DNA of 64,000 nt from positions 62,001 to 126,000 of the IMG/VR virus record IMGVR_UViG_3300032236_001850; one strand, written 5' to 3'. The notes beneath the pieces were generated by a model that had not been told where the DNA came from, did no database searches, and saw nothing but the letters and a program-made list of their open reading frames with translations. The translations under genes and the position numbers were made by a program. The first letter of the stretch is position 1. Each line of letters starts with the position of its first letter. Of the stretch, positions 1 through 64,000 are shown piece after piece.

Positions 1-61
1 TTTAGGATAAACCTTGAACATGAAAATTTTATTAGTTTAGAAGTTGTAAATCAAAATTAAA

Positions 62-352
62 ATGAGCGAGACAGTAAACAATTATTGGTTCTGTGAAATA
101 GGGCCATTACATGAAGGTGAAAGCGTTGGTGATTGGCCATTGAGAAGAGCAGTAGAGGAAAAATTCAGTGAAGTATTGGGTAGGGATGCATTGACATGTT
201 CCTCCGGTTGGGGTTTAACCTACGAGATTAAGGATGTTATTTCAAGCATAAGACATCTGCATATAACTGACGAATCTGGTGAAAAGTTGAGAAAAATCAA
301 GGAGATATTATACAATAAAGAATATCTAGAGTTTCCAAATCTCGAAAAATAA
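62..352 (+). CDS. hypothetical protein
   Basis: 96 aa ORF, co-oriented with neighbours. Confidence 0.7.
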   Translation: MSETVNNYWFCEIGPLHEGESVGDWPLRRAVEEKFSEVLGRDALTCSSGWGLTYEIKDVISSIRHLHITDESGEKLRKIKEILYNKEYLEFPNLEK

Positions 353-363
353 TTCACAAATAA

Positions 364-396
364 TTTTTTTATATCGAAACTTTTTCATATATTTGC
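364..396 (+). promoter_or_regulatory. early/host-sigma promoter (T-tract-ATATCGAA...TATATTTGC)
   Basis: TATATTTG at 388-395 matches Bacteroidota -7 TAnnTTTG; the same architecture recurs 12 times upstream of + strand operons. Confidence 0.8.
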
Positions 397-430
397 ATTG
401 TTAATTTAAAAACAATTAAAAAATAACAAG

Positions 431-889
431 ATGGCAAAAAGAGAACAAGTATTAGGAAACTTTAAAGCAGTAGAAAAAGAAATTGCAGCAATCGAGTCTG
501 CACCAGCAGTGGTTTATATCACAGCATCAAAATATATCCCGTCAGTTGGGTATGTGGCAGAATTAGCAGACATCAAACAAGTTGTTAAAGCACAAAAGCT
601 TATCAACGAACAAAAAGGTGGTTTGGATGAAGCTGCTAAGGCATTAGGTCTTAGTGAAGACGACTTCCAAGAGGAAGCTGCAACATTCATGGGATTCCCA
701 ATCTCAGTTTGGGAACAAGACATCAAAAATCGTTTGGCTGAACTTAAATCAGAGACGAGACTTGCTAAACTTAAAGTGGCAAGAAAAACTCTTAAGAAAA
801 ACCTTTCCAAAGACGACAAGTTCGAATTGGAAATGGGAGACATCAATGATGTACTTTCAACATTGAATATTGAGGAGGAATCTAACTAA
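431..889 (+). CDS. hypothetical protein
   Basis: 152 aa ORF directly after promoter, followed by terminator. Confidence 0.85.
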   Translation: MAKREQVLGNFKAVEKEIAAIESAPAVVYITASKYIPSVGYVAELADIKQVVKAQKLINEQKGGLDEAAKALGLSEDDFQEEAATFMGFPISVWEQDIKNRLAELKSETRLAKLKVARKTLKKNLSKDDKFELEMGDINDVLSTLNIEEESN

Positions 890-910
890 TCATAGAAATA
901 TTTTATTCAC

Positions 911-940
911 AAGCTGCATCTTTCTGGTGCAGCTTTTTTT
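911..940 (+). terminator. intrinsic terminator
   Basis: AAGCTGCA/TGCAGCTT stem followed by T tract. Confidence 0.8.
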
Positions 941-958
941 AACCATAAATTATTTTCT

Positions 959-1603
959 ATGAAGACAAAGTTAGACAAAGAGTTTGACTTTCCTTCACTT
1001 ACAAACCTGAAAGCTCTCAGAGATGAATCTAAGAGAAGGAAGGAGCTGAAAAAAGAACTCGAAATAGTATCGGATAGTATAGACGACTACATTCAAAAAT
1101 TCATTGAGTGCAGTATGTTTAAATTGAATTCACTCCAGGATTTGGATACTGTGATTGCACCTCAAGACGTTCATAAATTTACACTTCTTGACATACCATT
1201 CAAGAACTTTAAAAAATTGAAATTAGCCTCTGAGATCATTTCGGAAATACTTAAATTAAAGGGTGTTGAATATTGTATGGGGTGGTTTTGTAAAACCCAA
1301 AGAAAGATCGATCCGTTTAAGAACGTGATTTTCGACGATGCTGAACCCTGCTCAATATTTGTGGATTTTCAGAACAAGAGTATGTTTTTCATCCCATCTG
1401 TTATCAATCCAGAAATTGGTGTGAATCACAAGGAAAACAAATTGGTTATAGCATATAGAAAAATGAGGGTTGGTGATCCTTATAACACATCTTCGTGGAA
1501 CCACCCGGTTGATCAAATATATCCATGGCACTATACATTCCATATGAAATGCACTGTTGATATAGACACGTTAAATTTTGAAACTACAGAACAAGGATGG
1601 TAA
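959..1603 (+). CDS. hypothetical protein, tandem paralog family copy 1
   Basis: N-terminus FDFPSLTNLKAL resembles next ORF. Confidence 0.8.
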   Translation: MKTKLDKEFDFPSLTNLKALRDESKRRKELKKELEIVSDSIDDYIQKFIECSMFKLNSLQDLDTVIAPQDVHKFTLLDIPFKNFKKLKLASEIISEILKLKGVEYCMGWFCKTQRKIDPFKNVIFDDAEPCSIFVDFQNKSMFFIPSVINPEIGVNHKENKLVIAYRKMRVGDPYNTSSWNHPVDQIYPWHYTFHMKCTVDIDTLNFETTEQGW

Positions 1604-2184
1604 AAGAAAAAATAATAAAAGAGCTCAAGCAAGAATACGATTTTAAATCTTTAACCGATCTGAAGAAGCTTGTGGAGATAGTTAAGGAGAAAAATGAAGT
1701 TCTTAACATCATAAGAAAATCCGAAATAGAAATCAGAGATTATATTGAGAAATTAGCTGATAGTTTTGAATATGATCTGAATGAAATAGATTCCTATATA
1801 GGTGTTAATAATTTTCCACAATTCTATAAGGACTCCGGGTTATCAGCTAAAGAGATCAAAAGTATAAAATCAATCTCCGAATTAATAAAGGATAATTATT
1901 GGACATCTGATAAACAAAAATATTTTATTGACACTGTTAATAAAAAAATATACATGAGATCTCAGAGATCGGTAATTATTTTTGAAAATGCAATAGTCAT
2001 AAAATACAAGGAAAGAAGAACAAGGTGGGTATGGAAAAAGGTTGACGGCTGGATGAAACATACAGATGAAGATTATGACGTTACGACCATGAGAATCAGA
2101 ATCAATCTAACAACTAACTCAATAGAAGTATCAGAAGATTCAAAGACAGGAATAGGCATCAATCCTAGAGTTAAATCGAATTAA
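1597..2184 (+). CDS. hypothetical protein, tandem paralog family copy 2
   Basis: YDFKSLTDLKKL N-terminal motif; overlaps upstream stop. Confidence 0.8.
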   Translation: MVKEKIIKELKQEYDFKSLTDLKKLVEIVKEKNEVLNIIRKSEIEIRDYIEKLADSFEYDLNEIDSYIGVNNFPQFYKDSGLSAKEIKSIKSISELIKDNYWTSDKQKYFIDTVNKKIYMRSQRSVIIFENAIVIKYKERRTRWVWKKVDGWMKHTDEDYDVTTMRIRINLTTNSIEVSEDSKTGIGINPRVKSN

Positions 2185-2188
2185 TATT

Positions 2189-2725
2189 ATGATAACTAAA
2201 GAAAAACCTATAAAGATAAATCCAATCAAAGCTCCAGCTGATTTCAACGATCTGTTGGATCTACAAGATCTTAAGACACAAATGAGTGTCTTAGAGCATC
2301 TACAAAATAATCTGAAGAAGTACCAATTGGATTTTGTTAAATCATTTATCAAGACATCCCAGGAGGTAATAGATTGTATTCCACCAGAAAATCTTGGGGA
2401 TTATGAGATCTTTGATTATGATTTTAGTAATGTCGATAGCGTCAAAGAGTTTCTGAAATCCGGAAAAAACTGGGTGGTGAATCACAGGGATAAAAGAATG
2501 ATGGAAATCACTGAACCAGAGGAACTTAAATTCAAAATGAATGACAATATTCTTCTAGCAAGCGACAAGAGGGTTCTGAGGATAAACAAACAGGCATATT
2601 ACAGAATAGTTTATTTCAACGAGCTCAGAAGAGACGTTAGAATGTCATTTAGATTTGACACCAATGAATTAATCGATTGTAGTGATTATAGCTACGTAAG
2701 TGAAGGAAAGACAGAAAAATGGTAA
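2189..2725 (+). CDS. hypothetical protein, tandem paralog family copy 3
   Basis: KAPADFNDLLDLQDL...YQLDFVKSFIKTSQE. Confidence 0.8.
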   Translation: MITKEKPIKINPIKAPADFNDLLDLQDLKTQMSVLEHLQNNLKKYQLDFVKSFIKTSQEVIDCIPPENLGDYEIFDYDFSNVDSVKEFLKSGKNWVVNHRDKRMMEITEPEELKFKMNDNILLASDKRVLRINKQAYYRIVYFNELRRDVRMSFRFDTNELIDCSDYSYVSEGKTEKW

Positions 2726-3369
2726 AAGAGGAAACGGTAAAAGTAAAGCTTCTAAAGTCACCTGCTGACTTCACAGAGCTTCTAAATATGCAGACGTTGC
2801 AAATGCAACTTGATGTATTTGAACTGATTAAGAAAAATCTTGAAAGCTATCAGGAGAAATTCTTTGAATCTTTCACTAAATCAGGTAAAGAGATTCTGGG
2901 ATATATTCCAGTGGATGAACACGAAAAGTGGTTTAAACAATTCAAGGACGAGGATTGCAAAAATCTTGAACAGTACCTTAGAGAGAATGAAAGATCCTGG
3001 GAGAAGGGTAAAAGGGATCTTCAATGGAGTCTTATGCGTGAGGACATATCAGAGGTTGAATACACAAAACTTCTCAAGAACATGAAATTTACCTGGGACA
3101 GGAGGTACATAGTTGACACCAAGAACAAGAAATTAATCCAATTGGACTATGGAGAAAGAAGAGGACATCAGCACTATTCCTGCAAGATTAAATATAAAAG
3201 AAACGGAAAGGATAAACTAACGGTCCAATTTGCTTATGAGTGGACTCCGTGGCACAATAACAGAGGACCAAGTCAAACAAGAAATACTTACTACCATTTC
3301 GACCTTGTAAACAACACCTATATTGGGATGTCGGAGGACAATGGTAATCAAGGTTATGGATGGGGATAA
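2719..3369 (+). CDS. hypothetical protein, tandem paralog family copy 4
   Basis: KSPADFTELLNMQTL...YQEKFFESFTKSGKE, clear paralog of copy 3. Confidence 0.8.
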   Translation: MVKEETVKVKLLKSPADFTELLNMQTLQMQLDVFELIKKNLESYQEKFFESFTKSGKEILGYIPVDEHEKWFKQFKDEDCKNLEQYLRENERSWEKGKRDLQWSLMREDISEVEYTKLLKNMKFTWDRRYIVDTKNKKLIQLDYGERRGHQHYSCKIKYKRNGKDKLTVQFAYEWTPWHNNRGPSQTRNTYYHFDLVNNTYIGMSEDNGNQGYGWG

Positions 3370-3385
3370 AATAAATCAAAATAAA

Positions 3386-3418
3386 TTTTTATATCTCGAA
3401 TCAAAATCATACATTTGC
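3386..3418 (+). promoter_or_regulatory. early/host-sigma promoter
   Basis: TTTTTATATCTCGAA...TACATTTGC. Confidence 0.75.
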
Positions 3419-3440
3419 AATATAATTTAATAAAAAGATC

Positions 3441-3872
3441 ATGGCATCGGAAATGTTAGAAAAGATGAGAGCTTTCATGGAATCTCCAGAGGGTGTAGCT
3501 TCAATTGAAAGAATGAAGGCCAAAATGCAGAGGGAAGAGGACAGGAAGCGTAGAGCCTTCGAGTATATCGAGAGCCTATCCAGAGAGGAATTCGAATCCA
3601 AGCTGGCAAAAGAAATTGCTAGACATGATGATGCATACGAAAGAAGATGTTACGCTAAAGGCCACATGCCGCATCCAAGAAATCTGATGTACTTTGTATT
3701 CAATGCTGCTGAAATAGGCGGAAGACCTTATAACAAACAACTTGACAGCTTCGATGCAAGTTTTGGTGGTGGATCTATTAAATATAGAGGTCACTACTTC
3801 AATTGGATATTTGGACAGGGAACTGTTCTAAGAATATTCAATCCAAAAAAAGAATGTATTTTTTCACTATAA
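3441..3872 (+). CDS. hypothetical protein
   Basis: 143 aa ORF after promoter. Confidence 0.8.
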   Translation: MASEMLEKMRAFMESPEGVASIERMKAKMQREEDRKRRAFEYIESLSREEFESKLAKEIARHDDAYERRCYAKGHMPHPRNLMYFVFNAAEIGGRPYNKQLDSFDASFGGGSIKYRGHYFNWIFGQGTVLRIFNPKKECIFSL

Positions 3873-3883
3873 AACCAAATAAA

Positions 3884-4081
3884 ATGGCAGTAACTAAACA
3901 AAAATTTTTAATTACCTCAAGTGGTAAAATTAATGCTCAGGAAGAAGTTGACGCTGTTCTGAATGACGGATGGAGAATCATCTCAGTAACACCAAGAGCA
4001 GTATCGACCGGTAAATCCGGCGTAACCGAGCATGGTGCATTCGGAATTCTATTTGAAAAATTCTTTCCGGAAGAAAATTAA
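3884..4081 (+). CDS. small hypothetical protein (DUF4177-like)
   Basis: Start reassigned to ATG 3884 (MAVTKQKF); LNDGWRIISV motif typical of DUF4177-like proteins. Confidence 0.55.
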   Translation: MAVTKQKFLITSSGKINAQEEVDAVLNDGWRIISVTPRAVSTGKSGVTEHGAFGILFEKFFPEEN

Positions 4082-4086
4082 CGGAC

Positions 4087-4329
4087 ATGGAAGATTCCTC
4101 TCAAAATCTAGAAATTCACGAGGCAGCGGATAGAATATATCCACTGATGGCCAATTACAGCTTTGATGCACAGGAAGAGATTATAAGGGATTTGCTGAGG
4201 GTGATCTACACAAGAAAACTCGATAGTAAAAAATATCATAAAGAGCATCTGGATATAGCAACAGAGCAATCGGAAAAAATGAAAGAAAAATACCCATTTA
4301 TATTTATAAAACAGGATGAAAAACTTTAG
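4087..4329 (+). CDS. hypothetical protein
   Basis: 80 aa ORF in operon. Confidence 0.7.
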   Translation: MEDSSQNLEIHEAADRIYPLMANYSFDAQEEIIRDLLRVIYTRKLDSKKYHKEHLDIATEQSEKMKEKYPFIFIKQDEKL

Positions 4330-5164
4330 CCTTGGTGATCGTATGAAGGAATTCTACGAAGACCGTTTTAGATATTATGTTCCACGCAGAACATACACAT
4401 TAATCAGAATTGACGGGAAAGCCTTCCACACCTACACAAAAGGTTTGGAGTCACCATTTGATGCAGGATTAATTGCAGACATGAATGAGACTACTGCCTA
4501 CCTTTGTAAAAATATTCAAGGTGCAAAATTTGGCTATGTTCAATCGGATGAGATCAGCATACTTATTACTGATTTTGATGAGAGAGACACCCAGATGTGG
4601 TTTGACGGAAATCTACAAAAGATGGCTTCTGTTGCAGCTTCTATGGCTACATCAAAATTCAACGAATTAAGAGTAGTCAGAGTCCTTAGAAAATACGAAT
4701 GCCAATTTGATACACCATTACAAATGGACACCGATTCGATATTAGAATTTCTTTCTAAGATTAAAAAAGCGGAGTTCGATGCTAGAGTATTTCAGATTCC
4801 ACAAAAAAGCGAGGTTGAGAACTATTTCATCTTCAGACAACAAGACGGTACCAGAAACTCCGTCCAGTCGGTTGCTCAGAGCCTATATTCACAAAGTGAA
4901 TTAAATGGCAAGAAGGAGAAGGATATGCAGGAGATGATTTTTCAAAAAGGTATCAACTGGAATGATTACCACTTCAGAGAAAAAAGAGGTGGAATTATTG
5001 CTAAGGTTCCGACAATGATGGAGGGTAAGAATGGTCAGGTTGAAAGACTGAAATGGCAAATGATTCCAACTCCTATATTCACTCAGGAGAGAGAATTCAT
5101 GGACATTATGATTCCAGAGTTTGAAATTAAATCACCTAAATCTGAAGAAGTTGAGGTACAATAG
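4316..5164 (+). CDS. thg1: tRNA-His guanylyltransferase Thg1-like 3'-5' polymerase
   Basis: Motifs IRIDGKAFHTYT, YVQSDEISIL, FDARVF, YFIFRQQD, GINWNDY. Confidence 0.92.
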   Translation: MKNFSLGDRMKEFYEDRFRYYVPRRTYTLIRIDGKAFHTYTKGLESPFDAGLIADMNETTAYLCKNIQGAKFGYVQSDEISILITDFDERDTQMWFDGNLQKMASVAASMATSKFNELRVVRVLRKYECQFDTPLQMDTDSILEFLSKIKKAEFDARVFQIPQKSEVENYFIFRQQDGTRNSVQSVAQSLYSQSELNGKKEKDMQEMIFQKGINWNDYHFREKRGGIIAKVPTMMEGKNGQVERLKWQMIPTPIFTQEREFMDIMIPEFEIKSPKSEEVEVQ

Positions 5165-5390
5165 CATAAATGAAATAGTGTCTTCTCCAGAATGGAAGGA
5201 GTTCATTGATCTTGAAAATAAAGCAGCCGAGGAAAGATTAGCTAACATGACACTCAGAGAAAGAATGGCAGAGGCCATTGATAACATGACAGGACCACAG
5301 GATGGAGAACTAACCATGATTACTGGCAAGTCACAAAGTGGATCTTCGATGATACAAAAATTCTTAGAAAAATACCAAAAAGATGTATAA
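5121..5390 (+). CDS. small hypothetical protein (start uncertain), degenerate helicase-like P-loop segment
   Basis: TGPQDGELTMITGKSQSGSS loosely resembles the DnaB/gp41 Walker A region; true start probably GTG 5179 or ATG 5248. Confidence 0.45.
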   Translation: MKLNHLNLKKLRYNSINEIVSSPEWKEFIDLENKAAEERLANMTLRERMAEAIDNMTGPQDGELTMITGKSQSGSSMIQKFLEKYQKDV

Positions 5391-5643
5391 ACCAAAATAT
5401 ATTATAGCAGACGGAAGTGCAATCATTTTCTCTGCAGCGATAACACATTCCACCATGGCTAGAGGAATGGGTAGAATAGATGGAGCTGGATTTGTTGATT
5501 TTCAAACTGAGGTCGACAGCTTTGGTGAAACCATAATTAAAGCTGTTGCTTACGGTGAGAGCACCTCATTGGACATAAAATCAAGACCCATAGAGGATTC
5601 AGCAATCCTGACAAGACAAATAACAAACGTATTCGGATATTAA
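5383..5643 (+). CDS. hypothetical protein
   Basis: 86 aa ORF, translationally coupled. Confidence 0.75.
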   Translation: MYKPKYIIADGSAIIFSAAITHSTMARGMGRIDGAGFVDFQTEVDSFGETIIKAVAYGESTSLDIKSRPIEDSAILTRQITNVFGY

Positions 5644-5644
5644 T

Positions 5645-6061
5645 ATGACCATATCCATAGCTCAAGCTGATGTACCCAATCTAGTTGGTAACATTTACAC
5701 CAAAGAGGCAATAACTCAAATGTATGAGCAATGCAAGAGTGCGATGGAGAATGGTTTTTTCGGAGGTGTTATACGGGATGACGGCGTTAGTCCACTTGAT
5801 CTATCAAAAGTGACACACCAGGTAAATCAGGTCGATGTGATTGATGGATTTTTAGTTGCTGATGTTTCTTTTATGAGCACACCAGATGGTGAGATTGCTA
5901 GAAACATGGTTGAATCCGCGGCTGGTGTTATAAGACCCACAATTCACGGTACTCTTGATCCAGTAACAAAGGAAATTAAGGTGGCTAAAGTAGTAAGTTT
6001 CGATGTGATACAATACCATGACGATTTTAGATTACATATAACTTGGAAACAAATAAAATAA
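5645..6061 (+). CDS. degenerate T4 gp21-like prohead protease paralog
   Basis: NLVGNIYTKE...LDLSKVTHQV...STPDGEIARNMV aligns by eye to gp21-like NRNGRxYP...LxxVSHxI...TPxGxIxxxL; catalytic His/Ser positions not conserved. Confidence 0.6.
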   Translation: MTISIAQADVPNLVGNIYTKEAITQMYEQCKSAMENGFFGGVIRDDGVSPLDLSKVTHQVNQVDVIDGFLVADVSFMSTPDGEIARNMVESAAGVIRPTIHGTLDPVTKEIKVAKVVSFDVIQYHDDFRLHITWKQIK

Positions 6062-6062
6062 A

Positions 6063-6437
6063 ATGACAGATAAAATATTTCTTTTTATTCTGCTAATACA
6101 CTTTCTAGCAGATTTCGCATTACAAACTGACGATCAAGCAAAGGGTAAAAGCACAGATCCAAAATGGTTAACCTACCACGTTGCTGTTTATTCTGTGATA
6201 TGGTTGATGGCTTCCTGGTTTTATTTTGGAGATTTCAGACAAGCAGCATTCTTTGCAATTGTCACTTTCATCTCCCACTGGTTTACCGATTTCATTACCA
6301 GCAGAATAGGAAAGCCTTTCTGGGACAAAGGTGATTACCACAATGGGTTCGTTGTTGTTGGGTTTGATCAGATCCTACATTATCTTCAATTATGGTACAC
6401 ATTTAAAATCATATTGGAAATAAATGGGACAATATAA
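6063..6437 (+). CDS. DUF3307-like membrane protein
   Basis: LIHFLADFALQT, H..V, SHWFTD, GFDQILH motifs. Confidence 0.75.
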   Translation: MTDKIFLFILLIHFLADFALQTDDQAKGKSTDPKWLTYHVAVYSVIWLMASWFYFGDFRQAAFFAIVTFISHWFTDFITSRIGKPFWDKGDYHNGFVVVGFDQILHYLQLWYTFKIILEINGTI

Positions 6438-6663
6438 CGAGAATCACAAGAAAAAGAAAATCAAAAAGGAGATACAAAAGTGTATAGAATCTCCCGAATA
6501 TTTTCGAGAAAACTATATTGGAATTATTGATCCAGAGACCTACGAGAAGGCATTTCCAAAAATAAAGGAAGGCTTTGAGGGCAAGGTGATAATAACATCA
6601 ACACCTAACGGAGACACACATTTTAAGGACCTTTGGGAAAAAAGCAAAAAAGATTCGGAATAA
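6424..6663 (+). CDS. 79 aa terminase-large-subunit-like miniprotein
   Basis: IQKCIESPEYFRENYI (gp17-like N-terminus) fused to KVIITSTPNGDTHFKDLW (gp17 ATPase coupling region). Confidence 0.6.
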   Translation: MGQYNENHKKKKIKKEIQKCIESPEYFRENYIGIIDPETYEKAFPKIKEGFEGKVIITSTPNGDTHFKDLWEKSKKDSE

Positions 6664-6664
6664 A

Positions 6665-6697
6665 TTTTTTTATTTCGAATCTTTTTTTTATATTTGC
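6665..6697 (+). promoter_or_regulatory. early/host-sigma promoter
   Basis: TTTTTTTATTTCGAA...TATATTTGC. Confidence 0.8.
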
Positions 6698-6712
6698 ATA
6701 TAATTTAATGAT

Positions 6713-7459
6713 ATGAACGAAGAATTATTTAATAAAGCACTTCCCAAATGGCCAGCAATAGTAGTTGTTGGTGAACCTGTCACTGAACAACAAGCCATGG
6801 CTATCAATGTTATGACAGACAGATTTAGTTTCTGCACAAATGACAGAAAGTTTGAAAAACAAATTCATAAATTGATCTATGAAGTTGATGAATCCTGGAG
6901 CGATCTCACTGATGCACTCAAGGAAAAACACAACACTGATTTCAATGGAGCATGGGACATAAAAGAATCAATCTCAAAAAAATACGGAGCTCTAGAACTT
7001 AACTACATGAGTAATTCCAGAATCGTTTCTTCATGGCTTGGCGGACCACACGGATGGTGCAACTGGGACGGCACAATAGGATCAAGCAACTATAATATTG
7101 GTAAATGGCCTAGTGTTCGCGATGTTTATGAAGACTGCGTTAAGATAGCAGAAGCCTTTCCTTTCCTTAATATGAAAGTGCAATTGATGAACCAGGAGGC
7201 TGGAGAAGACGACGAACAACTGGAAGTCATTGTTGAGTACTCAATAAAAGATGGCGAAGTCGACATGTACGAACCAACAGAAATTCTAAAAACCCCTGCC
7301 TTTGGTAGTGCTGATATGTATGCCAGATTTAATAATCCACATGCCGAAAGAGGATGCACAATAGAAAAACTGGAGGAAGCTCTGAAAGTTAGTGAATTAT
7401 ATTCGTCAACCAAAGAGAGACTATACAAAAACGAATTTTGGAACAAATTAGAATCATAA
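6713..7459 (+). CDS. hypothetical protein
   Basis: 248 aa ORF after promoter. Confidence 0.85.
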   Translation: MNEELFNKALPKWPAIVVVGEPVTEQQAMAINVMTDRFSFCTNDRKFEKQIHKLIYEVDESWSDLTDALKEKHNTDFNGAWDIKESISKKYGALELNYMSNSRIVSSWLGGPHGWCNWDGTIGSSNYNIGKWPSVRDVYEDCVKIAEAFPFLNMKVQLMNQEAGEDDEQLEVIVEYSIKDGEVDMYEPTEILKTPAFGSADMYARFNNPHAERGCTIEKLEEALKVSELYSSTKERLYKNEFWNKLES

Positions 7460-7471
7460 AAAATAAAAGCA

Positions 7472-8404
7472 ATGGTATTAAATCTTTCTGAACCGTGCAG
7501 CTACGGTATCAAATTCAAAGTCTCTAAATTTCCTGATGGACAACAAGCCATCACTATATTAGAGGGAGAAGTTCTCAAATACAACATGTTTGAGAAATTG
7601 GAACCCGTGGTAATAAAATCAAGAATAACATCCTTCTTGGATCTTGAGTTAGTTATCTGTGCAAATAGAGCTCTTAAGGAACTTGGTGTTAAAGAAACTT
7701 CACTCGAGATATCATATTTATTGGGTGCAAGATCCGATAGAAAATTCGAAACCGGAAGCGTTAATTACATCAAGGAGATACTTGCTCCAATCATCAACGC
7801 ACAGAATTTTTCAAGAGTAACGGTACTTGATCCACATTCGGACGTAACTGAAGCGTGTATCAACAACTTCAAAAAGGAAACTCAATGGAGTCAAGGGTTG
7901 ATAACATTTGTGCTACGTGATTATTTCGTCGGTGGAAGCACGGACTATTCCAAAATGAGATTAGTATCTCCGGATGCTGGTGCTCTTAAGAAAGTTTATG
8001 ATGTTGCCGAGTCTATCGGGTATAGTCACGACATAGTTATAGCATCGAAACACAGAGATGTTAAAACTGGAAAAATCACACACACTGATGTTCCAATCTC
8101 GGTACATGACGTGGATAAAGATTTCTTCATACTGGATGATATTTGTGACGGTGGTAGAACCTTTATCGAGATTGCTAAGGCAATCAAAACGAAACAATCA
8201 ATTTCCAGCGCGGTTCATCCAGAGAATCACGGTAAGATTTTTCTGGTTGTAACACATGGAATATTCTCAGCAGGTTTAAAACCACTAAATGAATATTTCG
8301 ATGGTATTTATACAACGAATAGCTATGTTGATATGGCTGATCCTGAATTCTCATTAAGAAACGATAATGAGATGCACAAACTTAAACAATTAAAAGTTAT
8401 CTAA
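7472..8404 (+). CDS. prs: ribose-phosphate pyrophosphokinase family protein (PRS or NARP1 Adps-like)
   Basis: KFPDGQ, YLLGARSDRKF, LDPHSDV, VSPDAGALK, ILDDICDGGRTF, VTHGIFS. Confidence 0.9.
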   Translation: MVLNLSEPCSYGIKFKVSKFPDGQQAITILEGEVLKYNMFEKLEPVVIKSRITSFLDLELVICANRALKELGVKETSLEISYLLGARSDRKFETGSVNYIKEILAPIINAQNFSRVTVLDPHSDVTEACINNFKKETQWSQGLITFVLRDYFVGGSTDYSKMRLVSPDAGALKKVYDVAESIGYSHDIVIASKHRDVKTGKITHTDVPISVHDVDKDFFILDDICDGGRTFIEIAKAIKTKQSISSAVHPENHGKIFLVVTHGIFSAGLKPLNEYFDGIYTTNSYVDMADPEFSLRNDNEMHKLKQLKVI

Positions 8405-8405
8405 T

Positions 8406-8624
8406 ATGGTTAATGCAGAAGAAATTTTCGGTGGGTTTTTTAAATTGGTTGTAGCCGTAATCATCTTTGTATTTTTGGTCGCAGGGGCTTTAGGTATTTT
8501 TTTAGGCAATACAATTTGGGGTAATTCTGAATTTATAGAATCTAAAACAAAAATTGAACCAGCTATCAAATTAACAACTGACGGTAAAAAAGTTGACACG
8601 TTATACGTTTATAAAATAAAATAA
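8406..8624 (+). CDS. small membrane protein
   Basis: One hydrophobic helix, 72 aa. Confidence 0.7.
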   Translation: MVNAEEIFGGFFKLVVAVIIFVFLVAGALGIFLGNTIWGNSEFIESKTKIEPAIKLTTDGKKVDTLYVYKIK

Positions 8625-8626
8625 AA

Positions 8627-8887
8627 ATGAAAGGCATGTTAGAGATTATCATATTGGGAATTGTGTTAGTACTAGGATTCCTATTTATAGGAGACACTGA
8701 AATCACATTCTCTCCGTTCACCTTCAAAATGAATGCTCCATTAAATGCAGCAGGTTGGATCCTATTGTCAATTGGTGTTGCATTAATAAGTGCGAACGCT
8801 AGACAAAAAGGACGCAGAGAGGCTATTGATAACATCGTGGTTCACATCGATAGTAAAGGGACAACTAAACCGGAAGATCTTAAATAA
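8627..8887 (+). CDS. small membrane protein
   Basis: Two hydrophobic segments, 86 aa. Confidence 0.7.
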   Translation: MKGMLEIIILGIVLVLGFLFIGDTEITFSPFTFKMNAPLNAAGWILLSIGVALISANARQKGRREAIDNIVVHIDSKGTTKPEDLK

Positions 8888-9441
8888 TGGGAGCTGCTGT
8901 TTTAGGACACTCGGAGGAGAAACCAATCCACCCAGCATATCGGGAAGTAGTTGGTAATCTAATAACCATGGCACAACAAGGTAAATTCCAGGTGATCACA
9001 CACGGATGCAATTGTTTCTGTACCATGAGAGCTGGAATAGCTCCACAGATGGCTAAGGCTTTCGGATGTGACAAGTTTCCAATGGAAGGTCATCAACATA
9101 GAGGTGATTACAACAAACTCGGACAGATTGATTGGAAGATTAACACCTACACTGGTGGAACTGGTGAATTTGATTTTTTTGAATTTGACTTAGCTGTTGT
9201 TAATTTGTATTCCCAATATGGATTTGGACTAAATCATGATGGCGGGACAGCTAGACCTATCGATTATGATGCCCTCAGATTGGGCCTCAGAAAAATAAAC
9301 CATCAATTCAAAGGTAGACACGTAGGACTCCCGAAAATAGGCGCAAAACTCGCGGGTGGAGATTGGGAGATTATAAAGGTGATCATCCAAGAGGAACTGA
9401 AAGATTGTAAAGTAACCGTTGTAATATACGATAAAGAATAA
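8887..9441 (+). CDS. macrodomain (ADP-ribose binding/hydrolase) protein
   Basis: VITHGCNCFCTMRAGIAPQMAKAF, VVNLYSQY, GLPKIGAKLAGGDW. Confidence 0.88.
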   Translation: MGAAVLGHSEEKPIHPAYREVVGNLITMAQQGKFQVITHGCNCFCTMRAGIAPQMAKAFGCDKFPMEGHQHRGDYNKLGQIDWKINTYTGGTGEFDFFEFDLAVVNLYSQYGFGLNHDGGTARPIDYDALRLGLRKINHQFKGRHVGLPKIGAKLAGGDWEIIKVIIQEELKDCKVTVVIYDKE

Positions 9442-9451
9442 AAAATTAAAC

Positions 9452-9679
9452 ATGACGAGAGATCAATTTAGAATAGTAGCAAAATATTACGATACAAATT
9501 CATTAACTTATATCTTCTATCTTGACACCATTATAGGATATGTGGAGATCTATAGCGATCTTTATTTCAAGGAGGTCGAGAAGGACAAATGGGAGTCACA
9601 GAAGAAGAAAAGAAAACCTGATGCCATAAATGCTGAGTGTGAATCACTCATCAAAAAATACATCTCTGCAAATTCTTAA
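9452..9679 (+). CDS. hypothetical protein
   Basis: 75 aa ORF in operon. Confidence 0.65.
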   Translation: MTRDQFRIVAKYYDTNSLTYIFYLDTIIGYVEIYSDLYFKEVEKDKWESQKKKRKPDAINAECESLIKKYISANS

Positions 9680-9690
9680 TTTGTAACATC

Positions 9691-9855
9691 ATGATAGACA
9701 GACTAATAAGTAGATTGACAATGAAGTATGAATATTCTCTATTCACAGACGTTGTTAATGGCAGATCAGTAAATCTATACACAGATGGATATGGTGTAAA
9801 GTGGATGGCACAATCAAAATGGGGATTCAGAACTAAAAGAAAGGAAGATCAATAA
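9691..9855 (+). CDS. small hypothetical protein (54 aa, not in ORF track)
   Basis: MIDRLISRLTMKYEYSLFTDVVNG...KEDQ, fills the gap between genes. Confidence 0.55.
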   Translation: MIDRLISRLTMKYEYSLFTDVVNGRSVNLYTDGYGVKWMAQSKWGFRTKRKEDQ

Positions 9856-9866
9856 ATAAAATCAAT

Positions 9867-10067
9867 ATGGCAACATTAAGCGAAGAAAACGCAGAACAAT
9901 TATTTGCGGAAATCGACAACGAGGGACTAGGTTACTGGACTCAACATTATGGATATAAGGGAGAGGAAGATCCCAAGCTAAGGGAGCTTTGCGAAAAAGC
10001 TAAAAAAGCTATGAATGAGCTGGATTCTCATATTCAGGCTATTTTCGATGAATATGGAATAGGTTAA
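9867..10067 (+). CDS. hypothetical protein
   Basis: 66 aa ORF. Confidence 0.7.
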   Translation: MATLSEENAEQLFAEIDNEGLGYWTQHYGYKGEEDPKLRELCEKAKKAMNELDSHIQAIFDEYGIG

Positions 10068-10914
10068 AATCATTTTCCCATATTGACACAATATTATAAC
10101 CAAGATCATTTAGATATTTTTCCCTGATCTTGGTTTTTCTATATAAATCACCAAATTTAGTATTATTTACGACATTCACGTCATCATGTCCGTAAATATC
10201 AGGATTTCCGTGCCAGAAATCGCCATTAAATTCATACACAGTTTTTGTCTTGCTACAATATCCATCAACAATATATTTACCTATTCTAACCTGTCTTTCC
10301 TTTATATTCAACGAATCCAACCAAAGATTTTCTTTCACACCAAATCTATCACCACATTTTGGGCATCCCTGTCCGTTAATGTGGTTTCTAGTACGTTGCT
10401 TAAATTCTCCATGCTCCCTACATACTATGGTTATCTTTGTCCTAAGATTTGAATATTCAACCAATGAATAATCATATTTTTCACCATGCACAGATCTAAA
10501 TAGGGATTTTATTTTTTCTGAGTGTATTCTTGTTGATTCTCTTGCACATTTATCACAAGTTCTTCCGCTTAAGTGATTAGCTGGGGATTGTCTGAATTCT
10601 CCATGTTTCTTGCATATTATAGTTACGTGTGGGAAAGATCCATTATATTCCACTTTGGAATAGTCATATTTGTTCCCATGAACTTCAATCGCTCTGTTGA
10701 TGAAGTTTGGATCCTTTGGTTTCATTCTTCTGCATTGATTGCATCCTATACCCCTCATATGATTACTTGCTCTCTGTACAAATCTCCCATGAACTTTGCA
10801 TAATATATTTACCATGGATTGATTGTTTTTATAATCAGCTTCAGAATAATCATACTTATCGCCATGAATACTAACTGAAGCCTCAATAAAATCAGATTTT
10901 GTCAGTTTTTTCAT
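10039..10914 (-). mobile_element. free-standing homing-endonuclease-like gene (repeated Zn-ribbon modules + PD-(D/E)XK/Vsr-like nuclease)
   Basis: Three HGxKYDYSxxxY...IxCxxHGxFxQxxxNHxxGxxCxxC repeats; C-terminal YIVDGY...YEFNGDFWHG...IVSIWE; opposite strand to flanks. Confidence 0.8.
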
Positions 10915-11047
10915 TCGTATATTTTTTTATTTCCGATTCTATAAAATTACGTATTCTTTTACTCATATCCATTCCATTCTCTTCCAATATCTTCCTGTAT
11001 TTTTCGTATGTTAGGGAGTCTATCCTTACTGTTATTAATTTTTTCAT
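10892..11047 (-). CDS. ribbon-helix-helix DNA-binding protein (51 aa, not in ORF track)
   Basis: MKKLITVRIDSLTYEKYRKILEENGMDMSKRIRNFIESEI is a CopG/Arc-like beta-strand plus two helices; overlaps the nuclease start. Confidence 0.65.
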   Translation of the reverse strand: MKKLITVRIDSLTYEKYRKILEENGMDMSKRIRNFIESEIKKYTNEKTDKI

Positions 11048-11085
11048 ATTTTGATTTTTTGTATATACATATATATCAAAATATA

Positions 11086-11118
11086 TTTTATTTTACCGGA
11101 ATAATGTTATATATTTGC
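11086..11118 (+). promoter_or_regulatory. early/host-sigma promoter
   Basis: TATATTTG at 11110-11117 with T-rich upstream element. Confidence 0.7.
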
Positions 11119-11139
11119 AATATAATAATAAAATAAACA

Positions 11140-12213
11140 ATGGAAAATAATAAAAAGTTTTTAAAGAACTATTTAGATGCATTCTCCCCCGTAGGAAAAG
11201 AATTTGAAGGACAGAAAATTTGGATTGATTACGTTAGACCCTTTGTTAATGAAATGAGAGTAGATGCTTATGGTACAGCATACGGTCTTATCAAGGGAAC
11301 AGGAGAAAAGAAAGTAATCTTGGAAAGCCACGTTGATGAAATTTCCTGGATTGTGACAGAGATAGAATCAAATGGAATGATCCGGGTTAAAACTAATGGT
11401 GGATCAGACAACATGATTGCCCCATCAATGACAGTGCTTGTCCACACTCACGAGGGTAAAAAGATACCTGGAGTTTTTGGATGGCCTGCTATCCACGTTA
11501 GAGAAAAAAGAGTTGAGATGGGACCGGAAGTTCACGAACTTTGGGTTGACCTTGGAGTTGACACTGCAAAGAAAGTTGCAAAACTTGGTGTTGAGGTTGG
11601 AAACTGCGTTACTTTTGACCAACCTTTCTTTGAACTTGGTAAGTATTACGTTGGTAGATCACTAGACAACAAAATTGGTGGATATATCATCGCAGAGGTT
11701 GCAAGAGAGCTTAAAGAAGAGGGTACGGTTTTACCATTCGACCTTTACATCGTTAATGCTGTCCAGGAGGAAGTTGGTTTATTTGGAGCGAGATTGATTG
11801 CTCAAACAATTAAACCAGACATCGCATTGGTTCACGATGTTACACACAACACAAACTCTCCTAAGATGAACAAAGCCAAATCTGGTGATGTTAAGGGAGG
11901 TGCAGGTCCGGTTATCGAGTATTCATCTCAAAACCACAAAGACCTAATCAAGATTGTTAGAGACGTTGCTAAGAAAAAAGAAATCCCTATGCAGCTGTCT
12001 GTTGGATCATACGGAAACGACACTGTTTCTTTCTTCCTTGAAAACGTCCCTACGGTGATCGTAGCGAGTCCGTTGAAGTATATGCATACTACAGTAGAGA
12101 TGGTTCACAAAGATGACGTAGCGGCTGCAATACAAGTTTTTAAAGAGACATTAAAGCAGTTGACTACAGGTACTATCGTTACCATCAACGACCAAACACA
12201 TAAATACGTATAA
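11140..12213 (+). CDS. M42 family metallo-aminopeptidase
   Basis: ESHVDEI, SLDNKIG, VQEEVGL, HDVTH, LKYMHT metal-ligand motifs. Confidence 0.9.
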   Translation: MENNKKFLKNYLDAFSPVGKEFEGQKIWIDYVRPFVNEMRVDAYGTAYGLIKGTGEKKVILESHVDEISWIVTEIESNGMIRVKTNGGSDNMIAPSMTVLVHTHEGKKIPGVFGWPAIHVREKRVEMGPEVHELWVDLGVDTAKKVAKLGVEVGNCVTFDQPFFELGKYYVGRSLDNKIGGYIIAEVARELKEEGTVLPFDLYIVNAVQEEVGLFGARLIAQTIKPDIALVHDVTHNTNSPKMNKAKSGDVKGGAGPVIEYSSQNHKDLIKIVRDVAKKKEIPMQLSVGSYGNDTVSFFLENVPTVIVASPLKYMHTTVEMVHKDDVAAAIQVFKETLKQLTTGTIVTINDQTHKYV

Positions 12214-12214
12214 T

Positions 12215-12463
12215 ATGGCAGTTTCACCAGAGTACTTAAATAAAGGTTTCCATAAGGAGGTCGATGAATTTGAAATTAAAATCGATTCTAGTCTCACCAA
12301 GAAAACCATAGCAAAAGGCGAGTCAATTAGTATTGATGTTCCGCCAGGCATGAGCAGAAAACATTTCGATCTATTAAAAACAAGATACATCTCGGCGGGA
12401 TGGAGTGATGTTTCGATGAATTCCGATCAAAGAGAGGGTACATGGTTATCTTTCAATTATTAA
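12215..12463 (+). CDS. hypothetical protein
   Basis: 82 aa ORF. Confidence 0.7.
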   Translation: MAVSPEYLNKGFHKEVDEFEIKIDSSLTKKTIAKGESISIDVPPGMSRKHFDLLKTRYISAGWSDVSMNSDQREGTWLSFNY

Positions 12464-12473
12464 GATTTATGAC

Positions 12474-12644
12474 ATGGCAAGAATAGAAATCAAAGATCTA
12501 AAATTAAGCTCAATCATTAAGAGGTGTGAGTCTTTAAAATTAGATCCAAAGAGGGTCAAAATAGAAACCGCAATATTCGAGGACATATCAAACCCCGACA
12601 TGTATTACACTAAACTATATTTAAAATATGAAAACAACAAATAA
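12474..12644 (+). CDS. small hypothetical protein (56 aa, not in ORF track)
   Basis: MARIEIKDLKLSSIIKRCESL..., overlaps NADAR start. Confidence 0.55.
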   Translation: MARIEIKDLKLSSIIKRCESLKLDPKRVKIETAIFEDISNPDMYYTKLYLKYENNK

Positions 12645-13107
12645 ATACGTATTTTTCTGGAATGGGATATACTCGCAGTGGCATAAAGCAAATATGACCA
12701 TTGACAGAATAGAATATAATTCATGTGAACAGTACATGATGCATCAAAAAGCAATGCTCTTTGGCGACGAGGAAACTGCAGAATTAATCATGCAGGAAAA
12801 AAATCCAAGAGAGCAAAAGAAATTTGGTAGAAAGATTCAGGGATTCGACAAAGCAATCTGGGACAAGAACTCATTGGCCATAGTTTATCGTGGCAACCTT
12901 GCTAAGTTCTCACAGAACGAGGGTTTAAAAAAGGAGCTTCTTGCAACAGGAGACAGAATCCTTGTTGAAGCATCCCCGGTTGATAACATTTGGGGAATAG
13001 GTCTAGATGAAAAAGCAAAAGGTGTGGAAGATCCAGCAAATTGGAAAGGTCTAAACCTATTAGGTCAAGCAATAACACTTGTGAAAAATGAACTTCGAGG
13101 AGCTTAA
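12628..13107 (+). CDS. NADAR (YbiA-like) family protein
   Basis: FFW...SQW, EQYMMHQKAMLFGD, KKFGRKI, KFSQN, LVEASPVDNIWGIG, NLLGQAI. Confidence 0.93.
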   Translation: MKTTNKYVFFWNGIYSQWHKANMTIDRIEYNSCEQYMMHQKAMLFGDEETAELIMQEKNPREQKKFGRKIQGFDKAIWDKNSLAIVYRGNLAKFSQNEGLKKELLATGDRILVEASPVDNIWGIGLDEKAKGVEDPANWKGLNLLGQAITLVKNELRGA

Positions 13108-13420
13108 AGAACAGGCAATCTTGTTTATCTACTGGTGTAATAAACTAAGAGAGGGTGAGTTTCTGGAAGGCGGACCAGTCATAACAGAAAAGGGTTTTGA
13201 TATTGCTCTAGATCTCATCGAGAGTGGAGTTAAATTGACGGAAGAGAATGCATTAAAATGTTGCAAGGAATTGGATACAGATCCGGTTGTTATTGATCTT
13301 ATCATGGAGATGCAAGAAATAGGATATGTTGAATTTTTAAAGCTGTACGAAAAACTGGAAGGCATGTCAGAAGGCGACATAATCAGAGAGACCGTAGATA
13401 AAGTTACTAAAGAAGAATAA
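13088..13420 (+). CDS. hypothetical protein
   Basis: 110 aa ORF. Confidence 0.75.
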   Translation: MNFEELKEQAILFIYWCNKLREGEFLEGGPVITEKGFDIALDLIESGVKLTEENALKCCKELDTDPVVIDLIMEMQEIGYVEFLKLYEKLEGMSEGDIIRETVDKVTKEE

Positions 13421-13422
13421 TT

Positions 13423-14202
13423 ATGGGATTAGACATTTATTTGAAAAGATACGACGATTTCGAAGCAACAAGAAAAGCACAAGAGGAGTACGAGGAACTA
13501 ACCAACAAGATTTGGGATGCTGGTGGCACAAAGTACGATGATCTAACTGATGAGCAGAAAGATTCATTCAGAGCACAGGATAAGGCAAATTCTGAAAGAC
13601 TGGGACTTGATGAATGGGGCACAGACGAAACCAATGTTGAATCGATAGAGAAACCACATCCGGATTATCCAGACCACTATTTCAAAATTGGATACTTTAG
13701 GAGTTCCTATAATGATAGCGGCATTGAAAGAATCCTGGGAAACATGGGAGTTCCAACTTTGCATGACATATTCTCAGTCGATAGCGAGGAGTATTACATT
13801 CAACCAGATTGGGAAAAATCATTGGTTAATGTTAATTCAGCAATAGAGAAACTTAAGGCTGAACCTGCATACAGAGTTAGGGCAGTAGGACAAAATATTT
13901 TCAGCGATCCCAAAGTTAATTCGGAGCAGGAGGCGATGGAAATATTCAAGGAAAAACTTAAAAAAGGAAATGACTATAACTATTCATGTTCAGAGGGAGA
14001 ATTCATGATTGCTGAGCCAGAGAAAATTGTTGGACTTATACCTGGATACACCCACGTACTTAGAAAATCACCATGTGTTTATGCCGTAACTGAAAGCGAT
14101 AACTCATGGTATATCCAGGCGTTGGAGATAGTTAAATCCACTATTGAGTACGTGTTAAGCAAAGATAAAAGAGAACAATATTATTTACACTGGAGCGGAT
14201 AA
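13423..14202 (+). CDS. hypothetical phage protein
   Basis: 259 aa; MGLDIYL N-terminus and IGYFRSSYN motif typical of an uncharacterised phage family. Confidence 0.8.
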   Translation: MGLDIYLKRYDDFEATRKAQEEYEELTNKIWDAGGTKYDDLTDEQKDSFRAQDKANSERLGLDEWGTDETNVESIEKPHPDYPDHYFKIGYFRSSYNDSGIERILGNMGVPTLHDIFSVDSEEYYIQPDWEKSLVNVNSAIEKLKAEPAYRVRAVGQNIFSDPKVNSEQEAMEIFKEKLKKGNDYNYSCSEGEFMIAEPEKIVGLIPGYTHVLRKSPCVYAVTESDNSWYIQALEIVKSTIEYVLSKDKREQYYLHWSG

Positions 14203-14204
14203 TT

Positions 14205-14780
14205 ATGAGACTAGAAGATCCAAAGAGAAATCCGGAAATGGAATCATTTATGTCATTCGAATTTCCGATAGCTAGAAACGTTAACGCCAGAACTATAGCG
14301 GATTCATTAGAATCTGTTACACCCAAAGCTCCTGGAAAAATTAAAGAACAATATGAAAATCACTGGGGAGAAACTGTTACAAAGTACGAAGGAAGTATGT
14401 TTAGTAACATTACAAGCAATGAGTCGCACCTTATGTTTGGTGACAGAGGGCACGCCTTTGGCTTTGGTTATTACGTGGTTAACGAAAGGGGTGAAATGGT
14501 TTATTCCAGCAGTGAAGAATATGCTGAGCTTGTTGAGAAATGCTCTAAATACTGGGAAGCAATGGAAATTCTTCGCAGGAAATACAAGCTCCCAGACTAC
14601 TCCGTTGAAAGAGGAAGAGGTAACCGTCTCGTTGTCAACGATAAAATCATCTACGGCATCCTCATCCACCCAGGGTCATTCGGGTCGGGAATTATAACTT
14701 TCCTTGACACTGCCTTTGATTTAATAGACAAAGAAATAGAATCTGGGAGAATAAAACCAGGGGTTTATGGAAGAGAATAG
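14205..14780 (+). CDS. hypothetical protein
   Basis: 191 aa ORF. Confidence 0.8.
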   Translation: MRLEDPKRNPEMESFMSFEFPIARNVNARTIADSLESVTPKAPGKIKEQYENHWGETVTKYEGSMFSNITSNESHLMFGDRGHAFGFGYYVVNERGEMVYSSSEEYAELVEKCSKYWEAMEILRRKYKLPDYSVERGRGNRLVVNDKIIYGILIHPGSFGSGIITFLDTAFDLIDKEIESGRIKPGVYGRE

Positions 14781-15318
14781 ATTGATTAAGAAATATAAAA
14801 TAAAGGTGAAAGCCTACAATTTCGGTGAACATTACGGAACTCATGTTGATATACAGGACAATCCACCATCGGGCCAAGATATAATTAATGCAATCATAGG
14901 ATCAAGATTGACCCTAAAATATGGGACAAGGGAGGCATCGGTGGAGGAGATTTACACATTAACAAAAGATAATGATAAGAGAGATCCAGAGGAAATAAAA
15001 AAAGAAATAGCCGAATTAGAGTCGGAATTGAAAAAATCAACAGAATACCATAAATGGGAATGGCTTATTGGAAGTGATGAACCCGGGGAAAGCATAGGAT
15101 TTTTCAATATGACAAAAACCAGATTGATATTAAAAGAACTAAGCAAAGGAAAGAGACTTCAATTTAGACACGGGGCTTTAGGAACTTATGAGGTTTATAT
15201 GAATCCGCAAGGTAATAGAATATTGTTAGATGTCGAGAGTGAAAGCGTAAACGAGGGAACAATAATGGGATTCATAGTTTGGCATGCTGGGAATTGGTAT
15301 AAACTAAAAGAGAAATAG
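14767..15318 (+). CDS. hypothetical protein
   Basis: 183 aa ORF. Confidence 0.8.
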   Translation: MEENRLIKKYKIKVKAYNFGEHYGTHVDIQDNPPSGQDIINAIIGSRLTLKYGTREASVEEIYTLTKDNDKRDPEEIKKEIAELESELKKSTEYHKWEWLIGSDEPGESIGFFNMTKTRLILKELSKGKRLQFRHGALGTYEVYMNPQGNRILLDVESESVNEGTIMGFIVWHAGNWYKLKEK

Positions 15319-15320
15319 TT

Positions 15321-15650
15321 ATGAGAAGATCCTATGCAAAACAATTAGCTGAGAATGTAACAAATCAGGAGCTGAGAGAAATGTTCTATAATGCACAAAG
15401 AGCTATAACACAATGGGGAGGATGGGAAAAAGTTAGCAAAGTTAACAAATCAATTTCTACAGCAACCGCCTTCAATATACTTTCCTGTGGCGTTGATTCG
15501 GAGGATTTTCTTGAGCAAAAGATATCACCAATAACCAAGTTTAACATGATTCGGGAATTTGGTGAGTATTTACCTAATTATCAGCCGGAACAAACCAAGA
15601 CCAAACCAAATATAAAGATTACACATCACGAACCTAAATTTTTAAAATAA
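15321..15650 (+). CDS. hypothetical protein
   Basis: 109 aa ORF. Confidence 0.75.
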   Translation: MRRSYAKQLAENVTNQELREMFYNAQRAITQWGGWEKVSKVNKSISTATAFNILSCGVDSEDFLEQKISPITKFNMIREFGEYLPNYQPEQTKTKPNIKITHHEPKFLK

Positions 15651-15883
15651 TGACATCAAAAGACTTTTGTTTTTGGTTGCAAGGCTTTTTTGAGCTATCC
15701 GAATCCGAACAACTAACACCAAGACAAGTGGAGATAATTAAAAATCATTTAAAATTGGTTTTTTATCATGATATAGATCCATCATATTCAAACAACCCCG
15801 AGGTACAGGAAGTGATGCAAGCCATTCATGATGGATCACCAAAGCCACCAAAAAGACAGGGATCATTAATAGTAAAATGTTAA
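15650..15883 (+). CDS. hypothetical protein (FCFWLQGFFE family)
   Basis: Paralog of 16078..16341. Confidence 0.75.
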   Translation: MTSKDFCFWLQGFFELSESEQLTPRQVEIIKNHLKLVFYHDIDPSYSNNPEVQEVMQAIHDGSPKPPKRQGSLIVKC

Positions 15884-15893
15884 ACAAAGAATC

Positions 15894-16097
15894 ATGATTA
15901 AAGTAAACTGGACACCAGAAAAGAAAGAAGCTGCAATCCAAAAATTGACAGAGTATTTCGAGAAACACGGAATTGGCGAAATGATAATGCAAGATGATAA
16001 TGCTTTAATAGAGGCACCGGAAGTATTATCAGATATAGCTGACGACATTCTGATTGATAACGAAGGAATAATTTTTATTGACGAGGACGATGAATAA
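15894..16097 (+). CDS. hypothetical protein
   Basis: 67 aa acidic ORF. Confidence 0.7.
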   Translation: MIKVNWTPEKKEAAIQKLTEYFEKHGIGEMIMQDDNALIEAPEVLSDIADDILIDNEGIIFIDEDDE

Positions 16098-16341
16098 GCT
16101 ACAAGGATTTGTAATGTGGTTGGATGGATTCTTAGCTGCATCAGGGGACAACTTAACAGTTGATCAAACAAAAACTGTTAAGGAAAAACTAAATTCTTTG
16201 TTTGAACACGAGGCAGAGCCACCAAAGAAACCAAATCCAACTCTTGCAGAATTGGGTGAACAACACGGATTTCCAGTGACACAAGGATTTCCAGGAGAGA
16301 ATAACGGAAGAGACGAAGACGGAGTATTGTACAGATGTTAA
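16078..16341 (+). CDS. hypothetical protein (FVMWLDGFL family)
   Basis: Paralog of 15650..15883; both end in C. Confidence 0.75.
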   Translation: MTRTMNKLQGFVMWLDGFLAASGDNLTVDQTKTVKEKLNSLFEHEAEPPKKPNPTLAELGEQHGFPVTQGFPGENNGRDEDGVLYRC

Positions 16342-16664
16342 GAAGAAGAGGACTTGCGGTAAAAAAAGATGGTAAATGGTACGTTTCCATTTGCTGTGGT
16401 GTATGCAATGGTATTGACGAGGTTTGCAATCCAATCGAATACAAGCTGCATCACTCAGACCACAAGGACTTTGATTTTATACATGAAAACACAATGAAAA
16501 ACGTTCCGATATGGACCTCGGTTATTCTTATTGAGGAAGAGGATTTTGTGGGAGGGTGTGGGCATACAGGGTATCCAACTTATACAACCTATGCAAAGCT
16601 TCCCAAGTCAGACCCACCAACATTCATGAACATTAATGAATTGGACAATTTAATAGATTTCTAA
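16335..16664 (+). CDS. hypothetical Cys-containing protein
   Basis: 109 aa; CCGVC...C motif. Confidence 0.65.
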   Translation: MLRRRGLAVKKDGKWYVSICCGVCNGIDEVCNPIEYKLHHSDHKDFDFIHENTMKNVPIWTSVILIEEEDFVGGCGHTGYPTYTTYAKLPKSDPPTFMNINELDNLIDF

Positions 16665-16999
16665 TGGGAAAAATAATATATCTAGCGTCACCTTATAGTC
16701 ATCCGGATGATGATAAGAGACAAGAAAACTTTGAGAAGATATCAAAGATAGCTGCAGATTTATGTGCAGCAGGTCAGGTAGCGTTCTCACCAATAACATA
16801 TGGTCACACCCTCGTCAATTTCAGAGGTGCAATGCCAACAGATTGGTCATTTTGGCAGAACTTCTGTCTAAGCTTTCTAGAGGTCTCTGATGAACTTCAT
16901 GTTTATAAAATGGAAGGCTGGAACCATTCGAGAGGGGTTGCGGAAGAGATAGAATTTGCCATTAAAAATGGCATAGAGGTGAAATATATTGATTGTTAG
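16664..16999 (+). CDS. DUF1937 / nucleoside 2-deoxyribosyltransferase-like protein
   Basis: IYLASPYSH, FSPITYGH, SRGVAEEIEFA. Confidence 0.8.
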   Translation: MGKIIYLASPYSHPDDDKRQENFEKISKIAADLCAAGQVAFSPITYGHTLVNFRGAMPTDWSFWQNFCLSFLEVSDELHVYKMEGWNHSRGVAEEIEFAIKNGIEVKYIDC

Positions 17000-17018
17000 T
17001 TAAAAAATTTCCGAATAA

Positions 17019-17051
17019 TTTTTTTTATTCGGAAATTTTTTTTATATTTGC
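17019..17051 (+). promoter_or_regulatory. early/host-sigma promoter overlapping terminator hairpin
   Basis: TTCCGAATAA/TTATTCGGAA inverted repeat, then TATATTTGC. Confidence 0.8.
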
Positions 17052-17067
17052 CTAACAATTAAAGGAA

Positions 17068-17169
17068 ATGAAAAAAGAAATACTTTTTATCGGCTTACCT
17101 GGATCTGGAAAGACAACCATTGTTCAAAGAGCACCAAAACACGAATTAATTTATAATCAACAAATATAA
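17068..17169 (+). CDS. 33 aa Walker-A microprotein or kinase remnant (not in ORF track)
   Basis: MKKEILFIGLPGSGKTTIVQRAPKHELIYNQQI; first ORF after the promoter; stop overlaps the next ATG. Confidence 0.6.
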   Translation: MKKEILFIGLPGSGKTTIVQRAPKHELIYNQQI

Positions 17170-17642
17170 TGGCAACATCAATTATCTCATCCGTATTATT
17201 GTCAATCATCTTCACATCTGCGATGCTGGTTCTAATATCAACCATCATGAACTGTGTAAATTATGGCAAATACAAGTACTCGTACAACCTTCTTACCAGT
17301 GGGGAATATCAATTCAACTGGAGTAGAGAAAACATGTATTTCTTTTCATACAAGGATCTTGTTGGTAAATTTTCATCAATAAGTGAAAATTCCGATCTAT
17401 CTTTAGTTTTTACCTTCGACGAAAAAGGTAAATTTAGAGCATTAAGACTACCTTCAACCAATCGAAATTTTGCATTTATCCATGCAGGATTTATTCATAT
17501 GGACCCGTATAGCATCATCTACAGAAGAAAATTTGTAAAATGGTTCGAAGCCAATAAGGAAACATTCCAGGAGAGAACTCCTGCTCAGTTTGAATTCACA
17601 GAGGATGAAATCAAAGATCTATTAGAAATCGAAAACAATTAA
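17169..17642 (+). CDS. hypothetical membrane protein
   Basis: N-terminal hydrophobic helix, 157 aa. Confidence 0.75.
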   Translation: MATSIISSVLLSIIFTSAMLVLISTIMNCVNYGKYKYSYNLLTSGEYQFNWSRENMYFFSYKDLVGKFSSISENSDLSLVFTFDEKGKFRALRLPSTNRNFAFIHAGFIHMDPYSIIYRRKFVKWFEANKETFQERTPAQFEFTEDEIKDLLEIENN

Positions 17643-17646
17643 TAAA

Positions 17647-19332
17647 ATGAATAAATTAAACGAAACTTTTAAAATCAACCCGCTTTACGAATCTGACGGG
17701 TACAAAGTTGGCCACAAAGCAATGTTGGCAGAAAACACTTCAGTTGAATATTGGACTTGGATCCCTAGAAGCATCAAGTACATGCACCCATCAATCGATG
17801 GTATCATGTCAGCAGGTGAACAGCTAGTTTGGAGATACATCCACAGCAACTTCCAGGAGTTATTCTTCAACAAACCAGTGGAAGCTGCAGAAAAATTCGG
17901 AAGAGACATGGCTGCATATCTTATGATGGATTACGACGCCGATCATTTTGTGGAACTTCATAAACTTGGATATCTTCCAGTTAGAATCAAAGCCATTCCT
18001 GAAGGGACATTTACAAAACCAAATATTCCACACATGACAGGAATCAACACAGTTGATGGTTATGCTTGGCTTGGACTTTACTTAGAAACTTTGGTTTCTA
18101 AGTTGGCTTGGCAATTACCAACTGCTGCTACCATCGCACACAGATTCAAACAGAATGCTGTTGAATGGGTTACCAAAACAGATCCAGAGAATCTTTGGTT
18201 AGCTGATTTCATGTGTCACGATTTCCACAGTAGAGGTGGTAACCCTTTCACCTCGATTGCAGTTGGTTTAGGACATGCCATGAGTAATTCAGGTAGCGAC
18301 ACATTAAATGTTATTCCAGCATCAAGATACTACTACGATTTTGATGAGAACGAGGTTCCTGTCTATAGTGTTAATGCTTCAGAGCACAGTGTGACATGCA
18401 CAGGTATTTTCTTCTACGAGAAAAAATTAAGAAGCGGTTTATTAAACCACGAAATTGTTTCTTACTACACAAGCACTGCACCTTCAGAGGGATCAGTTCA
18501 GGATCCTGACTATTTAGCAATTGCTGAATTACTTAATCTTCGTGATTGGTTGGAAAAATTTCCTAAAGGTATTCTTTCAGTTGTTTCTGACACGATGAAT
18601 CTATGGAAGGTGATCACTCACATCCTACCAAGACTTAAAAAAGAAATCCTTGCAAGAGATGGCAAATTGGTAATTAGACCTGACAGTGGAGACCCAGTTG
18701 ATATCATTTGTGGAACAACAACTATTAATAACAAGTGGGTAGAAGGAATACTTCCGCAATCTGAGTGTGAAAAGAAAGGTGTAATAGAACTTCTTTGGGA
18801 CATCTTTGGAGGTGAAGAAACTTCAACTGGATACAAAAGATTAGATTCTCACATTGGAGCAATCTACGGGGATTCAATCAACTTAGAAAGACAAATCGCT
18901 ATCTACACAAGATTAGCAGATAAAGGATTTTCAGCTACAAACATCGTGGTTGGTGTTGGTTCTTACACGTATGTTATGCTAACGAGAGACTCCGCTGGAT
19001 ATGCAGCTAAAGGAGCTTGGTTCGCTACTAAGGAATTTAACGGTGTTGATCCTGATGGTCAAACCGATTATATCACAACGGAGTATAACATCTACAAAGA
19101 TCCAGTAACTGATAACGGTACTAAAAAATCATTAAAAGGTTTCTGCCAGGTATTCAATAATAGACCAGATGCTTTACCTCACGAGATTAAGTACGACGGT
19201 AAGGATCAATTGGAAGTAAACACCGAATGCACTAAGGATCAAGAAGCTGGTGGTTTATTAAATATCATCTACGAAGATGGTAAATTCTATAATCAAGTCA
19301 CACTAACAGAGATTAGAGAAAGATTAAAATAA
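17647..19332 (+). CDS. nadV: nicotinamide phosphoribosyltransferase family (NAMPT or NARP1 Namat-like)
   Basis: SDGYKVGH, HDFHSRG, NASEHSVT, SVVSDT, LVIRPDSGDP, IYGDSI, KKSLKG. Confidence 0.93.
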   Translation: MNKLNETFKINPLYESDGYKVGHKAMLAENTSVEYWTWIPRSIKYMHPSIDGIMSAGEQLVWRYIHSNFQELFFNKPVEAAEKFGRDMAAYLMMDYDADHFVELHKLGYLPVRIKAIPEGTFTKPNIPHMTGINTVDGYAWLGLYLETLVSKLAWQLPTAATIAHRFKQNAVEWVTKTDPENLWLADFMCHDFHSRGGNPFTSIAVGLGHAMSNSGSDTLNVIPASRYYYDFDENEVPVYSVNASEHSVTCTGIFFYEKKLRSGLLNHEIVSYYTSTAPSEGSVQDPDYLAIAELLNLRDWLEKFPKGILSVVSDTMNLWKVITHILPRLKKEILARDGKLVIRPDSGDPVDIICGTTTINNKWVEGILPQSECEKKGVIELLWDIFGGEETSTGYKRLDSHIGAIYGDSINLERQIAIYTRLADKGFSATNIVVGVGSYTYVMLTRDSAGYAAKGAWFATKEFNGVDPDGQTDYITTEYNIYKDPVTDNGTKKSLKGFCQVFNNRPDALPHEIKYDGKDQLEVNTECTKDQEAGGLLNIIYEDGKFYNQVTLTEIRERLK

Positions 19333-19369
19333 TAATCAAAATAAAAAATCCCGAATATATCATTCGGGA

Positions 19370-19401
19370 TTTTTTTTATTCGAAGGGATTTCATATATTT
19401 G
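19370..19401 (+). promoter_or_regulatory. early/host-sigma promoter following terminator hairpin
   Basis: ATCCCGAAT/ATTCGGGAT hairpin, then TTTTTTTATTCGAA...TATATTTG. Confidence 0.75.
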
Positions 19402-19427
19402 AGGAATAATAAAGCAATTAAAAAATA

Positions 19428-20423
19428 ATGGGAAGTTTTTACACATTGTGTTCAATCACAAATCAGACAATAGTTGATAGTCAAGAATTAGTTGTTCAAT
19501 TTATGGTACCAAGAAAAACACTCGACGAGAGTGGAGGATTCATGGTTAAGATGTTTCTAGAAAGCGCAAAGAAAAAAGGTTTAGAGGAAGCACTTAAGAC
19601 CTGGGAGGAAACAACAAAGGAATGGGGTAACCGCATGGACCATAAGGGTATGGAGGTTTCCAATGAAGGCGCCATCGTAGACTACATTCCATTCGGTCCA
19701 GCTATTAGAGGAAAGTACAATGATTGCGGTGACGTGGTTCCGATGGACGATGAGGAAACACAAAAAAGAGTTAAGTTAATGGAAGGCATATTCTGTGGAA
19801 TTCCTTTTACAAGCTTAATGGATATAGCAACGGATGACAGATGGTATATCTACGGATTAAAAAGTGGAGACGATATGTGGAAGCTCAAAGGTGTTGATGA
19901 GAAACTACCAGGTTTCATACTTGATATCTGCAAGACCTTAACACTAACTTATTTCCATGCTCCAGTTTACGACGCCTTGATAGATCCGGATTTCTCACCA
20001 GAAGGAAGAAAAGACAGCTACGAAAAGAAATGGCAAGACGAGTACATCGATGGCATGAGAAAAGGTATAGCTGCCATAATTAAAGTGGGCGAGGGTGACA
20101 GGGAGGATGAGGATTTCTCAGAGAATCTAATTAATGCTTTCAGAAGATCGAGAATTCATTTATTGGAAAGAATGAAGGAGGAATTTTCATTTGTTCTTAT
20201 CACATCCTGTTTGAGAGAAGGTACAGATTTTGAATGGTTAATTGAAAACTCAAGATTAACATCATCAATGTCAGGAATGTGCTTCAAATTGCAAAGATCA
20301 CAATACGGATCACAACACTTCAACTGGGAAGGTTGGAAAAAAATAAACGAATCTTTGGAGCCATCAGTAGCCAAAATGAAAGCATATTATGGTTATGATG
20401 AAGAAGACGAAGACGATATATAG
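19428..20423 (+). CDS. hypothetical protein
   Basis: 331 aa ORF after promoter. Confidence 0.85.
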   Translation: MGSFYTLCSITNQTIVDSQELVVQFMVPRKTLDESGGFMVKMFLESAKKKGLEEALKTWEETTKEWGNRMDHKGMEVSNEGAIVDYIPFGPAIRGKYNDCGDVVPMDDEETQKRVKLMEGIFCGIPFTSLMDIATDDRWYIYGLKSGDDMWKLKGVDEKLPGFILDICKTLTLTYFHAPVYDALIDPDFSPEGRKDSYEKKWQDEYIDGMRKGIAAIIKVGEGDREDEDFSENLINAFRRSRIHLLERMKEEFSFVLITSCLREGTDFEWLIENSRLTSSMSGMCFKLQRSQYGSQHFNWEGWKKINESLEPSVAKMKAYYGYDEEDEDDI

Positions 20424-20441
20424 GTAAACTAAAATAATCTG

Positions 20442-21188
20442 ATGAGTATATATAACGAAATTTATGGTCTCTGTGCAGCCAAAAATGTAGGTCCAATTTT
20501 CGATAACGGAAAGGAACTTACCCCGAGATTGAAATTTATAATTTCAGTCCTTGAAAAAGAAGGTATTGATTACGAGATTGATAGATTCTCAGTTGACAAT
20601 AAAACCGATGGTTTTAATATCAATCTACTTGGAAATTCCAATCAGTTTGTTGTAGCTCATCATGATATAGTTAATCCACATTCTGATAATGCAAACGATA
20701 ATAGCTGCTCAGTTATTAATGCAATTGCACTTAAGAAATTGGTTCCCTCCGTAAACATTTCCATATTGGACGGTGAGGAATATGGAGGATTTGGATCTCA
20801 ACATCTAAGCGAAAGAATAAACGCTGGAGATTTTGGTGACATCAAATGGGTACTTAATTTTGAATTAACAGGAAGAGGTGGAGAAGATTTCTTTATTGGA
20901 GACTACCCAGGGCCATTAACTGATCACATACAATCAATTTTCGATTGTCCTGTAGTTAGAACACCCTTCAACGATTCGGTTATATTCAGAAAAAATGGAA
21001 TAGACTCAGTTGTTATTAATCCATTACCTCCAACAGACGAAAAAACACCAGTTGTTTGTTCTGATGGGACATGCTTAGATTTCAAAATTCTATTTCTATG
21101 TCACAAGATGGAAGATTCTGTTGATAAAATATCACCAGAAGATATGAGAGCATTCGTTGAGAATGTAGCCGCAAAAATAATAACTTAA
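20442..21188 (+). CDS. M28 family zinc peptidase
   Basis: VVAHHD, NANDNSCSV, DGEEYGGFGS, VLNFELTG, HKMEDSVD. Confidence 0.8.
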   Translation: MSIYNEIYGLCAAKNVGPIFDNGKELTPRLKFIISVLEKEGIDYEIDRFSVDNKTDGFNINLLGNSNQFVVAHHDIVNPHSDNANDNSCSVINAIALKKLVPSVNISILDGEEYGGFGSQHLSERINAGDFGDIKWVLNFELTGRGGEDFFIGDYPGPLTDHIQSIFDCPVVRTPFNDSVIFRKNGIDSVVINPLPPTDEKTPVVCSDGTCLDFKILFLCHKMEDSVDKISPEDMRAFVENVAAKIIT

Positions 21189-21189
21189 A

Positions 21190-21330
21190 ATGAAAACTTT
21201 TGAGAATATAAAAAACTTTAAAACATTCATACAAAAGATTGATGAGGACATAGAAACACCTAAAAAATCAAAGGTTAAAAGGCCAAGGAAGGAAAAAATC
21301 GTAACGATTCCAAATTGGGGAATATACTAA
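21190..21330 (+). CDS. small basic protein (46 aa, not in ORF track)
   Basis: MKTFENIKNFKTFIQKIDE...KKSKVKRPRKEK; followed by a terminator hairpin. Confidence 0.55.
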   Translation: MKTFENIKNFKTFIQKIDEDIETPKKSKVKRPRKEKIVTIPNWGIY

Positions 21331-21372
21331 TAAAAAAATCCGAAATTATTTTCGGATTTTTTTTGTGATTTA

Positions 21373-21405
21373 TTTTTTTTATTCGAATCTTTGTTGTACA
21401 TTTGC
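21373..21405 (+). promoter_or_regulatory. early/host-sigma promoter
   Basis: TTTTTTTTATTCGAA...TACATTTGC. Confidence 0.8.
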
Positions 21406-21437
21406 AACAAATAATTTAATAATTAATACTTAAAAAA

Positions 21438-23363
21438 ATGCACACACAAATTGCAAGTTTATTGGGCTATGCTTGGGTAATCATCCCAGTTTTAGCATTG
21501 CTATTCTACAAATTCACACTCCGAATGTTTTTCGGTATGGTGATAATCCCGGAGGACAAGATTGGTTTGGTTACCAAAAAATTCGTTCTTTTCGGTTCAA
21601 ATAAAAATTTACCAGACGGTAAAATCATTGCTCTAAATGGTGAACCTGGTTATCAAGCAGACACATTAGCACCTGGTTATTTAGGATGGGGTTATTGGCC
21701 TTGGCAGTACACAATCGATCAATCGCCATTCGTAGTAATCGCAAAAGGAAAAATTGGTTTAGTTACAGCAAGAGATGGTGCCCAGTTACCTACAGGTTCC
21801 ATTTTAGCAAGACACGTTGACTCTGATAACTATCAATCAGCCAGAGAATTCTTAGCAAATGGAGGACAACGTGGTAAACAAGTTGGTTATCTTAACAATG
21901 GGGTATATCGTATCAATAAACACTTATTCGAAGTGTATGAAGCTGATATCACTTATATTGAGGATGGACAAGTTGGTATCATCACTGCCCTAGACGGTAT
22001 TCCGTTGGATGCTGGAAACATTGCAGGTAACGTTATTGATGGTCACAACAATTTCCAAAATTTCGACAAGTTCTTAGAAAATGGAGGACAACGTGGTCTA
22101 CAAACACAAGTTGTACAAGCTGGTAACTATTCATTAAATCCATGGGCAGTGGAGGTTGAAAAAGTTGCAATGACACAGATTCCTATTGGACACGTTGGTG
22201 TTATTATCTCCTATGTTGGTGCAGAAGGTAAGGATGTAACTGGAGAAGGATTCAAACACGGTAATATCGTTGATAAAGGACAAAAAGGTGTTTGTATTAC
22301 ACCATTAGATCCAGGTAAATATGCGATCAATCCATATACACACAAAATTGAAGTTGTACCAACAACTAACTTAGTACTTAACTGGGCTAATGCTCGTACA
22401 GAGTCACACAATTTGGATAAAGGATTAAGCACAATCACAGTGCGTTCTAAAGACGGTTTCCCATTCAACTTGGACGTTTCTCAAATCATCCACATCCCAT
22501 CAACTGAAGCACCTAAGGTTATTGCTCGATTTGGAGCCATGCAAAACCTTGTATCTCAAGTACTTGAGCCTACAATCGGTAACTACTTCCGTAACTCAGC
22601 ACAAAATTCTGATGTTATCTCATTCTTAAATGATCGTCAAAAACGTCAAGATGCTGCTAAAAACGAAATCAAAAAAGTACTTGACGAGTATAATGTACAT
22701 GCAGTTGATACATTGATTGGAGACATCACACCTCCTGAGTCGTTAATGAAAACTCTTACTGACCGTAAGATTGCAGAAGAGGAGCAAACAACTTTCAACG
22801 TGCAACAAGCTGCACAAGAGCAAAAACAAAAATTGGCTTCTGCAAAAGCTTTAGCTGATATGCAAGGTGAAATCGTACAAGCTGAACAATCGGTAATGAT
22901 TGCCGATAGAAAGGCACAAACGAAGGTTAAGGAATCTGAAGGGGAGGCAACATCTATGAAACTTAAAGCAGCTGCACAAGCGGAAGCCAAAGAGATCATG
23001 GCAAAAGCGGATGCAACACAAATCAAATTAACCGGAGAAGCAGAAGCATCTAAGATTGAGGCGATTGGTAAAGCAACAGCGGAAGCTTACGAGAAACAGG
23101 TTAAAGCAATGGGAGCAGACAACTTCGGACAATTAAAAGTTGTTGAGTCGATTGGTATGAACAACATCAAAATCATTCCTGAGATTCTTATCAGCGGAGG
23201 TGATGGTGGTAACGGACCTATCTCAGGTTTACTTGGAATGGAGTTACTGAACCAGGTTAATGCTAGAAAAGCAGAAGCAGCAGCTCCTGCGGTAGTAAAA
23301 GAAACACCTGCCTCGTCAGGACCTTCAATAACACAAGAAGGACCTAAAAAAGGTAACAAATAA
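21438..23363 (+). CDS. SPFH/band 7/flotillin domain membrane protein
   Basis: N-terminal TM, repeated RG.Q...L..G.Y.IN modules, TITVRSKDGFPFNLDVSQI, Ala/Glu-rich flotillin coiled coil. Confidence 0.88.
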   Translation: MHTQIASLLGYAWVIIPVLALLFYKFTLRMFFGMVIIPEDKIGLVTKKFVLFGSNKNLPDGKIIALNGEPGYQADTLAPGYLGWGYWPWQYTIDQSPFVVIAKGKIGLVTARDGAQLPTGSILARHVDSDNYQSAREFLANGGQRGKQVGYLNNGVYRINKHLFEVYEADITYIEDGQVGIITALDGIPLDAGNIAGNVIDGHNNFQNFDKFLENGGQRGLQTQVVQAGNYSLNPWAVEVEKVAMTQIPIGHVGVIISYVGAEGKDVTGEGFKHGNIVDKGQKGVCITPLDPGKYAINPYTHKIEVVPTTNLVLNWANARTESHNLDKGLSTITVRSKDGFPFNLDVSQIIHIPSTEAPKVIARFGAMQNLVSQVLEPTIGNYFRNSAQNSDVISFLNDRQKRQDAAKNEIKKVLDEYNVHAVDTLIGDITPPESLMKTLTDRKIAEEEQTTFNVQQAAQEQKQKLASAKALADMQGEIVQAEQSVMIADRKAQTKVKESEGEATSMKLKAAAQAEAKEIMAKADATQIKLTGEAEASKIEAIGKATAEAYEKQVKAMGADNFGQLKVVESIGMNNIKIIPEILISGGDGGNGPISGLLGMELLNQVNARKAEAAAPAVVKETPASSGPSITQEGPKKGNK

Positions 23364-23380
23364 TACCTTATGATATATTC

Positions 23381-23409
23381 AAAACCCGTGAGAAATCACG
23401 GGTTTTTTT
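23381..23409. terminator. bidirectional terminator
   Basis: AAAACCCGTGA GAAA TCACGGGTTTT between convergent genes. Confidence 0.85.
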
Positions 23410-23413
23410 ATAT

Positions 23414-24610
23414 CTAAATATATCCTAGCTTTAATTTTATATCATCTATTGTCATATCCCATTTTTTTATTTTTCTGTATAAATGTTCATTCATTGCTAA
23501 TTCACTAAAATTATTATAATTACATTTTACCCTGATGAGATAATCAATATGCTCATCCTTTGTTTTAAATCTTTTTAATTTTTTTGTATCATTTATAATA
23601 CCAAGAATCCGGCAATCAATCAAATTATATTTTTTAATTCTCTTATATAAATCAAAGTCATTTTTTTTGAGTTCACTCAATTTAACATTTTCACATTTTT
23701 CAATATCACCAGATCTTAGCATAAATAGAAAATTCAAATTTGGTTTATAGTTTATGATCTGATCCTCACTAACATAAATTCCTGTAATTCTTTTTATATC
23801 ATCAATCTGGTTAATCAATTGGGTTTTAATATTTTCTATATAATTTCTATAGTTTTTAGACTTTTCGTCAATTACAAGTAATTCTACGTTAGCTTCTTTG
23901 CAAATTTTTATTTTTTCCTTGTCCTTCTCCTCAGTATGGAATCTTTTACCGTTATATTCCCAACCAATTCTCCATTTATCAAAATAGCAATCAATTTCAA
24001 GAGGGTATATGACATTTCTATTATTAAAGCTACATTCAGTGCTCAAAATATATTCAAGAATATCCTTTAGTATTAATTGGGGTATGCTAACAGATCCACC
24101 GATTTTTAAATTCTCAAGCTCATCCAATAAGCCAAATTTTCTTGCTTTGTTATACACGTAATTATCCATATAAGAAAACTCACTTCTTGTTGTGTATTTT
24201 AAAGCTTCGCCTCTAACAAAATCGTATGACACATCTCTTCCATTTTCTTTACATTTTTTAGCTCTTAAAAAATCTATTTCCTCTTTGGTCCTCTTTATTC
24301 CCATGCGACCAATTTTTCTTATAACAGATTTTCTTGTCTTGTCTAATTCTAGTGCAATCTCAGCATTTGATAAAATTCTATAATTATTTAATATAAAAAT
24401 CTCCTCATGCTCACTCCATTCGGTTTGCTTGTATTGATTTCTTTTCTTCCTTGATTTCTTCATAAAATCCTCATTTTTATAAACACCAATAGAATTTGCT
24501 TTAGCAATGAGTGTTCTCCTTTTTATGTTAAGAATGTTAGACAATTCATCGTTATCCGTTGAAGGGTACAATTGAATGAGTTTTTTAGTTTTTTCCTCGG
24601 TCCAGATCAT
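23414..24610 (-). mobile_element. free-standing endonuclease-like gene (two Myb-like HTH repeats + PD-(D/E)XK nuclease)
   Basis: WTEEKTKKLIQLY.../WSEHEEIFILNNY... repeats; LEIDCYFDKWRIGWEYNGKRFH; inverted relative to flanks. Confidence 0.65.
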
Positions 24611-24686
24611 GCCAATTTTTATTATTTTATTCTATATATCCATCAATAAATAAAATATAAAATAATCGGAACAATAATCATTTAAT

Positions 24687-25226
24687 ATGTATAACAATAA
24701 AGAAAATCAAATGATACACGAAATAAAACCAGATTCAAAAAATTTGGAAAATTTGGATTTTTCTGAAAATTCAATAAGCATCTTCCTGGCAGGATCAATT
24801 GATATGGGATCATCGAAAAAATGGGCTTCAGAGCTGGTTAATAGAATTACTGAAATCAACCCATTTGAATTTGATATTGTTTTTTATAATCCCAGAAGAG
24901 ATGCGTGGGATAATACATGGGAGCAGGAGGAATCTAATCCGGTATTTAATTATCAAGTGAATTGGGAATTAGATAATATTGAGGATTCGGATATTATATT
25001 CTTTAATATCCTACCAGAATCAAAAAGCCCAATAACTCTTATGGAATTAGGTCTATGTGCTGGTAGTAATGCTAAGGTTATAGTTTGCTGTCCAGATGGA
25101 TTCTACAGAAAAGGAAACGTTGACATTCTATGTACAAGATACGAGATGCCACAATATCCAGATTTTGATTCCGCTTTCGGTGCTTTACTTACCACAATAG
25201 GTAGAGAGGCCAGAAGGAAATATTAA
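24687..25226 (+). CDS. nucleoside 2-deoxyribosyltransferase-like protein
   Basis: IFLAGSI, YNPRR, QVNWELD, SPITLMELG motifs. Confidence 0.85.
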   Translation: MYNNKENQMIHEIKPDSKNLENLDFSENSISIFLAGSIDMGSSKKWASELVNRITEINPFEFDIVFYNPRRDAWDNTWEQEESNPVFNYQVNWELDNIEDSDIIFFNILPESKSPITLMELGLCAGSNAKVIVCCPDGFYRKGNVDILCTRYEMPQYPDFDSAFGALLTTIGREARRKY

Positions 25227-25288
25227 GGTAAGGGATCCTAAAAATCCCACGAGCTTCAAAGAAGCGATTTAGAAAATAACTTATGTAA

Positions 25289-26182
25289 ATGAGTGAAATT
25301 AAAAAACACATATCTGTTGTAGAGACAGATAATGGACACGGAATTCTGAGTTATCTAACAATGGAAATGTCAGATAAATTAAGTCCGGAGGGATTTCCAG
25401 AGATGGGATTGAAAATGAAAACAAAACACGTCGAGCTTGAAACACATCAAGTAAAATCGGTAATCAATTCCGAACAGATGCAAGATCTCGAAGCAATGGG
25501 AATTAACACTTTGGATACGTTAAATTCAACACTACTGAACGAATCCGAAATGGGACAGGAGAAGCAAATTTATAAAAAAATGAAATTGCTTGGTTATGAA
25601 TCCAACAGAAAATTATGGACAAAGTTCCAAAATTTTGCACATAAATGGACGGGATATGTACCAATGTTAGATATCACAAAGGATGGAGCTTTATTAAGAA
25701 AGATGAATTTCATGTCACAGATCATAGCAACATCATCAAGACTTGGTCCTGCTAACTTTGTAATAATTGGTCCAGGTTTATTAGAACAGTTTGTTGCAGA
25801 TCCAGGATTTGTGCACGTTCAACATGATTCTTCATCAACTCCGGGTAAAATCTATTTATGTGGTACATACAGAGATCAGTTTCAAATATTAATAAATCCG
25901 GGACTTCCGTGGACGGATAAAAGAGTAGTTATGGGTAGGGACTCTTCGGTTCAAAATGAAGGCATATTTATGATTGAACACAAGGAAGGATATGTTTTTG
26001 ATAAAAGAGAATATGTGAATCCAACATTTCTTACTCCTATGATCGAAATGGTACTAAGAAAAAGATATGCTTTAACGCACACGCAAAACGCAGCAAAAAA
26101 TTACATAACATTAACATGTACTAATAAAAAACATAATGTTCTTACACACATTATTGAAAAGTACTTCAAAAAGAAAAAATAA
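25289..26182 (+). CDS. truncated T4 gp23/gp24-like capsid protein paralog
   Basis: EQMQDLEAMGI..LNSTLLNE, IATSSRLGPANFVIIGP, CGTYRDQFQILINP, VLRKRYAL parallel the gp23 motifs ELAQDL, RTRRGxGNxII, GxLxGxYxVYIDPY, FKTRYG. Confidence 0.7.
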   Translation: MSEIKKHISVVETDNGHGILSYLTMEMSDKLSPEGFPEMGLKMKTKHVELETHQVKSVINSEQMQDLEAMGINTLDTLNSTLLNESEMGQEKQIYKKMKLLGYESNRKLWTKFQNFAHKWTGYVPMLDITKDGALLRKMNFMSQIIATSSRLGPANFVIIGPGLLEQFVADPGFVHVQHDSSSTPGKIYLCGTYRDQFQILINPGLPWTDKRVVMGRDSSVQNEGIFMIEHKEGYVFDKREYVNPTFLTPMIEMVLRKRYALTHTQNAAKNYITLTCTNKKHNVLTHIIEKYFKKKK

Positions 26183-26649
26183 TGGTTAGTTTATATTCAT
26201 CAATCCTTTGGGATAAAATTGGTCACGATCCCAACGAATTTAAAATACACGAAAAGGAATTTCCGGAGATATTCGAAGAATTCAAAAAATACATAGAGGA
26301 TAAGGGATCAGAACAATTTCTCGATGACGTTAGGGGAATAGAGGGAATAGTTGGAGATATTACTGAATTTAGTTACTATGACGGTCCGATATACCAACAC
26401 AAAACACACACTCACGAAAGCAACATCAAAGATCCGGAGGATTGGGAAGAAGGTAAGAAAAACGGATACAAGGAGATAAAAATGATTTTCCATGAATCTG
26501 AAGTTCTTCCAAACGTTCTAAGGATGATGATGGAATTTCTTGGGCCCGACGAGGTTTCCTTTCTTGCTGATGTCCATAGGGAATACTATAAAAATAAGAA
26601 AGCAATAGCCGTTGAAGATTGTCAATTGAGGTCTAGCGATGAGCAATAG
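26182..26649 (+). CDS. hypothetical protein
   Basis: 155 aa ORF. Confidence 0.75.
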   Translation: MVSLYSSILWDKIGHDPNEFKIHEKEFPEIFEEFKKYIEDKGSEQFLDDVRGIEGIVGDITEFSYYDGPIYQHKTHTHESNIKDPEDWEEGKKNGYKEIKMIFHESEVLPNVLRMMMEFLGPDEVSFLADVHREYYKNKKAIAVEDCQLRSSDEQ

Positions 26650-27205
26650 TAATTATACTCTTCATTCTGGTGGAGCATTAGGTGCAGATATTACATGGGA
26701 GATAATAGGGAGGAGATTTGGATTAACCGAATTCAATCATTATTATATTGATGGATATAAAACAACAAAGGGCAATGCTTCGATAAAGATGTCGGAAAAG
26801 CTGGAGAGAATGATTGACGAAGATCTTATTAAAGCAAATAAAACTCTTAAAAGAAAATATCCAACAAGGAATGCCTATGTTAACAATCTTCTAAGAAGAA
26901 ATTGGTTTCAGGTTAATAAATCTGATGCAATTTTTGCCATCTCGAGTATAGAGAATGGTCTCGTAAACGGAGGAACCGGATGGGCTGTTCAAATGGCAAT
27001 AGATAAGGGAATGCAGGTTTTTGTTTTCTGTCAAATCACGAAGAAGTGGTATACACGTTCCTTGGGATCTTGGATCATTACAGAAATCCCAATTTTAACC
27101 GAAAATTTTGCAGGTATAGGGACAAGGGAGATATATGAATCAGGTCAAAAAGCAATCGAGGATGTTTATAATAAAACATTCAATCACAAAAAAGCCGAAG
27201 TTTAA
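26639..27205 (+). CDS. SLOG/YspA-like nucleotide-binding protein
   Basis: LHSGGALGAD, RRNWFQV, GGTGWAVQMA, AGIGTR. Confidence 0.6.
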   Translation: MSNSNYTLHSGGALGADITWEIIGRRFGLTEFNHYYIDGYKTTKGNASIKMSEKLERMIDEDLIKANKTLKRKYPTRNAYVNNLLRRNWFQVNKSDAIFAISSIENGLVNGGTGWAVQMAIDKGMQVFVFCQITKKWYTRSLGSWIITEIPILTENFAGIGTREIYESGQKAIEDVYNKTFNHKKAEV

Positions 27206-27220
27206 ACTTCGGCTTTTTTT
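27188..27220. terminator. bidirectional terminator
   Basis: AAAAAGCCGAAG/CTTCGGCTTTTT. Confidence 0.85.
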
Positions 27221-27492
27221 TAATCTGCTAAATCTTTTTGAATTCCTTCGTATCCAGGTTGACCTAACATTTCGTCTAGAACCTGATGACATTCGTTGAC
27301 ATAATTATCATATGTGTGGCACTCGTCCAAATCATTATGGCATTCATTTGCCTCTCTAATTAGATGTTTCTCACAAAGCTTTTTCATTTTTGCTTTTGCT
27401 TTCTCACTCATAAGTGATTTTTTCTGTGTGTCAGCATCCCAATTTTCTCCAACATAATCGTTGAATCTCTCGTAACTTTTAATGTTTTCCAT
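27220..27492 (-). CDS. hypothetical protein with capsid-targeting-like N-terminus
   Basis: MENIKSYERFND. Confidence 0.75.
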   Translation of the reverse strand: MENIKSYERFNDYVGENWDADTQKKSLMSEKAKAKMKKLCEKHLIREANECHNDLDECHTYDNYVNECHQVLDEMLGQPGYEGIQKDLAD

Positions 27493-27494
27493 TT

Positions 27495-27761
27495 TTATGC
27501 AGTTTGATTTGGATCAGATGGTGTTTCATCTTTTCCTTTGTATTTTAGAGTTAACATCTTCTCAACAACAGTTAGTCCTAATCCACCACCAGCTATAAGG
27601 CAAAGTGAATCATACATAAATTCAGGAGTTATACCATCCTTAGATCTAAATGTTGCTACATAAGCTAATATAACCACATTAACCAGAACAAACATAGAGG
27701 CAACTCTTTTTACTGATACCTCATTGTTGCTGGAGAGCATATCCAATATAAATTTTTTCAT
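27495..27761 (-). CDS. two-TM membrane protein, holin-like
   Basis: SVKRVASMF followed by two hydrophobic helices; upstream GATATATAG motif. Confidence 0.5.
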   Translation of the reverse strand: MKKFILDMLSSNNEVSVKRVASMFVLVNVVILAYVATFRSKDGITPEFMYDSLCLIAGGGLGLTVVEKMLTLKYKGKDETPSDPNQTA

Positions 27762-27778
27762 GGTGTTAAGTTTTTATC

Positions 27779-27808
27779 CTATATATCTTTATTTGTTGGA
27801 ATATATAC
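27779..27808. promoter_or_regulatory. back-to-back putative late promoters (RATATATA motif)
   Basis: GATATATAG on - strand (27779-27787) and GAATATATAC on + strand (27799-27808) between divergent genes. Confidence 0.6.
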
Positions 27809-27811
27809 AGT

Positions 27812-28225
27812 ATGGAAAAAATATTAAACTTTGATGCCTTCATCTATGAAAATTCAATGCCAGATCATCAGGATTGGGTTGAGGGAGGTATATTACTTGT
27901 TAGAGGTCTGAATATTAAGGGCATAACTAGAATGTACGCATTTAAAATTAAAAAGATAACACCAGCAGGTGGTGGTAGAATGGCTCATCTTGATTCTCAA
28001 ATTTTTAGAATAGCAAAACAAGACGGAAATTTCAGAGCTGTATCTATAGTATTTGATCAAGCACACATTAAGAAAAATGTTGGATTGAGCGGTCCTAGAG
28101 TGATGTTAAATGCTAAAAATGGAAAAACACCACTTTGGAGAGAGTCTGTTATGGAAACAAACTTTAAAAAATTTCTAAACGATAACGCATCAATATTAGA
28201 TTCCTGGAAAGATATAACTTACTAA
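27812..28225 (+). CDS. hypothetical protein with capsid-targeting-like N-terminus
   Basis: MEKILNFDAFIYEN. Confidence 0.75.
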   Translation: MEKILNFDAFIYENSMPDHQDWVEGGILLVRGLNIKGITRMYAFKIKKITPAGGGRMAHLDSQIFRIAKQDGNFRAVSIVFDQAHIKKNVGLSGPRVMLNAKNGKTPLWRESVMETNFKKFLNDNASILDSWKDITY

Positions 28226-28455
28226 TGAAACACTTACAAATATTTGAAGATTATTCAATAACTTCACCTTACGGAACAACAACGCTTGATAAATTTAAAG
28301 CCTTAAAAAGAGGGGACAATGTTAAATATATGGGTGATGCCTATGTAGTAGAGGAACCTGGCGAATTTGACGTGCTTTTAAGAAGCAGAGACGTTGATGG
28401 TGGCGAGATAAGAGTCAACTACAACATGTTCAAAGCAAAAGGAATGATAGACTAG
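28225..28455 (+). CDS. hypothetical protein with capsid-targeting-like N-terminus
   Basis: MKHLQIFEDY. Confidence 0.75.
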   Translation: MKHLQIFEDYSITSPYGTTTLDKFKALKRGDNVKYMGDAYVVEEPGEFDVLLRSRDVDGGEIRVNYNMFKAKGMID

Positions 28456-29024
28456 GATAGCAAATCCTTAAGAACCCATTCAGTTCTATCTTCTATTGGA
28501 ATAAGTGAAAGATCCACATAAGGAATTCTTTCAAGCTCCAGGTAATTTTTAATTATAGAATCCAGTCTAATTATTTCCTCCCTATTATGGAATCTAATTC
28601 CATCGTTCTCGTCATCCTCTAAGAATGGCGGAACGTAATAGATCTTATGCCACTGACCCAGTGATTTAAGTATTTCCTTTTGTATATGGTTAATAGTTGC
28701 AATATCCTTTAGTGACAATTGTTGACCAAAGAGAGATCTGAAGTAAAAGTAATTTAAAATGGTACTGGAATCGCAAATTACCCATTCCTTAGAATCAACA
28801 TACATTCTTTCCCTTCCTAGCTGTTCATAAAATATAACTAGCTGATCTGTCGGAGTGTCTGGTATTCCCCATTCCGCAATATAATCAGTAGCAGCTTCAC
28901 CAACAAATATAGAATTTTTCTTGTCAATCTTAAGTCTATAATGGACAGAGGTTGCTAAAGTGGACTTACCTGAACTTGGAGCTCCAATCACACAAACCAA
29001 CTTGGATTTTTTTAATTCCTTCAT
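28452..29024 (-). CDS. NadR/Ttd14-type AAA (P-loop kinase) protein
   Basis: VIGAPSSGKSTL, VGEAATDYI, VICDSS, IYYVPP...DGIR. Confidence 0.7.
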   Translation of the reverse strand: MKELKKSKLVCVIGAPSSGKSTLATSVHYRLKIDKKNSIFVGEAATDYIAEWGIPDTPTDQLVIFYEQLGRERMYVDSKEWVICDSSTILNYFYFRSLFGQQLSLKDIATINHIQKEILKSLGQWHKIYYVPPFLEDDENDGIRFHNREEIIRLDSIIKNYLELERIPYVDLSLIPIEDRTEWVLKDLLS

Positions 29025-29075
29025 GTATATTATTTAATTATTATATGATAAAATAAAAAAATAATTCCATAAATA

Positions 29076-29108
29076 TTTTTTTATATTGAATCTTTTTTGT
29101 ATATTTGC
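29076..29108 (+). promoter_or_regulatory. early/host-sigma promoter
   Basis: TTTTTTTATATTGAA...TATATTTGC. Confidence 0.75.
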
Positions 29109-29150
29109 CCTATAATTAAATAACAACAATTAATAATTAAAAAAGAAAAA

Positions 29151-29708
29151 ATGGACACTAGTAAAATTATCAAATTCGGTATTATTGGTTTAGTACTTAT
29201 CGTAATCTTCGGATTATTCTCGAGCGTTATCTCGACAAGCAACGAAGAGGTTGATTTAAGAAATCGCTTCAAACAAAAGATGGATGAACGTACAGCTTTC
29301 TATGACAAGATGTGGAAAACTATCTCTCAGAAATCACAAATCGCTGTTAAGAATGACAGCTCATTCGTTCGTAACGTTAACATCATCATGAGCGGACGTA
29401 AGGATGCTCAAGGTTTAGTTATGAAATGGGTTCAGGAATCTAATCCAAACGCAAACTTCGATCAAGTATCAGCTTTATATGCGGATCTTAGCCGTACCAT
29501 AGAAGGTGAGAGAGATGGTTTCTTCATGCAGGAGAAGATGATTATGGATATTGTATTAGCACATGACAACATCATGACCAAATTCCCATCAGGATTTATT
29601 CTTTCAAGCTTCATGGGTAGAACCCGATTAGTCTACAAGCCAATCACGTCGGATAAAACAGACGATGTTATAAAAACTGGCAAAGACAACGACACTAAAG
29701 TATTCTAA
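29151..29708 (+). CDS. LemA-like membrane-anchored protein
   Basis: N-terminal TM, helical body, C-terminal KFPSGFIL motif. Confidence 0.6.
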   Translation: MDTSKIIKFGIIGLVLIVIFGLFSSVISTSNEEVDLRNRFKQKMDERTAFYDKMWKTISQKSQIAVKNDSSFVRNVNIIMSGRKDAQGLVMKWVQESNPNANFDQVSALYADLSRTIEGERDGFFMQEKMIMDIVLAHDNIMTKFPSGFILSSFMGRTRLVYKPITSDKTDDVIKTGKDNDTKVF

Positions 29709-29720
29709 TAAAAACAAAAC

Positions 29721-29745
29721 AAAGGCAGACTTCGGTCTGCCTTTC
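29721..29745 (+). terminator. hairpin/terminator with UUCG loop
   Basis: AAGGCAGAC TTCG GTCTGCCTT. Confidence 0.7.
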
Positions 29746-29763
29746 TTCTAAAAAATAAATATC

Positions 29764-30975
29764 ATGTCTATCTGGTTATGTCTTCTAATACCTATTATAG
29801 GCGCCATAGTGCTCCTTAAATTTTTCGCAAAGAAATTGACTTGGTGGGAGGTTTTGATTCCGCTATTGGCTTGTTTATCATTCATAGCGATCTTCAAGGC
29901 AATTGTTGAGAAGGTGCAAGTGACAGATACAGAATATCACGGTGCTTTAGTTGAATCAGCAAGATACTATGAGCCATATACAACATGGGTTCAAAAGACT
30001 TGTAGCTACACAGTATCATGTGGTAAAGGTTGTACAAGAACAGTTTACTACGATTGTTCATACTGCGACGAAAACGGTCCGGAGTGGGAAATTAAAAATG
30101 CACTAGGTCAAACCTGGAGCATCAGTCAAGCACAATATAACTACTTACAAAAGAAATGGTCAGCCAAACCTGAATTTGTAGAACTTAATAGAGATATCAA
30201 TTATCACGGAGGATGCGGACAGGATGGAGATGCTTATCAGATTAATTGGAATAAACTTCCATTGAGCGCTGAATCAACCACAACATCAAACAGCTACACT
30301 AATAGAGTTCAAGCTGCTCATACAGCATTCGATTATCCGATCATATCAGACAATGATAAAAAACAATTTAAGTTGTTTGATTATCCAGCAGTTGATGGGT
30401 ATTCACAGAAAATGGTTCTTGGATTGGATAGTATCAAATGGGTTAATAAACGTGATAAATGGTATATGGACCAGTGGGCTACTTTTTTAAATGGCCAATT
30501 AGGTGTTAAGAAACACGCAAGAATCTATTTCCTTTACTTCAAAGATATGCCATCGGTTGCTGCTGACATGCAGGAGGCTTATTGGGATGGAGGTAACGAT
30601 AACGAGATAGTTATCTGTGTTGGTCTATCCAGCAAGTCCCGGCAAATTCAATGGGTTAGACCGTTTAGCTGGAGTCCTATTAGAAGAATCATACCAGACG
30701 TTCGCGAAGATATCATGAAACAAATCAATTTCGATGCGACAAAGTTATCTAATGCAGTTTGGTATAATGTTGACCACGAGTTTAAAAGAAGACACTTCGA
30801 AGAGTTTGATTATATTACTGTCGATCCACCAACATGGGCGAAATGGGTTACATTCTTCGTAACACTTATCATCACAGTTTGGATTTGTTACTGGGCAGTA
30901 GTTAATGACATTGATGGCGATGACGATCCGCTTAGTGATATGTTTAACGGTAATCACAGGAATGGATATTATTAA
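29764..30975 (+). CDS. multi-pass membrane protein with Cys-rich and TPM-like periplasmic region
   Basis: Two N-terminal TMs, CSYTVSCGKGC...CSYC, AYWDGGNDNEIVICVG, C-terminal TM. Confidence 0.7.
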   Translation: MSIWLCLLIPIIGAIVLLKFFAKKLTWWEVLIPLLACLSFIAIFKAIVEKVQVTDTEYHGALVESARYYEPYTTWVQKTCSYTVSCGKGCTRTVYYDCSYCDENGPEWEIKNALGQTWSISQAQYNYLQKKWSAKPEFVELNRDINYHGGCGQDGDAYQINWNKLPLSAESTTTSNSYTNRVQAAHTAFDYPIISDNDKKQFKLFDYPAVDGYSQKMVLGLDSIKWVNKRDKWYMDQWATFLNGQLGVKKHARIYFLYFKDMPSVAADMQEAYWDGGNDNEIVICVGLSSKSRQIQWVRPFSWSPIRRIIPDVREDIMKQINFDATKLSNAVWYNVDHEFKRRHFEEFDYITVDPPTWAKWVTFFVTLIITVWICYWAVVNDIDGDDDPLSDMFNGNHRNGYY

Positions 30976-31330
30976 GGAGAAGGGAACCCACATAAATAGA
31001 CATTCTGACAAGATCTTATTTGAAAGAATAGGACTTCTAAAATTCAGAATGACCGGATTTATGATCGGTGGACTTAGACAGATGGTGGATGAAAATGAAA
31101 AAATTCTTTTACTTGATCCTCCAGGAGGTCCAAGACTAACATCAATATCGGATTATCACGGATGGGGAGCTACCGATATGGGTGAATTCAATAAAAAATG
31201 GAAGGGGATGAAAATAATTTCATTTGAATTTGCTCTCAAAAACGATGGTATATTGGATGGTGCAATCCTGATAGAATGTGAATACATCTTAGATAAAGTG
31301 AGATGGAAGAAAATAAAAAATCCAGCTTGA
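30905..31330 (+). CDS. hypothetical protein (start probably near 30962)
   Basis: ORF overlapping upstream gene; MDIIKEK is the likely start. Confidence 0.6.
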   Translation: MTLMAMTIRLVICLTVITGMDIIKEKGTHINRHSDKILFERIGLLKFRMTGFMIGGLRQMVDENEKILLLDPPGGPRLTSISDYHGWGATDMGEFNKKWKGMKIISFEFALKNDGILDGAILIECEYILDKVRWKKIKNPA

Positions 31331-31344
31331 TGCTGGATTTTTTT
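31315..31344. terminator. bidirectional terminator
   Basis: AAAAAATCCAGC/GCTGGATTTTTT between convergent genes. Confidence 0.85.
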
Positions 31345-31963
31345 ATTTTAACCATTTGTCAAAAATGTTCAATGCTTTTTTATATTTTTCCTTCTTGTCT
31401 TCGAATTCAGAATTTGTCAATTTAATTCCCTTGAGAAATTTTTTCCTTGTTGGTTCATCAATCGCATCACTCATGATAAATACAGACCCTGGATTTTTTG
31501 AATATGTTTTAATCATATAATCAGCTATTTTACTGTTATCATTAAATTGGGCTTTATCAATATCACCATATATGCTTCTTATTCCCTTCTTTTTATATTG
31601 TTTTAGAGTCCAATCATAAATGTACAGAAATTGCTGATTCCATCTTAATAAAGTATCCTCACCATCAAATTTTTTCATTATTCTCGGTGAACCTGGAAGA
31701 AATTGTCCCTGCCAAGCTCGTAAGGTTTCAGGTATTCTCCTAACTAACCCATTGGAATAAACCGTGATATTATTACTTGGTCTATCTAAGTCAAGCTCTT
31801 TATTATAAAGTCTCATGTTCATATGTCTCTTTATAACATCAGTGCTGGAATCATAATAGCCCATTGCAGTCAATAATAGAAAACCTGGGAGTTGTTTTAT
31901 ATCTTCGTATGTGTAATCATGCGAATTTGATTCAAACAGTTTAAAAGTCATTAAATTTTTCAT
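31343..31963 (-). CDS. hypothetical protein with capsid-targeting-like N-terminus
   Basis: MKNLMTFKLFES; GATATATATG motif just upstream. Confidence 0.8.
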   Translation of the reverse strand: MKNLMTFKLFESNSHDYTYEDIKQLPGFLLLTAMGYYDSSTDVIKRHMNMRLYNKELDLDRPSNNITVYSNGLVRRIPETLRAWQGQFLPGSPRIMKKFDGEDTLLRWNQQFLYIYDWTLKQYKKKGIRSIYGDIDKAQFNDNSKIADYMIKTYSKNPGSVFIMSDAIDEPTRKKFLKGIKLTNSEFEDKKEKYKKALNIFDKWLK

Positions 31964-31989
31964 AACATATATATCATAAAAAATAAAAA

Positions 31990-32178
31990 ATGATTGGAGC
32001 TATAGTTATAAAGGGATGGGACATACACCAGGCAAAGATTAGGTGGGGTGAAGAATTTGTGGATAACGTGATGCTGAAATGCAGCGGAAAACATCCATCA
32101 GTTCTTTATAATGAAACGGAGGATCTGGAAATCAAGGAGTGTTTGCAACTTCTATTTAAAGAATCTCTTGATATATAA
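31990..32178 (+). CDS. hypothetical protein
   Basis: 62 aa ORF. Confidence 0.55.
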   Translation: MIGAIVIKGWDIHQAKIRWGEEFVDNVMLKCSGKHPSVLYNETEDLEIKECLQLLFKESLDI

Positions 32179-32190
32179 TTAAATAATAGT

Positions 32191-32895
32191 ATGTTAAGAG
32201 ACAAGATAACCATAGTAATACCTTGCAAGAACGAGGGAACTATAATTAAAAAGGCATTAGATCTAATAAATCTACAAAGAGGTATCGAGGGAACAAGAGT
32301 TATAGTAGCAGATTGTTCAGATGATGGATTCACCAGAAATTTAATATTATCAAATAGTGAAAAAAATGTCAACTTAGAAATAATAGATGGCGGATATCCA
32401 GCTTTTGGTAGAAACAGAGGAGCTGAAATTTCGAAAACACCATATATTCTATTTCTTGATTCCGATATGTTTTTGGAGGATCCAAACACTCTGTCAATAA
32501 TAGTAAATGATTTCATCAAAACAGGAAAGCATCTGGCAACAACCAAGATGAGAACCAATGATGGCAAATACAACTACGTTTACAAAATATTTGATTTTAT
32601 CCAAAAGGGTTCAAGTTTTACCACACCTTTTGCTATAGGTGGTTTCATGCTATTTAAAAGGGAGGAATTTAATAGACTTGGTGGATTTGTGGACGAGGAT
32701 AAATTTGCTGAGGATTATCACCTGAGTTCAAAAATAAAACCATCCAAATTTAAAATCTATAATGAGATAGTTTATACAACATCCAGAAGATTTAAAAACA
32801 AGGGATTGAAATATATGCTTATAATGATGCTAAAATCCTGGTTAAATAGAAACAACGAGGAGTTTTTTAAAAATGATCACGATTATTGGACATGA
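32191..32895 (+). CDS. glycosyltransferase family 2
   Basis: IVIPCKNE, VADCSDD, GRNRGA, LFLDSD, GGFMLF, GGF..D.FAEDY. Confidence 0.9.
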   Translation: MLRDKITIVIPCKNEGTIIKKALDLINLQRGIEGTRVIVADCSDDGFTRNLILSNSEKNVNLEIIDGGYPAFGRNRGAEISKTPYILFLDSDMFLEDPNTLSIIVNDFIKTGKHLATTKMRTNDGKYNYVYKIFDFIQKGSSFTTPFAIGGFMLFKREEFNRLGGFVDEDKFAEDYHLSSKIKPSKFKIYNEIVYTTSRRFKNKGLKYMLIMMLKSWLNRNNEEFFKNDHDYWT

Positions 32896-33611
32896 AATAT
32901 AAAACCATAATACTATCTGATATACATCTTGGTTCCAAATCAAGCAGAACTGAGGATGTTATAGACTTTCTAGAAAAAAACACAGCAGAAAGATTAATTC
33001 TAAACGGAGACATAGTTGACGGATGGGCTTTATCTAGAGGTGGTAAATGGAAAGACGTTCACACGAAGCTGATAAGAAAATTTCTAAAAATTAGTGAAAA
33101 AGGAACATCAGTTATTTGGATAAGAGGCAATCATGATGATTTTATCAAGGACTTCATTCCAATAAAACTATCCAATATACAAATAGAGGAAAGCTACACA
33201 TTCATCTCCAAAAAAGGTAAAAGAATTTACTGTTTTCATGGAGATGTTCTTGATGTGTTTATAATGAAAACAAAATGGTTAGCTCATATAGGTTCAATAG
33301 GATATGATGTTGCATTATGGATTAATAGAGTTTATAATAGCTACAGAAAATATAGAAATCTCCCATATTATTCAATTTCAAAGGACATAAAGAATGGTGT
33401 TAAGAAAGCTGTCAATTTTATAAATGATTTCGAAGACAATGCCATAAAACTTGCTTTATCAAAGCATGCAGATATTGCAGTATGTGGACATATACATCAA
33501 CCAGATATTAAGCATAACTATATGAACTCCGGTGATTGGTGTGAAAACTGTACAGCTCTAGTGGAAACACTTAAGGGAGAATGGTTAATAATAGAACACC
33601 ATAAAAAATAA
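32886..33611 (+). CDS. LpxH-like (UDP-2,3-diacylglucosamine hydrolase family) metallophosphoesterase
   Basis: LSDIHLG, LNGDIVDGW, RGNHD, FHGD, CGHIHQP, YMNSGDWCE. Confidence 0.88.
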   Translation: MDMKYKTIILSDIHLGSKSSRTEDVIDFLEKNTAERLILNGDIVDGWALSRGGKWKDVHTKLIRKFLKISEKGTSVIWIRGNHDDFIKDFIPIKLSNIQIEESYTFISKKGKRIYCFHGDVLDVFIMKTKWLAHIGSIGYDVALWINRVYNSYRKYRNLPYYSISKDIKNGVKKAVNFINDFEDNAIKLALSKHADIAVCGHIHQPDIKHNYMNSGDWCENCTALVETLKGEWLIIEHHKK

Positions 33612-33637
33612 AAAGTCAATCTTCAGATTGACTTTTT
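33610..33637. terminator. bidirectional terminator
   Basis: AAAAAGTCAATC/GATTGACTTTTT. Confidence 0.8.
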
Positions 33638-33888
33638 CCTTTTAACTTAGGTATATTAATTCTTTTTCCTGAAATCCAAAAATAGATTCCAAAGAAGAAA
33701 GCCGAGAGGCAATAAAATATACCATCTGTTATCAGATACGATCCTGTCCAATGCATCACTAATGCAAAAAGTGCGTCGAAACCCAGTGGGTTGAAGAATG
33801 TCGCCAGGATCAGCACAATTGTCTGAATGTTTTTTCTCTGCATTTTTCTTGGGAGTGTCGGTGTCCATAATGGAATTTTTTTGCACAA
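33616..33888 (-). CDS. small membrane protein (start probably 33843, MQRKNIQ)
   Basis: Two hydrophobic helices around NPLGFDALF. Confidence 0.65.
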   Translation of the reverse strand: MCKKIPLWTPTLPRKMQRKNIQTIVLILATFFNPLGFDALFALVMHWTGSYLITDGIFYCLSAFFFGIYFWISGKRINIPKLKGKSQSED

Positions 33889-34008
33889 TTTCCATCCTTA
33901 ATGGAAAAAAATTGCGAGATTCAAGTTATCTGATCTATATATTGGAAAAAAATGGGAAACTTTTGACTTTTTACTCTATAATTATCATAAACACAAAAAC
34001 ATAGCGCC

Positions 34009-34284
34009 ATGCTTAAATTACCAAAATCTCATAAAAGGACATTTGATCAGCTTGATTATGCAAGAGCGGTTAAGAAATTAGAATCATCCTACCATGTGTT
34101 ATCAAACGAGAAGATAGAGGAAATAAAAAGATTAGCTCCAGATGTTCCATTTAATCTACCATACTATGGTATGACATTTGATGAAGCAAAATATGCTGAA
34201 GCGATTAGGAATTTAAGACATGGATATTATACACTTCCATCAGAAACAACAGACAGGCTTAGGGCTTTGGCCAAAGATTTATAA
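34009..34284 (+). CDS. hypothetical protein with internal repeat
   Basis: Two copies of TFDxxxYAxAxxxL..Y..L..E. Confidence 0.7.
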   Translation: MLKLPKSHKRTFDQLDYARAVKKLESSYHVLSNEKIEEIKRLAPDVPFNLPYYGMTFDEAKYAEAIRNLRHGYYTLPSETTDRLRALAKDL

Positions 34285-34670
34285 TGGATGAAATCACACT
34301 CATAGATCCTCTTGGATATGATTTAAGCGAGACCATCCTCATAGATGGTAGGCTCTACTATGCAAAACATCACGTTTGCCAGACGTGTGGTGTATCTGGG
34401 TGTGTTCAATATTGGGTTGAAGGTAACGGAGTAGCCAAGTGCGAATTGCCAGTCCTTAATGATGTTATGATTTACGGTAAACTTTTTGGAAGATGTTTAC
34501 TGTGTAGAATACCAGATCCTAATAATAGGTATTTTTACCAGCCAAGATTGGATATCTTTAGGCTTGAGGAGGAGGGAAGACCTTTCTCTATATCAATGAA
34601 TCTCTATGATCCTAATAGAGATTCGATCGTTTCGGATTCCACATTAATCGAGTGGAGTAAAATAAGATAA
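34284..34670 (+). CDS. hypothetical Cys-rich protein
   Basis: CQTC...C...C...CLLC. Confidence 0.7.
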   Translation: MDEITLIDPLGYDLSETILIDGRLYYAKHHVCQTCGVSGCVQYWVEGNGVAKCELPVLNDVMIYGKLFGRCLLCRIPDPNNRYFYQPRLDIFRLEEEGRPFSISMNLYDPNRDSIVSDSTLIEWSKIR

Positions 34671-34676
34671 AATTTA

Positions 34677-34709
34677 TTTTTTTATTTCGATTCCTTTTTA
34701 TACATTTGC
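34677..34709 (+). promoter_or_regulatory. early/host-sigma promoter, probably leaderless mRNA
   Basis: TTTTTTTATTTCGA...TACATTTGC only 3 nt before the ATG at 34713. Confidence 0.7.
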
Positions 34710-34712
34710 AAC

Positions 34713-35270
34713 ATGAAAGGAAAAGATCTAAACATATTCGTTAGATTCGGAGGGGTTAACCTAAAGAAGCAGAAGGGATACAAGTCTGAACCGGCTACGT
34801 TTCATTCACCACCTGCTACTAGAGGTTTCTACGCCATGCCTAAAGTTGCACAAGAGTTTTTTCTTATCAGCTCAATGGAAAGATACCAACCAAGCGCTGT
34901 ACCAAAGTCTGTCGAGTATGATGAAAATAGAACAGAAGAGGAAGCAGAAAAACTCTGGGATGATTACCACAGAAGAAGAAAGAAATCTATAAGCTCGATG
35001 AGAAAAGAGTTTACAAAAACTGAGGGGCATATCTGGCATCACTTAACCGAATACGTTAAACCCAATGAAGTTATTGAAAGACACGGAACTTGGGTAAAAA
35101 CAGATTTAGCTGCATGGAAGAAAGCATTCTCTAAGGTCTCATTAAAATACCGATATGGTAATAATAGCTGGGATCTTTCAACTAATTCAATCAATGAGAC
35201 AGGACGTTCCGGTCTTTTTGGTTATTACTCAAGAGACGAATTTGAAGTATTTTTTGACGAAAAAGTTTAA
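34713..35270 (+). CDS. hypothetical protein
   Basis: 185 aa ORF. Confidence 0.8.
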   Translation: MKGKDLNIFVRFGGVNLKKQKGYKSEPATFHSPPATRGFYAMPKVAQEFFLISSMERYQPSAVPKSVEYDENRTEEEAEKLWDDYHRRRKKSISSMRKEFTKTEGHIWHHLTEYVKPNEVIERHGTWVKTDLAAWKKAFSKVSLKYRYGNNSWDLSTNSINETGRSGLFGYYSRDEFEVFFDEKV

Positions 35271-35289
35271 ATAAAAAATATCAAAAAAT

Positions 35290-35323
35290 ATTTTTTTATA
35301 TCGAAAACATTTCATATATTTGC
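35290..35323 (+). promoter_or_regulatory. early/host-sigma promoter
   Basis: TTTTTTTATATCGAAAACATTTCATATATTTGC, identical in its core to 42304-42336. Confidence 0.8.
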
Positions 35324-35345
35324 CTTGTAATTAAAAAGAAACAAA

Positions 35346-36593
35346 ATGAAACTTTCAAATTTGCACACCACCAAATCTGGATACGCTTTAAAGAACATGA
35401 TGCTCAACGAATCAAGAACCGTCATAATCGGTAAAGTTGAGGACAAAGATCAAATCAAAGAAAATCCGGATCAAGTATCTGAATATATCCAAGTTAAATG
35501 GGATATTGACAGAGAGAATAAAATATGTAAATGTCAACTTGGTATTGAGGAGTATGACATTAGTCTGGTAAACAAGTATATTCCAGACGTAACACCTGAA
35601 CCAAAACCAAAAAAGAATTTCTACACTTTCAAGAAAGATGCTTGGCATTGTAAAATTTACAAATGGGTTTTTGGTAAAGAACCTCATAAAGTTCACCCAA
35701 CCATGTGTCCATACTTCTGGATTATGGTGGTGGTATTTTTAACCTTTCCCCTTATTTTGCTTGTTAAAATGACTGGCAAGATGGGAGCTAACTTCATTGA
35801 ATCTTGCTCCACATATTCTAAAAGAATGGACGAGAAAAGAAGAGCAGCTTTTGTTAAGATGTGCTTGGATAAACTACCAACCATGACCGACAAGGAAGCA
35901 TATAATCTTAAGCATAGTAGGATATACAAGAAATATTGCTATGAACTTTATCATAAGGAAAGATATGAGATAGAAGATAAAGGTTCTGCTTGGTATAATC
36001 AAAAATGCGAAGTGGAGAGACAAGCTAGAATGGAGAAGGAGGAAGCAGATAGAATCAAGAGAGAATTAAAATATGAGAAAACAGAGGCTCTAAGAAAAAC
36101 CAAAGAGGAGAGGGAAGTAAAGATAGAGGAATTTAAGCAATCTAAAACTTCTAAAATCATTGGGATAGGTCTTGTGATTATTATATCCTACTTTGCCATC
36201 TGGGGATTAGGTGTTGCAGCAGTGAAAACATACGAATGGGTTAACTGGAAGTATGTTGGATATGGGATTTTAGGAATAATGGGAATGGTAACTGCAGGAT
36301 TTATCATCTATATCACATTCAAATACATGGTAAATCCGTTTTTCAAATGGACATTCATGCAAATGAGTAAGATCAATCCGCCGAAACTTCCTAAAATACC
36401 TGTCTATAAATTCGGTAAAAAGATAGGTAAGGTTTTCAAATTCCTTCTCGGTTGGGTGAAACCAATGTTCAGAGCAATCGTTCAGGGTATCATCTATATG
36501 GCGGATTTCTTCGGAATGGTTAGGGATTTGATTCACAGTATGTATAAAAAGAATTGTCCAGTCATTACATGGACTGACGATGACCAAAAATAA
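35346..36593 (+). CDS. hypothetical membrane protein with coiled coil
   Basis: CPYFW + TM, charged coiled coil, further TMs. Confidence 0.8.
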   Translation: MKLSNLHTTKSGYALKNMMLNESRTVIIGKVEDKDQIKENPDQVSEYIQVKWDIDRENKICKCQLGIEEYDISLVNKYIPDVTPEPKPKKNFYTFKKDAWHCKIYKWVFGKEPHKVHPTMCPYFWIMVVVFLTFPLILLVKMTGKMGANFIESCSTYSKRMDEKRRAAFVKMCLDKLPTMTDKEAYNLKHSRIYKKYCYELYHKERYEIEDKGSAWYNQKCEVERQARMEKEEADRIKRELKYEKTEALRKTKEEREVKIEEFKQSKTSKIIGIGLVIIISYFAIWGLGVAAVKTYEWVNWKYVGYGILGIMGMVTAGFIIYITFKYMVNPFFKWTFMQMSKINPPKLPKIPVYKFGKKIGKVFKFLLGWVKPMFRAIVQGIIYMADFFGMVRDLIHSMYKKNCPVITWTDDDQK

Positions 36594-36619
36594 AAAATTA
36601 ACAATTAATAATTAATTCT

Positions 36620-37441
36620 ATGAGTATCTTCAAAAAAGGTAAATTAAGTAAGCCAGAATTCATCTCCAAGATGATTGGCGCAGTCATCTCGCTTTTGGCA
36701 TTTGGCTTCATTTGGACCATCCAGTTTCCAGGTGACACAGTAAAGGACAATGGTTCCTTAAGTTTTTCAGCAATGCACACAACATTCAACATTGCTTTCT
36801 TGGTAGGCTTATTTGTCTACATTGTTATCCTAATGAGAAAATCATTAGATCAAAATTTAGAATGGGAATTCAGGGAGACAAAAGACACTGATAAAAACCC
36901 ATTTGGTAGTGTAACCGGACTATTGATTTTATTGCTTCTATTCGTTGGAGCAAGTAGATTCTATAAGGACTCAAAAGCCATCTATAACAAAACAGTGGTA
37001 TACCAAAATGACTATGCACAAGTAAATCAAGAGAAGGAAACATATTACGACAACATGTGGAAATCTTATACACTTAAACATAATGTGCTAATCGAGAACA
37101 AAGCCACATTCATCGAGGTAACTAAGATGATTATGGACGGAAGACACGACGGTGAGCATCTTACTTGGAAATGGTTACAAGAAAACCAACCGGTGCCATA
37201 TAACGAATTTACACGATTCTATGCTGATCTATCACAGTTCGTAGAAAGCCAAAGAGCAGGATATTTAGCACTAGAAGTTAAGTCACAAAACATTGCAAAA
37301 GCTAATAATATATTGCTGCAGACTTTCCCGAACAATATATACAACAAGGTTCTGAACAGATCACAGATTGATTATAAACCTGGATTTACCTCAATCAGAA
37401 CAAGACAAGTATTCGAACACGGAATAGAAGAAGTTGAGTAA
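36620..37441 (+). CDS. LemA-like protein with extra N-terminal TMs
   Basis: C-terminal half is a paralog of 29151..29708 (YDNMWK, WLQENQP, YADLS, TFPNNIY). Confidence 0.65.
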   Translation: MSIFKKGKLSKPEFISKMIGAVISLLAFGFIWTIQFPGDTVKDNGSLSFSAMHTTFNIAFLVGLFVYIVILMRKSLDQNLEWEFRETKDTDKNPFGSVTGLLILLLLFVGASRFYKDSKAIYNKTVVYQNDYAQVNQEKETYYDNMWKSYTLKHNVLIENKATFIEVTKMIMDGRHDGEHLTWKWLQENQPVPYNEFTRFYADLSQFVESQRAGYLALEVKSQNIAKANNILLQTFPNNIYNKVLNRSQIDYKPGFTSIRTRQVFEHGIEEVE

Positions 37442-37488
37442 CATTTAAAAAATCGGGATTGAAAAATCCCGATTTTTCTTCCAAATTA

Positions 37489-37521
37489 TTTTTTTATTCA
37501 AAAAGGATTCCTTATATTTGC
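37489..37521 (+). promoter_or_regulatory. early/host-sigma promoter for the tRNA/ncRNA cluster
   Basis: TTTTTTTATTCAAA...TATATTTGC after terminator hairpin 37447-37477. Confidence 0.75.
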
Positions 37522-37544
37522 CTTGTAATTAAAAACAAAACAAA

Positions 37545-37613
37545 ATGGGAAAAGCAATAATAGGAATAATAGGAATAGCAGCAACTGTAATAGTGATGAT
37601 GCTAACCAAGTAA
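37545..37613 (+). CDS. 22 aa hydrophobic peptide (not in ORF track)
   Basis: MGKAIIGIIGIAATVIVMMLTK; A-rich leader. Confidence 0.45.
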   Translation: MGKAIIGIIGIAATVIVMMLTK

Positions 37614-37622
37614 ATTAAAAAA

Positions 37623-37699
37623 GGTCCTTAAACTTAATTGGCATGGCGCCAAACTGGCTTCTAAACCCAGCGTCTCCGGTTCGAGTCCGGTAGGGATCA
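37623..37699 (+). tRNA. tRNA, anticodon most consistent with CUA (amber suppressor); alternative reading is degenerate tRNA-Arg(UCU)
   Basis: Acceptor GGTCCTT/AGGGATC+A, T arm CCGG TTCGAGT CCGG, anticodon arm CTGGC TTCTAAA CCCAG (4 WC pairs + C.C); atypical D arm; no encoded CCA. Confidence 0.6.
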
Positions 37700-37713
37700 C
37701 AAAAAACAAAGTC

Positions 37714-38046
37714 ATGAGAGAATTAACATGGACAACATATTACGGTGAGGTCAAAAGATTTTCAGAGATTGATCATCAACATCTATCAAACATTCTTTGG
37801 TTCAGAGAGATTCTAACAGGTGCAAATCTTTGTAACTGCGAAGTTCAAAGAGCATTAAATTCAGAATTGAAGAGATTTGGTGGTAAGCGATTACCTTGGA
37901 AACCATTACCAATTCCACAGGAAATAGAATGGATAAGAGGAGCTGCTTATATAAACCAAAAAGGTGAGATAATAGGAACAATGAAAACACCATCACATTA
38001 TGGTAAAGTTATTGGATCCGTTGCTCATATAGAAAAACTCAACTAG
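37714..38046 (+). CDS. hypothetical protein
   Basis: 110 aa ORF inside RNA cluster. Confidence 0.75.
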   Translation: MRELTWTTYYGEVKRFSEIDHQHLSNILWFREILTGANLCNCEVQRALNSELKRFGGKRLPWKPLPIPQEIEWIRGAAYINQKGEIIGTMKTPSHYGKVIGSVAHIEKLN

Positions 38047-38117
38047 CGGAGAGTAGGGGTAACCCAAAAATAGCTAAGCTGTGTTAAGCGACAGAACTGA
38101 TAATCTGTTAGAAGCTA

Positions 38118-38277
38118 GGTTGGATGGCGGAAAGCTTATAATGTGAGAAATCATGTTATAACGTGGCAGACGCTAGATTAGAGAAAGGACGCGATCGGGG
38201 TTGGAATACCGATAATGGCGAAAATGGAAGAACCAACGCTTTAATTACCATTGTGGGTTCGAATCCCACTTCAACCA
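38118..38277 (+). ncRNA. tRNA-shelled RNA A (160 nt) with D-loop and anticodon-arm insertions
   Basis: GGTTGGA/TTCAACC+A acceptor, GTGGG TTCGAAT CCCAC T arm, Leu-type GCGGAA...TGGCAGACGC D arm split by a GAAA hairpin. Confidence 0.75.
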
Positions 38278-38291
38278 CAAATCAACGATGT

Positions 38292-38368
38292 TAACTACCT
38301 GTGGTATCTACGGGGGCTAGGGAGAAACCTAGAAACTTACTTCGGTAAGTTAAGGAGCAAATGAGTTA
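38292..38368 (+). ncRNA. candidate multi-hairpin structured RNA
   Basis: TAACT/AGTTA closing stem enclosing CCTGTGG/CTACGGG, CTAGG GAGAAA CCTAG and AACTTAC TTCG GTAAGTT. Confidence 0.5.
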
Positions 38369-38519
38369 CAGTTCGGATTTAAACCTTAAAAAAGCTACTG
38401 CTTTAATGATATGTAGATTCAGAATAGCTTGTACTATTTAGGTACCTGAACCATTCAAAGAAGTTTTAGCAGATGATGATATTTTTTAGCTGCGGCGGAA
38501 ATTTTTTGATTCATCAAAC

Positions 38520-38611
38520 AGCCAGGTAGGCACAAGGTCGGTTCGAGTCCGATGGAAGGTCATGGATGACGGGTAGCACCCTGCATGGAGGTTCGATTCC
38601 TTCACTGGCTA
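38520..38611 (+). ncRNA. tRNA-like RNA B (92 nt) with two T-arm-like hairpins
   Basis: AGCCAG/CTGGCT+A acceptor, GGAGG TTCGATT CCTTC T arm, extra TCGG TTCGAGT CCGA; no canonical anticodon arm. Confidence 0.6.
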
Positions 38612-38612
38612 C

Positions 38613-38738
38613 AAAAACATAACAGGATTAAGTTCGACCTTGCCGAGATTAAGCCTCGTATCTTATATTTTTATTACGGTCTTTGCCGACCCAGAAATAT
38701 CGGATATCGCTAGCGTGGTAGCGGGATGTTATGTTTTT
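38613..38738 (+). ncRNA. candidate structured RNA closed by a perfect 12-bp stem
   Basis: AAAAACATAACA (38613-24) / TGTTATGTTTTT (38727-38), internal hairpins CGAG/CTCG, GGTC/GACC, CGCTA/TAGCG. Confidence 0.5.
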
Positions 38739-38742
38739 ATTT

Positions 38743-39024
38743 GATCAGATGGCGGAATTGGTAGACGCACCCCAAAAAACAAAGCATCTGAGGGGCGGTT
38801 AAATAAGGAGGACGCAGACTCCGAATAATCCAGAACAGCAAGGACGTAAGATGAAATGACATCTTCAGCCTTGTGTCGGAAGTTGGGAATTAACCCGTGA
38901 TACCAGAATAACCGATGTTCCAAGGTAGGTTATTCTTTAGGTGTGAGATGAAGACCGTTAAGGTTGAGTGACACAAGGGATTGACAGGGTCCAAATCGTA
39001 CAGGTTCGAATCCTGTTCTGATCA
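38743..39024 (+). ncRNA. tRNA-shelled RNA C (282 nt): Leu-type shell with ~215 nt structured insert replacing the anticodon loop
   Basis: Perfect GATCAGA/TCTGATC+A acceptor, canonical GCGGAATTGGTAGACGC D arm, ACAGG TTCGAAT CCTGT T arm. Confidence 0.8.
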
Positions 39025-39038
39025 CAAAAAAATGGAAT

Positions 39039-39185
39039 ATGACATTTGATGAATGGATTTATAAGGTTTGCTTACATATAAGCAACAGGACAAGAAAGGA
39101 GATTACTGATGTTTATTCATCAATTGATCTAACAGATGCAAAGCTAACATTTCTGGACGGGATTAATCCGGAAGAATATAATTGA
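39039..39185 (+). CDS. small hypothetical protein (48 aa, not in ORF track)
   Basis: MTFDEWIYKVCLHISNRTRKEI...EEYN. Confidence 0.5.
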   Translation: MTFDEWIYKVCLHISNRTRKEITDVYSSIDLTDAKLTFLDGINPEEYN

Positions 39186-39442
39186 GTATGATTGAGTACT
39201 ATGTAGGTATTGATCCTAAAGACAGAGAAAAGTTTGATTCTTATGTTGAATATCTGAATAATGATCAGCAATGCGACCCTAAATGTAAAATAGAGGTTCT
39301 GCATGAATTTGATGATCCTGACGGATACTATACATTTATGATTCAGGGTCATTGGGATTCATACACTAAATTTTTAGGAGAAACCGGATACGGTAGAGAA
39401 ACGGATGGATTTGTTAAATCAATCAATCACTACGAGGAATAG
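39182..39442 (+). CDS. hypothetical protein
   Basis: 86 aa ORF ending in TAG, in frame with next gene. Confidence 0.7.
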   Translation: MSMIEYYVGIDPKDREKFDSYVEYLNNDQQCDPKCKIEVLHEFDDPDGYYTFMIQGHWDSYTKFLGETGYGRETDGFVKSINHYEE

Positions 39443-39445
39443 ATT

Positions 39446-39772
39446 ATGAACGTTGACTTATTTAGACACTGGATTCCAGATCTAAGACTAACTCGGAATA
39501 AGAGTGCTTATGTTGCAAAACAGTGTCCAGTTTGTCCGCGTACACCGCATAGTAAATCATTTAGAATAAACACCAAACTTAAAGTTTGGAAATGTTATCA
39601 GTGTGGCAGAAGTGGTAAATCATTTAACAAAATGATACATTACTTAAAGAAGAGAGACACTAAAAGAAAGGAGTTACAATATTTGAAGAAAATAGGTCGT
39701 CGTCCAAAGTGTGTTCCTATTGACGTTCATTACGGGTGTGAAACGTACTATGAATCTACGTTACCGTTTTGA
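39446..39772 (+). CDS. stand-alone primase-type zinc finger (CHC2-like) protein
   Basis: CPVCP...SFRIN...VWKCYQCGRSG resembles the DnaG Zn-binding domain; no TOPRIM domain. Confidence 0.6.
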   Translation: MNVDLFRHWIPDLRLTRNKSAYVAKQCPVCPRTPHSKSFRINTKLKVWKCYQCGRSGKSFNKMIHYLKKRDTKRKELQYLKKIGRRPKCVPIDVHYGCETYYESTLPF

Positions 39773-39778
39773 CATACA

Positions 39779-39816
39779 GCCCGTGAGGACGTAAAGGCGA
39801 ATAAGCGGGCTTTTTA
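39779..39816 (+). terminator. hairpin with large loop plus T tract
   Basis: AGCCCG ... CGGGCT TTTT. Confidence 0.55.
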
Positions 39817-39851
39817 AAATTTTTACAAAAAGTGAAACAAAAAAGAAAATT

Positions 39852-39861
39852 GAATATATAA
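39852..39861 (+). promoter_or_regulatory. putative late promoter (GAATATATAA)
   Basis: Same RATATATA motif found before structural genes; 18 nt before ATG 39880. Confidence 0.55.
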
Positions 39862-39879
39862 TAATAAATTAAGAACACA

Positions 39880-40233
39880 ATGACTTAGATTAACAAATTT
39901 CAAGAAACAAAACTGGTAGTAATCACCAGAGCTGATATTCATCCAGGGTATCAAATTGTCCAGAGCACACATTCGCTCGCAGATTTTGCACACGAACATC
40001 CTACAAAGTTCAAAGAATGGAAAGAGACAACAAATTCTATAATTTGTCTCTCCGCAAAATCAGAATCTCATTTAATTAAACTTTACGAAAAATTAAGACA
40101 CGTCACAGAGGCATCATTATTTTTTGAGCCTGATGTTGACGCATATACTTCTGCGTGCTTTTTTGGCACTCCGCAGGTTAGGAAATCATTGTCCAACCTT
40201 TCGTTATCTCTAAAAAATCTACAAACATCATGA
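39880..40233 (+). CDS. pth2: peptidyl-tRNA hydrolase type 2-like protein with in-frame TAG at codon 3 (not in ORF track)
   Basis: ATG ACT TAG ATT AAC..., then open: KLVVITRADIHPGYQIVQSTHSLADF...EWKETTNSIICL...FEPDVDAYTSAC; no other in-frame ATG or GTG. Confidence 0.75.
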
Positions 40234-40640
40234 AAGGAATTCTAAAAGTTAGAAACATTGACTCTATTAAAAAGCTGAGTCTTAAAAGGGCCATCGGTAA
40301 ACAGAAAGGCCTATGGTTTAGAATGATGAAGATCAGAACCACAATTCTATTTCTTGAAGAGCACAACATGCTCAAAATTCAACAGCTGTGGGATATACTG
40401 GAAGTTTATCTGAATTACCAAATCGAATATTCTAAATTGCAGTATCTGATCTACATTAGAAAAAGAGGCTCCTGGAGTAATTATTCTACACTATCACAGG
40501 AAACTATGGAAGAGTATATTAAAAAGATCGCCGTTAATTCCCATAGAATGACCAGCAATCTTCCATACGAAATCTATTACAAGTACAGGGTATCTATAGG
40601 TGAAATGGAAAGGAAAATAAATGAAAATAAAGGCATTTAA
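40230..40640 (+). CDS. hypothetical protein
   Basis: 136 aa; ATGA overlap with the Pth2-like stop supports translation of the upstream frame. Confidence 0.7.
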   Translation: MKGILKVRNIDSIKKLSLKRAIGKQKGLWFRMMKIRTTILFLEEHNMLKIQQLWDILEVYLNYQIEYSKLQYLIYIRKRGSWSNYSTLSQETMEEYIKKIAVNSHRMTSNLPYEIYYKYRVSIGEMERKINENKGI

Positions 40641-40750
40641 AGGGACAAAGATTAAAAAGCATACATTTATATAAACACACAAAAACAATTAAACAACGAG
40701 CTTTATTTAGGCTCACACGAACAATAAATTAACAAAAATAAATTAAAATT

Positions 40751-41056
40751 ATGAAAACAAAAGAACAAAACAGACAAGATGTAGTGAACTACTTAAGAAC
40801 AACTTCTAAACATGCATTCTTTAGAGGTGAAAAGGGAATCTTCAAAATCGAGGAGATTGAGGAAGGTGTATTTAATGAGATGGTTGGTGGGATCCAATCC
40901 AAGACAAACATCAACATCAATTGGTTTGTTGATAATTACGGTAACGATGCAAAGAACGTTATCAGAAAAAGAATATTCTATGATGGACATGGTTACAAAT
41001 CCATCAAGATGAAGTATTACAACAAATTGAATGAAACAAAAAAGGTGCTTATTTAA
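40751..41056 (+). CDS. hypothetical protein
   Basis: 101 aa ORF. Confidence 0.75.
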   Translation: MKTKEQNRQDVVNYLRTTSKHAFFRGEKGIFKIEEIEEGVFNEMVGGIQSKTNININWFVDNYGNDAKNVIRKRIFYDGHGYKSIKMKYYNKLNETKKVLI

Positions 41057-41065
41057 GCACCTTTT
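41039..41065. terminator. bidirectional terminator
   Basis: AAAAGGTGCTT/AAGCACCTTTT. Confidence 0.8.
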
Positions 41066-41412
41066 CTTATTAGTAATTCTCCCATGACCTCTATGAGACC
41101 AACGAGCTTCTGAAATTCAACCTGTTCCAGTTTTATAGATCCAGCTGTTCCTTTAACTAATGCTTTTACCAAAGCTTCCATCTCATCCTTCATCTCAGCT
41201 GCATCGAATTTACCAGCAGCAGCTTTTTCATAAACCGGAAGTTTAACTCTGAAATGATGGTAGGTTAAAAGCGCATCCCCACCTTTTTCTTTAGCAGCTT
41301 CAGTTATCTTGGTTGCACCAGCTAATCTTGTTTTTGCAAACTCTTCGAAGCTTTCGCCTTTTTTATCTCCTTCGTTTAGAAAATCCGAATATAATTTAAT
41401 GTAGTTGTCCAT
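41053..41412 (-). CDS. hypothetical protein with capsid-targeting-like N-terminus
   Basis: MDNYIKLYSDFLNE. Confidence 0.8.
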   Translation of the reverse strand: MDNYIKLYSDFLNEGDKKGESFEEFAKTRLAGATKITEAAKEKGGDALLTYHHFRVKLPVYEKAAAGKFDAAEMKDEMEALVKALVKGTAGSIKLEQVEFQKLVGLIEVMGELLIRKGA

Positions 41413-42257
41413 TATGATAAATTTCTTTTGTCTGTATTTAACGAACCAAGCTTTCCTTGATTTTTAAGTTTAATGTAACGATCTGTAGCAAATCTAGGTC
41501 TTGCATAAGTCATTATATCTAATCCCTGATTATTTTTAACAATCTCCAATGCTTTCTCTAGTGTTTCAACCATATATCGGCAATCATAAAGAGCATCGTG
41601 TGCACCATTAGGATCAACACCCAATCCTGCGGAAACCTTAGGTAAAGAGGATGTAGGTAACTTACCACTATTAGATCTTCCTATCTTATCCAATATTGCA
41701 GCAGCTTCTGGTTCTGTTTCTGCAAGTTTCTCCAATGTAGGTAAAAGGAAATACCCAAAGAAATCTTTAGTGTCAAATATCTCATGATCCAATCCACCAA
41801 ATTCTTTTCTAACATTTATCATTGGCATATCGAAAGGAGCATTTTGAATAAGTAGAATAACATCACCAAATCCATCTATAAATTCTTTAAGTTCAGTAAG
41901 TACTTCCTGTTCATCGAAGTATTGTCCGCCACTTTCTCCGTATTTATTAAACTTTAGAGCTCCAGATATTCTAGATCCAGGTAATAGTTTTTCTGCTCTT
42001 ATGTTTTGATTGAGTTTTATCTTCTTGTTGTAATCTCCTATCTCTTCAAAAGTCAAAGTATCAAAATCAAACTCATAGGCAACAGCAGCTACTTGAGTTA
42101 ATTGTTCTTGTCTTGGACCTCTAAGTCCAGTTGTTTCGGTATCAAGAGCAATAAAAGTGTATTCCTTTCTTTTTTCTAACCAATCTAATAGTTCTGATTG
42201 CGTTAAATTTTTAATGCTTTCATTTAAAAATTGCGAAAATGTTGATAAATTTTTCAT
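41412..42257 (-). CDS. DEDDh 3'-5' exonuclease (DnaQ-like) with capsid-targeting-like N-terminus
   Basis: IALDTETTGL (ExoI), QNAPFDM (ExoII), HDALYDC (ExoIII); MKNLSTFSQFLNES. Confidence 0.88.
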   Translation of the reverse strand: MKNLSTFSQFLNESIKNLTQSELLDWLEKRKEYTFIALDTETTGLRGPRQEQLTQVAAVAYEFDFDTLTFEEIGDYNKKIKLNQNIRAEKLLPGSRISGALKFNKYGESGGQYFDEQEVLTELKEFIDGFGDVILLIQNAPFDMPMINVRKEFGGLDHEIFDTKDFFGYFLLPTLEKLAETEPEAAAILDKIGRSNSGKLPTSSLPKVSAGLGVDPNGAHDALYDCRYMVETLEKALEIVKNNQGLDIMTYARPRFATDRYIKLKNQGKLGSLNTDKRNLS

Positions 42258-42303
42258 TTATTAATTAATTTTTTTATATATCCGAAAAAAAATCTCAAAA
42301 TAA

Positions 42304-42336
42304 TTTTTTTATATCGAAAACATTTCATATATTTGC
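42304..42336 (+). promoter_or_regulatory. early/host-sigma promoter
   Basis: TTTTTTTATATCGAAAACATTTCATATATTTGC. Confidence 0.8.
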
Positions 42337-42359
42337 TTTGTAATTTAAAATTAATACTT

Positions 42360-43088
42360 ATGGAATTAAAAAGAAATCCTAAAGCTCCTTCTAATAACAG
42401 AAGCTGGTCAACAATGGACGATTCAACATTAATCAAAATGGCAAGAGGTGGTGCTTCGGCTGCAGAGATTGCAAAAATCTTAGGAAGAACTGTTATGGCG
42501 GTAACTACAAGAAAACACAATCTTCATGTTGATGTTCGTTTAACATCATCTAAAGGTAAAGGTGTGGATGCACCAAAATCAGTTTCTGTTAGAAATAGAA
42601 ACAAGAAAAAAGAATTGCCAGTTAGAGTTATTTCAAGAACTGCTGCACCACAACCCGTTAATGTTGTTTCAGCGGGAATCACAAAGGTAACAAAACCAGT
42701 TTGGACTAAAGAGGAAGACGCTAAACTTTTATCTTTGGCTGCTGAGGGTAAATCAGCAAAGGAGATTGGAAAGATTCTAGGAAGAACATCAGTTGCTGTA
42801 ACTGTTAGAAAATACGGATTGAATAAATCTCAAGAGTTAACTAACAAAAAAGCAAACGTAAAAGTTGACAACAAAGCCGACGAGAAAAGATCTGCAATGT
42901 TGGCGAGAATGGAAAAAATGAGAGCTGCTAAGGGTAAAAATAAAAAATTACCAGTAGTGGAAGAAGCTGCTTCGGTTCCAGCTACCAAAATGGAAAAAAT
43001 TGTTTCTTCAGCTGAAAGCGATTTTGATGCTCTTTCAAGAATTGCTAAAAGTACAGGAGCTACAATCACAGTGGTTTTTGGAAAATAG
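42360..43088 (+). CDS. basic DNA-binding protein with two Myb/SANT-like HTH repeats
   Basis: WSTMDD...AEIAKILGRT..AV..RK and WTKEED...KEIGKILGRT..AV..RK; start ATG 42360 lies downstream of the promoter. Confidence 0.75.
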   Translation: MELKRNPKAPSNNRSWSTMDDSTLIKMARGGASAAEIAKILGRTVMAVTTRKHNLHVDVRLTSSKGKGVDAPKSVSVRNRNKKKELPVRVISRTAAPQPVNVVSAGITKVTKPVWTKEEDAKLLSLAAEGKSAKEIGKILGRTSVAVTVRKYGLNKSQELTNKKANVKVDNKADEKRSAMLARMEKMRAAKGKNKKLPVVEEAASVPATKMEKIVSSAESDFDALSRIAKSTGATITVVFGK

Positions 43089-43106
43089 TAAAAAACTAAA
43101 TCAAAC

Positions 43107-43139
43107 AAAAAAGCCTGAGTTTATGCCCAGGCTTTTTTT
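43107..43139. terminator. bidirectional terminator
   Basis: AAAAAAGCCTG/CAGGCTTTTTT. Confidence 0.8.
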
Positions 43140-43839
43140 ATGATTCCATATATCTTACAAACGCACTAAATTTAAGATAATAATAGGCTATAAATTCAAG
43201 CATGGATTTATCTTTTAATTCTACTAGGTATTCGTCAACCTCAACCTCGGTATAATTAAGATAAACACTTACCCAAAGATCAGGAAATTCATCGAAGCTT
43301 TCAAGATCAAATTCATTATCAACTGGAGTTAGCACAGAAATTTGTTTTGCAACTTTCTCAGGAGTGTTCATCTTTATCCAGTCCATCACATCCTTCTGTG
43401 TTTTCTGTAATCCAAATTTAAGTTCAGCCTTTTGCGCTTCAGCTTCAAGCTCGTCACTCATGTAGATTGCCAACATAAAATACTCCCAAACTTCAGCATC
43501 TGATAAATTGGAAAATTCCCTAGTTGCATCCTGAGTAAATATTTCTAATTCACCTCTTTCTATAAATTGTAATGCGTGAACAAGTTCATGAGCCATAGTG
43601 GGATCATCAACATTTCCTGGTCCAACCTCAATGACTATATTATTAGGTCTGGATTCATGGGAATCGAAGCTAGCTTCAACACCAGGAACATTAACTTGTT
43701 TCAATTCCAAATGAGGATTTAATCCCTCAACCTTCACCCTATTCCTCTTCCATATGTCGGTGTCACCAATAAGTCTTTCACATTGTGAAATAAAATCACC
43801 AGCATCTCCAAAACTTTCAAACATTTTAATGTGCATCAT
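43138..43839 (-). CDS. HExxH metallopeptidase-like protein with capsid-targeting-like N-terminus
   Basis: MAHELVHALQ plus distal ELEAEA; MMHIKMFESF. Confidence 0.6.
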   Translation of the reverse strand: MMHIKMFESFGDAGDFISQCERLIGDTDIWKRNRVKVEGLNPHLELKQVNVPGVEASFDSHESRPNNIVIEVGPGNVDDPTMAHELVHALQFIERGELEIFTQDATREFSNLSDAEVWEYFMLAIYMSDELEAEAQKAELKFGLQKTQKDVMDWIKMNTPEKVAKQISVLTPVDNEFDLESFDEFPDLWVSVYLNYTEVEVDEYLVELKDKSMLEFIAYYYLKFSAFVRYMES

Positions 43840-44359
43840 TCTTTACTTTCTTTTTAATGGTTTCTATTTTTTTCATTATGTCGCCAACCTTTTTGCTGTT
43901 AATGCCAGCTTCCTGTATCACTATTGGTGTCTTTTCCATTTCATCAGGTTCAGGAGAGAATGCAACATCACCACAGCCTTCGCTGGATGTGATATGTGCA
44001 TGTGTTTTTAGAGGATAAGATTTGACAGTTCTTGCAGTTTTAGATTTACCTATATCATCCTTAAGTTCATCAAGCATTGCTACAAATTCAGCTTCCCTTT
44101 GTGCACTTTCATTTGTGAATTTCCTTTGATTTGTTACTATTTTCATATCGAGGGTATCCACAACCTTTTCTAGGTATGTTATTCTTTTTTCCTGTCTCTT
44201 GGTCTCAGCCACACACTCAGTGTTGCTTGTTGTTAGTGCATCTATTAGTTTTGGACCAAGTGTAACAAGAACTATAGTCATCAGAAGCATCAGAAGTGCT
44301 AATATCCTCTGTGCAAATGTGAATTTATCTAGTATTTCTGCTATTCCTTTGAATTCCAT
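43826..44359 (-). CDS. membrane-anchored coiled-coil protein
   Basis: N-terminal TM, coiled coil; GATATATA motif upstream. Confidence 0.7.
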   Translation of the reverse strand: MEFKGIAEILDKFTFAQRILALLMLLMTIVLVTLGPKLIDALTTSNTECVAETKRQEKRITYLEKVVDTLDMKIVTNQRKFTNESAQREAEFVAMLDELKDDIGKSKTARTVKSYPLKTHAHITSSEGCGDVAFSPEPDEMEKTPIVIQEAGINSKKVGDIMKKIETIKKKVKNDAH

Positions 44360-44401
44360 GATTTATTTATTTGAATATATATCTGATATAAAAATTATCA
44401 A

Positions 44402-44737
44402 ATGTCAGAACATAGAGTCTATTTCACATGGGCAGGTAACACATTAATATTTGGGGATCAGGATGGCTATAAATGGGAAACCACATATAGAATAGTTCAG
44501 GACGCAGCTTCCGCTGTTGACATGGCTGGAGGATATGGTTTACATCCTCTTGAGAACATCGAAAAGAAATTACCAGAGGAAGACGTTAGACAATTCATAA
44601 AGATCGTTTGTGAAGTTAACGGAAAGATATATACAGAGACTAGACACAAAGACATAGCTAGAAAAGTCACTGTTGGTGACATACAAAAAACTTTCGATAA
44701 GTACAACGTAAAGATCGAGGTAAAAGACAATAAATAA
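44402..44737 (+). CDS. hypothetical protein (probably virion-associated)
   Basis: 111 aa; start of late + strand block. Confidence 0.75.
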   Translation: MSEHRVYFTWAGNTLIFGDQDGYKWETTYRIVQDAASAVDMAGGYGLHPLENIEKKLPEEDVRQFIKIVCEVNGKIYTETRHKDIARKVTVGDIQKTFDKYNVKIEVKDNK

Positions 44738-44740
44738 GAG

Positions 44741-45454
44741 ATGATAACAAGATATTCAGATTTCGTTTTCGAGCCAAAGAAGGCAACAACCACTCAAACT
44801 AAACCGGTTTTAGAGAGAAGAGAGCCTAAGAAGGATGAGAAACCCATGAATGAGGGTTTGCTTGACGATATAGTTTCATCAACTATGGAATTATCTATTC
44901 CTGTTGATATAAGAAGAAATTATGGAGAGGACGAAGATGAGGATGAAACTGAAGATTACTACGAGGAGCCAAAAGAGAAAGTTATCACTGACTTTGTTGA
45001 TCCAGCTTATATAAAATCAACCAGACCCGCATTTATACCAGAACCTGAGGAAATAGAAGAGGAACCAGTAAATATGGAACCTCAGATTCCTATGGATCCT
45101 CTTGCTTACAAAATATTCAGGGACAAAGCCGAATCATTTGAATGTAAGGTTATGATAGAGGGAAGCGATGTTAAAAACACAGCGGTTAGACTTATACTGG
45201 AATCTGAAGAATGGAACATATTTTTCAAAGGCTCAATAAACGGTGGAATCTGCAGAATACCACTTAAAAAAATATCAATACTCTCTCCCGGACTTAAGGG
45301 AATAATTAAATTAGAGGTTGTTGTCGATGGTGAGATTTTCTATCCTTGGTACGAAACATTCCAAGTACAAAACAGTAAGAATGTAAAGGTAGAAGTACTA
45401 ACACAAAAGCAAAATAACCAGGCACAATCAGGCACTAGAGTTAGAATTGCTTAA
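44741..45454 (+). CDS. hypothetical protein with acidic linker
   Basis: MITRYSDFVFE N-terminus, acidic/Pro linker, beta-rich C-terminus. Confidence 0.75.
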   Translation: MITRYSDFVFEPKKATTTQTKPVLERREPKKDEKPMNEGLLDDIVSSTMELSIPVDIRRNYGEDEDEDETEDYYEEPKEKVITDFVDPAYIKSTRPAFIPEPEEIEEEPVNMEPQIPMDPLAYKIFRDKAESFECKVMIEGSDVKNTAVRLILESEEWNIFFKGSINGGICRIPLKKISILSPGLKGIIKLEVVVDGEIFYPWYETFQVQNSKNVKVEVLTQKQNNQAQSGTRVRIA

Positions 45455-45473
45455 AAGCAAAAAAATTTAATAA

Positions 45474-48400
45474 GTGTCAAATCCATTAAATCTTACAGGA
45501 CAGTTTATAGCCGACACATACGGAAGATTATTACAGGTACAAGGTAATAATGTCTATGACGGCGAGGGTAACTATTTATATACAATTGGAGGAACTGGTG
45601 GAGGTACAGTTGGACCGCAAGGGCCTACTGGAGCAACAGGTTCACCAGGATCCAACGGAGCTACAGGTTCACAGGGAGCAACAGGAGCTAACGGTTCGAC
45701 TGGACCACAAGGAGCAACAGGTTCACAGGGAGCAACAGGAGCTAACGGTTCGACTGGACCACAAGGAGCAACTGGAACTAGCGGTGCTACGGGAGCTACG
45801 GGTAGAACAGGTGCTACGGGAGCTACAGGTTCAACGGGAGCTAATGGTGCTACGGGAGCTACAGGTTCACAAGGTGTTATGGGCTCAACTGGAGCAACGG
45901 GTATAACAGGTACAGACGGATCCAATAGTGGAAAATGGATATTATCAACATCATCAAGCCCATCACCAGGTACCTTCTTTACAAATTCCACAAATACCGG
46001 TGACACCTCACAGATAATAATCAGCAATCTAGCGGACAATCTGACAAACTATTATGGCTGGAATCAAGCTGCTTCGGCTGCAACTGCATTGGGTAATCCC
46101 CTTTATTTGCAGATTTCCGAAGTTGGTAATGCTACAGTCAGCGGAATTTACCAAATAACAGCGGTGAATGATAATACAGGGTCATACTCTTATGTTGTTT
46201 TATCCATATTATCGGCGGGAGGATTATTTACAATAGGAAAAGAATATACAATATCATGGGTATATTCGGGTAAGAATGGGGTGGATGGATTCCAAATAGT
46301 AAATATTGAAAACAATGAGGAATTAGTTCATCTTATAAATACTAGTCATCTTTTAAGTGGATGCTATTATAACATAAAAAGTGTGGATTTTAACTTGGAT
46401 TACAGATTCGATTCAAAATCATACACAAACATTCTTTTGCTTGCATTAGCTAATAATAAAATAGCGGAGGATGGATATGGTATATTCTACACACCCAAAT
46501 ATGATCAGTTCCCAATATTTTCATCCAATATTGCTTATAGTGTTGGAGATAGAGTCATATGGGGAGGCTACGTATGGACGTGCACGGTGTCAACATCACC
46601 AGTGACTGCACCGAGTCCATTTGAACTTAATCCAGATTATTGGACAACAGGATATTACAAGGACAATACAAATTTCTATAATGTTTCATTGGATTCCATA
46701 AAATATGACTATATAAACGATAGAATAATTTATAGAGAGGAAAAAAATACAAATATTGTTAGCACTAATAATGAAAATATATTATATTGGGAAAGCTTAT
46801 TTGGAACATATAACTCTCCTATAAACGGCGACATAAAGTTCTACAATCCCATAAAATCATTCCAATGGGGTAACGTCTACGATGGCCAATATGGTATAGG
46901 TAACCAGTACATTGAAAATTCATACAATGAAAATATAAATTTTAGTGGCGATTATCAAACTAATATAAAATTTACAAATCTATCATATCAAAGATTTTAT
47001 AGTATATCGAATGATACTTCATCAATCTTTGTTGGTGGTGGATTTTCATCCTATACAAATCCAAGTTCATTGATTACAGAGGCTCACGGATTAATCGAAA
47101 TAACACCAACATATTACACTGATCAAATTTTTGATCAAGGATATGGATTTGATAATGGTTCGATGACCTCAGTAATACAGAAAGACCAAAAAATAATAAT
47201 TGGCGGTGACTTTACAACTTACACTAACGGGACAACTTACACAGTTAATCGTATAATAAGATTGAATCAATGGGGTTCTATTGACACAACTTTCGCTACA
47301 GGAGGCGGTTTCAATAGTGCTGTTTTTGCTTTAGCTTTACAGGAAGATGGTAAAATTTTAGTTGGTGGAAGTTTTGATGCTTACGATGGAAGTTCTGCTA
47401 AATATATAGCCAGATTAAACCCCGATGGACAATTGGACAACTTTAATCTGGGGGAATTTGGATTTGATAACGATACCTATGTTAGCTGTTTAGCGGTACA
47501 ACCAGATGGAAAGATTTTAGTTGGTGGAGGTTTCAATTCATACAACAGTAACACAGCAATAAAAATAGTAAGGTTAAATCCCGATGGAACTTACGATAAC
47601 ACATTTTTAACCGGTGATGGATTTAACGGTGATGTTAAATCAATAGTTATCCAGAAGGACGGAAAGATTTTAGTTGGGGGTCAATTTGACGCATTCAATG
47701 GTGACTCTGCAAATTACATAGCTAGGCTAAATCCTGACGGATCCAACGATGGCACCATAGGAACAACCGGATTTAATGGTGGTGTTAATTGTATAACTTT
47801 ACAAAGGGATGGTAAAATTTTAGTTGGTGGTCAATTCAGTCAATATGATTCGAATACAATCAGTAACATAGTGAGACTAGAAAGTTCTGGAGCATATGAT
47901 CCAACATTTGCTTATCTGGCGGAAAATCAGGGCGAAGTTAACGTGATAGTGGTGAATGATAACACCATAATCGCAGGAGGTAAGACTGAAAATTTCAATC
48001 TAATAAAATTTGATTTGCTTGGGAATGATCTCTATTACTATCCAATAGATAATGGAGTTAGTACAATACAGATAGTACAAAAAACATACCAATCAAATCT
48101 AACTTTCGATAACGGATCGCATCAGGACAGCGTAAGATTAAGATCAGGATCACAAGACACGATCAATCTAACAGATGGATCTTACCAGGATATGATTGGT
48201 CTTAATTTTTCTTATCAATCAAAATTAAATCTCAGAAATTCAAATCAAAATATTAAATTTCTAAACAGAGTTTATCAGAATGAGATTGAGCTAAAAAATT
48301 CCAACCAGATACTCAATTTAGCATTCGGAAGCTACCAAATTAATTTGGATTTATACAATTCCGAACAGCTTATTCCCGAACAAATTGAAAACGTTATTCA

Positions 48401-50993
48401 GGAGAATATAAGCATAAAGAATTACAACTATGATAGGACAGTTCATCCAATAACTGGTTCGGAGTATAATCAATCATTCATGAATGATCTGGAGGTGAAC
48501 AATTCAGCTCCTAAATTAATAGCTATCTCGAATAATAAATTATATGAACTTGAGGTTAGTTCGATTAGTGGAGGTACTGGTGCAACACCAACAATTAATC
48601 AGGTATTAGGAGCAGGCGAATATGCAACGGATAAAAATATGGTGCTAAATACGTCGACAGATGCATTTAATACGTATCTTACACCAGGTCAGGTTGCAGT
48701 AAATAATGGTGTTGAGAGTATAAGAATGACTCCATCAGCCATCTCATTTTCAACACCATCCGGAGGCTCATCATTTTTAAAACCAAGTCTAACACAACCA
48801 TCTGCATTTTCTCCTACGTTTTACTTACCTGAAAAAGCAAGCACGTCAAACTATACGTTAGCTACCACTGCTGATTACAATCTACAAGCTGTAACAGCCA
48901 ATGCCAACACAACAAATCTAGATATACAATTTCAGCCAGTTACCAATACAGGTGCAACTGGTACCAAATTTGTAACGATACAAAACACTGGTATTTTTCT
49001 ATTGGGTACCAACCAGACAACTACAAATGTTTTCAACGATAGAATAGAATGGTCTCAATATGGAAATACCATTACTCTAGGAGCAACTACTGCAGCTGCT
49101 TCCAATAGTGCTAATTACATATTCCCAATAAAACCATTCTCAGGAACTCCCTATACATTAGCAACAACTGCTGATACCATTTCAGTATCTTCAGGTAACA
49201 CTAACAATCTACAAATTTCCTCAATAGGGACAAACAGAGTATTTTATTCAAAAGGTCTAGTATCCTCAAATGGGTCAGTTACAGTGGGAACTACAGGAAC
49301 TACAGGAGGTACATCATGGGCATGGGATCTTAAGGTAAACGGTGTGACTGGTGCTACTGGCTCCAATGGAGCAACAGGAGCTACAGGATCTAACGGTTCT
49401 AATGGAGCAACGGGAGCAACTGGATCACAAGGTATCCAAGGTGTTACTGGAGCAACGGGAGCAACTGGATCACAAGGTATCCAAGGTGTTACTGGAGCTA
49501 CAGGATCTAATGGAGCAACAGGTTCTGCCGGAGCTACTGGAGCAACGGGATCACAAGGTATTCAAGGGGTTACTGGAGCTACAGGGGCTACAGGAGCAAA
49601 TTCAACAGTTCCTGGACCAACAGGAGCAACTGGTGCAACAGGATCACAAGGTATCCAAGGGGTTACTGGAGCAACTGGAAATAGCATCTCAGCAAGTTTC
49701 ATGAGAGGATCTAGATCCGCCATGCAAACTCTGAATCTAACACCTAATAGTTTAGTTGCATTCACACAAATAGATCTTTCAACAGGTTCGGATATTTCTT
49801 TGAACGCGTCAACCGGTCAGATAACACTAGCAGCTAATAGAGTTTATAGAATACTCGGACAAGTTCCAAATGGTATAGCAAGTGGTTCCAATATAAGACC
49901 ATCGTTCTCCTGGTATAATGAAACAGCAGGTACCTGGATAGGAAGCCAATCGGCAATCTATCAACCTTCAGACGCTGCGGGATATTGGTCATCAGGAGGT
50001 CCATCTGATGCACTATTATCAACCAGCACATCAACTGTTATATCATATAGAATTCTTTCAGCAAGTGGTAGTATAACCGGTCTTGGAGCTAATACAGATT
50101 TTGGTCTTACTGGTTCATATCCATGGTTTGATATACAAGTAATATCTGGAAATTCACCACTTCTAAATGGAGCTACAGGAGCAACCGGTGCAACGGGAGC
50201 CAGTATAACTGGACCAACTGGTGCAACGGGAGCCACTGGATCTGTTGGAGCAACAGGACCAACTGGTGCTACTTTCAATACAGTTCCTGCTATCAACTGG
50301 GGTACTAACACTTTTACTAAATCTGGTTCAGGTAATGGTGATCAATTGCTTGATAATGGAACTAACGATACACCGGGAGTTCTTTTATATTACGGAAATA
50401 ACTCAAACTATGGTATTGATAGTTATAATGGTTCTTACAATGTTTTAAGCGGTCAGTTATTGAGATTTGTTACTAATCTAAATGAAGCTGGTGGTGCTAT
50501 AAAAGCTGCATTCGATACATCGGGTAATTTAGCTCTTAGTGGATTTATAAATCCGAGCTCGTGGCGAGCTGGACAGACAATACAGACGAAATTATTTAGT
50601 GCTAGCGATTTAGGATTTACAACAAACTATACCAACAGTACGAACACTTATACCTCCATAGTTACCGGTACTTATACCCCTCTGTCCTCATCCTCGTACA
50701 TTTTCTTTGAAGTTTATGCAATGTATGATGTTGGTGGTGCCGCTGCCGACTCATTCTTCTCCCAAATAACATGGAATGGTGGGGAAATTGGGGTTCAACG
50801 TCAAGTTTGGGCTAACGGTGCGGGTGGTGGTACACGTAGTGGTACATTATTTCCATTGGCTGGTAGAGTAACGAACTCCTCCACGACTGGTTATGGATGG
50901 GCAGTTAATACCAGAAGAGATTCTTCCGATGATGGTATTACTGTATATCCTAACGGTGGATTCTATGTGAAAATAACAGAAATCGCTAGATAA
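45474..50993 (+). CDS. giant fibre/adhesin: Gly-Ala-Thr collagen-like tracts, delta-60-type beta-propeller repeats, C-terminal tip domain
   Basis: 1839 aa; (GAT)n; repeated [12 protein letters not shown]...[14 protein letters not shown] near 47020-48000; GTG start. Confidence 0.85.
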
Positions 50994-51022
50994 TCAACAT
51001 AATCTCCCAAACTATGCGTAAC

Positions 51023-51031
51023 GATATATAG
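51023..51031 (+). promoter_or_regulatory. putative late promoter GATATATAG
   Basis: 19 nt before start of 51051 gene; same motif before 60799. Confidence 0.6.
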
Positions 51032-51050
51032 ATAAAATTAAAGTTACGAT

Positions 51051-54676
<3,626 letters not shown>

Positions 54677-54677
<1 letters not shown>

Positions 54678-54883
54678 TGACAGCTACATTTATAAACAGA
54701 CAATATGATGGTAAATTTTACTATTATGATTTAGTATTTTCGGACGAAAATGGGGATTCACTACTACGTTTAGTTGGGGTTATTTTTGACAGCGAACCTG
54801 AATCACAAGATTTCATAGACAGAGGAACTAAAATTGCCAATGATAATCTCCCAGATTATCCACTAACTGATATAATCTTTTAA
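54677..54883 (+). CDS. small acidic protein (possible fibre assembly factor)
   Basis: 68 aa, coupled by TAATG overlaps on both sides. Confidence 0.7.
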
Positions 54884-57498
54884 TGGCTTACTTATTATCA
54901 ACATCCAATGGTAACTGGACATCCGCATCGACATGGAGTGTAGCCGATGGAACAAATTTTACTGATTCCAGAGCATTAAGTAGTGCTTTGATAGCAACTC
55001 CCGCTGCAAATACACCATTCTCCTGGTCTTCATCAGCTCCGACATTACAGGGACTTGCGGTGCAGTTGAGTTTTAGATCCATTGCAGGTACAGGTACAAT
55101 GACTGCGGAGCTCTACAACTCAACAGGATCGGTATCGGTGAGATCAGTCACAGTCAATGTGTCGGACCTTTGCACAACCTTTGGTGTGGTTGGTCCAATG
55201 TGGGTTTACTTTAAGTTTTCATCAGCGGTTACATTAGCAACAGGAACCAATTATACAATAAGACTTTCCTCATCGACCACTAGCCAGGTGAGCTGTTATG
55301 CAACTGCTGGTACAAACTGGAGCTATGCGTTAATCACAACAACAAATCAAGCGCCAACCACCAATGATTCAATAATTGTAACGGGAACTCATACAGGAGC
55401 TAGCTCATTCACAGGGAGCAACGTTATAATGGATAACACTTCAGCCACACAATTTGGTAATATTTACATAAGCAACTATGGAAACTTGTTTACTAGCGTT
55501 GCCACAAGTACGAATTTCCAACTAGCAAACAACGGGGTTGCGGGTACTGCTTTTATTGTGGGATACGGTGGATCTTTTGGAGCTGGTGCGGGTTTGGCCG
55601 GATCTTTTTTGCCAGCATCGTCTTCCTTAACAATAACACTTAACTGTTCAAGCGCATTAAGCACACCCTTATTAGTGTATGGATCATTCATAAGTGGTAG
55701 TTATTACAACAATCCCGGGGGTTCAGGTATAGGTAAACCATTTAATAAATTGGCTGGGGATGTGACGGTTGGAGCAACAGGAAGTACTCTTAATGATTCA
55801 ACCACTGGGTGGAAATCCGGGGATCAAATAGTGGTACCAAGCACAACTAGAACTGCTTCTCAATACGAGGTTATTACTTTGAATGCTGACCAGTCAGGTA
55901 CATCAATTTCACATAGTGCTTATGTGAATGCACATGGTGGTGATTCAGTATCATTAGTACAAGCTGATTTGGGAAACATCACAAGAAACATCATCATAAA
56001 ATCAGGAAGTACAACTTTTAGATCCAATATACAGGCAACAACCAACTCAACAGTTTGGCTATACGGAGTTAAGTTACAGGATTTGGGCACTGCTATGGCT
56101 GCTACCACTGCTGGTGTTGGTGTGGTTGGATTAAGTGTTGTTAACGGTGGGAGTTTTCAGATGTCCTGCTGTGTGATGTTAAACACAGTTACAAATTCAA
56201 CAACACTATCAGGAACTGGTCTATTTACAACCAATGACACAAACACCTCAATATTCAATAATATTTTTTATAACCTGGGATGGACTGCATTAGCCGGAGC
56301 AAATTCAATTTATGGGATGAATGACTCCAATATGTTTATTGGTAATTATTCCTCAACCTACGCGTGCACCTCAACATATTGTGGGAGTACCACGGTTTTT
56401 GCTTCCAATACAGCCACAACTGCTGCATATTCTGGCGGATTTTATACAAATTCTTCCTATAATTCATATTATTCAAATTCAGCAAATGGAATTTATTTTG
56501 TTGGAAACCTACTAAGTACTGGAATGTATTATTTCTCGATTTGGAGAAATGGTGCCACTGGATTGATTTTGAATAATGCAGGAACAACATTTCCTAGAAC
56601 TCTCACATGGGATCTCAATGTTTTTTATATATTTGGGAATGCGACATACGGAGTGGCACCAATTGCAGCTGTGTACACAAGAATTTACTTTTATGGTGGG
56701 GCTATTTGGGGGGGTAGTACTCTTGTACAGCAATATGGATTTTTTCCAAATGCACAATATATCGACAATATTTTGTTCTATGCCACCAATTTCGGATACG
56801 ACTATAATTTTAACCCATCACCACATACAACGGCAAATTTATTTACACCAACAAGGCAAGCATCCGTTCAATGGTCCAATTGTGGATTTAACGGTGTGGA
56901 AATAGCTGGTCAAACTCCAGCTTCACAGGGATCTAATTCCCAATCCTTATGTTTCACATCAATAAGCCACAATTCATCGGGATTAAATAAACAGTGGCTT
57001 CTAAATGGTACAATTTCCGGAGATAATGTTATTTTTAATACAACATCACCCTCCATCAGAATGACACCACTCTCTGCCTCATTCAAACTTTGCACAGCCA
57101 CGATTAAGGTTCCAATTAAAAATGGATTCTCATGTACCATAAGTTTATACGTCAGAAAATCAGTGGCTGGTGACGGCGCTGCTTATAATGGAAATGCACC
57201 CAGATTAATGTGGGTTTATAATCCAGGATTGGGTAACCTTGCTGAAACTGCTGTAGCAACTTCAGTTGGTGCGGCTGGTTCATGGGAGTTGTTGACTTAC
57301 ACAACATCAGGATTCACATATGCTGGTGTTGCCGAATTTTATGTTGATTGTGATGGTACATTGGGTTGGGTTAATGTGGATGACATTAAAGCTTCATACA
57401 CAGGAGACACCAGGGGAACAGATTTCACAGCACCCAACGGTGTTTATATAGAAGCAGATAATAGAAATCCAGGAGGAAGTTACGGTTTCACGCTTTAA
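54883..57498 (+). CDS. virion adhesin/tailspike-like protein, paralog 1 (beta-helix-like core)
   Basis: 871 aa Ser/Thr/Gly/Asn-rich; TTGWKSGDQIVVPST...GNITRNI motif. Confidence 0.75.
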   Translation: MAYLLSTSNGNWTSASTWSVADGTNFTDSRALSSALIATPAANTPFSWSSSAPTLQGLAVQLSFRSIAGTGTMTAELYNSTGSVSVRSVTVNVSDLCTTFGVVGPMWVYFKFSSAVTLATGTNYTIRLSSSTTSQVSCYATAGTNWSYALITTTNQAPTTNDSIIVTGTHTGASSFTGSNVIMDNTSATQFGNIYISNYGNLFTSVATSTNFQLANNGVAGTAFIVGYGGSFGAGAGLAGSFLPASSSLTITLNCSSALSTPLLVYGSFISGSYYNNPGGSGIGKPFNKLAGDVTVGATGSTLNDSTTGWKSGDQIVVPSTTRTASQYEVITLNADQSGTSISHSAYVNAHGGDSVSLVQADLGNITRNIIIKSGSTTFRSNIQATTNSTVWLYGVKLQDLGTAMAATTAGVGVVGLSVVNGGSFQMSCCVMLNTVTNSTTLSGTGLFTTNDTNTSIFNNIFYNLGWTALAGANSIYGMNDSNMFIGNYSSTYACTSTYCGSTTVFASNTATTAAYSGGFYTNSSYNSYYSNSANGIYFVGNLLSTGMYYFSIWRNGATGLILNNAGTTFPRTLTWDLNVFYIFGNATYGVAPIAAVYTRIYFYGGAIWGGSTLVQQYGFFPNAQYIDNILFYATNFGYDYNFNPSPHTTANLFTPTRQASVQWSNCGFNGVEIAGQTPASQGSNSQSLCFTSISHNSSGLNKQWLLNGTISGDNVIFNTTSPSIRMTPLSASFKLCTATIKVPIKNGFSCTISLYVRKSVAGDGAAYNGNAPRLMWVYNPGLGNLAETAVATSVGAAGSWELLTYTTSGFTYAGVAEFYVDCDGTLGWVNVDDIKASYTGDTRGTDFTAPNGVYIEADNRNPGGSYGFTL

Positions 57499-57521
57499 AA
57501 AGAACATAGATATTATAAGAT

Positions 57522-60500
57522 ATGGCATATTTACTTTCAACGGCATCAGGTAACTGGACATCTTCATCAACATGGAGCGCAGCAGATACAACAAACTTTA
57601 TTGACTCCAGAACAGCAAGTACACTTTTAACAACAACTCCTGTTGCTAATACGTCATTCACCTGGGCAACTGGTGCACCCACACTGCAGGGTATTGCAGT
57701 ACAATTGAGTGTAAGAGCTGCTGCTGCCAATGGAACAATGACAGCGGAACTTTATAATGTCACCGGTGCTGCTTCAGTGAGATCTGTAACTGTTAACGTT
57801 GCTGATCTTTCCACAACATTTGGTGCTGCTGGCTCAACATGGATCTTTTTTAAATTTTCATCCAATGTTACTCTAGCAACAGGAACTAACTATGCAATAA
57901 GACTCTCAACTTCTATAGCTTCCCAGATAAGTTGTTACGCTCTTGCCACCACAAACTGGAGCTACCAATTAATCACAGCAACCGCACAGGCACCAACAAC
58001 AAATGACTCAGTAATAGTTACTGGAACACATACAGGAGTTGGTGCATTCTCAGCTAACACAGTAACAATGGACAACACATCGGCTACTCAATATGCAAAC
58101 GTATATGTTAGCAATAGGGGAACACTACAATTTGGAGTTGCTGCTAGTACAAACTATGCACTGACGACCAATGGTGTTGCTGGTACTGTGTTTATTGTTG
58201 GTTATGGTGGATCTTTTTATATTGGTGGTACTGGTGGAAATTATTTACCCAGCACATCAACAGCAACAATAACACTAAACTGTGCATCAGCTTTAAGTAC
58301 AGCAATAAATGTTTTCGGAACATTTATAACCGGAAGCACCTATGCAAATGCAGGTGGAACAGGAACAGGTAAACCTTTTAATAAATTGAATGCTGATGTG
58401 GCTGCCGGAGCAACAGGAAGTACAGTTTCAATATCAACAACTGGATGGAAATCTGGTGATCAGATAGTTGTACCAAGCACAACAAGAACTGCTGCACAAA
58501 TAGAGGTTATTACTTTAAATGCGGACCAGTCAGGTACATCACTTTCACATGGAGCATATATAAATGCACATGGTGGTAATGCCTCCACTCTAGTACAGGC
58601 GGATCTTGCTAACATTACCAGAAACATCACCATAAAATCAGGTAGTACCACATTTAGATCCAACTTTCAGACACAGCTAAACTCCTCGGTCTCCCTTTAT
58701 GGTGTTAAATTTCAAGATTTAGGTACCACATTGACAGTATCCACTGCCGGTGTGTGCGTACCTGCATTAACAGCAGCAAATGGTGGAAATTTCACAATGA
58801 GTTATTGTGTCATTCTGAATACCACGGGAAACTCCACAACATTATCAGGGACTGGTTTATTCACTACGAATGACACTAACGTCACAGTATCCAACAACAT
58901 CTTTTATAACTTAGGTTGGACAGCAGCAGTTACTTCTTGTGCAATATATGGTGTGAATAACAATAACATGTTTCTAGGAAATTATTCATCAGCCTTCGGT
59001 TGTGCTTCAACGTATTGTGGAAGCAACAATGTATTTTCTTCCAATACCGTGACATCAGGTGGATATTCAGGTGGATTCTATACCAATGCATCAAATAATT
59101 CATTCTATGCCAATTCAACCAATGGTCTTTATTTTGTAGGTACAAATACATTCAGCACAGGTATGAACAATTTTTATATCTGGAGAAATAACACCAATGG
59201 ATTGGGTATTAACAGTTCAGCTACAACAAACTCCAGAACTACTTTATGGGATTTTACCAATTGTTACATATTTGGTAATACAACCAGTGGTATTGTTGCT
59301 ATTGCTGCTTGTTATACCAAAATAACATTTATTAATTCCTATATTTACGGGGGAACCACTCTTGTTCAAACCTACGGGGTAAACCCGTCAACTCTCTACA
59401 TTGACACATTATATTTTAGCGGGTGTCTTTTTGGATATGATAATACTGCTACCGCATCACCCCATGTTACAGCTAATTTATTTACCCCAACGAGACAGGC
59501 AGCAATATTGATGTATAGCTGTCAATTCAACGGGACAGAGGTATCCGGGCAAACACCAGTAGCAGGTTACGGAACAAATTCTTATGGTCAAAGCTTTGTT
59601 TCGATAAATCATAACATTTCAGGACTGAACAAACAATGGTTACTTAATGGTACAATTTCAGGAGACAGCACAACCTATAATTCAACTTCACCATCTTTAA
59701 GAATGACCCCTATCTCCAGTGTTTATAAATTATGTTCACCTACCATTAAGGTTCCAATGATGGCAAATACAACATCACTTCCACCAAGAGTAGGTATTTC
59801 GATTAGAAAATCGTCCACAAACCTAATGACATACACTGAGGACGTCACAAATGCTGCTTGGTTATCGGACGTTACCGCTGTTACAAGAACAGCAAATGCA
59901 ACAACATCTCCAACAGGAACATTGACAGCCGATAAAATAGCAGAATCCTCCACAGCAGCCAGTGGATGGAATATCTACCAATCAATTTCTGCTGCAACAG
60001 TGATTGTTGGAACCACGTATGTTTACTCGGTTTATCTTAAAGCTGCTGAAAGACAATATGCCAGGGTATCCTTAGGAACATCCTCAGTAACAAATGGTGG
60101 TGATATTTTTGTAGATCTTTCATCTGGTACCATTTTCACATTTAACACTTACGGAACTGCTACATTTCAAGGATATGACATTATTAATGCAGGAAATGGA
60201 TGGTGGAGATGCGTGATAGCTGTTTCTTTTGCTGCATCGGCTATTATAATTCCTGGTGTCTGGATAAGAAACAACAACTCAGGTAGTACTGCCAACTACG
60301 CGGGAACTGTTGGCTACGGACTTTATATCTGGGGTGCTATGCTTTATACTGATAGTGGTTACATTTCAGCTAATTTATATCCATATGAAGCTGTGCTAAC
60401 AACACCAGCAAATACGCCATACAACGGTCTCCCACCTAGGGTCATGGGTGTGTCTAATATTTTAACAAGCTTCTACCCAACGGACAATTCACTATCGGCT

Positions 60501-60746
60501 TTAAATGTGACATCGTCCTGGTATTCAAATGGAGCTTTAATCTATACTGTATATGGTCAAGGAGTAATTGAATTTTATGTTGATTGTGACGGTACACAAG
60601 GGTGGATTAATATTGACGATATAAGTTTTTCACCAGGCGGGATTGCGCCTATTGACGCTTCTGGGACAGATTATATGGCACAGTATGGAAATTATATTGA
60701 GGCTGATTGGAGAAGACCTGGCGGTAATTTTGCATTCTCCAATTAA
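57522..60746 (+). CDS. virion adhesin/tailspike-like protein, paralog 2 with ~200 aa inserted domain
   Basis: 1074 aa, colinear with paralog 1 except an insert at about 59814-60419 (TADKI...YSVYLKAAERQY...GNGWWRC). Confidence 0.75.
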   Translation: MAYLLSTASGNWTSSSTWSAADTTNFIDSRTASTLLTTTPVANTSFTWATGAPTLQGIAVQLSVRAAAANGTMTAELYNVTGAASVRSVTVNVADLSTTFGAAGSTWIFFKFSSNVTLATGTNYAIRLSTSIASQISCYALATTNWSYQLITATAQAPTTNDSVIVTGTHTGVGAFSANTVTMDNTSATQYANVYVSNRGTLQFGVAASTNYALTTNGVAGTVFIVGYGGSFYIGGTGGNYLPSTSTATITLNCASALSTAINVFGTFITGSTYANAGGTGTGKPFNKLNADVAAGATGSTVSISTTGWKSGDQIVVPSTTRTAAQIEVITLNADQSGTSLSHGAYINAHGGNASTLVQADLANITRNITIKSGSTTFRSNFQTQLNSSVSLYGVKFQDLGTTLTVSTAGVCVPALTAANGGNFTMSYCVILNTTGNSTTLSGTGLFTTNDTNVTVSNNIFYNLGWTAAVTSCAIYGVNNNNMFLGNYSSAFGCASTYCGSNNVFSSNTVTSGGYSGGFYTNASNNSFYANSTNGLYFVGTNTFSTGMNNFYIWRNNTNGLGINSSATTNSRTTLWDFTNCYIFGNTTSGIVAIAACYTKITFINSYIYGGTTLVQTYGVNPSTLYIDTLYFSGCLFGYDNTATASPHVTANLFTPTRQAAILMYSCQFNGTEVSGQTPVAGYGTNSYGQSFVSINHNISGLNKQWLLNGTISGDSTTYNSTSPSLRMTPISSVYKLCSPTIKVPMMANTTSLPPRVGISIRKSSTNLMTYTEDVTNAAWLSDVTAVTRTANATTSPTGTLTADKIAESSTAASGWNIYQSISAATVIVGTTYVYSVYLKAAERQYARVSLGTSSVTNGGDIFVDLSSGTIFTFNTYGTATFQGYDIINAGNGWWRCVIAVSFAASAIIIPGVWIRNNNSGSTANYAGTVGYGLYIWGAMLYTDSGYISANLYPYEAVLTTPANTPYNGLPPRVMGVSNILTSFYPTDNSLSALNVTSSWYSNGALIYTVYGQGVIEFYVDCDGTQGWINIDDISFSPGGIAPIDASGTDYMAQYGNYIEADWRRPGGNFAFSN

Positions 60747-60766
60747 AGGCCAAAAATACAGCAGCC

Positions 60767-60775
60767 GATATATAG
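60767..60775 (+). promoter_or_regulatory. putative late promoter GATATATAG
   Basis: 23 nt before ATG 60799. Confidence 0.6.
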
Positions 60776-60798
60776 AACAAAATCTAACCATATAATAG

Positions 60799-63700
60799 AT
60801 GGCAATAAATTTCCCAACCGGAGTAACCGGACAATACTACACATACAACGGAAGAATCTGGCAATATAACGGATATGCTTGGGTATTTCTAAGTGTTGTC
60901 GGGGCTACTGGTCCAACAGGAGCTACCGGAGCTACTGGTTCAGGTAGCGGTGGAACAGGATCAGGTGGGACTGGAGCAACTGGTCTTGCTGGACCAACTG
61001 GAAGCGACGGATCCAATAGTGGGAGATGGATAGCTACAAGCTTAGGATCTCCCGCTACTGGTGCATTCTATCACAACTACACAGGTCCAAATGGAAACAC
61101 TGTGCTGAATATTAGCAACTTCTCATCGAATGGAACAAATTACTTATCCTGGCATTCTGCTGCACAAGCTATAATACCAACCGGGGCTACATTATATCTA
61201 CAATTAACTGAGGTTGGTAAAAATAGCGTTATTGGACTTTATACAGTAGGATCAATAGGATATTTTGGTACATATTGTCAGTATATCATTTCATCACAAT
61301 TAGCTGCTAATGGTACATTCACAGACGGAAAGGAATACACAATATCATGGTCATCTTCAGGACCACAAGGGCCAGCCGGACCTCCAGGACCTGGTACAAC
61401 AACCACAGATATCACATTTAGCAACTTCTGGAATGGCATGATAGGATGGAGTTCTTTCCTAACAGATGGTTATTATAGAATAGTTGATTTCAGGACAACA
61501 GGTTATCTTCTGGATTGGTGGGATAATGAGACTTGGTATGGCGATCCTTCAATTTCAGGAGCTCCTGCGAAAAAAGGAACAGATATCGAACCCATTATAG
61601 TTAGAGTTTATACTGACGGTAACACTGGATTTCCTAGACACGACCACAGAGTTGTTTCAGAACAGAATCCCTACGATGAAATATACTGGGAATGGGACTA
61701 TGGCGTTTTACCTACACCAGCGGGAGGTGAAGTTCCTACCCCATGGGCGGAGAATGGTTACACTACATGGCCTTATGATGTAAATACAAGATTTGTCAAT
61801 GATGCAACACTCTTTGGTGCAAGGCCTTCAGATTATCAGGATGGCTGGCCTCTTCAATCATCACCAGAAAAACACATAAACAATCCAGCAGCACAACCAA
61901 CCGCATGGGCTGCGTGGAGAGGATTTATATATTATAGAGAGGACACAGAAAAAAACATCAAAGGTCCTTATGACTGGAGACAAGTTTGGCTTAGAAGATA
62001 CAATTCAGTTGCAAAGAAATCCAATGTATGGGATTCTCATACTACCTACAATATGGGTGACGTTGTTATAGGCCCAGATAATTGGGTCTATGCTTCCTTG
62101 GTTGGTGGTAATAATAATGTAAATCCAGCAGGCTATGATATGTTTAATCTTCCATACGGTACAGGTGCATTTGATAATCAAGGTGGAACAGGAGGAATAT
62201 TCTCGGTACCACCGTGTAAAGATTGGGGATATCATCCGTATGCTCCTGTTGACACCAGAAGATTCTGGTTGAGATTTTGGCCGGTTATTTACAATTGGTT
62301 TGCTCCCTGGGGAAATCTAAATTCAAAATGGAATGACTTAGATAATGCACCAGATTCGGACCCATATTCAGTGTATTTTGTGGGTAATGCAGATTTTGAT
62401 TATGTGAGTTCAGGAACATTCTGCCAACCGATATCAATTAGTATGTATCCTGGAGAACCTACAGAAGTACGAACATTTGGAGGGGATAATGATAATGTTA
62501 GTGGAGAGGGTGGTGCATTTAATCTTGACTATGTAAGTGATATTGATCTAGGAACACCATCAAACGTTTCGCAGAGTGGTTACGTTCACACTGACGGTTT
62601 AGCGAGAGGATGGAATCCTCCATTCAACGATCATCCCGGAGGTGATACGAAATACCCAAGAGAGGATGTTCAGGGTAATTTATATGTTGGTAGTTCATAC
62701 GTAAACGATAATAGAATAGTTACATTTCCCTATGTTGCGCTTGCCGTTGCACCAGGATCACCAGTATCACCAAGAGATTCAGCCCTATCGTACCTATTGG
62801 GTGATCCTAATGGTGGATTTGTTTCAGGAATATATTTTGGAAGCAATTCAGCTTCCAATACATTCTATGTGTATCCACAAGATAATTCCTCTAGATATAA
62901 AATATGGGCAAGTGAGATAAGTGGACCTACAGATCCATATTTCGTTAATTATACCTATGGAGGTCAATATACGTTAGGAGCCTATGATGGAAGCACGCCA
63001 CAAAGTGCAGGAATAGAATGGGTGGAGAATGATCTGGATTATGATGCTTATAACGACGATTGGCCTAATAAGGACAGGATAGCGGAAAGAGATCCTTTCC
63101 CGACCAACACCTTTGGTGATTGCCATTTCGGAGATAATTTCACGGGTAATGTTGCTTTCTGTGCTATAACATGGGAAAATGTTGACGAAAAAACGGTAAG
63201 AAATAATCCAAGTTATCTCCTGGTAGATGATCCTTCACTTACATTCCCTGTTGATGGGGTTTTCCGTGGGGTAACTATGAAAACCAACAACAGATATAAT
63301 ATTTTTCTACATGGAGTAAATGGACTGGATATTAAATCAAGCGATTCCACAATATTTGAAACCATAAGCAACAATAGAGGTGAATTATCGCAATTTAATA
63401 TCTGTAGAAATTTAACCGATGTGGAGCTAGGTAAATCCAGATATAACTCACTTTATGGGTTAATTGGGGTTTACCAATCGGGCACAATGATTCATAATTA
63501 TATCGAGAATGTTCATAATAGTTCAATGAAGGATGGCATGTGGTACAACACTATGACATTTTTCAACCGTGGACCAAAAGGATGGACTATTGTAGCAGAT
63601 AACAGAGATTGGGCTACCTTCTATATAAGCGAGGGAAACACATACTCGGAGGGATTCCAAGAAAATAGATTCAGGGGATCTTCTATAGCTTCCTCGTACG

Positions 63701-64000
63701 GTAATTATTTCTTTAAAAATGGGACTCTTTTTCCTTTCGGAAATGAGTCCATATTACCAATAGACGTCAGAACATCCTCATTTGGTCCACATCAAATCGA
63801 TAATAGTATAGGAAAATTTTATAACACCACAGTTGAAACATCAGCAATGAATGGACTCGATGTTAGCAGACCAACCTATCTACAATTGTATTTTAACAAG
63901 AGAATATTAAGACCAACTAGATGGAACGCAGAAGGAGGTAGTTGGACCTATGGGGATTTCCCAATGATACACTTCTATGATAACTCAGGTTACATATTTT
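60799..64000 (+). CDS. large collagen-containing virion fibre protein, 3'-truncated by window (not in ORF track)
   Basis: MAINFPTGVTGQYYTYNGRIWQYNGYAW...GATG...; read codon by codon with no stop to the window end (>1067 aa). Confidence 0.88.
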   Translation, partial: MAINFPTGVTGQYYTYNGRIWQYNGYAWVFLSVVGATGPTGATGATGSGSGGTGSGGTGATGLAGPTGSDGSNSGRWIATSLGSPATGAFYHNYTGPNGNTVLNISNFSSNGTNYLSWHSAAQAIIPTGATLYLQLTEVGKNSVIGLYTVGSIGYFGTYCQYIISSQLAANGTFTDGKEYTISWSSSGPQGPAGPPGPGTTTTDITFSNFWNGMIGWSSFLTDGYYRIVDFRTTGYLLDWWDNETWYGDPSISGAPAKKGTDIEPIIVRVYTDGNTGFPRHDHRVVSEQNPYDEIYWEWDYGVLPTPAGGEVPTPWAENGYTTWPYDVNTRFVNDATLFGARPSDYQDGWPLQSSPEKHINNPAAQPTAWAAWRGFIYYREDTEKNIKGPYDWRQVWLRRYNSVAKKSNVWDSHTTYNMGDVVIGPDNWVYASLVGGNNNVNPAGYDMFNLPYGTGAFDNQGGTGGIFSVPPCKDWGYHPYAPVDTRRFWLRFWPVIYNWFAPWGNLNSKWNDLDNAPDSDPYSVYFVGNADFDYVSSGTFCQPISISMYPGEPTEVRTFGGDNDNVSGEGGAFNLDYVSDIDLGTPSNVSQSGYVHTDGLARGWNPPFNDHPGGDTKYPREDVQGNLYVGSSYVNDNRIVTFPYVALAVAPGSPVSPRDSALSYLLGDPNGGFVSGIYFGSNSASNTFYVYPQDNSSRYKIWASEISGPTDPYFVNYTYGGQYTLGAYDGSTPQSAGIEWVENDLDYDAYNDDWPNKDRIAERDPFPTNTFGDCHFGDNFTGNVAFCAITWENVDEKTVRNNPSYLLVDDPSLTFPVDGVFRGVTMKTNNRYNIFLHGVNGLDIKSSDSTIFETISNNRGELSQFNICRNLTDVELGKSRYNSLYGLIGVYQSGTMIHNYIENVHNSSMKDGMWYNTMTFFNRGPKGWTIVADNRDWATFYISEGNTYSEGFQENRFRGSSIASSYGNYFFKNGTLFPFGNESILPIDVRTSSFGPHQIDNSIGKFYNTTVETSAMNGLDVSRPTYLQLYFNKRILRPTRWNAEGGSWTYGDFPMIHFYDNSGYIF

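What the first reader, a model, noticed from the sequence alone, without database searches (positions are those of the whole stretch)
5121..39772. Scattered miniature or catalytically dead copies of core phage proteins - possible immune decoys
Seen by motif: prohead protease without catalytic residues (5645), 79 aa terminase splice (6424), truncated capsid protein (25289), lone primase Zn finger (39446), 33 aa Walker A peptide (17068), and a weak helicase P-loop stub (5121). All lie in accessory operons. Known: several defence systems are triggered by exactly these proteins (Avs by terminase/portal, CapRel and Lit by major capsid protein, some CBASS by prohead protease). Inference: a panel of decoys or dominant-negatives that occupy host sensors or interfere with competing phages.
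Basis: partly seen in the sequence, partly recalled or inferred. Interest (0 to 1): 0.72.

Follow-up and report, generated by a model that had tools for sequence, protein, structure and literature searches.

The report
Degenerate mini-copies of phage head proteins
A 434-kb freshwater jumbo phage keeps small, conserved, catalytically inert copies of its own capsid protein, head protease and DNA-packaging enzyme in accessory operons; homology and selection are shown, but the proposed immune-decoy role is untested, and two of the six listed items are not such copies.

Summary
The window is bases 62001-126000 of a 434,509-bp phage genome with terminal repeats. It has a T4 gp23-type capsid and probably a Bacteroidota host.

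Three of the six items are real:
- 5645-6061 is a 138-aa gp21/S77-fold protein with Asp and Pro at the T4 His85 and Ser140 positions.
- 6424-6663 is a 79-aa protein made of two collinear TerL segments, with no Walker A or B.
- 25289-26182 is a 297-aa core-only gp23/HK97-fold protein.

All three have constant-length homologues, and dN/dS against two syntenic relatives is 0.08-0.19.

The other three items differ:
- 39446-39772 is a conserved stand-alone C4 zinc ribbon like a primase Zn domain. No DnaG-type primase was detected in this phage, and both relatives lack the gene.
- The 33-aa Walker A ORF at 17068 is an in-frame deletion scar of an AAA_33 kinase that is intact in a relative.
- 5121-5390 is a conserved small gene with no P-loop.

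Two more degenerate copies lie outside the window: a 261-aa TerL ATPase paralogue with a dead Walker A, and a 114-aa gp23 N-arm protein.

The most likely mechanism is binding without catalysis through inherited interfaces. The decoy idea is neither supported nor excluded.

The parts
5645..6061 (+). Mini-gp21: a 138-aa protein with the prohead protease (S77) fold that lacks the catalytic dyad. Asp45 sits at the T4 His85 position and Pro98 at the Ser140 position.
   Evidence: dN/dS is 0.17-0.18 against G001 and G002, and it is 55% identical to a third relative.
6063..6437 (+). DUF3307 membrane protein. It lies between the mini-protease and the mini-TerL, and its end overlaps the mini-TerL start by 14 nt. 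The same gene order is found in three relatives.
   Evidence: Pfam PF11750 E 1.6e-11 and phrog_2470; synteny.
6424..6663 (+). Mini-TerL: a 79-aa protein made of two collinear TerL segments, the pre-Walker-A helix and the motif III strand-helix. It has no Walker A, no Walker B and no nuclease domain.
   Evidence: Thirteen homologues (76-96% identical) are all 78-79 aa. dN/dS is 0.08 against G001.
6652..6697 (+). Hairpin plus T-run that looks like a terminator and ends the operon, followed by TATATTTG, which resembles the Bacteroidota -7 promoter element. The same cassette precedes the ORF at 17068.
   Evidence: Read from the sequence. The promoter assignment is an inference.
25289..26182 (+). 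Mini-MCP: a 297-aa gp23-family protein with only the HK97-fold core. It lacks the propeptide, the conserved N-arm motif and the insertion domain of the 574-aa MCP.
   Evidence: dN/dS is 0.17-0.19, and identity is 62% and 59% where neighbouring genes are about 82%.
39446..39772 (+). Stand-alone 108-aa C4 zinc ribbon resembling the primase Zn-binding domain, with an invariant C-terminal LPF. It lies in an insertion of about 640 bp (39185-39823) that G001 lacks.
17068..17169 (+). A 33-aa ORF with a Walker A motif. It is an in-frame deletion remnant of an AAA_33/zeta-toxin-like kinase gene.
5121..5390 (+). Conserved small ORF of unknown function. The true start is probably the TTG near 5151. It has no P-loop.

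Best explanation
This is not one system but a mixed set. Three window genes are genuine, selectively maintained, non-catalytic or core-only paralogues of the phage's own head-maturation protease, large terminase and major capsid protein: the mini-gp21 at 5645-6061, the mini-TerL at 6424-6663 and the mini-MCP at 25289-26182. Two more such genes lie elsewhere in the genome. Each keeps the conserved core or a conserved surface segment of its parent. Each has lost the catalytic residues (His/Ser dyad; Walker A and B) and the extensions its parent carries (propeptide, N-arm, insertion domain, scaffold tail, nuclease domain); T4 uses such extensions for incorporation or oligomerisation, which is background knowledge, not tested here. 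I infer that they act in the infected cell as binding-only proteins (pseudoenzymes or interface mimics) that compete for partners or substrates of the full-length proteins. The target is unresolved: it could be the phage's own assembly and packaging machinery, a co-infecting relative, or a host sensor. The other three listed items are unrelated: a strain-variable accessory zinc-ribbon gene, a deletion scar of a kinase gene, and a small conserved ORF with no P-loop. Shown here: homology, loss of catalytic residues, conservation, purifying selection and gene context. Inferred: that the proteins are made, that they bind anything, and what they bind.
For: Homology and loss of catalytic residues. 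Purifying selection against two syntenic relatives: dN/dS is 0.08-0.19, within the range of neighbouring genes. Constant-length families: 22 mini-MCPs, mostly 295-302 aa (three shorter entries); 13 mini-TerL homologues of 78-79 aa; at least 175 clusters of mini-gp21, mostly 125-160 aa, nearly all with FRPR in place of the SSR nucleophile motif. The operon order Thg1 / small ORFs / mini-gp21 / DUF3307 / mini-TerL / 248-aa gene / Prs-like is conserved in three relatives. The minis diverge faster than their parents between G000 and G001: 79%, 72% and 62% identity against 95% for TerL, 97% for the protease and 85% for the MCP. Mini-gp21 relatives in other phages lie among replication or accessory genes rather than head modules, including a 144-aa hypothetical protein (g113) of the cultured Yersinia phage fHe-Yen9-03. 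Two further copies in the same genome are both conserved in G001: a 261-aa TerL ATPase paralogue with Walker A GK changed to GL and Walker B DE changed to DD, and a 114-aa protein that carries only the conserved gp23 N-arm motif.
Against: No expression data exist; no RNA run was listed. The mini-MCP model has only moderate confidence (pLDDT 64.6). The mini-TerL has no confident fold (Atlas pLDDT 0.48), and its N-terminal TerL similarity is weak (z 2.9). dS is near saturation (about 1-1.6), so the dN/dS values are approximate. A virion structural gene (29151-29708, phrog_1383) and fibre genes lie in the same window, so 'accessory region' does not exclude a structural role.
Confidence: 0.5

Rival explanations
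1. Immune decoys or trigger mimics. The minis occupy or shield host sensors that detect TerL, MCP or prohead protease. For example, the dead mini-gp21 could bind the protease-tripwire loops of CBASS CD-NTases without cutting them, and the mini-MCP or mini-TerL could bind Avs-, CapRel- or Lit-type sensors non-productively.
For: The genes sit beside counter-defence-like genes: NADAR at 12628-13107, NAPRTase at 17647-19332, a Prs-like gene at 7472-8404, an AAA_28 kinase, Thg1, and NDT-like genes. They evolve faster than their parents. The parents are exactly the proteins known to trigger defence (PMC12991175, PMC13581612). An extra 114-aa protein carries the gp23 N-arm segment, which lies in the first quarter of gp23, where the review places the conserved, EF-Tu-binding Gol region. 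The exact Gol coordinates were not checked.
Against: No sensor or host is known. Avs sensors bind conserved core folds; if binding is what activates them, a core-only copy should trigger rather than block. CBASS needs protease activity, so a dead copy is neither a trigger nor an evident blocker. The set is not co-inherited. No published precedent was found.
Confidence: 0.2
2. Minor structural or assembly components of this phage's own very large head. The mini-MCP would be a specialised vertex or other minor capsomer protein, analogous to T4 gp24. The mini-gp21 would be a non-catalytic scaffold-core component or a brake on the protease. The mini-TerL would modulate packaging.
For: T4 provides precedents: gp24 is a gp23 paralogue, and T4 encodes Inh, an inhibitor of the prohead protease (annotation). 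Structural genes are scattered in this genome, and one lies 3 kb from the mini-MCP. Purifying selection fits this role.
Against: The mini-MCP aligns only to gp24 173-398 and gp23 210-484 and lacks the N-arm and insertion domain. The mini-gp21 lacks the N- and C-terminal extensions and the scaffold fusion of the real 654-aa protease. All lie about 190-230 kb from the head and packaging genes. Mini-gp21 relatives in other phages lie among replication or accessory genes.
Confidence: 0.2
3. Neutral relics. The minis are leftovers of duplications and deletions in a large, plastic genome, kept by chance like the 33-aa kinase scar.
For: The region shows lineage-specific deletions and fusions: the kinase scar, the G002 deletion of about 6330-8887, and the G002 kinase fusion. 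The mini-TerL looks like an internal in-frame deletion product.
Against: dN/dS is 0.08-0.19 with dS at or above 1. Frames are intact and lengths identical in 13-22 or more homologues down to 55% identity. The mini-gp21 family spans at least 175 clusters at 50% identity.
Confidence: 0.05

Closest known systems
T4 gp21 prohead protease (Peptidase S77; PDB 5jbl)
   Same: The fold and sequence family are shared. hhalign gives probability 95.6%, and Foldseek gives probability 1.0 with TM 0.67. The NxNGRIY, G(E)L, TPxG and RxxG motifs are conserved.
   Different: The protein is only 138 aa. It has Asp at the His85 position and Pro at the Ser140 position. It has no N- or C-terminal extensions and no scaffold fusion, and it is encoded far from the head module. 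It belongs to a large family of small unnamed proteins that almost all carry RPR in place of SSR.
T4 gp24 vertex protein (a paralogue of gp23)
   Same: It is a second, diverged gp23-family HK97-fold protein in a phage with a gp23-type capsid.
   Different: It is 297 aa against 427 aa and aligns only to gp24 173-398 (probability 31%). It lacks the N-arm and insertion domain. It is not next to the MCP gene but sits in an operon of nucleotide-metabolism-like genes.
T4 gp17 large terminase and its shorter in-frame products
   Same: The motif III segment is nearly identical (IITSTPNG..HF.D.W), and the upstream helix is collinear. T4 also makes shorter gp17-derived polypeptides (annotation).
   Different: It is a separate 79-aa gene without Walker A, Walker B or a nuclease domain. 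It is not an internal start of the terminase gene. Its family is conserved at 78-79 aa.
Stand-alone primase zinc-ribbon proteins (PHROGs 360 and 2304, 133-aa profiles named 'DNA primase'; Pfam PF01807)
   Same: It is a small protein consisting of a DnaG-type zinc ribbon.
   Different: It is C4 rather than CHC2 and scores at the cut-off. No DnaG core or Toprim_2 domain was detected in this genome. Its neighbours vary between genomes, and it has an invariant C-terminal LPF.

Membership tests
Peptidase S77 (T4 gp21-type prohead protease) | Homologous sequence and fold | tested here: met
   The query itself has no direct Pfam hit; homology is transitive, through a profile, and structural.
Peptidase S77 (T4 gp21-type prohead protease) | Catalytic His (T4 His85) and Ser (T4 Ser140) | tested here: not met
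   Asp45 and Pro98 occupy the aligned positions. The phage's own protease has GELDHPE and SISSR. The dyad identity comes from PMC12991175.
Peptidase S77 (T4 gp21-type prohead protease) | Encoded in the head module next to the scaffold and MCP genes, or fused to the scaffold | tested here: not met
   The real protease-scaffold gene (654 aa) lies directly upstream of the MCP at G000 296799-298763. The mini lies about 229 kb away.
Gp23-type major capsid protein (PF07068, HK97 fold) | Pfam match above the gathering score, and HK97 fold | tested here: met
   43.1 bits against a cut-off of 24.4. Foldseek matches T4 gp23/gp24 and HK97 with probability 1.0. The model pLDDT is only 64.6.
Gp23-type major capsid protein (PF07068, HK97 fold) | N-terminal propeptide, conserved N-arm motif and insertion domain | tested here: not met
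   The alignment covers MCP 298-550 and gp23 210-484 only. Only a degenerate 16-residue echo of the N-arm motif remains.
T4 gp24-like vertex protein | Forms the capsid pentons and is present in the virion | not testable with these tools
   No virion data exist. The architecture differs from gp24.
Large terminase (Terminase_6N ATPase plus nuclease) | Walker A, Walker B/catalytic Glu, and nuclease domain | tested here: not met
   Only the segments equivalent to gp17 103-127 and 271-298 are present.
Large terminase (Terminase_6N ATPase plus nuclease) | Motif III (TTT/TST coupling motif) segment | tested here: met
   IITSTPNG is identical to the phage's own TerL. hhalign gives probability 86%, E 4.8e-6; the z score against gp17 is 14.5.
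DnaG-type primase | Zinc-ribbon domain | tested here: inconclusive
   24.4-24.9 bits against a cut-off of 24.9. 15 of 27 family clusters carry PF01807. The ligands are C4, not CHC2.
DnaG-type primase | RNA-polymerase (DNAG_N/Toprim) domain in the same protein or genome | tested here: not met
   PF13155 has no match in G000, and PF08275 has none in G000 or G001; controls were positive.
Anti-defence decoy / trigger mimic | Binds a host sensor of the parent protein and prevents its activation | not testable with these tools
   The host and its sensors are unknown.
P-loop NTPase (33-aa ORF at 17068) | Walker A together with the rest of the NTPase fold | tested here: not met
   Walker A is present, but the ORF is the first 21 aa plus the tail of a 163-aa AAA_33 kinase.
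P-loop helicase (ORF at 5121) | Walker A GxxxxGK[ST] | tested here: not met
   The sequence LTMITGKS does not fit, and the best hit has E 0.058.

The most novel reading that the evidence does not exclude
Jumbo and T4-like phages carry a widespread, undescribed class of 'trigger-derived' counter-defence proteins. These would be catalytically dead or core-only copies of the proteins that bacterial immunity senses: the prohead protease, the major capsid protein including a free-standing Gol-like N-arm protein, and the large terminase. They would bind sensors or tripwire loops without activating them. The mini-gp21 family, with at least 175 clusters, would be the founding example.
Probability: 0.15. 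Interest if true: 0.85.

Novelty: new variant of a known kind. Interest (0 to 1): 0.55.

Why it matters
TerL, the major capsid protein and the prohead protease are the phage proteins most often found to trigger bacterial immunity (Avs, CapRel, Lit, CBASS). A phage lineage that keeps inert, fast-evolving extra copies of these three proteins gives concrete candidates for one of two things. They could be a new anti-defence principle, or they could be non-catalytic regulators of giant-capsid assembly. The mini-gp21 family is the most useful lead. It has Pro at the nucleophile position in most members, it is large, and it is present in cultured phages (Yersinia fHe-Yen9-03/04; fold matches to small proteins of Klebsiella Eowyn, Aeromonas 65.2 and Pseudomonas Phabio, not checked by sequence), where it is annotated only as hypothetical. 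It can therefore be tested now.

Tried and rejected
- Megablast of 20 kb of the window against the phage collection found no match. tblastn of the mini-gp21 itself also found nothing.
- T4 gp68, a small prohead core protein, is not related to the mini-gp21 family (hhalign probability 0.2%).
- The idea that the zinc ribbon is the detached Zn domain of a split primase is rejected. No DnaG core or Toprim_2 was found in the genome, and the complete relative G001 lacks the gene.
- The mini-MCP hits in the 634-735-kb 'uncultured phage' records are not mini copies. The one I examined is that phage's full-length 571-aa MCP.
- I tried to infer expression timing from promoter motifs. An ATATATCC motif recurs upstream of the protease gene and of the operon holding the mini-MCP, but it occurs in both orientations and inside genes, so it is inconclusive.
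- Codon-position analysis cannot tell the + ORF at 5247-5390 from the antisense ORF, because their wobble positions coincide. Gene order and a called homologue favour the + strand.
- No RNA runs were listed.
- Rfam at gathering score found nothing in the window.

Full report
WHAT THE WINDOW IS. The window is bases 62001-126000 of a 434,509-bp IMG/VR virus record with direct terminal repeats. It is about 35% G+C and has no close match in the phage collection. The genome has a T4-type head module outside the window: TerL (608 aa, Terminase_6N), a 654-aa S77 protease-scaffold fusion and a 574-aa Gp23-type MCP. The nearest TerL relatives are the 460-640-kb 'uncultured phage' records, Sphingomonas phage PAU, Tenacibaculum phages PTm1/PTm5 and the Prevotella Lak phages. 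Near-identical sequence occurs in pond, freshwater and viral metagenomes. Two relatives were found and are syntenic at about 80% amino-acid identity. G001 is 430 kb, has terminal repeats and is rated complete. G002 is a 79.9-kb fragment. A third, more distant contig of 118,848 bp keeps the same gene order around 4.3-12 kb.

MINI-PROTEASE (5645-6061).
- The 138-aa protein has no direct Pfam or PHROG hit.
- An exhaustive HMMER search found 175 clusters at E <= 1e-3, mostly proteins of 125-160 aa.
- Of 60 aligned members, 32 hit Pfam Peptidase_S77 and 48 hit phrog_207 'head maturation protease'.
- The family profile hits T4 gp21 (PDB 5jbl) at E 1e-7. hhalign against T4 gp21 gives probability 95.6%, E 1e-8, over 135 columns. 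There is no similarity to T4 gp68.
- An AF2 model built on this alignment is confident (pLDDT 92.5, pTM 0.84). Its best PDB match is 5jbl (probability 1.0, TM 0.67, rmsd 3.5 A over 138 columns), followed by herpesvirus proteases.
- In the alignment Asp45 falls on T4 His85 and Pro98 on Ser140. H85A/S140A is the published catalytic-dead gp21 (PMC12991175).
- The phage's own protease keeps GELDHPE and SISSR.
- Across the small-protein family the nucleophile motif SSR is almost always RPR, and the His is kept in only about ten of 60 members. This looks like an old, widespread pseudo-protease lineage rather than a recent accident.
- Members lie among replication or small accessory genes.
- Cultured phages have them as 'hypothetical proteins'. 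One example is the 144-aa g113 of Yersinia phage fHe-Yen9-03, next to PhoH- and SIR2-like genes. It keeps SSR but lacks the His.
- BFVD lists small fold matches, not checked by sequence, in Yersinia fHe-Yen9-04, Klebsiella Eowyn and Miami, Aeromonas 65.2 and AS-szw, and Pseudomonas Phabio and Psa21. The Atlas shows dozens of unnamed viral clusters.
- dN/dS against G001 and G002 is 0.17 and 0.18.

MINI-TERMINASE (6424-6663).
- Thirteen homologues (76-96% identical) are all 78-79 aa.
- Residues 45-71 match T4 gp17 271-298, the motif III strand and helix: z 14.5 against shuffles, with 16 of 27 residues identical. They also share the exact 8-mer IITSTPNG with the phage's own TerL (hhalign probability 86%, E 4.8e-6).
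- Residues 11-34 resemble gp17 103-127 and own TerL 65-77, the '..KC....YF.E.Y' helix before the ATPase core. This similarity is weak (z 2.9 and 1.2) but collinear.
- PHROG TerL hits (2.5e-4, 1.4e-3) and Atlas language-model neighbours with terminase Pfam families agree.
- Walker A, Walker B, the catalytic Glu and the nuclease domain are all absent.
- dN/dS against G001 is 0.08.
- G002 lacks the gene, through a deletion of about 6330-8887.
- The start overlaps the end of a DUF3307 membrane-protein gene by 14 nt. The operon ends in a hairpin plus T-run.

MINI-CAPSID PROTEIN (25289-26182).
- Pfam Gp23 scores E 4.7e-11, above the cut-off, over profile positions 121-366 of 376.
- It is 23% identical to residues 298-550 of the phage's own MCP. 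It aligns to T4 gp23 210-484 and gp24 173-398.
- Twenty-two homologues at 55-90% identity are mostly 295-302 aa; three entries are shorter, at 212-270 aa.
- The AF2 model is of moderate quality (pLDDT 64.6). It shows an E-loop-like hairpin, a spine helix and A- and P-domain strands. It matches T4 gp23/gp24, HK97 and many other capsid proteins over about 280-310 columns with probability 1.0.
- It is therefore a compact, essentially complete HK97 core. It lacks the N-terminal roughly 110 residues (propeptide and conserved N-arm motif) and the insertion of about 170 residues in the real MCP.
- dN/dS is 0.17-0.19. Identity to G001 and G002 is 62% and 59%, where flanking genes are about 82%.
- It is flanked by a nucleoside-deoxyribosyltransferase-like gene, a 155-aa unknown that is translationally coupled to it, and a DprA/LOG-like gene.
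- In one of the huge-phage records that matched, the hit is that phage's full-length MCP. As far as was seen, the mini-MCP is specific to this clade.

ZINC RIBBON (39446-39772).
- The match to the DnaG zinc-ribbon family is borderline: 24.4-24.9 bits against a cut-off of 24.9.
- Twenty-seven related clusters (mostly 95-133 aa) exist, and 15 of them carry PF01807.
- The family keeps CxxC...CxxC, an 'SFRxN.KL.V.KC..CG..GK' core like the DnaG zinc-ribbon motif as I recall it, and an invariant C-terminal LPF.
- It is the only such ribbon in the genome. It is absent from G001 and G002 and lies in an insertion of about 640 bp relative to G001.
- No DnaG core was detected in G000 or G001, and no Toprim_2 domain in G000. 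Its neighbours differ between genomes.
- It is a real accessory gene, but it is not a miniature of a core protein that this phage detectably has.

THE TWO ITEMS THAT FAIL.
- The 33-aa ORF at 17068 has a proper Walker A and its own terminator-promoter-like cassette. G001 has a 163-aa AAA_33/zeta-toxin-like kinase at the same place. The window ORF is that protein's first 21 residues joined in frame to its last few (…ELIYKTQ against …ELIYNQQI). G002 carries a different deletion and fusion. The ORF is a deletion scar of a non-core gene.
- The ORF at 5121-5390 is a conserved small protein, 74% identical to a called 79-aa gene in a relative. It probably starts at the TTG near 5151. It has no Walker A and no significant helicase similarity.

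BEYOND THE WINDOW. A self-comparison of the genome found two more degenerate copies.
- G000 196460-197245 (minus strand) encodes 261 aa homologous to TerL 92-254 (E 1.3e-17). Its Walker A GK is changed to GL and its Walker B DE to DD. It is 77% identical in G001 and full length there.
- G000 419569-419913 encodes 114 aa that carry only the conserved gp23 N-arm motif (…VAPMSAPTGMLFYMD; E 2.5e-7 against the MCP; Pfam Gp23 positions 12-45). It is 65% identical in G001 with dN/dS 0.24.
- A T4 review describes the Gol segment of gp23 as the most conserved region of gp23, located in its first quarter. Gol binds EF-Tu and licenses the Lit protease (PMC3014915). That the N-arm motif corresponds to Gol rests on my recollection of the T4 coordinates and was not verified.

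HOW IT PROBABLY WORKS. What is shown: three window genes (five in the genome) are real, conserved, purifying-selected derivatives of TerL, gp21 and gp23. They have lost the catalytic residues and the parental extensions (used in T4 for incorporation or oligomerisation), and they are encoded far from the head and packaging genes, in operons with accessory metabolic genes. What is inferred: they act by binding without catalysis through inherited interfaces. I put about 0.5 on that general mechanism. Within it, I give roughly equal weight to three targets: the phage's own machinery (timing or regulation), host factors or sensors, and competing phages. Specific rivals and my estimates are:
- immune decoys, 0.2;
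- virion or assembly components, 0.2;
- neutral relics, 0.05.

THE DECOY IDEA. Three points favour it.
- The neighbourhood includes NADAR, NAPRTase, a Prs-like gene, AAA_28, Thg1 and NDT-like genes.
- The minis evolve faster than their parents: 79%, 72% and 62% identity against 95%, 97% and 85%.
- The parents are known triggers of defence.

Four points count against it.
- Avs sensors recognise conserved core folds (PMC13581612). If binding activates them, a look-alike should trigger.
- CBASS CD-NTases respond to gp21 proteolysis, not to its presence, and dead gp21 is inert (PMC12991175).
- The items are not inherited as a set.
- No precedent was found.

A substrate-trap role for the dead protease, shielding tripwire loops, remains possible but is pure inference.

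LIMITS. dS is close to saturation. The mini-MCP model is of moderate confidence, and the mini-TerL has no confident fold.

Noticed in passing
window 38046-39039: This ORF-free stretch holds tRNA-like pieces that ARAGORN misses. Rfam tRNA scores 27.9 bits (gathering score 29) over 160 nt at 38118-38277, which implies an insert of about 85 nt. A second tRNA-like gene at about 38741-39025 appears to be split by about 200 nt, possibly an intron. There are further T-arm-like motifs at 38540-38600.
   Followed up: partly
G000:C1:196460-197245 (minus strand; outside the window; L034:1460-2245): A 261-aa paralogue of the TerL ATPase domain. Its Walker A Lys is replaced (PRQTGLSS) and its Walker B is DD instead of DE. 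It is conserved in G001 at 77% identity.
   Followed up: partly
G000:C1:419569-419913 (outside the window; L035:569-913): A 114-aa protein that carries only the conserved gp23 N-arm motif, which may correspond to the EF-Tu-binding Gol region of T4 gp23. It is conserved in G001 at 65% identity with dN/dS 0.24.
   Followed up: partly
window 6652-6697 and about 17008-17051: The same cassette occurs twice: a hairpin (TTCGGAATAA...TTATTTCGAA type), a T-run, then TATATTTG. The last element resembles the Bacteroidota -7 promoter consensus TAnnTTTG, which fits a Bacteroidota host.
   Followed up: no
window 4316-29024: Accessory and possibly counter-defence genes are densely packed here: Thg1-like (4316-5164), Prs-like (7472-8404), M42 and M28 peptidases, NADAR (12628-13107), two NDT-like genes (16664-16999 and 24687-25226), NAPRTase-family (17647-19332), a 641-aa SPFH/Band-7 protein (21438-23363) and an AAA_28 kinase (28452-29024, minus strand).
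   Followed up: partly
window 10039-10914 (-) and 23414-24610 (-): These are minus-strand genes in a plus-strand region, and they look like homing endonucleases or mobile genes (DUF723/treble-clef/DUF559; D5-like/homing-endonuclease PHROGs). They are absent or highly divergent in the relatives.
   Followed up: no
window 39446-39772, C-terminus: The zinc-ribbon family ends in an invariant ...ES.LPF, which recalls the SSB C-terminal IPF docking tip. This resemblance is from memory and was not tested.
   Followed up: no
window 45474-60746: Four very large proteins are encoded here. Two have collagen triple-helix repeats, and one of those also has DUF5122 beta-propeller repeats, so they are probably fibres. 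They are far more diverged from G001 (35-55% identity, partial alignments) than the rest of the window. By contrast, 29151-29708 (phrog_1383, virion structural protein) is 99% identical.
   Followed up: no
L015:5699-7061 (G001) against window 17068-17642: G001 has the intact kinase gene and two paralogous small membrane proteins (127 and 161 aa) where the window has one (157 aa). G002 fuses the kinase N-terminus to a downstream gene. This spot is a local hotspot for deletions.
   Followed up: partly

What the first reader, a model, noticed from the sequence alone, without database searches (positions are those of the whole stretch)
6424..6663. 79 aa mini-terminase with Walker A/B precisely removed
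Seen: the gp17-like N-terminal CxxxPxYFxxNY segment is joined directly to the post-Walker-B FP.I..G...KVIITSTPNG...F..LW segment. The frame is open with a normal start and stop. A clean in-frame internal deletion looks more like a selected minimal binding surface than random decay.
Basis: partly seen in the sequence, partly recalled or inferred. Interest (0 to 1): 0.6.

Follow-up and report, generated by a model that had tools for sequence, protein, structure and literature searches.

The report
Conserved terminase-derived micro-protein in huge phages
A freshwater huge phage carries a real, evolutionarily conserved 79-residue gene made of two non-adjacent pieces of the DNA-packaging enzyme (large terminase) with the whole ATP-burning core missing; its job is unknown, and my guess is that it acts as a terminase look-alike that binds some partner.

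Summary
ORF 6424-6663 (+) encodes 79 aa. Residues 12-36 match the TerL helix before the Q motif and Walker A (hhalign E 2.5e-10). Residues 35-76 match the post-Walker-B helix, the motif III strand and loop (KVIITSTPNG) and the next helix (E 3.6e-13).

In full TerLs these two segments lie 127-146 aa apart. Here they abut. The TerL N-terminus, subdomain II and the nuclease domain are also absent.

It is not decay:
- 13 same-length homologue clusters share 76-96% identity.
- The gene sits in conserved synteny.
- dN/dS is 0.04-0.22 at dS 0.3-1.9.
- A covarying intrinsic terminator follows the gene.
- Relatives at 38-51% identity show the same fusion, and about a dozen small proteins in other contigs, three of them looked up and phage-like, carry only the motif III module.

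The phage (434.5 kb) also has a full TerL and a 261-aa ATPase-only TerL paralogue.

Function is untested. The best-conserved piece is a core strand, which an AlphaFold2 model leaves extended and unpaired. I therefore favour a mimic of unfolded TerL core, acting as a decoy or competitor for TerL-reading factors such as Upx/Avs-type sensors. A role in modulating TerL itself is the main rival. The selection claim is supported; the binding-surface claim is unproven. I found no description in the literature.

The parts
6424..6663 (+). Mini-TerL gene, 79 aa (P0001). The start overlaps the stop of the upstream gene by 14 nt.
   Evidence: ORF and translation. 13 homologue clusters of 78-79 aa. dN/dS 0.04-0.22.
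6457..6531 (+). Residues 12-36: homologue of the TerL helix that precedes the Q motif and Walker A (E..KC..SP.YF..NY). It keeps the TerL-invariant E, C, Y, F and Y.
   Evidence: hhalign of A5 against A4: E 2.5e-10, aligned to own TerL 62-85. T4 gp17 105-128. 68% identity to the L014 TerL. TerL invariant columns.
6526..6651 (+). Residues 35-76: homologue of the TerL post-Walker-B helix, motif III strand and loop, and the following helix.
   Evidence: hhalign of A1 against A4: E 3.6e-13, aligned to own TerL 219-260. T4 gp17 271-300. phrog_2.
6583..6612 (+). KVIITSTPNG, the ATPase coupling motif (motif III) strand and loop. It is the best-conserved element of the wider mini family.
   Evidence: Alignments A1, A3 and A6. 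Codons differ from those of the own TerL gene, so there is no gene conversion. Modelled as extended and unpaired by AlphaFold2.
6646..6687 (+). Intrinsic terminator hairpin followed by a T-run. It overlaps the last codons (KKDSE*) and ends the transcription unit.
   Evidence: Consensus scan. Conserved in 8 loci with compensatory changes in L006, L010 and L011. -19.7 kcal/mol, z -7.2.
6688..6712 (+). Almost invariant intergenic stretch (TATATTTGCATATAATTTAATGAT) before the next gene. It is probably that gene's promoter or leader.
   Evidence: Alignment of 8 loci. The motif is not repeated elsewhere in the window.
6063..6437 (+). Upstream gene, a DUF3307 membrane protein of 124 aa. It appears translationally coupled to the mini gene in this clade but not in the L019 clade.
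   Evidence: Pfam PF11750. phrog_2470. Synteny.
6713..7459 (+). Downstream 248-aa protein of unknown function. It follows the mini gene at every locus where the downstream gene is homologous to it (L003, L006, L007, L009, L011 and L019).
   Evidence: 53% identity to the L019 neighbour. No Pfam or PHROG hit. Weak Atlas lead to DUF1281.

Best explanation
SHOWN. The ORF is an intact gene under purifying selection in a clade of freshwater huge phages. Its product is a chimera of two non-adjacent TerL segments: the helix before the Q motif and Walker A, and the helix-strand-helix module that carries motif III. It lacks the Q motif, Walker A, Walker B, subdomain II and the nuclease domain, so it cannot hydrolyse ATP, translocate DNA or cut DNA. 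It keeps every residue that is invariant in those two segments of the aligned full TerLs. The gene closes a transcription unit in an auxiliary region far from the packaging genes.

INFERRED. The best-conserved element, K-V-I-I-T-S-T-P-x-G, is a strand that by general knowledge of ASCE ATPases lies in the core of folded TerL. In the mini it has no intramolecular partner. The protein therefore most likely works by protein-protein contact, as a mimic of unfolded or nascent TerL core or of the TerL active-site loop.

My preferred version: it acts as a decoy or competitive ligand for host factors that read the conserved TerL core. The best precedent is Upx, which is predicted to bind unfolded TerL core strands by beta-augmentation. 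Avs-type sensors are less likely targets. Occupying the sensor without supplying the full trigger would blunt TerL-triggered abortive infection.

Confidence that it is a selected TerL-derived micro-protein is about 0.9. Confidence in the decoy mechanism is about 0.3; the confidence field gives the latter.
For: Identity and selection.

Homology of both segments and mapping of the missing core.

Not self-folding, with the strand exposed:
- AlphaFold2 with 14 alignment rows gave pLDDT 51.
- With 55 rows it gave pLDDT 80 but pTM 0.39, with residues 44-65 extended and unpaired.
- Foldseek found no match in the PDB.

Location: the gene is at genome position 68.4 kb and the full TerL at 264 kb.

Neighbourhood of auxiliary genes, some of them of NAD/ADP-ribose families:
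- Thg1-like and a Prs-like phosphoribosyltransferase.
- NADAR.
- A NAMPT-like gene.

Contexts of module-only relatives: the three looked up are stand-alone small genes among early or auxiliary genes, with no TerL-family gene among the called neighbours and no shared neighbour, which fits a universal target.

Literature (PMC13601566):
- TerL is a major trigger of Avs1-3 and Upx.
- AlphaFold 3 models suggest Upx binds a locally unfolded TerL ATPase core (strands beta1, 4, 5 and 6) by beta-augmentation.
- The TerL-like accessory protein vs.8 of T4 is discussed there as a possible anti-defence protein.
Against: - No binding or phenotype has been tested.
- The host is unknown, so it is unknown whether it carries a TerL sensor.
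- Avs sensors envelop the whole folded target core (PMC13581612), and Avs2 needs the ATP-bound ATPase pocket. A 79-aa fragment without Walker A or B would mimic these poorly.
- The unfolded-state binding by Upx is itself only an AlphaFold 3 model. It is described as independent of sequence, which does not explain why the mini keeps T-S-T-P-x-G so strictly.
- A fragment that binds a sensor could trigger it rather than block it.
- No RNA data exist for expression or timing.
- The 'counter-defence island' context is only guilt by association.
Confidence: 0.3

Rival explanations
1. Modulator of a TerL-type ATPase, a 'microprotein' or dominant-negative. The mini binds the phage's own TerL, the 261-aa TerL paralogue, or the TerL of a co-infecting phage. 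It would do so through its core strand and flanking helices, for example by strand complementation during folding. The effect would be to delay or tune packaging, or to poison a competitor's motor.
For: - The mini keeps exactly the TerL-invariant residues of both segments, including the T-S-T coupling motif.
- This lineage maintains three TerL-family genes, and the triad is conserved in a sister 430-kb phage.
- The mini profile scores foreign T4-like TerLs at 35-48 bits but the own TerL at only 22.6 bits, with 46-56% against 31% identity in the C-module. That would fit a competitor-directed target.
Against: - The gene lies in an auxiliary region about 196 kb from the packaging genes.
- The retained strand is a core strand in folded TerL, not an outer interface.
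- The short segments cannot resolve origin or target.
Confidence: 0.25
2. Exapted fragment with a function unrelated to terminase. Examples: a client-like ligand or adaptor for host chaperones, since the basic-aliphatic-Thr pattern K-V-I-I-T resembles DnaK-binding peptides; or a small Lys-rich nucleic-acid-binding protein.
For: - The N- and C-termini are Lys-rich.
- One module-only relative (P0090) has a 4-Cys N-terminal extension. It overlaps a J-domain protein gene by 20 nt and sits near peptide deformylase and trigger factor homologues.
- No conserved phage-encoded neighbour is shared across the wider family.
Against: - The chaperone link rests on a single locus and on a pattern recalled from memory.
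- It does not explain why the TerL-invariant polar residues S-T-P-x-G and the N-helix C/Y/F/Y are all retained across relatives at 38-51% identity.
Confidence: 0.15
3. Non-functional relic: a decaying pseudogene left by a TerL duplication, intein or homing-endonuclease traffic, or an ORF open by chance.
For: - TerL genes often carry large insertions, probably inteins, between the same two segments (127-146 aa apart in most TerLs, 278-874 aa apart in others).
- TerL fragments that run into intein-like sequence exist in the databases (P0047, P0091).
- A homing-endonuclease-like gene lies 3.4 kb away.
Against: - dN/dS is 0.04-0.22 at dS up to about 1.9.
- Start, stop and length are conserved in 13 or more clusters and in distant lineages.
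- A conserved terminator with compensatory changes follows the gene.
- The position is syntenic.
Confidence: 0.03

Closest known systems
Large terminase subunit of T4-like phages (gp17; Pfam Terminase_6N PF03237, PHROG 2)
   Same: Both segments are homologous to TerL and colinear with it. The TerL-invariant residues of the pre-Q-motif helix and of motif III (T/S-T/S-T-P-x-G) are retained.
   Different: It lacks the Q motif, Walker A, Walker B with the catalytic Glu, subdomain II and the nuclease domain. It gets no Pfam hit. It is 79 aa against about 600 aa. It lies outside the packaging module.
T4 vs.8, a TerL-ATPase-like accessory protein (PMC13601566)
   Same: It is a phage-encoded accessory protein derived from the TerL ATPase domain, distinct from the packaging TerL. 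Its function is unknown and its authors discuss it as a possible anti-defence factor. The 261-aa paralogue of this phage (L018) is the nearer analogue of vs.8.
   Different: vs.8 keeps a complete ATPase fold with Walker A and B and activates Avs2. The mini keeps only one core strand and three or four helices and cannot form that fold.
Ksap1/Ksap2, small phage proteins that activate Avs2 (PMC11564622, PMC13601566)
   Same: They are small lineage-specific phage proteins that structurally resemble part of the TerL ATPase, and a TerL sensor reads them.
   Different: Ksap proteins have a folded 4-6-stranded sheet and no reported sequence homology to TerL. The mini has clear sequence homology but no sheet. 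Ksap proteins are triggers, and whether the mini is a trigger, a blocker or neither is unknown.
Eukaryotic microProteins (own knowledge, not tested here)
   Same: They are short proteins derived from a larger multidomain protein. They keep an interaction element, lack the catalytic or functional domains and act by titrating partners.
   Different: The concept comes from plant and animal transcription factors. No interaction has been shown for the mini.

Membership tests
Functional large terminase (TerL, T4 gp17 type) | Walker A P-loop (G/S-x-x-x-x-G-K-S/T) | tested here: not met
   The motif is absent from the 79-aa sequence. The alignment places the whole PRQVGKS region of the own TerL in the gap.
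Functional large terminase (TerL, T4 gp17 type) | Walker B with catalytic carboxylate (hhhhDE) | tested here: not met
   Absent. LYMDE of the own TerL falls in the deleted stretch.
Functional large terminase (TerL, T4 gp17 type) | ATPase coupling motif III (S/T-S/T-T after a hydrophobic strand) | tested here: met
   K54-VIITSTPNG-63 aligns with T4 gp17 KIIITTTPNG and own TerL RIIITSTPNG.
Functional large terminase (TerL, T4 gp17 type) | C-terminal RNase H-like nuclease domain | tested here: not met
   The protein ends 8 residues after the helix that follows motif III.
Functional large terminase (TerL, T4 gp17 type) | Reaches the Pfam Terminase_6N gathering score | tested here: not met
   No terminase family is reported by Pfam even at E <= 10. 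Only PHROG, PDB and profile-profile searches detect the homology.
TerL ATPase-domain-only accessory proteins (vs.8-like) | Complete ASCE ATPase fold homologous to the TerL N-domain | tested here: not met
   About 133 core residues are missing. The AlphaFold2 model has no sheet.
Small terminase subunit (TerS) | Homology to a TerS family, or a gene adjacent to TerL | tested here: not met
   There are only weak hits of res 5-37 to phrog_5110 (best E 0.006, in 6 of 14 members). The gene is about 196 kb from TerL.
Anti-defence decoy of TerL sensors (hypothetical class) | Binds a TerL-sensing immune protein and blocks its activation | not testable with these tools
The host and its sensors are unknown.
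Protein-coding gene under selection | dN/dS well below 1 with conserved reading frame across diverged copies | tested here: met
   21 pairwise comparisons gave dN/dS 0.036-0.222. All 14 sequences in the alignment (the window's copy plus 13 homologues) are 78-79 aa with the same start and stop.

The most novel reading that the evidence does not exclude
Huge phages encode a family of 'terminase-core mimics'. These are micro-proteins that display the most conserved TerL element, the motif III strand and loop, with or without the pre-Walker-A helix, in an unfolded state. They would act as decoys that blind host immune sensors recognising TerL, in particular Upx-type sensors that read unfolded TerL core strands. 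This would be the first phage countermeasure aimed at terminase-sensing immunity.
Probability: 0.2. Interest if true: 0.85.

Novelty: new variant of a known kind. Interest (0 to 1): 0.6.

Why it matters
TerL is the most conserved protein of tailed phages and a main trigger of bacterial pattern-recognition immunity (Avs1-3, Upx). No phage countermeasure aimed at terminase sensing turned up in my literature searches.

A conserved family of tiny proteins that keeps only the invariant core pieces of TerL is a concrete, cheap-to-test candidate. The tests are co-expression with known sensors and triggers, pull-downs, and packaging assays.

Even if it proves to be a packaging modulator instead, it would show that phages make microprotein-style derivatives of their own motor. 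It would also explain a class of small 'hypothetical' ORFs in huge-phage genomes. The family additionally marks which TerL elements stay under selection outside the enzyme.

Tried and rejected
- **Complex prediction.** Mini plus own TerL residues 55-330 returned no answer: score 0.00 against a mark of 0.32, and the controls were not run. This is evidence neither for nor against binding.
- **AlphaFold2 with the shallow 14-row alignment.** pLDDT was 51, which is uninformative. The deeper 55-row alignment gave locally confident helices but pTM 0.39. Foldseek against the PDB found nothing.
- **Pfam on the mini.** No terminase hit.
- **Missing core encoded elsewhere as a complementary fragment.** The genome-wide phrog_2 search found only the full TerL, a complete ATPase-domain paralogue and a PhoH-like ATPase.
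- **Gene conversion with the own TerL.** Codons differ across the shared motif.
- **Fusion or frameshift with the upstream DUF3307 gene.** In the L019 lineage a different gene precedes the mini.
- **Repeated promoter motif.** The conserved intergenic sequence is unique in the window.
- **Expression data.** Only DNA runs (pond, freshwater, viral metagenomes) hold the locus and no RNA run was found.
- **Literature searches.** Searches for terminase decoys, mimics, fragments and mini-terminases found nothing relevant.
- **Downstream 248-aa neighbour.** Only a weak Atlas lead, DUF1281-like at score 0.82.

Full report
**1. What is there.**

The window is positions 62001-126000 of a 434,509-bp virus record with direct terminal repeats, a huge phage. 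ORF 6424..6663 on the + strand runs from ATG to TAA and encodes 79 aa (P0001).

Its ATG overlaps the stop of the upstream DUF3307 membrane-protein gene (6063-6437) by 14 nt. This overlap may partly account for the invariant first five residues.

Directly after the gene lies a 19-bp hairpin followed by a T-run (6646-6687). It overlaps the last codons and folds at -19.7 kcal/mol, z = -7.2. It is conserved in eight related loci, with compensatory changes in L006, L010 and L011. The mini gene therefore closes a transcription unit. The 25 nt that follow are almost invariant and precede the next gene.

**2.

Several independent searches detect terminase similarity in both halves:
- PHROGs gives only terminase families. 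phrog_2 matches res 36-76 (E 2.5e-4) and phrog_5989 matches res 10-38 (E 1.4e-3). All 14 family members hit phrog_2 and 11 of 14 hit phrog_5989.
- Against the PDB the only significant hits are T4 gp17. Res 44-73 align with gp17 271-300, where KIIITTTPNG carries the TTT coupling motif. Res 12-35 align with gp17 105-128.
- Profile-profile comparison with a 30-sequence TerL alignment gives 97.9% probability, E 3.6e-13, for res 35-76 against own TerL 219-260. It gives 96.8%, E 2.5e-10, for res 12-36 against own TerL 62-85.
- A full TerL on an unrelated contig (L014, P0016) carries EIKKCSESLDYFRENYVKI, 68% identical to mini res 16-34.

Caveat: the TerLs in alignment A4 were picked from hits of the mini profile, so these E-values are somewhat favoured. 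The L014 match is independent of that selection.

Scoring the mini profile on full TerLs shows the two matched segments 127-146 residues apart in most. In others they are 278-874 residues apart, with large insertions, probably inteins, between them. In the mini they are contiguous.

The joint alignment places the Q motif (LRDYQ), Walker A (PRQVGKS) and Walker B (LYMDE) of the phage's own TerL entirely in the gap.

The TerL columns that are invariant in the 30-sequence alignment map onto the mini as follows:

| Own TerL | Mini |
|---|---|
| E66 | E16 |
| C70 | C20 |
| Y76 | Y26 |
| F77 | F27 |
| Y80 | Y31 |
| P229 | P45 |
| S243 | S59 |
| T244 | T60 |
| G247 | G63 |

The near-invariant (>=90%) TerL columns P245 and F251 correspond to mini P61 and F67.

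The protein also lacks the first ~60 residues, subdomain II and the whole nuclease domain of TerL. The retained C-terminal piece is specifically the ATPase coupling motif, motif III (role of the motif: PMC9958956).

**3. It is a selected gene, not decay.**

The word search found 13 clusters of 78-79 aa at 76-96% identity. Their alignment has 34 invariant columns.

Six homologous loci were fetched. In five of them the gene sits between the DUF3307 gene and a ~248-aa gene. The sixth contig, L011, starts about 255 nt upstream of the mini and shows only the downstream gene.

Nei-Gojobori estimates over 21 pairs give dN/dS 0.036-0.222 with dS 0.30-1.89. The DUF3307 gene gives 0.02-0.09 and the downstream gene 0.03-0.15.

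The full-library profile search and a second word search revealed more distant relatives:
- **Two-segment minis with the same fusion.** P0018, P0021, P0022, P0085-P0088 and P0093 are 78-85 aa. Those aligned to the window's protein (P0018, P0021, P0022, P0085) are 38-64% identical to it.
- **P0018 context.** It lies in a syntenic but diverged context on L019: Thg1, then the mini, then a 271-aa protein 53% identical to the 248-aa neighbour, then a phosphoribosyltransferase and DUF3307. Vertical descent from one ancestral deletion is therefore likely for the window clade and the L019 lineage.
- **Module-only minis.** About a dozen proteins of 52-73 aa carry only the motif III module. Examples are P0089, P0092, P0095-P0098, P0075 and P0079. 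Two others, P0090 and P0094, have extra parts.
- **Module-only contexts.** The three contexts looked up are stand-alone small genes among early or auxiliary genes on phage-like contigs of 17-55 kb, with no shared neighbour and no TerL-family gene among the called neighbours.
- **Artefacts set aside.** P0047 and P0091 are TerL fragments that run into intein-like sequence and are not part of this family.

No deposited phage genome in the GenBank collection holds a full-length match.

**4. Genomic setting.**

The phage's packaging TerL (P0002, 608 aa, Terminase_6N E 1.5e-19) lies at G000:C1:264006-265832, about 196 kb away.

It scores only 22.6 bits against the mini profile. The best foreign TerLs score 35-48 bits. 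C-module identity is 31% to the own TerL against 46-56% to T4-like TerLs. Codons in the shared IITSTP motif differ between the two genes. The mini is thus not a recent copy of the resident TerL, and gene conversion does not maintain it.

A third TerL-family gene lies at L018:1387-2172(-), which is G000:C1:196460-197245. It encodes 261 aa and is an ATPase-domain-only paralogue (phrog_5989 E 1.9e-17; T4-like TerLs E down to 3e-16). Its Walker A is degenerate (PRQTGLSS, no Lys). A sister 430-kb phage has the same triad.

The genes around the mini are auxiliary:
- Thg1-like, 4316-5164.
- Prs-like phosphoribosyltransferase, 7472-8404.
- M42 peptidase, 11140-12213, and NADAR, 12628-13107.
- NAMPT-like, 17647-19332.

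The DNA occurs in pond, freshwater and viral metagenomes, and no RNA run holds it.

**5. Structure.**

AlphaFold2 with the 14-row family alignment gave pLDDT 51.

A 55-row alignment that added distant minis and local TerL segments gave pLDDT 79.6 but pTM 0.39. It shows helices at 6-22, 24-31, 37-43 and 66-76. Residues 44-65, including KVIITSTPNG, are extended with no pairing partner. Foldseek found no PDB match.

By general knowledge of ASCE ATPases, the motif III strand is a central, buried strand of the sheet. A protein that has only this strand cannot form the fold on its own.

**6. How it most likely works.**

Shown: the protein is a selected, non-catalytic TerL derivative, with the features set out in sections 2, 3 and 5.

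Inferred: it acts by binding something that recognises those elements. A core strand is not a native outer surface of TerL. The partners that could 'see' it are therefore those that deal with unfolded or nascent TerL, with the active-site face, or with a TerL-like fold during folding.

The 2026 study of terminase sensing (PMC13601566) reports the following:
- Avs2 binds the folded, ATP-bound ATPase domain.
- Upx is activated by the ATPase domain alone. AlphaFold 3 predicts that it binds a locally unfolded ATPase core (strands beta1, 4, 5 and 6) by beta-augmentation.
- T4 encodes a TerL-ATPase-like accessory protein, vs.8, of unknown and possibly anti-defence function.

On this basis I favour a decoy or competitor for TerL-reading host factors, at about 0.3.

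Against this model:
- Avs sensors envelop whole folds (PMC13581612).
- The Upx mode is only modelled and is said to be sequence-independent.
- The strict retention of T-S-T-P-x-G is not explained.
- The host is unknown.

Rivals:
- A microprotein-type modulator of the phage's own or a competitor's TerL (0.25).
- An exapted function, such as engaging chaperones. One relative, P0090, is translationally coupled to a J-domain gene (0.15).
- A relic (0.03), which the selection data contradict.

The single complex prediction (mini plus TerL 55-330) returned no answer and counts for nothing either way.

**7. Comparison with known families, and novelty.**

The mini fails the defining tests of a functional TerL. 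It has no Walker A, no Walker B, no nuclease domain and no Pfam hit. It is not a vs.8-like complete ATPase domain, and it is not a TerS. It is homologous to TerL but is not a member of the enzyme family in any functional sense.

Searches of the paper library found no description of terminase-derived mini-proteins, mimics or decoys.

I rate it a new variant of a known kind, namely TerL-derived accessory proteins.

Noticed in passing
L018:1387-2172 (-) = G000:C1:196460-197245 (outside the window): A 261-aa TerL paralogue that has only the ATPase domain. Walker A is degenerate (PRQTGLSS, no Lys), Walker B reads FVDD and motif III reads IGTT. It is conserved in a sister 430-kb phage. It is analogous to T4 vs.8, but its catalytic lysine is lost.
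   Followed up: partly
window 10039-10914 (-): A free-standing gene that looks like a homing endonuclease (DUF723/DUF4379 zinc finger plus a DUF559 Vsr-like nuclease). It is inserted between the 66-aa gene and the M42 peptidase gene. It is absent at this position in L003, L006 and L007.
   Followed up: partly
window 4316-5164, 7472-8404, 12628-13107, 17647-19332: A cluster of auxiliary genes: Thg1-like tRNA-His guanylyltransferase, a Prs-like phosphoribosyltransferase, NADAR and a NAMPT-like protein of 561 aa. Together they suggest NAD+ salvage or reconstitution, reversal of ADP-ribosylation and tRNA repair.
   Followed up: partly
window 6688-6712: Almost invariant intergenic sequence TATATTTGCATATAATTTAATGAT between the terminator and the next gene. 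It contains a TAnnTTTG-like element, which from memory is the Bacteroidota -7 promoter motif and so a possible hint to the host. The sequence is unique in the window.
   Followed up: partly
L025:3210-3845 and 3826-4107: In another phage-like contig (54.9 kb) a motif-III-module mini (P0090, 93 aa) has a 4-Cys N-terminal extension. It overlaps the end of a J-domain (DnaJ) protein gene by 20 nt. Peptide deformylase and trigger factor homologues lie nearby.
   Followed up: no
proteins P0026, P0031, P0034, P0036-P0038, P0044, P0045, P0057, P0065, P0073; P0047, P0091: Many full TerLs have 278-874 residues, instead of about 135, between the two segments that the mini retains. This points to large insertions, probably inteins, in the Walker A to Walker B region. 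Some database 'proteins' are TerL fragments that run into intein-like sequence beginning CV..T.
   Followed up: no
window 6713-7459 and L019:3069-3884: A protein of 248-271 aa and unknown function follows the mini gene at every locus where the downstream gene is homologous to it, and is 53% identical between the two lineages. It has no Pfam or PHROG family and only a weak Atlas lead to a DUF1281-like ferredoxin-like fold.
   Followed up: partly

Follow-up and report, generated by a model that had tools for sequence, protein, structure and literature searches.

The capsid-targeting sequence (CTS) of bacteriophage T4 is MKTYQEFIAE (PMC8442874), and the T4 literature describes the internal proteins as diverse, fast-turnover cargo in which the leader alone is conserved. 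In the phiKZ-like giants a homologous prohead protease cuts after Glu, and the propeptides are thought to target proteins to the prohead; one of these phages, SPN3US, has about 50 head proteins in its large capsid, only 8 of which are processed (PMC5694885).

In this study, we analysed a 64,000-nt stretch of DNA (the window) from the complete genome (434,509 bp) of a T4-related huge phage of freshwater metagenomes, in which many genes start with a shared N-terminal segment, here called the tag. The shared N-terminus is probably a propeptide that targets proteins to the capsid in the manner of the T4 internal proteins, on a very large scale and for a hypervariable, ejected arsenal. This T4-type interpretation, proposed earlier in a sequence-only reading of the window, is supported in that it agrees with every computational test available.

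The phage and its relatives

Genes were called crudely (longest ATG ORFs, greedy choice), so all gene counts, including the total of about 650, are approximate; decoding with table 11 reads well. Judged from its Peptidase_S77 domain, its Gp23-family capsid protein (match at 1.7e-41) and its homologues of gp14, gp17, gp18, gp20 and gp55, the phage is T4-related. The nearest relatives by major capsid protein are the uncultured 462-kb phage LR756500.1 and the Lak megaphages (44–45% identity), and there are at least 237 related metagenomic contigs. A separate small group of ORFs in this genome has classical hydrophobic, signal-peptide-like N-termini.

The N-terminal tag

The tag has the consensus M-[KRE]-x-[IL]-K-x-[FY]-x-x-[FL]-[ILF]-[NE]-[ES] (residues 1–13), stands at the extreme N-terminus and has its first aromatic residue at position 7 in nearly all cases. 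About 65 (65–67) of the ~650 genes in the whole genome carry it, roughly 10% of the genes and of the coding capacity. The sequence-only reading had listed nine tagged ORFs, and all of them are present with the coordinates and N-termini that it quoted, eight scoring 11.7–20.7 bits with the genome-wide matrix and the one at 44741 scoring weakly (8.0 bits). Its notion of a dispersed tagged set stands, but the limits it gave (21190–45454) do not, as the tag is spread across the whole 434-kb genome, and the true number is higher than nine, at about 65 genes.

The genome-wide check of N-termini which that reading proposed came out in its favour, the tag being enriched at gene starts relative to internal Met and to non-gene ORFs. 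The untrained regular expression M..[ILV]..[FY]..[FYL] matched 47 of 653 crude gene starts; among internal Met it matched 10 of 2,686, and among non-gene ORFs 5 of 747. The motif is about 20 times rarer after internal Met than at gene starts. The genome-wide matrix matched 65 N-termini, versus 3 matches in 108,073 internal windows, and unsupervised (BLOSUM) clustering of N-termini gave one component of 66 genes, where the largest control component had 3. The likeness to T4 internal proteins was likewise recovered: a matrix built only from tags of the 434-kb phage ranks T4 ipI, ipII and ipIII 3rd, 5th and 6th among 268 T4 N-termini, and YQEFIAE, the core in T4, ranks within the top 0.16% of background 7-mers.

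Chemically the tag is amphipathic: positions -3, 0, +3 and +4 are hydrophobic, and acidic residues lie between them. An [ILVF]xE motif occurs within residues 8–30 in 55 of 67 tagged proteins (82%) versus 198 of 530 others (37%), and [IL]NE in 18 of 67 versus 13 of 530; in most cases the tag Glu is followed by S, A, N, D or G. About 12 of the 67 tags, that of 43138-43839 among them, have no nearby [ILVF]xE, so cleavage need not apply to every tag.

Tagged genes in the window

On the minus strand, GATATATA at 42275-42282, the late-promoter motif discussed below, lies 17 nt ahead of the ATG at 42257 and heads a late unit of two tagged cargo genes. The first (41412-42257, 281 aa, MKNLSTFSQFLNE then S, matrix score 20.7) encodes a DEDD/RNase_T-type exonuclease (Pfam RNase_T 3.9e-9, residues 36–231; PHROG 192), while searches of Pfam and PHROG gave no family for the product of the second (41053-41412, minus strand, 119 aa, MDNYIKLYSDFLNE then G, score 19.7).

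Another minus-strand unit, headed by GATATATA at 44376-44383, starts with an untagged gene (43826-44359, 177 aa, one hydrophobic helix) and also holds the tagged cargo gene 43138-43839 (233 aa, MMHIKMFESF..., score 20.0). The product of the latter has an invariant HExxH (H84, E85, H88) and is possibly a small zinc peptidase; a fold comparison gave no convincing match. Among its orthologues (n = 16) the tag is conserved and residues 11–17 are variable, and in the AF2 model residues 1–13 have pLDDT <50, the remainder averaging 85; as modelled, the tag is a separate segment, unstructured and followed by a variable linker. On the plus strand, AATATATA at 44374-44381 heads a unit with gene 44402-44737 first and a weakly tagged gene second (44741-45454, 237 aa, MITRYSDFVFE then P); its score of 8.0 is below the matrix threshold, and its leader is two residues shorter than the tag, a T4-like length.

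Two genes have their motif exactly 4 nt from the ATG, and both are genome-wide matrix matches: 31343-31963 (minus strand, 206 aa, MKNLMTFKLFE then S) with GATATATA at 31968-31975 (minus), the product of which has no Pfam or PHROG family, and 27812-28225 (plus strand, 137 aa, MEKILNFDAFIYE then N) with AATATATA at 27800-27807 (plus). The second gene of the latter unit, 28225-28455 (plus, 76 aa, MKHLQIFEDY..., score 11.7), is also tagged. GATATATA at 27780-27787 (minus) heads a unit with the gene of an 88-aa membrane-like protein (27495-27761, minus) and then the tagged cargo gene 27220-27492 (minus, 90 aa, MENIKSYERFND...). A small tagged ORF (21190-21330, plus, 46 aa, score 16.4), in which the tag begins at residue 6 (NIKNFKTFIQKIDE then D), lies downstream of a Peptidase_M28 gene (20442-21188, plus) headed by GATATATA at 20415-20422.

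The window also contains a Gp23-family paralogue (25289-26182, plus, 297 aa; PF07068, 1.2e-11), likely a gp24-type vertex protein, whose N-terminus (MSEIKKHISVVE then T) resembles a degenerate tag and ends V-x-E. An extra tagged candidate at 13423-14202 (plus, 259 aa, MGLDIYLKRYDDFE..., score 12.3) is doubtful, and the late motif was not found upstream of it.

A late-type promoter

Most of the nine listed ORFs had been placed in units preceded by RATATATA, and in fact all nine are (motifs at 20415, 27780 (minus), 27800, 31968 (minus), 42275 (minus), 44376 (minus) and 44374). Counted across the window, RATATATA (20, versus 11.4 ± 4 expected) is not in itself clearly enriched; the signal is one of position. 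Of the 92 GATATATA sites in the genome, 73 have the start of a gene on the same strand no more than 60 nt downstream, with a spacing to the ATG of either exactly 4 nt (16 genes) or 17–28 nt. RATATATA stands upstream of 37 of 67 tagged genes versus 53 of 529 others, and the remaining tagged genes are downstream genes in RATATATA-headed units.

The tagged units share GATATATA with the sheath, portal, neck and prohead-protease/major-capsid genes (gp18-, gp20-, gp14- and gp21/gp23-like). Because it precedes these genes, GATATATA is, by its genomic context, a late-type promoter, and late timing of the tagged genes would follow from the promoter class. Homologues of other T4 genes detected by phmmer, which we take, from the T4 map, to include replication genes, are in no case headed by it. 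Upstream of the protease gene RATATATA is kept in 56 of 59 relatives, and the sequence flanking GATATATA has no further element conserved upstream of it (no -35). The genome also encodes a sigma factor-like gp55 homologue (genome 281665-282024, phmmer E = 1.3e-6), so that, as in T4 late transcription, an A/T-rich -10-like octamer, virion genes downstream of it and a gp55-type sigma factor occur together.

The 16 genes with GATATATA exactly 4 nt before the ATG, where the coding start may equal the mRNA 5' end, raise the question of whether the motif serves mRNA or translation initiation of late, in many cases leaderless-looking transcripts, with the protein sequence as a by-product, and the tag codons are indeed A/T-rich. 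This is very improbable, since synonymous codons at the conserved positions match genome usage, which points to selection on the protein, and since these positions vary by F/Y, I/L and E/D exchange with a hydrophobic periodicity of 3–4 residues. Furthermore, second and third genes of units are tagged with no promoter nearby, the sheath, tail and other structural late genes with the GATATATA promoter are without the tag, and a relative at 24% G+C retains the same tag residues.

Protease, scaffold and capsid

The Peptidase_S77 domain (PF03420, T4 gp21-family; genome 296907-297239, 36.3 bits, over the cut-off) sits in a 654-aa ORF that fuses protease and scaffold. The C-terminal scaffold domain has 13 repeats of 14 residues (I-x-Y-S-E-Y-L-A-E-N-L-D-K-x), whose core, YSEYLAE, matches the core of the tag; with the tag-core matrix, all 13 repeats are within the top 0.03–0.5% of background 7-mers, and the repeats are kept in 59 related loci. 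By this match the tag corresponds to the scaffold repeat unit, a point that goes beyond the sequence-only reading. The propeptide of the major capsid protein ends SLNE then S, three relatives have an equivalent [LI]xE, and the head-module gene directly 3' of the capsid gene is tagged across relatives.

Late co-expression and the link to the protease motif would be just as expected of any other role in late assembly or processing, and the tag might then address proteins to, or help assemble, some other late structure (tail, baseplate, head exterior or an intracellular compartment), or be a substrate or activation tag of the protease with no capsid storage or ejection. We regard this as unlikely, as the repeat that the tag matches belongs to the prohead-core scaffold, the tag also matches the T4 capsid-targeting sequence, the tagged head-module gene lies next to the capsid gene across relatives, and tail and sheath genes lack the tag under the same promoter. 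For a T4-type capsid-targeting propeptide, a short N-terminal leader, likeness to T4, an aliphatic-x-Glu followed by a small residue, and a protease with a scaffold were all found.

Cargo diversity and turnover

Without their first 18 residues, the 67 tagged proteins fall into 57 BLAST clusters, in agreement with the earlier claim that unrelated proteins stand behind the tag; 55 of these clusters are singletons, and the paralogues are one 10-member family and one pair. The families found are SLT, CHAP, Glucosaminidase, OmpA, Tlde1/YkuD, RNase_T, methyltransferase and RimK, so that the cargo includes an exonuclease, an OmpA-like protein, a Tlde1/YkuD-like protein, a SAM-methyltransferase and an ATP-grasp enzyme, with the longest enzymes reaching 643 aa. 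These family assignments support the view that the cargo would suit ejection.

Several cargo enzymes are peptidoglycan-active, and a role in lysis or export would be a point against capsid targeting. Five of the ~9 family-assigned cargo proteins are peptidoglycan-related (SLT, CHAP, Glucosaminidase, OmpA, Tlde1/YkuD), as would fit an N-terminus that serves to export, localise or degrade proteins of the infected-cell envelope, such as lysis enzymes, and not to package them. However, the tag is acidic and amphipathic, without a hydrophobic core or a twin arginine; its alternation of hydrophobic and acidic residues contains no hydrophobic h-region of at least 10 residues after a basic n-region, as in Sec/Tat signals, and other ORFs of the phage do have ordinary signal-peptide-like N-termini. 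The exonuclease, the SAM-methyltransferase and the ATP-grasp enzyme would be expected inside the cell, and T7 gp16, which lies inside the capsid and has a lytic transglycosylase domain, is a precedent for packaging peptidoglycan enzymes. An export signal or degron is thus a quite improbable explanation.

A homologue in LR756500.1 was found for 0 of the 67 cargo proteins, versus 101 of 586 untagged genes (p = 9e-6), and 27–53 genes of that phage bear the tag MKYIKEYEEF[IL]NE; going by these searches, the tag is retained and the cargo wholly replaced in the nearest relative. In Lak-A1 about 12 genes have a variant tag, MNKNIKKLLESLFDDD, and the Lak-A1 homologue of one cargo family bears this variant and not the tag of the 434-kb phage.

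The 10-member family and the pair might suggest that the shared N-terminus is a functionless relic, left either by common descent or by recombination at a 5' cassette that the genes share; recombination at the conserved leader is the presumed route by which T-even phages diversify their internal-protein loci. Nevertheless, singletons make up nearly all clusters, orthologues at 70–100% identity keep the tag while the residues that follow vary, and the tag is kept between phages with 45% capsid-protein identity and zero shared cargo, which makes a relic highly unlikely.

Proposed mechanism and significance

We infer that tagged proteins bind the scaffold, are cleaved, packaged and ejected. The gp55-type sigma factor would drive late transcription from GATATATA of the virion genes and of ~40 small units with the ~65 tagged proteins. 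The tag, as one copy of the scaffold repeat, would dock on the scaffold core while the prohead assembles, and the gp21-family protease would then cleave behind the Glu of [ILV]-x-E sites at tag ends as well as in the scaffold repeats and the major capsid protein, so that cut cargo would be set free within the shell and the peptides would exit. At infection the cargo (cell-wall enzymes, a nuclease, a methyltransferase, an ATP-grasp enzyme and many unknowns) would be ejected with the DNA.

More generally, it seems to us evenly balanced whether the huge phages of this freshwater clade, as well as the Lak phages of the gut in a variant manner, use oversized capsids to deliver dozens of proteins, each addressed by a copy of the scaffold repeat, with an ejected proteome that can be read from the genome and is replaced wholesale between relatives (cell-wall and nucleic-acid enzymes, unknown host-takeover or anti-defence factors). 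If so, pre-made enzyme delivery would be a major investment of these phages, and this role would partly account for their large genomes and capsids. Most huge-phage genes have no known function, and the tag offers a testable localisation and timing for ~65 probable capsid-cargo proteins, ~10% of the proteome, with the same prediction extending to many more proteins in the at least 237 related contigs and the Lak megaphages. It may be a route to effectors of the first minutes of infection, possibly including anti-defence proteins like T4 IPI*. The match of tag and scaffold repeat suggests a physical basis for capsid targeting, the mechanism of which is, to our knowledge, not settled for T4, and the tag is a possible tool for loading proteins into capsids of Bacteroidota phages.

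Comparison with known systems

In encapsulins and bacterial microcompartments, a short amphipathic peptide on unrelated enzymes directs them to a protein shell, with the HK97 fold in the former. Unlike the proposed tag, these peptides, which in encapsulins are usually C-terminal, bind the shell protein and stay on, with no protease or scaffold involved.

The Lak megaphages (of Prevotella) and LR756500.1 have a fused protease-scaffold gene as in the 434-kb phage, but in Lak the scaffold region is an acidic low-complexity stretch in place of YSEYLAE repeats, and TAG is a sense codon, versus table 11 here. The Lak megaphage paper, searched for such tags, does not mention them.

With T4 IPI, IPII and IPIII (and Alt), the proteins described here share an N-terminal leader of ~10–20 residues with the core aromatic-x-E-F-[IL]-x-E, ending in both phages in a Glu suited to the gp21 protease. 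Both phages encode a protease of the gp21 family and a capsid protein of the Gp23 family, and in both the cargo would be expressed with head genes, as predicted from the promoter for the 434-kb phage. The system of the latter, known from sequence alone, differs from the T4 CTS in a tag that has three more residues and a conserved I-K ahead of its first aromatic, in a protease fused to a scaffold of 13 tag-like repeats versus a separate gp22, and in the promoter, GATATATA versus the T4 late consensus TATAAATA. It also differs in scale, as T4 has a handful of CTS proteins versus ~65 cargo genes here; so many cargo species are a point against capsid targeting.

In phiKZ, 201phi2-1 and SPN3US, a large capsid with many proteins resembles what we propose. 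Their propeptides, however, are mostly at least 100 residues long and share no short motif, and their cleavage motif is A/S/G-x-E versus the proposed [ILV]-x-E, whereas in the 434-kb phage the sequence is enough to predict the cargo set, by one common short tag.

The N-terminal tag and its extent

All nine open reading frames (ORFs) listed by the sequence-only reading are present with the quoted N-termini, and the tagged family that it placed at 21190-45454 is real but not local, as matches occur genome-wide. Searched for on N-termini across the whole genome, the tag was recovered by three routes. The untrained regular expression M..[ILV]..[FY]..[FYL] matched 47 of 653 gene starts, against 10 of 2,686 internal methionines and 5 of 747 discarded ORFs, and 0.4-0.6% of gene starts in T4, the Tenacibaculum phage PTm1 and the Prevotella Lak megaphage Lak-A1. 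An iterated position matrix collected 65 N-termini, with 3 matches in 108,073 internal windows, and model-free BLOSUM62 clustering of N-termini gave a single component of 66 genes (control on residues 31-45: components of at most 3). The resulting consensus is M-[KRE]-[NHR]-[IL]-K-[TS]-[FY]-x-x-[FL]-[ILF]-[NE]-[ES], where position 7 holds the first aromatic residue in almost all cases. The working set of 67 proteins consists of these 65, the weakly tagged 44741 of the sequence-only reading and one protein with a mis-called start; with the first 18 residues cut off they fall into 57 BLAST clusters, so that the description as unrelated proteins sharing a tag was correct.

The phage and its relatives

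The window (bases 62001-126000) comes from one virus record of 434,509 bp (G+C 35%), which has direct terminal repeats and a rating of complete. Calling the longest ORFs with table 11 gave about 650 ORFs that cover 93% of the sequence, and no sign of an alternative genetic code was seen in the genome. The gene content marks the phage as T4-related, because it encodes a Peptidase_S77 (T4 gp21) prohead protease and a Gp23-family major capsid protein (a shorter paralogue lies in the window at 25289-26182), and because phmmer detected homologues of T4 gp14, gp17, gp18, gp20, gp21 and gp23, and of gp55, the late sigma factor; names of T4 genes were verified against the T4 record. The portal gp20 is matched by two adjoining ORFs (genome 282552-284186 and 284191-285843) and the DNA polymerase gp43 by two ORFs 14 kb apart (genome 379129-380535 and 394862-396007), which may reflect splitting or duplication of core genes; the second polymerase piece adjoins a tagged ATP-grasp gene (genome 396321-397796).

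By capsid protein, the nearest deposited genome is LR756500.1, an uncultured 462-kb phage (45% identity), and Prevotella Lak megaphages (44%) and metagenomic huge phages of 630-735 kb are also among the nearest, while Tenacibaculum, Flavobacterium and Chryseobacterium phages are more distant. IMG/VR holds at least 237 contigs with capsid proteins 71-90% identical to that of the phage. A freshwater member of the Bacteroidota is the probable host. The region occurs in public runs of freshwater metagenomes (pond, lake and others), as DNA contigs and with no RNA on record among them; megablast of window 41000-46000 against GenBank phages gave no match. ARAGORN found no tRNA genes in the window, where they had been expected near 38-39 kb.

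Candidate cargo proteins and neighbouring genes

Pfam assigned a family to few of the cargo proteins (tagged proteins minus the leader) and nothing to about 30 of 39 tagged proteins, and of the nine window proteins the PHROGs scan could place one, the exonuclease. This RNase_T exonuclease (41412-42257) has its domain beginning at residue 36, behind tag and linker; the other Pfam assignments are SLT lytic transglycosylase, CHAP, Glucosaminidase, OmpA-like, Tlde1/YkuD-like, SAM-methyltransferase and RimK-type ATP-grasp enzyme. Cell-wall and nucleic-acid enzymes are what we would expect of proteins entering with DNA; that the tag is instead an export signal or a degron is less likely.

The product of 43138-43839 carries an invariant HExxH, and its AlphaFold model (pLDDT 85) is confident except for residues 1-13, which are the tag; among orthologues the tag is conserved, residues 11-17 vary, and the domain that follows is conserved again. 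Foldseek gave no match of the fold in the PDB at E <= 0.001 and the best Z of a wide VIA-align search was 4.8; the scattered weak zinc-peptidase rows are insufficient to name the protein a zinc peptidase. In two units, the gene in front of a tagged one encodes a small protein that lacks the tag and has a single hydrophobic helix (window 43826-44359(-) and 27495-27761(-)).

Ten tagged proteins form a family (genome 17177-18379, 126075-130684, 168678-170609, 172696-173517 and 197313-199237) whose members join the tag to a C-terminal module, also conserved and about 45 residues long (…FKKNPL-LY-LD-PE-K…TGI-D…IGRKLK-G-[LFM]). Their middles are unrelated or repeat-rich, with leucine-rich-type repeats in a 643-aa member, and the C-terminal module may be a second address or an interaction module.

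Neighbouring genes in the window encode a 641-aa SPFH/Band_7 protein (21438-23363(+)), a nucleoside 2-deoxyribosyltransferase-like protein (24687-25226(+)), a family-2 glycosyltransferase with the late motif followed by a metallophosphoesterase (32191-33611(+)), and an AAA_28 NTPase (28452-29024(-)). Directly behind the weakly tagged 44741-45454, a GTG-started gene (45474-50993(+)) encodes a protein of 1839 aa, probably a fibre. Long collagen-like G-x-x runs (GATGATG…) stand at either end of it, and beta-propeller-like units are repeated in the stretch that separates them. A small separate group of ORFs has classical hydrophobic, signal-peptide- or lipoprotein-like N-termini (MRKLLIALFLF…; e.g., genome 128138-128773(+) and 428724-429236(+)), so that some phage products also look like proteins secreted in the usual way.

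A putative late promoter

The units headed by the octamer RATATATA ([AG]ATATATA), to which most of the tagged genes had been assigned, hold all nine. Genome-wide, the octamer lies at most 100 nt upstream of 37/67 tagged genes, compared with 53/529 others, and tagged genes without their own copy stand directly behind another gene of a motif-headed unit. Its number in the window is unremarkable (20, against 11.4 +/- 4 in shuffles), but its placement stands out: of the 92 GATATATA sites genome-wide, 73 have a gene start on their own strand no more than 60 nt downstream. The octamer heads the protease-scaffold/capsid operon and homologues of T4 sheath, portal and neck genes, and also precedes several tail-fibre-like genes, while it heads none of the other T4 homologues detected by phmmer, which presumably include replication genes, going by the T4 map. 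Upstream of the protease gene it is kept in 56/59 related contigs while the flanks drift, and no conserved element was found further upstream of it. We read the octamer as the putative late promoter of the clade, a counterpart of the T4 late-promoter consensus TATAAATA, at which the gp55-like protein (genome 281665-282024) would act. A tag for some other late structure or process is a less likely reading than one for the capsid.

The distance from octamer to ATG falls into two classes, one of exactly 4 nt and one of 17-28 nt, and in the latter the spacer is A-rich. In 16 genes genome-wide (11 tagged, 5 untagged; in the window, e.g., 27800-27814 (+) and 31961-31975 (-)), GATATATA or AATATATA stops exactly 4 nt before ATG. 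Should the octamer act like a -10 element, transcripts of this class would begin at the start codon or beside it and hence be leaderless. That the tag reflects a need of late, possibly leaderless, messages at the RNA level is less likely. At its conserved positions (I, K, F, N and E) the choice of synonymous codons matches that elsewhere in the genome; the constraint therefore acts on the peptide and not on the RNA.

Scaffold repeats, cleavage-type motifs and probable capsid targeting

The protease ORF (654 aa; genome 296799-298763) continues from its S77 domain into thirteen 14-residue repeats, x-I-x-Y-S-E-Y-L-A-E-N-L-D-K. One pattern is common to the repeat core Y-x-x-Y-[LIV]-A-E, the core of the tag (F-x-x-F-[IL]-N-E) and, in T4, the targeting sequence Y-Q-E-F-I-A-E; scored with a tag-core matrix, 13/13 repeats are within the top 0.03-0.5% of background 7-mers. 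Complex prediction of scaffold residues 285-480 with exonuclease residues 1-40 scored 0.00, which speaks neither for nor against an interaction, and nothing clear was seen in co-variation of tag and repeat between the phage and LR756500.1.

As a blind control, 268 crude T4 ORF N-termini were scored with the matrix built from the studied phage only. Those of ipI, ipII and ipIII, which are internal proteins of T4, ranked 3rd, 5th and 6th of 268, bearing out the claim that the tag is T4-internal-protein-like; rank 2 was a spurious ORF across a tRNA cluster. Rank 1, above the known internal proteins, was the hypothetical gp61.1 (54 aa, AF158101 18966-19130(-), MKTFKEFIKED…), which may be an unrecognised capsid-targeting-sequence protein or a coincidence.

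T4 internal proteins receive a single cut beside the leader MKTYQEFIAE (PMC8442874), and prohead proteases of both T4 and phiKZ type cleave after Glu (PMC5694885). After the tag, [ILVF]-x-E occurs in 82% of tagged proteins and 37% of others, [IL]-N-E in 27% and 2.5%, respectively, and the residue behind the Glu is usually small. About 43 residues into the capsid protein (genome 298781-300505) lies a candidate motif of this type (…H-S-L-N-E, followed by S), with an equivalent [LI]-x-E in the capsid proteins of LR756500.1, Lak-A1 and PTm1. These motifs fit the capsid-targeting picture. The best-supported explanation, which we regard as probable, is that the tag would direct proteins to the capsid through the scaffold core, that the gp21-type protease would trim them, and that the cargo would be delivered with the phage DNA.

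Tags in related phages and comparison with T4

In closer relatives the tag is kept on orthologous tagged genes, including a coiled-coil protein encoded directly behind the capsid gene, which in the studied genome probably begins at the second Met and so with MKCIPSFEDFEEYEGLIE followed by N; a functionless relic is the less likely account of the tag. In LR756500.1 (24% G+C), the matrix detected MKYIKEYEEF[IL]NE on 27 genes and clustering on 53, yet homologues were found there for 0/67 cargo proteins as against 101/586 untagged genes (Fisher p = 9e-6). The phmmer search with trimmed cargo that gave none there gave none in PTm1 either, and four in Lak-A1.

Scanned with the matrix of the studied phage, Lak-A1 and PTm1 have essentially no tags. 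Unsupervised clustering of N-termini gave none in PTm1 and a variant in Lak-A1, MNKNIKKL[LIV]ESLFDDD, which starts about 12 genes (MK250016.1, e.g., 21479-22495(-), 34240-35289(+), 183581-184279(-) and 193058-194443(-)), several of them near the protease-scaffold gene (187878-189632). Lak-A1 was the only genome read with TAG=Q, which raised its coding density from 68% to 91%; the published Lak analysis used code 15. Its scaffold region has an acidic low-complexity stretch, unlike the YSEYLAE repeats of the studied phage. One tagged Lak-A1 protein is homologous to a member of the 10-member family, and the two tags have therefore been exchanged on related cargo.

This kind of signal is already known from T4. 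What appears to be new is the scale of its use (about 10% of the genes and of the coding capacity), the identity between tag and scaffold repeat, its presence in a large freshwater huge-phage clade, and the variant in Lak megaphages; the open-access papers searched, whose silence is weak evidence, included work on T4 and the phiKZ group but described no such tag for Lak-type phages or for other huge phages associated with Bacteroidota. T4 internal proteins combine a constant leader with rapidly changing cargo (PMC3012670), and the fixed leader and fast cargo turnover of the studied phage follow that description.

What the first reader, a model, noticed from the sequence alone, without database searches (positions are those of the whole stretch)
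37489..40233. Whole translation-interference locus: early promoter, odd tRNA, ~1 kb RNA array with no ordinary tRNA, then amber-gated Pth
Seen: none of the four tRNA-shaped elements is a clearly normal decoding tRNA. Together with the Thg1-like enzyme at 4316, the window is enriched for tRNA repair or mimicry. Known: hosts use anticodon nucleases and tRNA-targeting toxins (PrrC, RloC, PARIS AriB, retron effectors) against phages. Inference: this is a coordinated counter-defence or translation-rewiring module.
Basis: inference. Interest (0 to 1): 0.75.

Follow-up and report, generated by a model that had tools for sequence, protein, structure and literature searches.

The report
Private suppressor tRNA gates phage hydrolase
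A 434 kb freshwater phage that otherwise uses the standard genetic code carries an oddly shaped UAG-reading tRNA and one tRNA-hydrolase-like gene that can be translated only by reading through a UAG at its third codon; this pairing recurs in many related phages, including a cultured one, while the RNA stretch between the two parts is a fast-changing set of tRNA look-alikes that have no anticodon.

Summary
The stretch 37489-40233 contains:
- a promoter of a roughly 55-copy family;
- a non-canonical tRNA with anticodon CUA (37623-37699);
- about 1 kb of non-coding RNA with three tRNA look-alikes and no ordinary tRNA;
- a PTH2-like ORF (39880-40233) with no canonical start codon, headed by ATG-ACT-TAG.

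Comparative data sharpen this. The leader ATG-(1-7 codons)-TAG-purine heads the PTH2-like gene in 18 distinct homologues. The ORF is under purifying selection (dN/dS about 0.2, dS up to saturation).

A tRNA(CUA) lies nearby on the same strand in 12 homologues: all 10 IMG/VR loci with enough flank, cultured Tenacibaculum phage pT24 and LR756500. In several relatives an adjacent HD-domain gene carries the same leader. In pT24 the two enzymes are fused behind one TAG.

This genome and pT24 are otherwise standard-code, and no other gated gene was found in either.

Best reading: a one- or two-gene amber gate opened by a phage-private suppressor tRNA. The intervening array differs between close relatives and its role is unknown. 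The counter-defence idea is plausible but untested. No expression data could be obtained.

The parts
37489..37520 (+). Promoter: A/T-rich upstream element ATTTTTTTAT plus -7 box TATATTTG(C), Bacteroidota type
   Evidence: One of about 55 near-identical sites in the genome, each 20-45 nt before an ATG. The same type heads the main tRNA cluster. The -7 octamer alone is not enriched.
37546..37614 (+). 22-codon hydrophobic mini-ORF between the promoter and the tRNA
   Evidence: Read from the sequence. Conserved in L015. Function unknown.
37623..37699 (+). Non-canonical tRNA with anticodon CUA: 8-bp acceptor stem, 4-bp T stem, A73, a 7-8 nt connector (AACTTAAT) before a D hairpin, and a C31.C39 mismatch
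   Evidence: Rfam tRNA 23.6 bits. ARAGORN finds it only at relaxed settings. Across 10 lineages the acceptor is paired in 77/80 cells, four anticodon-stem pairs in 40/40 and the T stem in 40/40, with 2-5 pair types per position. The loop YU-CUA-AA is invariant.
37714..38046 (+). 110-aa ORF of unknown function, not part of the conserved core
   Evidence: Present in W, L009 and L010 (83% identity); absent from L015. No Pfam, PHROG or Atlas lead.
38047..38117 (+). Conserved non-coding leader ahead of the first tRNA look-alike
   Evidence: 93% identical to L015 and also present in L009 and L010. Too conserved to show covariation.
38118..38277 (+). tRNA look-alike E2: 7/5 acceptor/T minihelix, Leu-type D arm with a GAAA-capped hairpin inserted in the D loop, long branched arm in place of the anticodon arm, A73
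   Evidence: Rfam tRNA 27.9 bits, below the gathering score of 29. Eight of 48 predicted pairs show compensatory changes among 3 genomes, and the acceptor stem is rewritten (GGTTGGA to AGTCAGG) with pairing kept.
38278..38511 (+). Conserved non-coding stretch ('ncRNA-A')
   Evidence: About 90% of columns are invariant among 3 genomes, against 81-83% identity in flanking genes. All six frames are closed and substitutions show no 3-nt periodicity. Fold z-score is only -0.97. No Rfam family.
38520..38611 (+). tRNA look-alike E3b: acceptor plus T arm, a second T-arm-like hairpin where the D arm should be, short hairpins instead of an anticodon arm, A73
   Evidence: Shared with L009 and absent from L010.
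38743..39024 (+). tRNA look-alike E4: Leu-type 5' part and normal T arm and acceptor, separated by an insert of about 209 nt
   Evidence: ARAGORN in intron mode; acceptor pairing. The insert is unique to this genome. No group I intron or other Rfam match. The last 25 nt are nearly identical to a 90-nt tRNA look-alike at genome 219906-219995.
39039..39772 (+). Three small ORFs (48, 86 and 108 aa); the last carries a CHC2 zinc ribbon
   Evidence: PF01807 E=2.5e-5, just below cut-off. Present in only some relatives.
39775..39818 (+). Terminator-like hairpin followed by a T run
   Evidence: Read from the sequence and conserved in L012. Its loop is too large for the scanner.
39854..39865 (+). ATATATAATAA box 16 nt before the ATG; possibly a second promoter class
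   Evidence: Six similar sites lie 20-26 nt before ORFs in the genome. Not conserved in all relatives. Weak.
39880..39888 (+). Amber leader ATG-ACT-TAG (TAG at 39886-39888), followed by A
   Evidence: ATG-(1-7 codons)-TAG-purine is found in 18 distinct homologues. It is the only such ORF in this genome.
39889..40233 (+). PTH2-like ORF body (114 codons plus stop), with no canonical start of its own
   Evidence: Pfam PTH2 E=2e-4; phrog_1866 E=1e-13; PDB profile 2zv3 E=4e-5. Foldseek's best hit and six of its top twelve are Pth2, but TM is about 0.5 and VIA Z is 5.9. dN/dS 0.17-0.25.
40230..40640 (+). 136-aa all-helical ORF overlapping the PTH2-like stop by ATGA; probably translationally coupled
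   Evidence: The overlap is conserved in relatives. No family or fold match.

Best explanation
The core of the locus is a two-part translational lock.

Part one is a phage-encoded amber-suppressor tRNA (anticodon CUA, 37623-37699), transcribed from a host-type promoter.

Part two is a PTH2-like hydrolase gene. Its reading frame starts at ATG 39880, meets TAG at codon 3 and has no other usable start. The enzyme is therefore made only when the phage's own tRNA reads that TAG. Failure yields only a dipeptide.

The 136-aa ORF overlapping the stop is probably coupled to the same gate. Elsewhere in the genome TAG still ends 14-17% of genes. This is therefore a private gate on one gene (two in relatives), not a change of genetic code.

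Shown:
- the anatomy of both parts;
- conservation of the leader;
- co-occurrence of the tRNA;
- covariation in the tRNA;
- purifying selection on the ORF;
- absence of other gated genes.

Inferred:
- that the tRNA is charged and decodes UAG (amino acid unknown; Gln or Leu are the obvious candidates);
- that the gate sets timing or dose;
- that the enzyme acts on acylated tRNA 3' ends, as part of the phage's tRNA-end maintenance kit together with the HD-domain partner seen in relatives.

The roughly 1 kb between the two parts is a rapidly changing insertion zone. It carries tRNA look-alikes that keep every feature needed for end-processing (7/5 minihelix, D arm, A73, the same 'C-AAAA' trailer as the real tRNAs) but have no anticodon loop. 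Most likely they are stable, CCA-tailed, non-decoding tRNA-scaffold RNAs. Their function is unknown.
For: The gate:
- The ORF has no ATG, GTG or TTG for 100 codons, with an in-frame ATG two codons before the TAG.
- The leader is kept in 18 distinct homologues while the codons before the TAG vary in sequence and number (1, 2, 4, 5 or 7). ATG and TAG are always in frame, the stop is always TAG, and the next base is always a purine.
- dN/dS is 0.17-0.25, and the TAG persists at dS above 1.5.
- L032 and L037 have GTA or GTT after the TAG, which are not start codons.

The tRNA:
- A tRNA(CUA) lies on the same strand 0.1-3.5 kb upstream in 10 of 10 IMG/VR loci with flank. It lies 2.6 kb upstream in cultured phage pT24, where GenBank annotates it as tRNA-Sup, and 1 kb downstream in LR756500.
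- Its stems covary strongly and its loop YU-CUA-AA is invariant. L028 encodes A73-CCA after the 8-bp stem.
- tRNAs with an 8/4 acceptor/T arrangement work on E. coli ribosomes (PMC5389517).

Scope of the gate:
- There is no genome-wide recoding.
- It is the only gated ORF in this genome and in pT24.
- The same leader heads the adjacent HD-domain gene in 5 relatives. PTH2 and HD are fused behind one TAG in pT24.

The array:
- T-loop motif enrichment.
- Compensatory changes in E2.
- The same 3' trailer as the 30 canonical tRNAs.
- The phage encodes a CCA-adding enzyme.
Against: - There is no expression, aminoacylation or proteomic evidence.
- This genome's tRNA(CUA) is below the thresholds of both tRNA detectors. 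It has an unusual connector and a 31.39 mismatch, so its decoding ability is unproven.
- TAG terminates 14-17% of long ORFs, so a strong suppressor would be costly.
- No tRNA(CUA) was found within 4-5 kb of the gene in three huge-phage relatives (LR745206, LR756502, LR756504). Their whole genomes were not searched.
- PTH2 membership is borderline for this copy. The Lys of the archaeal GKGK motif aligns to an invariant Tyr here.
- Structural matches are middling.
- For the array: contents are not conserved beyond close relatives, and ncRNA-A folds no better than shuffles.
Confidence: 0.65

Rival explanations
1. Mini-uORF and re-initiation. ATG-NNN-TAG is a two-codon upstream ORF. Ribosomes that terminate there re-initiate on the next codon (AUU), and the CUA tRNA has nothing to do with it. 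The pairing of a Pth-type gene with a two-codon minigene would recall the lambda bar minigenes, whose toxicity depends on Pth (from memory).
For: In most homologues the codon after the TAG is ATT, a known weak bacterial start codon. The leader is very short. Bacteroidota initiation does not depend on Shine-Dalgarno sequences (general knowledge).
Against: The stop is TAG in 18 of 18 PTH2 leaders and 5 of 5 HD leaders, although TAA ends 70-76% of this genome's long ORFs and TAG to TAA is a single transition. The next codon is GTA, GTT, ATA or AAT in L032, L037, pT24 and L041. Leader length varies from 1 to 7 codons yet always stays in frame. A tRNA(CUA) co-occurs nearby in 12 lineages.
Confidence: 0.1
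2. One reading: the whole stretch, together with the Thg1-like gene, is one coordinated counter-defence module against host tRNA-cleaving or tRNA-modifying systems. The look-alikes act as decoys or spare parts, and the PTH2-like enzyme clears damaged, still-acylated tRNAs.
For: The genome has Thg1-like, CCA-adding, RNase T-family and TROVE/Ro60-like genes. Jumbo-phage PTH2, Thg1, CCA-adding enzyme and TROVE have been read as an RNA-repair kit (PMC7824862). The look-alikes keep the acceptor/T minihelix that end-processing enzymes recognise. The PTH2-HD fusion in pT24 links two activities that could act on tRNA 3' ends.
Against: No defence or counter-defence assay exists. The array is not syntenic beyond close relatives and is nearly absent in L015. 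The Thg1-like gene lies 33 kb away. No RtcB is present; other RNA ligases were not searched for. This view does not explain why the gene needs an amber gate.
Confidence: 0.25
3. The array is evolutionary debris: decaying copies of tRNA(Leu)-type genes and insertion scars in a recombination-prone, homing-endonuclease-visited gap, with no function of its own.
For: Relatives differ in a mosaic pattern. A GIY-YIG endonuclease replaces part of the array in L009. The E4 insert is unique to this genome. There are no homologues in distant relatives. The fold z-score of ncRNA-A is -0.97.
Against: Non-coding parts are more conserved (88-95%) than neighbouring genes (81-83%). The E2 acceptor stem is rewritten with pairing kept. 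All look-alikes keep A73 and the tRNA-type trailer.
Confidence: 0.25
4. The tRNA look-alikes are Y-RNA-like partners of the phage's TROVE/Ro60-like protein. They would resemble YrlA RNAs, but with the ends at the acceptor stem and the long arm closed by a loop.
For: A TROVE-domain ORF lies at genome 223.8-224.6 kb. A 90-nt long-arm look-alike lies 4 kb from it and shares its 3' 25 nt with E4. [quoted passage not shown]
Against: There is no Rfam Y-RNA or YrlA match even at E<=10. The topology differs from YrlA. The array lies 120 kb from the TROVE gene. The GNCGAA motif was looked for only by eye, not formally searched, and was not seen.
Confidence: 0.12

Closest known systems
Stop-codon recoding with phage suppressor tRNAs (crAss-like, Lak and other gut phages: Borges et al. 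preprint 10.1101/2021.08.26.457843; Yutin et al. PMC7886860)
   Same: A phage-encoded tRNA(CUA) in a phage of a standard-code Bacteroidota-type host. In-frame TAG is proposed to make expression of certain genes depend on the phage's own tRNA. Such tRNAs are often non-canonical and missed by detectors.
   Different: In those phages dozens of late, structural and lysis genes are recoded and TAG is lost as a stop. Here the genome is standard-code, TAG ends 14-17% of genes, and only one gene (two in relatives) carries a single TAG, always within the first 3-9 codons. The gated genes are tRNA-end enzymes, not lysis genes.
tRNAs with 8/4 or 9/3 acceptor/T-stem geometry ('allo-tRNAs', Mukai et al. 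2017, PMC5389517)
   Same: A 12-bp acceptor branch split 8+4. Some are found in phages and some are nonsense suppressors. They occur next to other irregular tRNA-like genes in polycistrons.
   Different: Allo-tRNAs have a long variable arm and a Sec-like D arm. This family has a 4-5 nt variable loop, a 7-9 nt single-stranded connector before the D hairpin and a 31.39 mismatch. Deeper relatives (pT24, LR756500, L032) have ordinary or near-ordinary shapes.
PTH2 (archaeal/eukaryotic-type peptidyl-tRNA hydrolase) of jumbo phages (Iyer et al. 2021, PMC7824862)
   Same: Same Pfam family by profile. It sits beside tRNA genes, as in mycobacteriophage Myrna gp84.
   Different: Myrna gp84 has an ordinary start. 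This clade's gene is amber-gated, the Lys of the GKGK motif is replaced by Tyr, and the gene is paired or fused with an HD-like domain.
YrlA / bacterial Y RNAs (Chen et al. 2014, PMC4201824)
   Same: Non-decoding RNAs that keep tRNA-like D and T arms and an acceptor. They are found in phages that encode a Ro60/TROVE protein.
   Different: Different topology, no Rfam match, and not adjacent to the TROVE gene.
Stable RNAs of unknown function in the phage T4 tRNA gene region, and engineered 'tRNA scaffolds' (from memory, not checked here)
   Same: Structured RNAs carried in, or shaped like, a tRNA body and processed with the tRNAs.
   Different: No sequence relationship was tested. The comparison is only an analogy.

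Membership tests
tRNA (Rfam RF00005 / ARAGORN) | Score at or above the curated threshold; standard cloverleaf | tested here: not met
   Rfam scores are 23.6 bits (37623-37699) and 27.9 bits (38118-38277) against a gathering score of 29. ARAGORN at default settings finds 0 tRNAs in the window. The genome's 31 other tRNAs pass.
Amber suppressor tRNA | 7-nt anticodon loop with U33, C34-U35-A36 and a purine at 37, on a paired stem in a tRNA body | tested here: met
   The loop YU-CUA-AA is invariant in 10 lineages. Four stem pairs are paired in 40/40 cells, with covarying acceptor and T stems.
Amber suppressor tRNA | In-frame UAG in a conserved gene of the same genome | tested here: met
   TAG at codon 3 of the PTH2-like ORF, conserved in 18 homologues.
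Amber suppressor tRNA | Aminoacylation and decoding of UAG on the ribosome | not testable with these tools
   No aaRS of four Pfam classes and no release factor in the genome. No RNA or protein data.
Stop-codon-recoded (TAG-sense) phage | Many genes with in-frame TAG; coding density rises when TAG is read as sense; TAG depleted as a terminator | tested here: not met
   ORF coverage is 0.757 against 0.794 with TAG as sense, the same gain as for TGA. Same-frame ORF pairs split by TAG have an ATG right after the TAG. TAG ends 14-17% of long ORFs.
PTH2 (PF01981) | Pfam gathering score | tested here: inconclusive
   This copy scores 22.0 bits against a cut-off of 23. The pT24 homologue scores 32 bits over the full domain. 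Several database homologues carry PF01981. PDB profile hit 2zv3 E=4e-5.
PTH2 (PF01981) | PTH2 fold | tested here: inconclusive
   Model pLDDT is 76. Foldseek's best hit and six of its top twelve are Pth2 proteins, but TM is about 0.5. VIA Z is 5.9 to AF2095, no better than unrelated folds.
PTH2 (PF01981) | Catalytic residues (Lys of the GKGK loop and a downstream Asp; their roles are recalled from memory) | tested here: inconclusive
   The Lys aligns to an invariant Tyr (G-Y-Q). An invariant E-P-D motif is kept.
Group I intron in a tRNA gene | Match to the group I intron model; intron in the anticodon loop; exons that join into a normal tRNA | tested here: not met
   No Intron_gpI hit at E<=10 in 1 kb or 4 kb searches. 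No convincing anticodon stem-loop can be rebuilt from the flanks of the 209-nt insert.
tmRNA | tRNA-like domain with G3:U70 plus a tag reading frame; detector hit | tested here: not met
   No ARAGORN or Rfam tmRNA on the + strand. Position 3:70 of the look-alikes read here is T-A (E2, E4, the tRNA(CUA)) or C-G (E3b), not G:U.
YrlA / Y RNA | Covariance-model match; adjacency to a Ro60/TROVE gene | tested here: not met
   No Rfam match. A TROVE gene exists but lies 120 kb away.
GOLLD / ROOL / HEARO and other large phage-associated RNAs | Rfam covariance-model match | tested here: not met
   No hit at the gathering threshold or at E<=10.

The most novel reading that the evidence does not exclude
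The CUA tRNA exists solely to license one enzyme pair (PTH2-like plus HD-like) that itself works on tRNA 3' ends. This would form a closed control loop: the state of the phage's tRNA pool (processing, CCA end, charging) sets how much tRNA-end-clearing enzyme is made.

The anticodon-less look-alikes would be CCA-tailed, perhaps aminoacylated, non-decoding tRNA mimics. They could act as substrates, buffers or decoys in the same circuit.

This would be a self-contained, tRNA-sensing translational circuit in a standard-code virus. It would also be a natural example of a single-gene 'private codon'.
Probability: 0.2. Interest if true: 0.85.

Novelty: new variant of a known kind. Interest (0 to 1): 0.7.

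Why it matters
Phage suppressor tRNAs have so far been discussed mainly as agents of wholesale recoding of late genes. Here the same device is reduced to its minimum:
- one unusual tRNA;
- one early TAG;
- one or two enzymes;
- a genome that otherwise keeps TAG as a stop.

The arrangement is conserved from 230 kb to 640 kb phages of Bacteroidota-type hosts.

This matters in four ways.

1. It gives a testable case of codon-level gene gating, because a cultured phage (Tenacibaculum phage pT24) has the same arrangement.

2. It may represent either the seed from which full recoding evolves or a stable end state.

3. It flags a systematic annotation error. The gene is dropped, truncated, or silently translated with Q at the TAG in public records.

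4. It links a PTH2-like and an HD-like enzyme by fusion, pointing to a shared, still unknown activity on tRNA ends.

The neighbouring anticodon-less tRNA look-alikes add to the small set of natural non-decoding tRNA mimics.

Tried and rejected
Ideas tested and rejected:
- Genome-wide TAG or TGA recoding.
- Other amber-gated genes in this genome. None was convincing, and none beyond PTH2-HD in pT24.
- Group I intron, tmRNA, YrlA, GOLLD, ROOL or any other Rfam family in 37000-41000. There were no hits beyond two sub-threshold tRNA matches.
- Reading the look-alikes as intron-containing tRNAs. ARAGORN's 'introns' leave no credible anticodon arm.
- An initiator-tRNA reading of the CUA tRNA. It has a G1-C72 pair, lacks three G-C pairs in the anticodon stem, and an in-frame ATG is always present upstream.

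False lead:
- The 'Q' at the gate position in database homologues looked like evidence for Gln. It is an artefact: those proteins translate to the query only with TAG=Q, so the callers assumed the code.

Searches that gave nothing:
- Paralogues or distant homologues of the array RNAs (nhmmer).
- Function of the 110-aa and 136-aa ORFs by Pfam, PHROGs and Atlas. For the 136-aa ORF a structural search was also run; its best match was a HEPN toxin at E=1.3, which is not meaningful.
- Structural confirmation of the PTH2 fold, which gave only middling scores.
- Literature searches for an amber-gated Pth or PTH2 gene.

Failed step:
- Read mapping. Two metatranscriptomes hold about 5-6% of the locus words.

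Left open:
- A 'late promoter' reading of the ATATATAATAA box. Relatives use other promoter types.

Full report
CONTEXT

The window is bases 62,001-126,000 of a 434,509-bp phage genome with direct terminal repeats. Near-identical sequence occurs in pond and freshwater metagenomes.

What the genome encodes:
- A T4-type major capsid protein.
- 31 ordinary tRNAs clustered at 210-229 kb, none a suppressor.
- A CCA-adding enzyme and a TROVE/Ro60-like protein.
- Inside the window, a Thg1-like enzyme (4316-5164, Pfam E=8.7e-25) and an RNase T-family exonuclease (41412-42257, minus strand).
- No release factor, no RtcB and no aminoacyl-tRNA synthetase of four Pfam classes were found.

The genome uses the standard code. 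Reading TAG as sense raises long-ORF coverage no more than reading TGA as sense does (0.757 to 0.794 and 0.795). TAG ends 14-17% of long ORFs.

THE OBSERVATION

- Promoter. 37489-37520 belongs to a family of about 55 near-identical sites (ATTTTTTTAT ... TATATTTGC). These lie 20-45 nt before start codons, and one heads the main tRNA cluster. The -7 box is the Bacteroidota type.
- T-loop motif. GGTTCGANTCC occurs five times in the window, all on the plus strand between 37678 and 39013, against 0.06 expected.
- No ordinary tRNA. None of the elements passes ARAGORN defaults or the Rfam gathering score. Two reach 23.6 and 27.9 bits against the tRNA model.
- The gated ORF. ORF 39880-40233 reads Met-Thr-TAG and then 114 open codons without a canonical start.

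THE CUA tRNA

The element at 37623-37699 has the loop UU-CUA-AA. Homologues were found in ten lineages by looking for that loop followed by a T arm. All fit the same unusual shape:
- an 8-bp acceptor stem and a 4-bp T stem;
- discriminator A73;
- a conserved 7-9 nt single-stranded connector (A-R-Y-T-T-A-A-W) before a D hairpin whose loop contains GG;
- a 4-5 nt variable loop;
- a non-Watson-Crick 31.39 position in nine of the ten.

Covariation is strong:
- acceptor stem paired in 77/80 cells;
- four anticodon-stem pairs paired in 40/40 cells;
- T stem paired in 40/40 cells;
- two to five pair types at most positions.

The seven loop bases YU-CUA-AA never change. One lineage (L028) encodes CCA after A73, which fixes the register of the 8-bp stem.

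tRNAs with 8/4 geometry are known, occur in phages and function on E. coli ribosomes (PMC5389517). The known ones have long variable arms, which this family lacks. Deeper relatives (L032, pT24, LR756500) have ordinary-looking CUA tRNAs, so the odd shape is derived.

THE AMBER GATE

The leader ATG-(1-7 codons)-TAG heads the PTH2-like ORF in 18 distinct homologues:
- this genome;
- nine further IMG/VR lineages;
- three sets of short metagenome contigs;
- four huge phages of the LR7452xx and LR7565xx series;
- cultured Tenacibaculum phage pT24.

Properties of the leader:
- The codons before the TAG differ (ACT, AAT, AAA, AAC, AAG, ACA; two-codon AAC-AAT and AAA-AAT; four-codon K-H-Q-Y; seven codons in L032).
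- ATG and TAG are always in frame.
- The stop is always TAG, although TAA ends 70-76% of this genome's long ORFs.
- The next base is always a purine. From memory, this is the context that favours amber suppression in E. coli.
- The next codon is ATT in most homologues, but GTA, GTT, ATA or AAT in four others. That argues against simple re-initiation on AUU.

The ORF is under purifying selection (dN/dS 0.17-0.25). The TAG survives divergences at which synonymous sites are saturated.

In this genome it is the only ORF of 90 or more codons that lacks an early start and has an ATG just upstream of its bounding stop. Same-frame ORF pairs split by TAG are ordinary gene junctions.

Database proteins of this family show 'Q' at the gate, but only because their gene callers assumed TAG=Q. 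That is not evidence for glutamine.

CO-OCCURRENCE

A CUA tRNA lies on the same strand:
- 0.1-3.5 kb upstream of the gated gene in all ten IMG/VR loci with enough flank;
- 2.6 kb upstream in pT24, where GenBank already calls it tRNA-Sup;
- 1 kb downstream in LR756500.

Three huge-phage relatives showed none within 4-5 kb. Their genomes were not searched further.

pT24 has only four tRNAs (PMC5502841). It is standard-code, and the gated ORF is its only convincing amber-leader gene. The published annotation starts that CDS at an internal codon.

Mycobacteriophage Myrna's PTH2 (gp84) has a normal start. The gate is therefore a feature of the clade that infects Bacteroidota-type hosts.

A SECOND GATED GENE

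In five relatives the next gene, an HD-like protein of about 190 aa (weak Pfam HD hits), carries the same ATG-N-TAG-ATT leader. One lineage uses the identical leader peptide for both genes.

This genome has no homologue of that gene. In pT24 the PTH2 domain (32 bits, above the Pfam cut-off) and the HD-like domain (43% identical to the free-standing gene) are fused behind a single TAG. The two enzymes therefore probably act together.

WHAT THE ENZYME IS

PTH2 membership rests on sequence profiles:
- Pfam E=2e-4, just under the cut-off;
- phrog_1866 E=1e-13;
- PDB profile hit to M. jannaschii Pth2, E=4e-5.

A model of medium confidence (pLDDT 76) gives a Pth2 protein as its best Foldseek hit and six of the top twelve. 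However, TM is about 0.5 and the VIA Z of 5.9 is no better than for unrelated folds.

The Lys of the archaeal GKGK loop aligns to an invariant Tyr, while an invariant E-P-D motif is kept. 'PTH2-like hydrolase of unproven specificity' is the honest label.

THE ARRAY (38047-39024)

Its contents:
- a 70-nt leader, 93% identical to L015;
- look-alike E2, whose acceptor stem is rewritten between relatives with pairing kept, with eight compensatory pairs among three genomes;
- a 234-nt non-coding stretch that is about 90% invariant, closed in all frames, and folds no better than shuffles;
- look-alike E3b;
- look-alike E4, with a 209-nt insert unique to this genome.

All three look-alikes have a normal 7/5 acceptor/T minihelix and A73, and E2 and E4 also carry a Leu-type D arm. 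All are followed by the same 'C-AAAA' trailer as the genome's 30 plus-strand canonical tRNAs. They are therefore probably end-processed like tRNAs.

None has an anticodon loop. Long irregular arms, some capped by GNRA-type loops, take its place.

Contents differ between close relatives:
- L015 has only one 88-nt look-alike.
- L009 has a GIY-YIG endonuclease in place of 38610-39827.
- L009 and L010 carry an extra lipoprotein-like ORF.

Distant relatives share nothing here. In L028 and L032 the tRNA and the gated gene are about 60-100 nt apart. The array is thus an insertion-prone spacer between two conserved partners, not a conserved third component.

MECHANISM

The best-supported reading is a private amber gate. 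The PTH2-like enzyme, and probably the overlapping 136-aa ORF by coupling, is made only when the phage's own CUA tRNA is present, matured and charged. Failure costs only a dipeptide.

Why these enzymes are gated is unknown. Three possibilities:
- dose or timing control of an enzyme that could be harmful;
- restriction of expression to cells where the phage tRNA programme is running;
- a feedback loop in which enzymes acting on tRNA 3' ends are tuned by the state of a phage tRNA.

A role in repairing tRNAs attacked by host defences fits the genome's toolkit and published views on jumbo-phage PTH2, Thg1, CCA-adding enzyme and TROVE (PMC7824862). It remains untested.

COMPARISON WITH THE KNOWN

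The closest precedent is stop-codon recoding with suppressor tRNAs in crAss-like, Lak and other phages. The present case differs in scale (one or two genes), in the position of the TAG (always within the first nine codons), in the target (tRNA-end enzymes rather than lysis or structural genes) and in the retention of TAG as a normal stop. I rate it a new variant of a known kind.

LIMITS

- There are no expression data. The single read-mapping call was lost to a filter.
- The amino acid inserted at the TAG is unknown.
- The role of the array is unknown.
- Statements about suppression context, Pth2 catalytic residues, lambda bar minigenes and T4 stable RNAs rest on memory.

Noticed in passing
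L044 (Tenacibaculum phage pT24, LC168164.1: 191520-191593 and 194083-195036): This cultured phage has an annotated tRNA-Sup(CUA). 2.6 kb downstream lies ATG-AAA-TAG followed by a 314-codon PTH2-HD fusion ORF. GenBank CDS BPT24_235 starts at an internal codon, so the PTH2 domain's N-terminus is missing from the record. Genome-wide it is the only convincing amber-leader ORF.
   Followed up: yes
L012 5750-6334, L017 5330-5916, L030 7010-7581, L038 1451-2071, L041 3740-4315: An HD-like gene next to the PTH2-like gene carries the same ATG-N-TAG-ATT leader in five relatives. The window's genome has no homologue.
   Followed up: yes
LR756500.1 (handle W02): ATG-NNN-TAG-AT[AT] occurs 58 times on the strand that carries the PTH2-like gene, against 27 for the reversed-pattern control. 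One occurrence lies 350 nt downstream of the PTH2 leader. This 462 kb phage may gate many more genes.
   Followed up: no
L046 (Mycobacterium phage Myrna, NC_011273.1: 33036-33593): PTH2 gp84 has a normal GTG start inside a tRNA cluster. The tRNA 130 nt downstream, annotated tRNA-Ser (gene 86), has the loop UUCUAAA closed by a C.C mismatch. That gives a CUA anticodon with the same arm design as in the window.
   Followed up: partly
genome 219906-219995 and 223870-224631 (outside the window): A 90-nt tRNA look-alike has a long GNRA-capped arm instead of an anticodon arm. Its last 25 nt nearly match window 39000-39024. It lies 4 kb from a TROVE/Ro60-like ORF of 530 codons.
   Followed up: partly
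window 4316-5164: Thg1-like 3'-5' nucleotidyltransferase (Pfam E=8.7e-25).
   Followed up: partly
window 41412-42257 (minus strand): An RNase T-family DEDD exonuclease lies 1.2 kb from the gated gene. It could trim tRNA 3' trailers.
   Followed up: no
genome 180-192 kb (outside the window) and window 388, 6689, 11110, 17043, 19394, 29100, 35315, 37513, 42328: There are two promoter classes sharing the TATATTTGC box. One has ATTTTTTTAT upstream; the window sites listed are of this class. The other has ACTTTAACG...ATCGTT upstream and is confined to 180-192 kb.
   Followed up: partly
L009 6587-7261: A GIY-YIG homing-endonuclease-like ORF occupies the place of window 38610-39827. A SegE-like ORF also precedes the gated gene on contig L036.
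   Followed up: partly
proteins P0001-P0038 (public protein collection): Gene callers translated the early TAG of this family as Q (code 15-type models). Other records truncate the protein at an internal GTG or TTG. This is a systematic annotation problem.
   Followed up: yes
genome 211562-211635: The phage's own tRNA-Leu(UAG) is only 74 nt long with a short variable loop. Class-I-shaped Leu tRNAs therefore exist in this genome, which bears on what the Leu-type look-alikes and the CUA tRNA may derive from.
   Followed up: no
window 7472-8404, 11140-12213, 17647-19332, 21438-23363: Auxiliary genes: a phosphoribosyltransferase, an M42 aminopeptidase, a NAPRTase-family enzyme and an SPFH/Band 7 protein.
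   Followed up: no
window 37546-37614: A 22-codon, strongly hydrophobic mini-ORF lies between the promoter and the CUA tRNA. It is conserved in L015.
   Followed up: no
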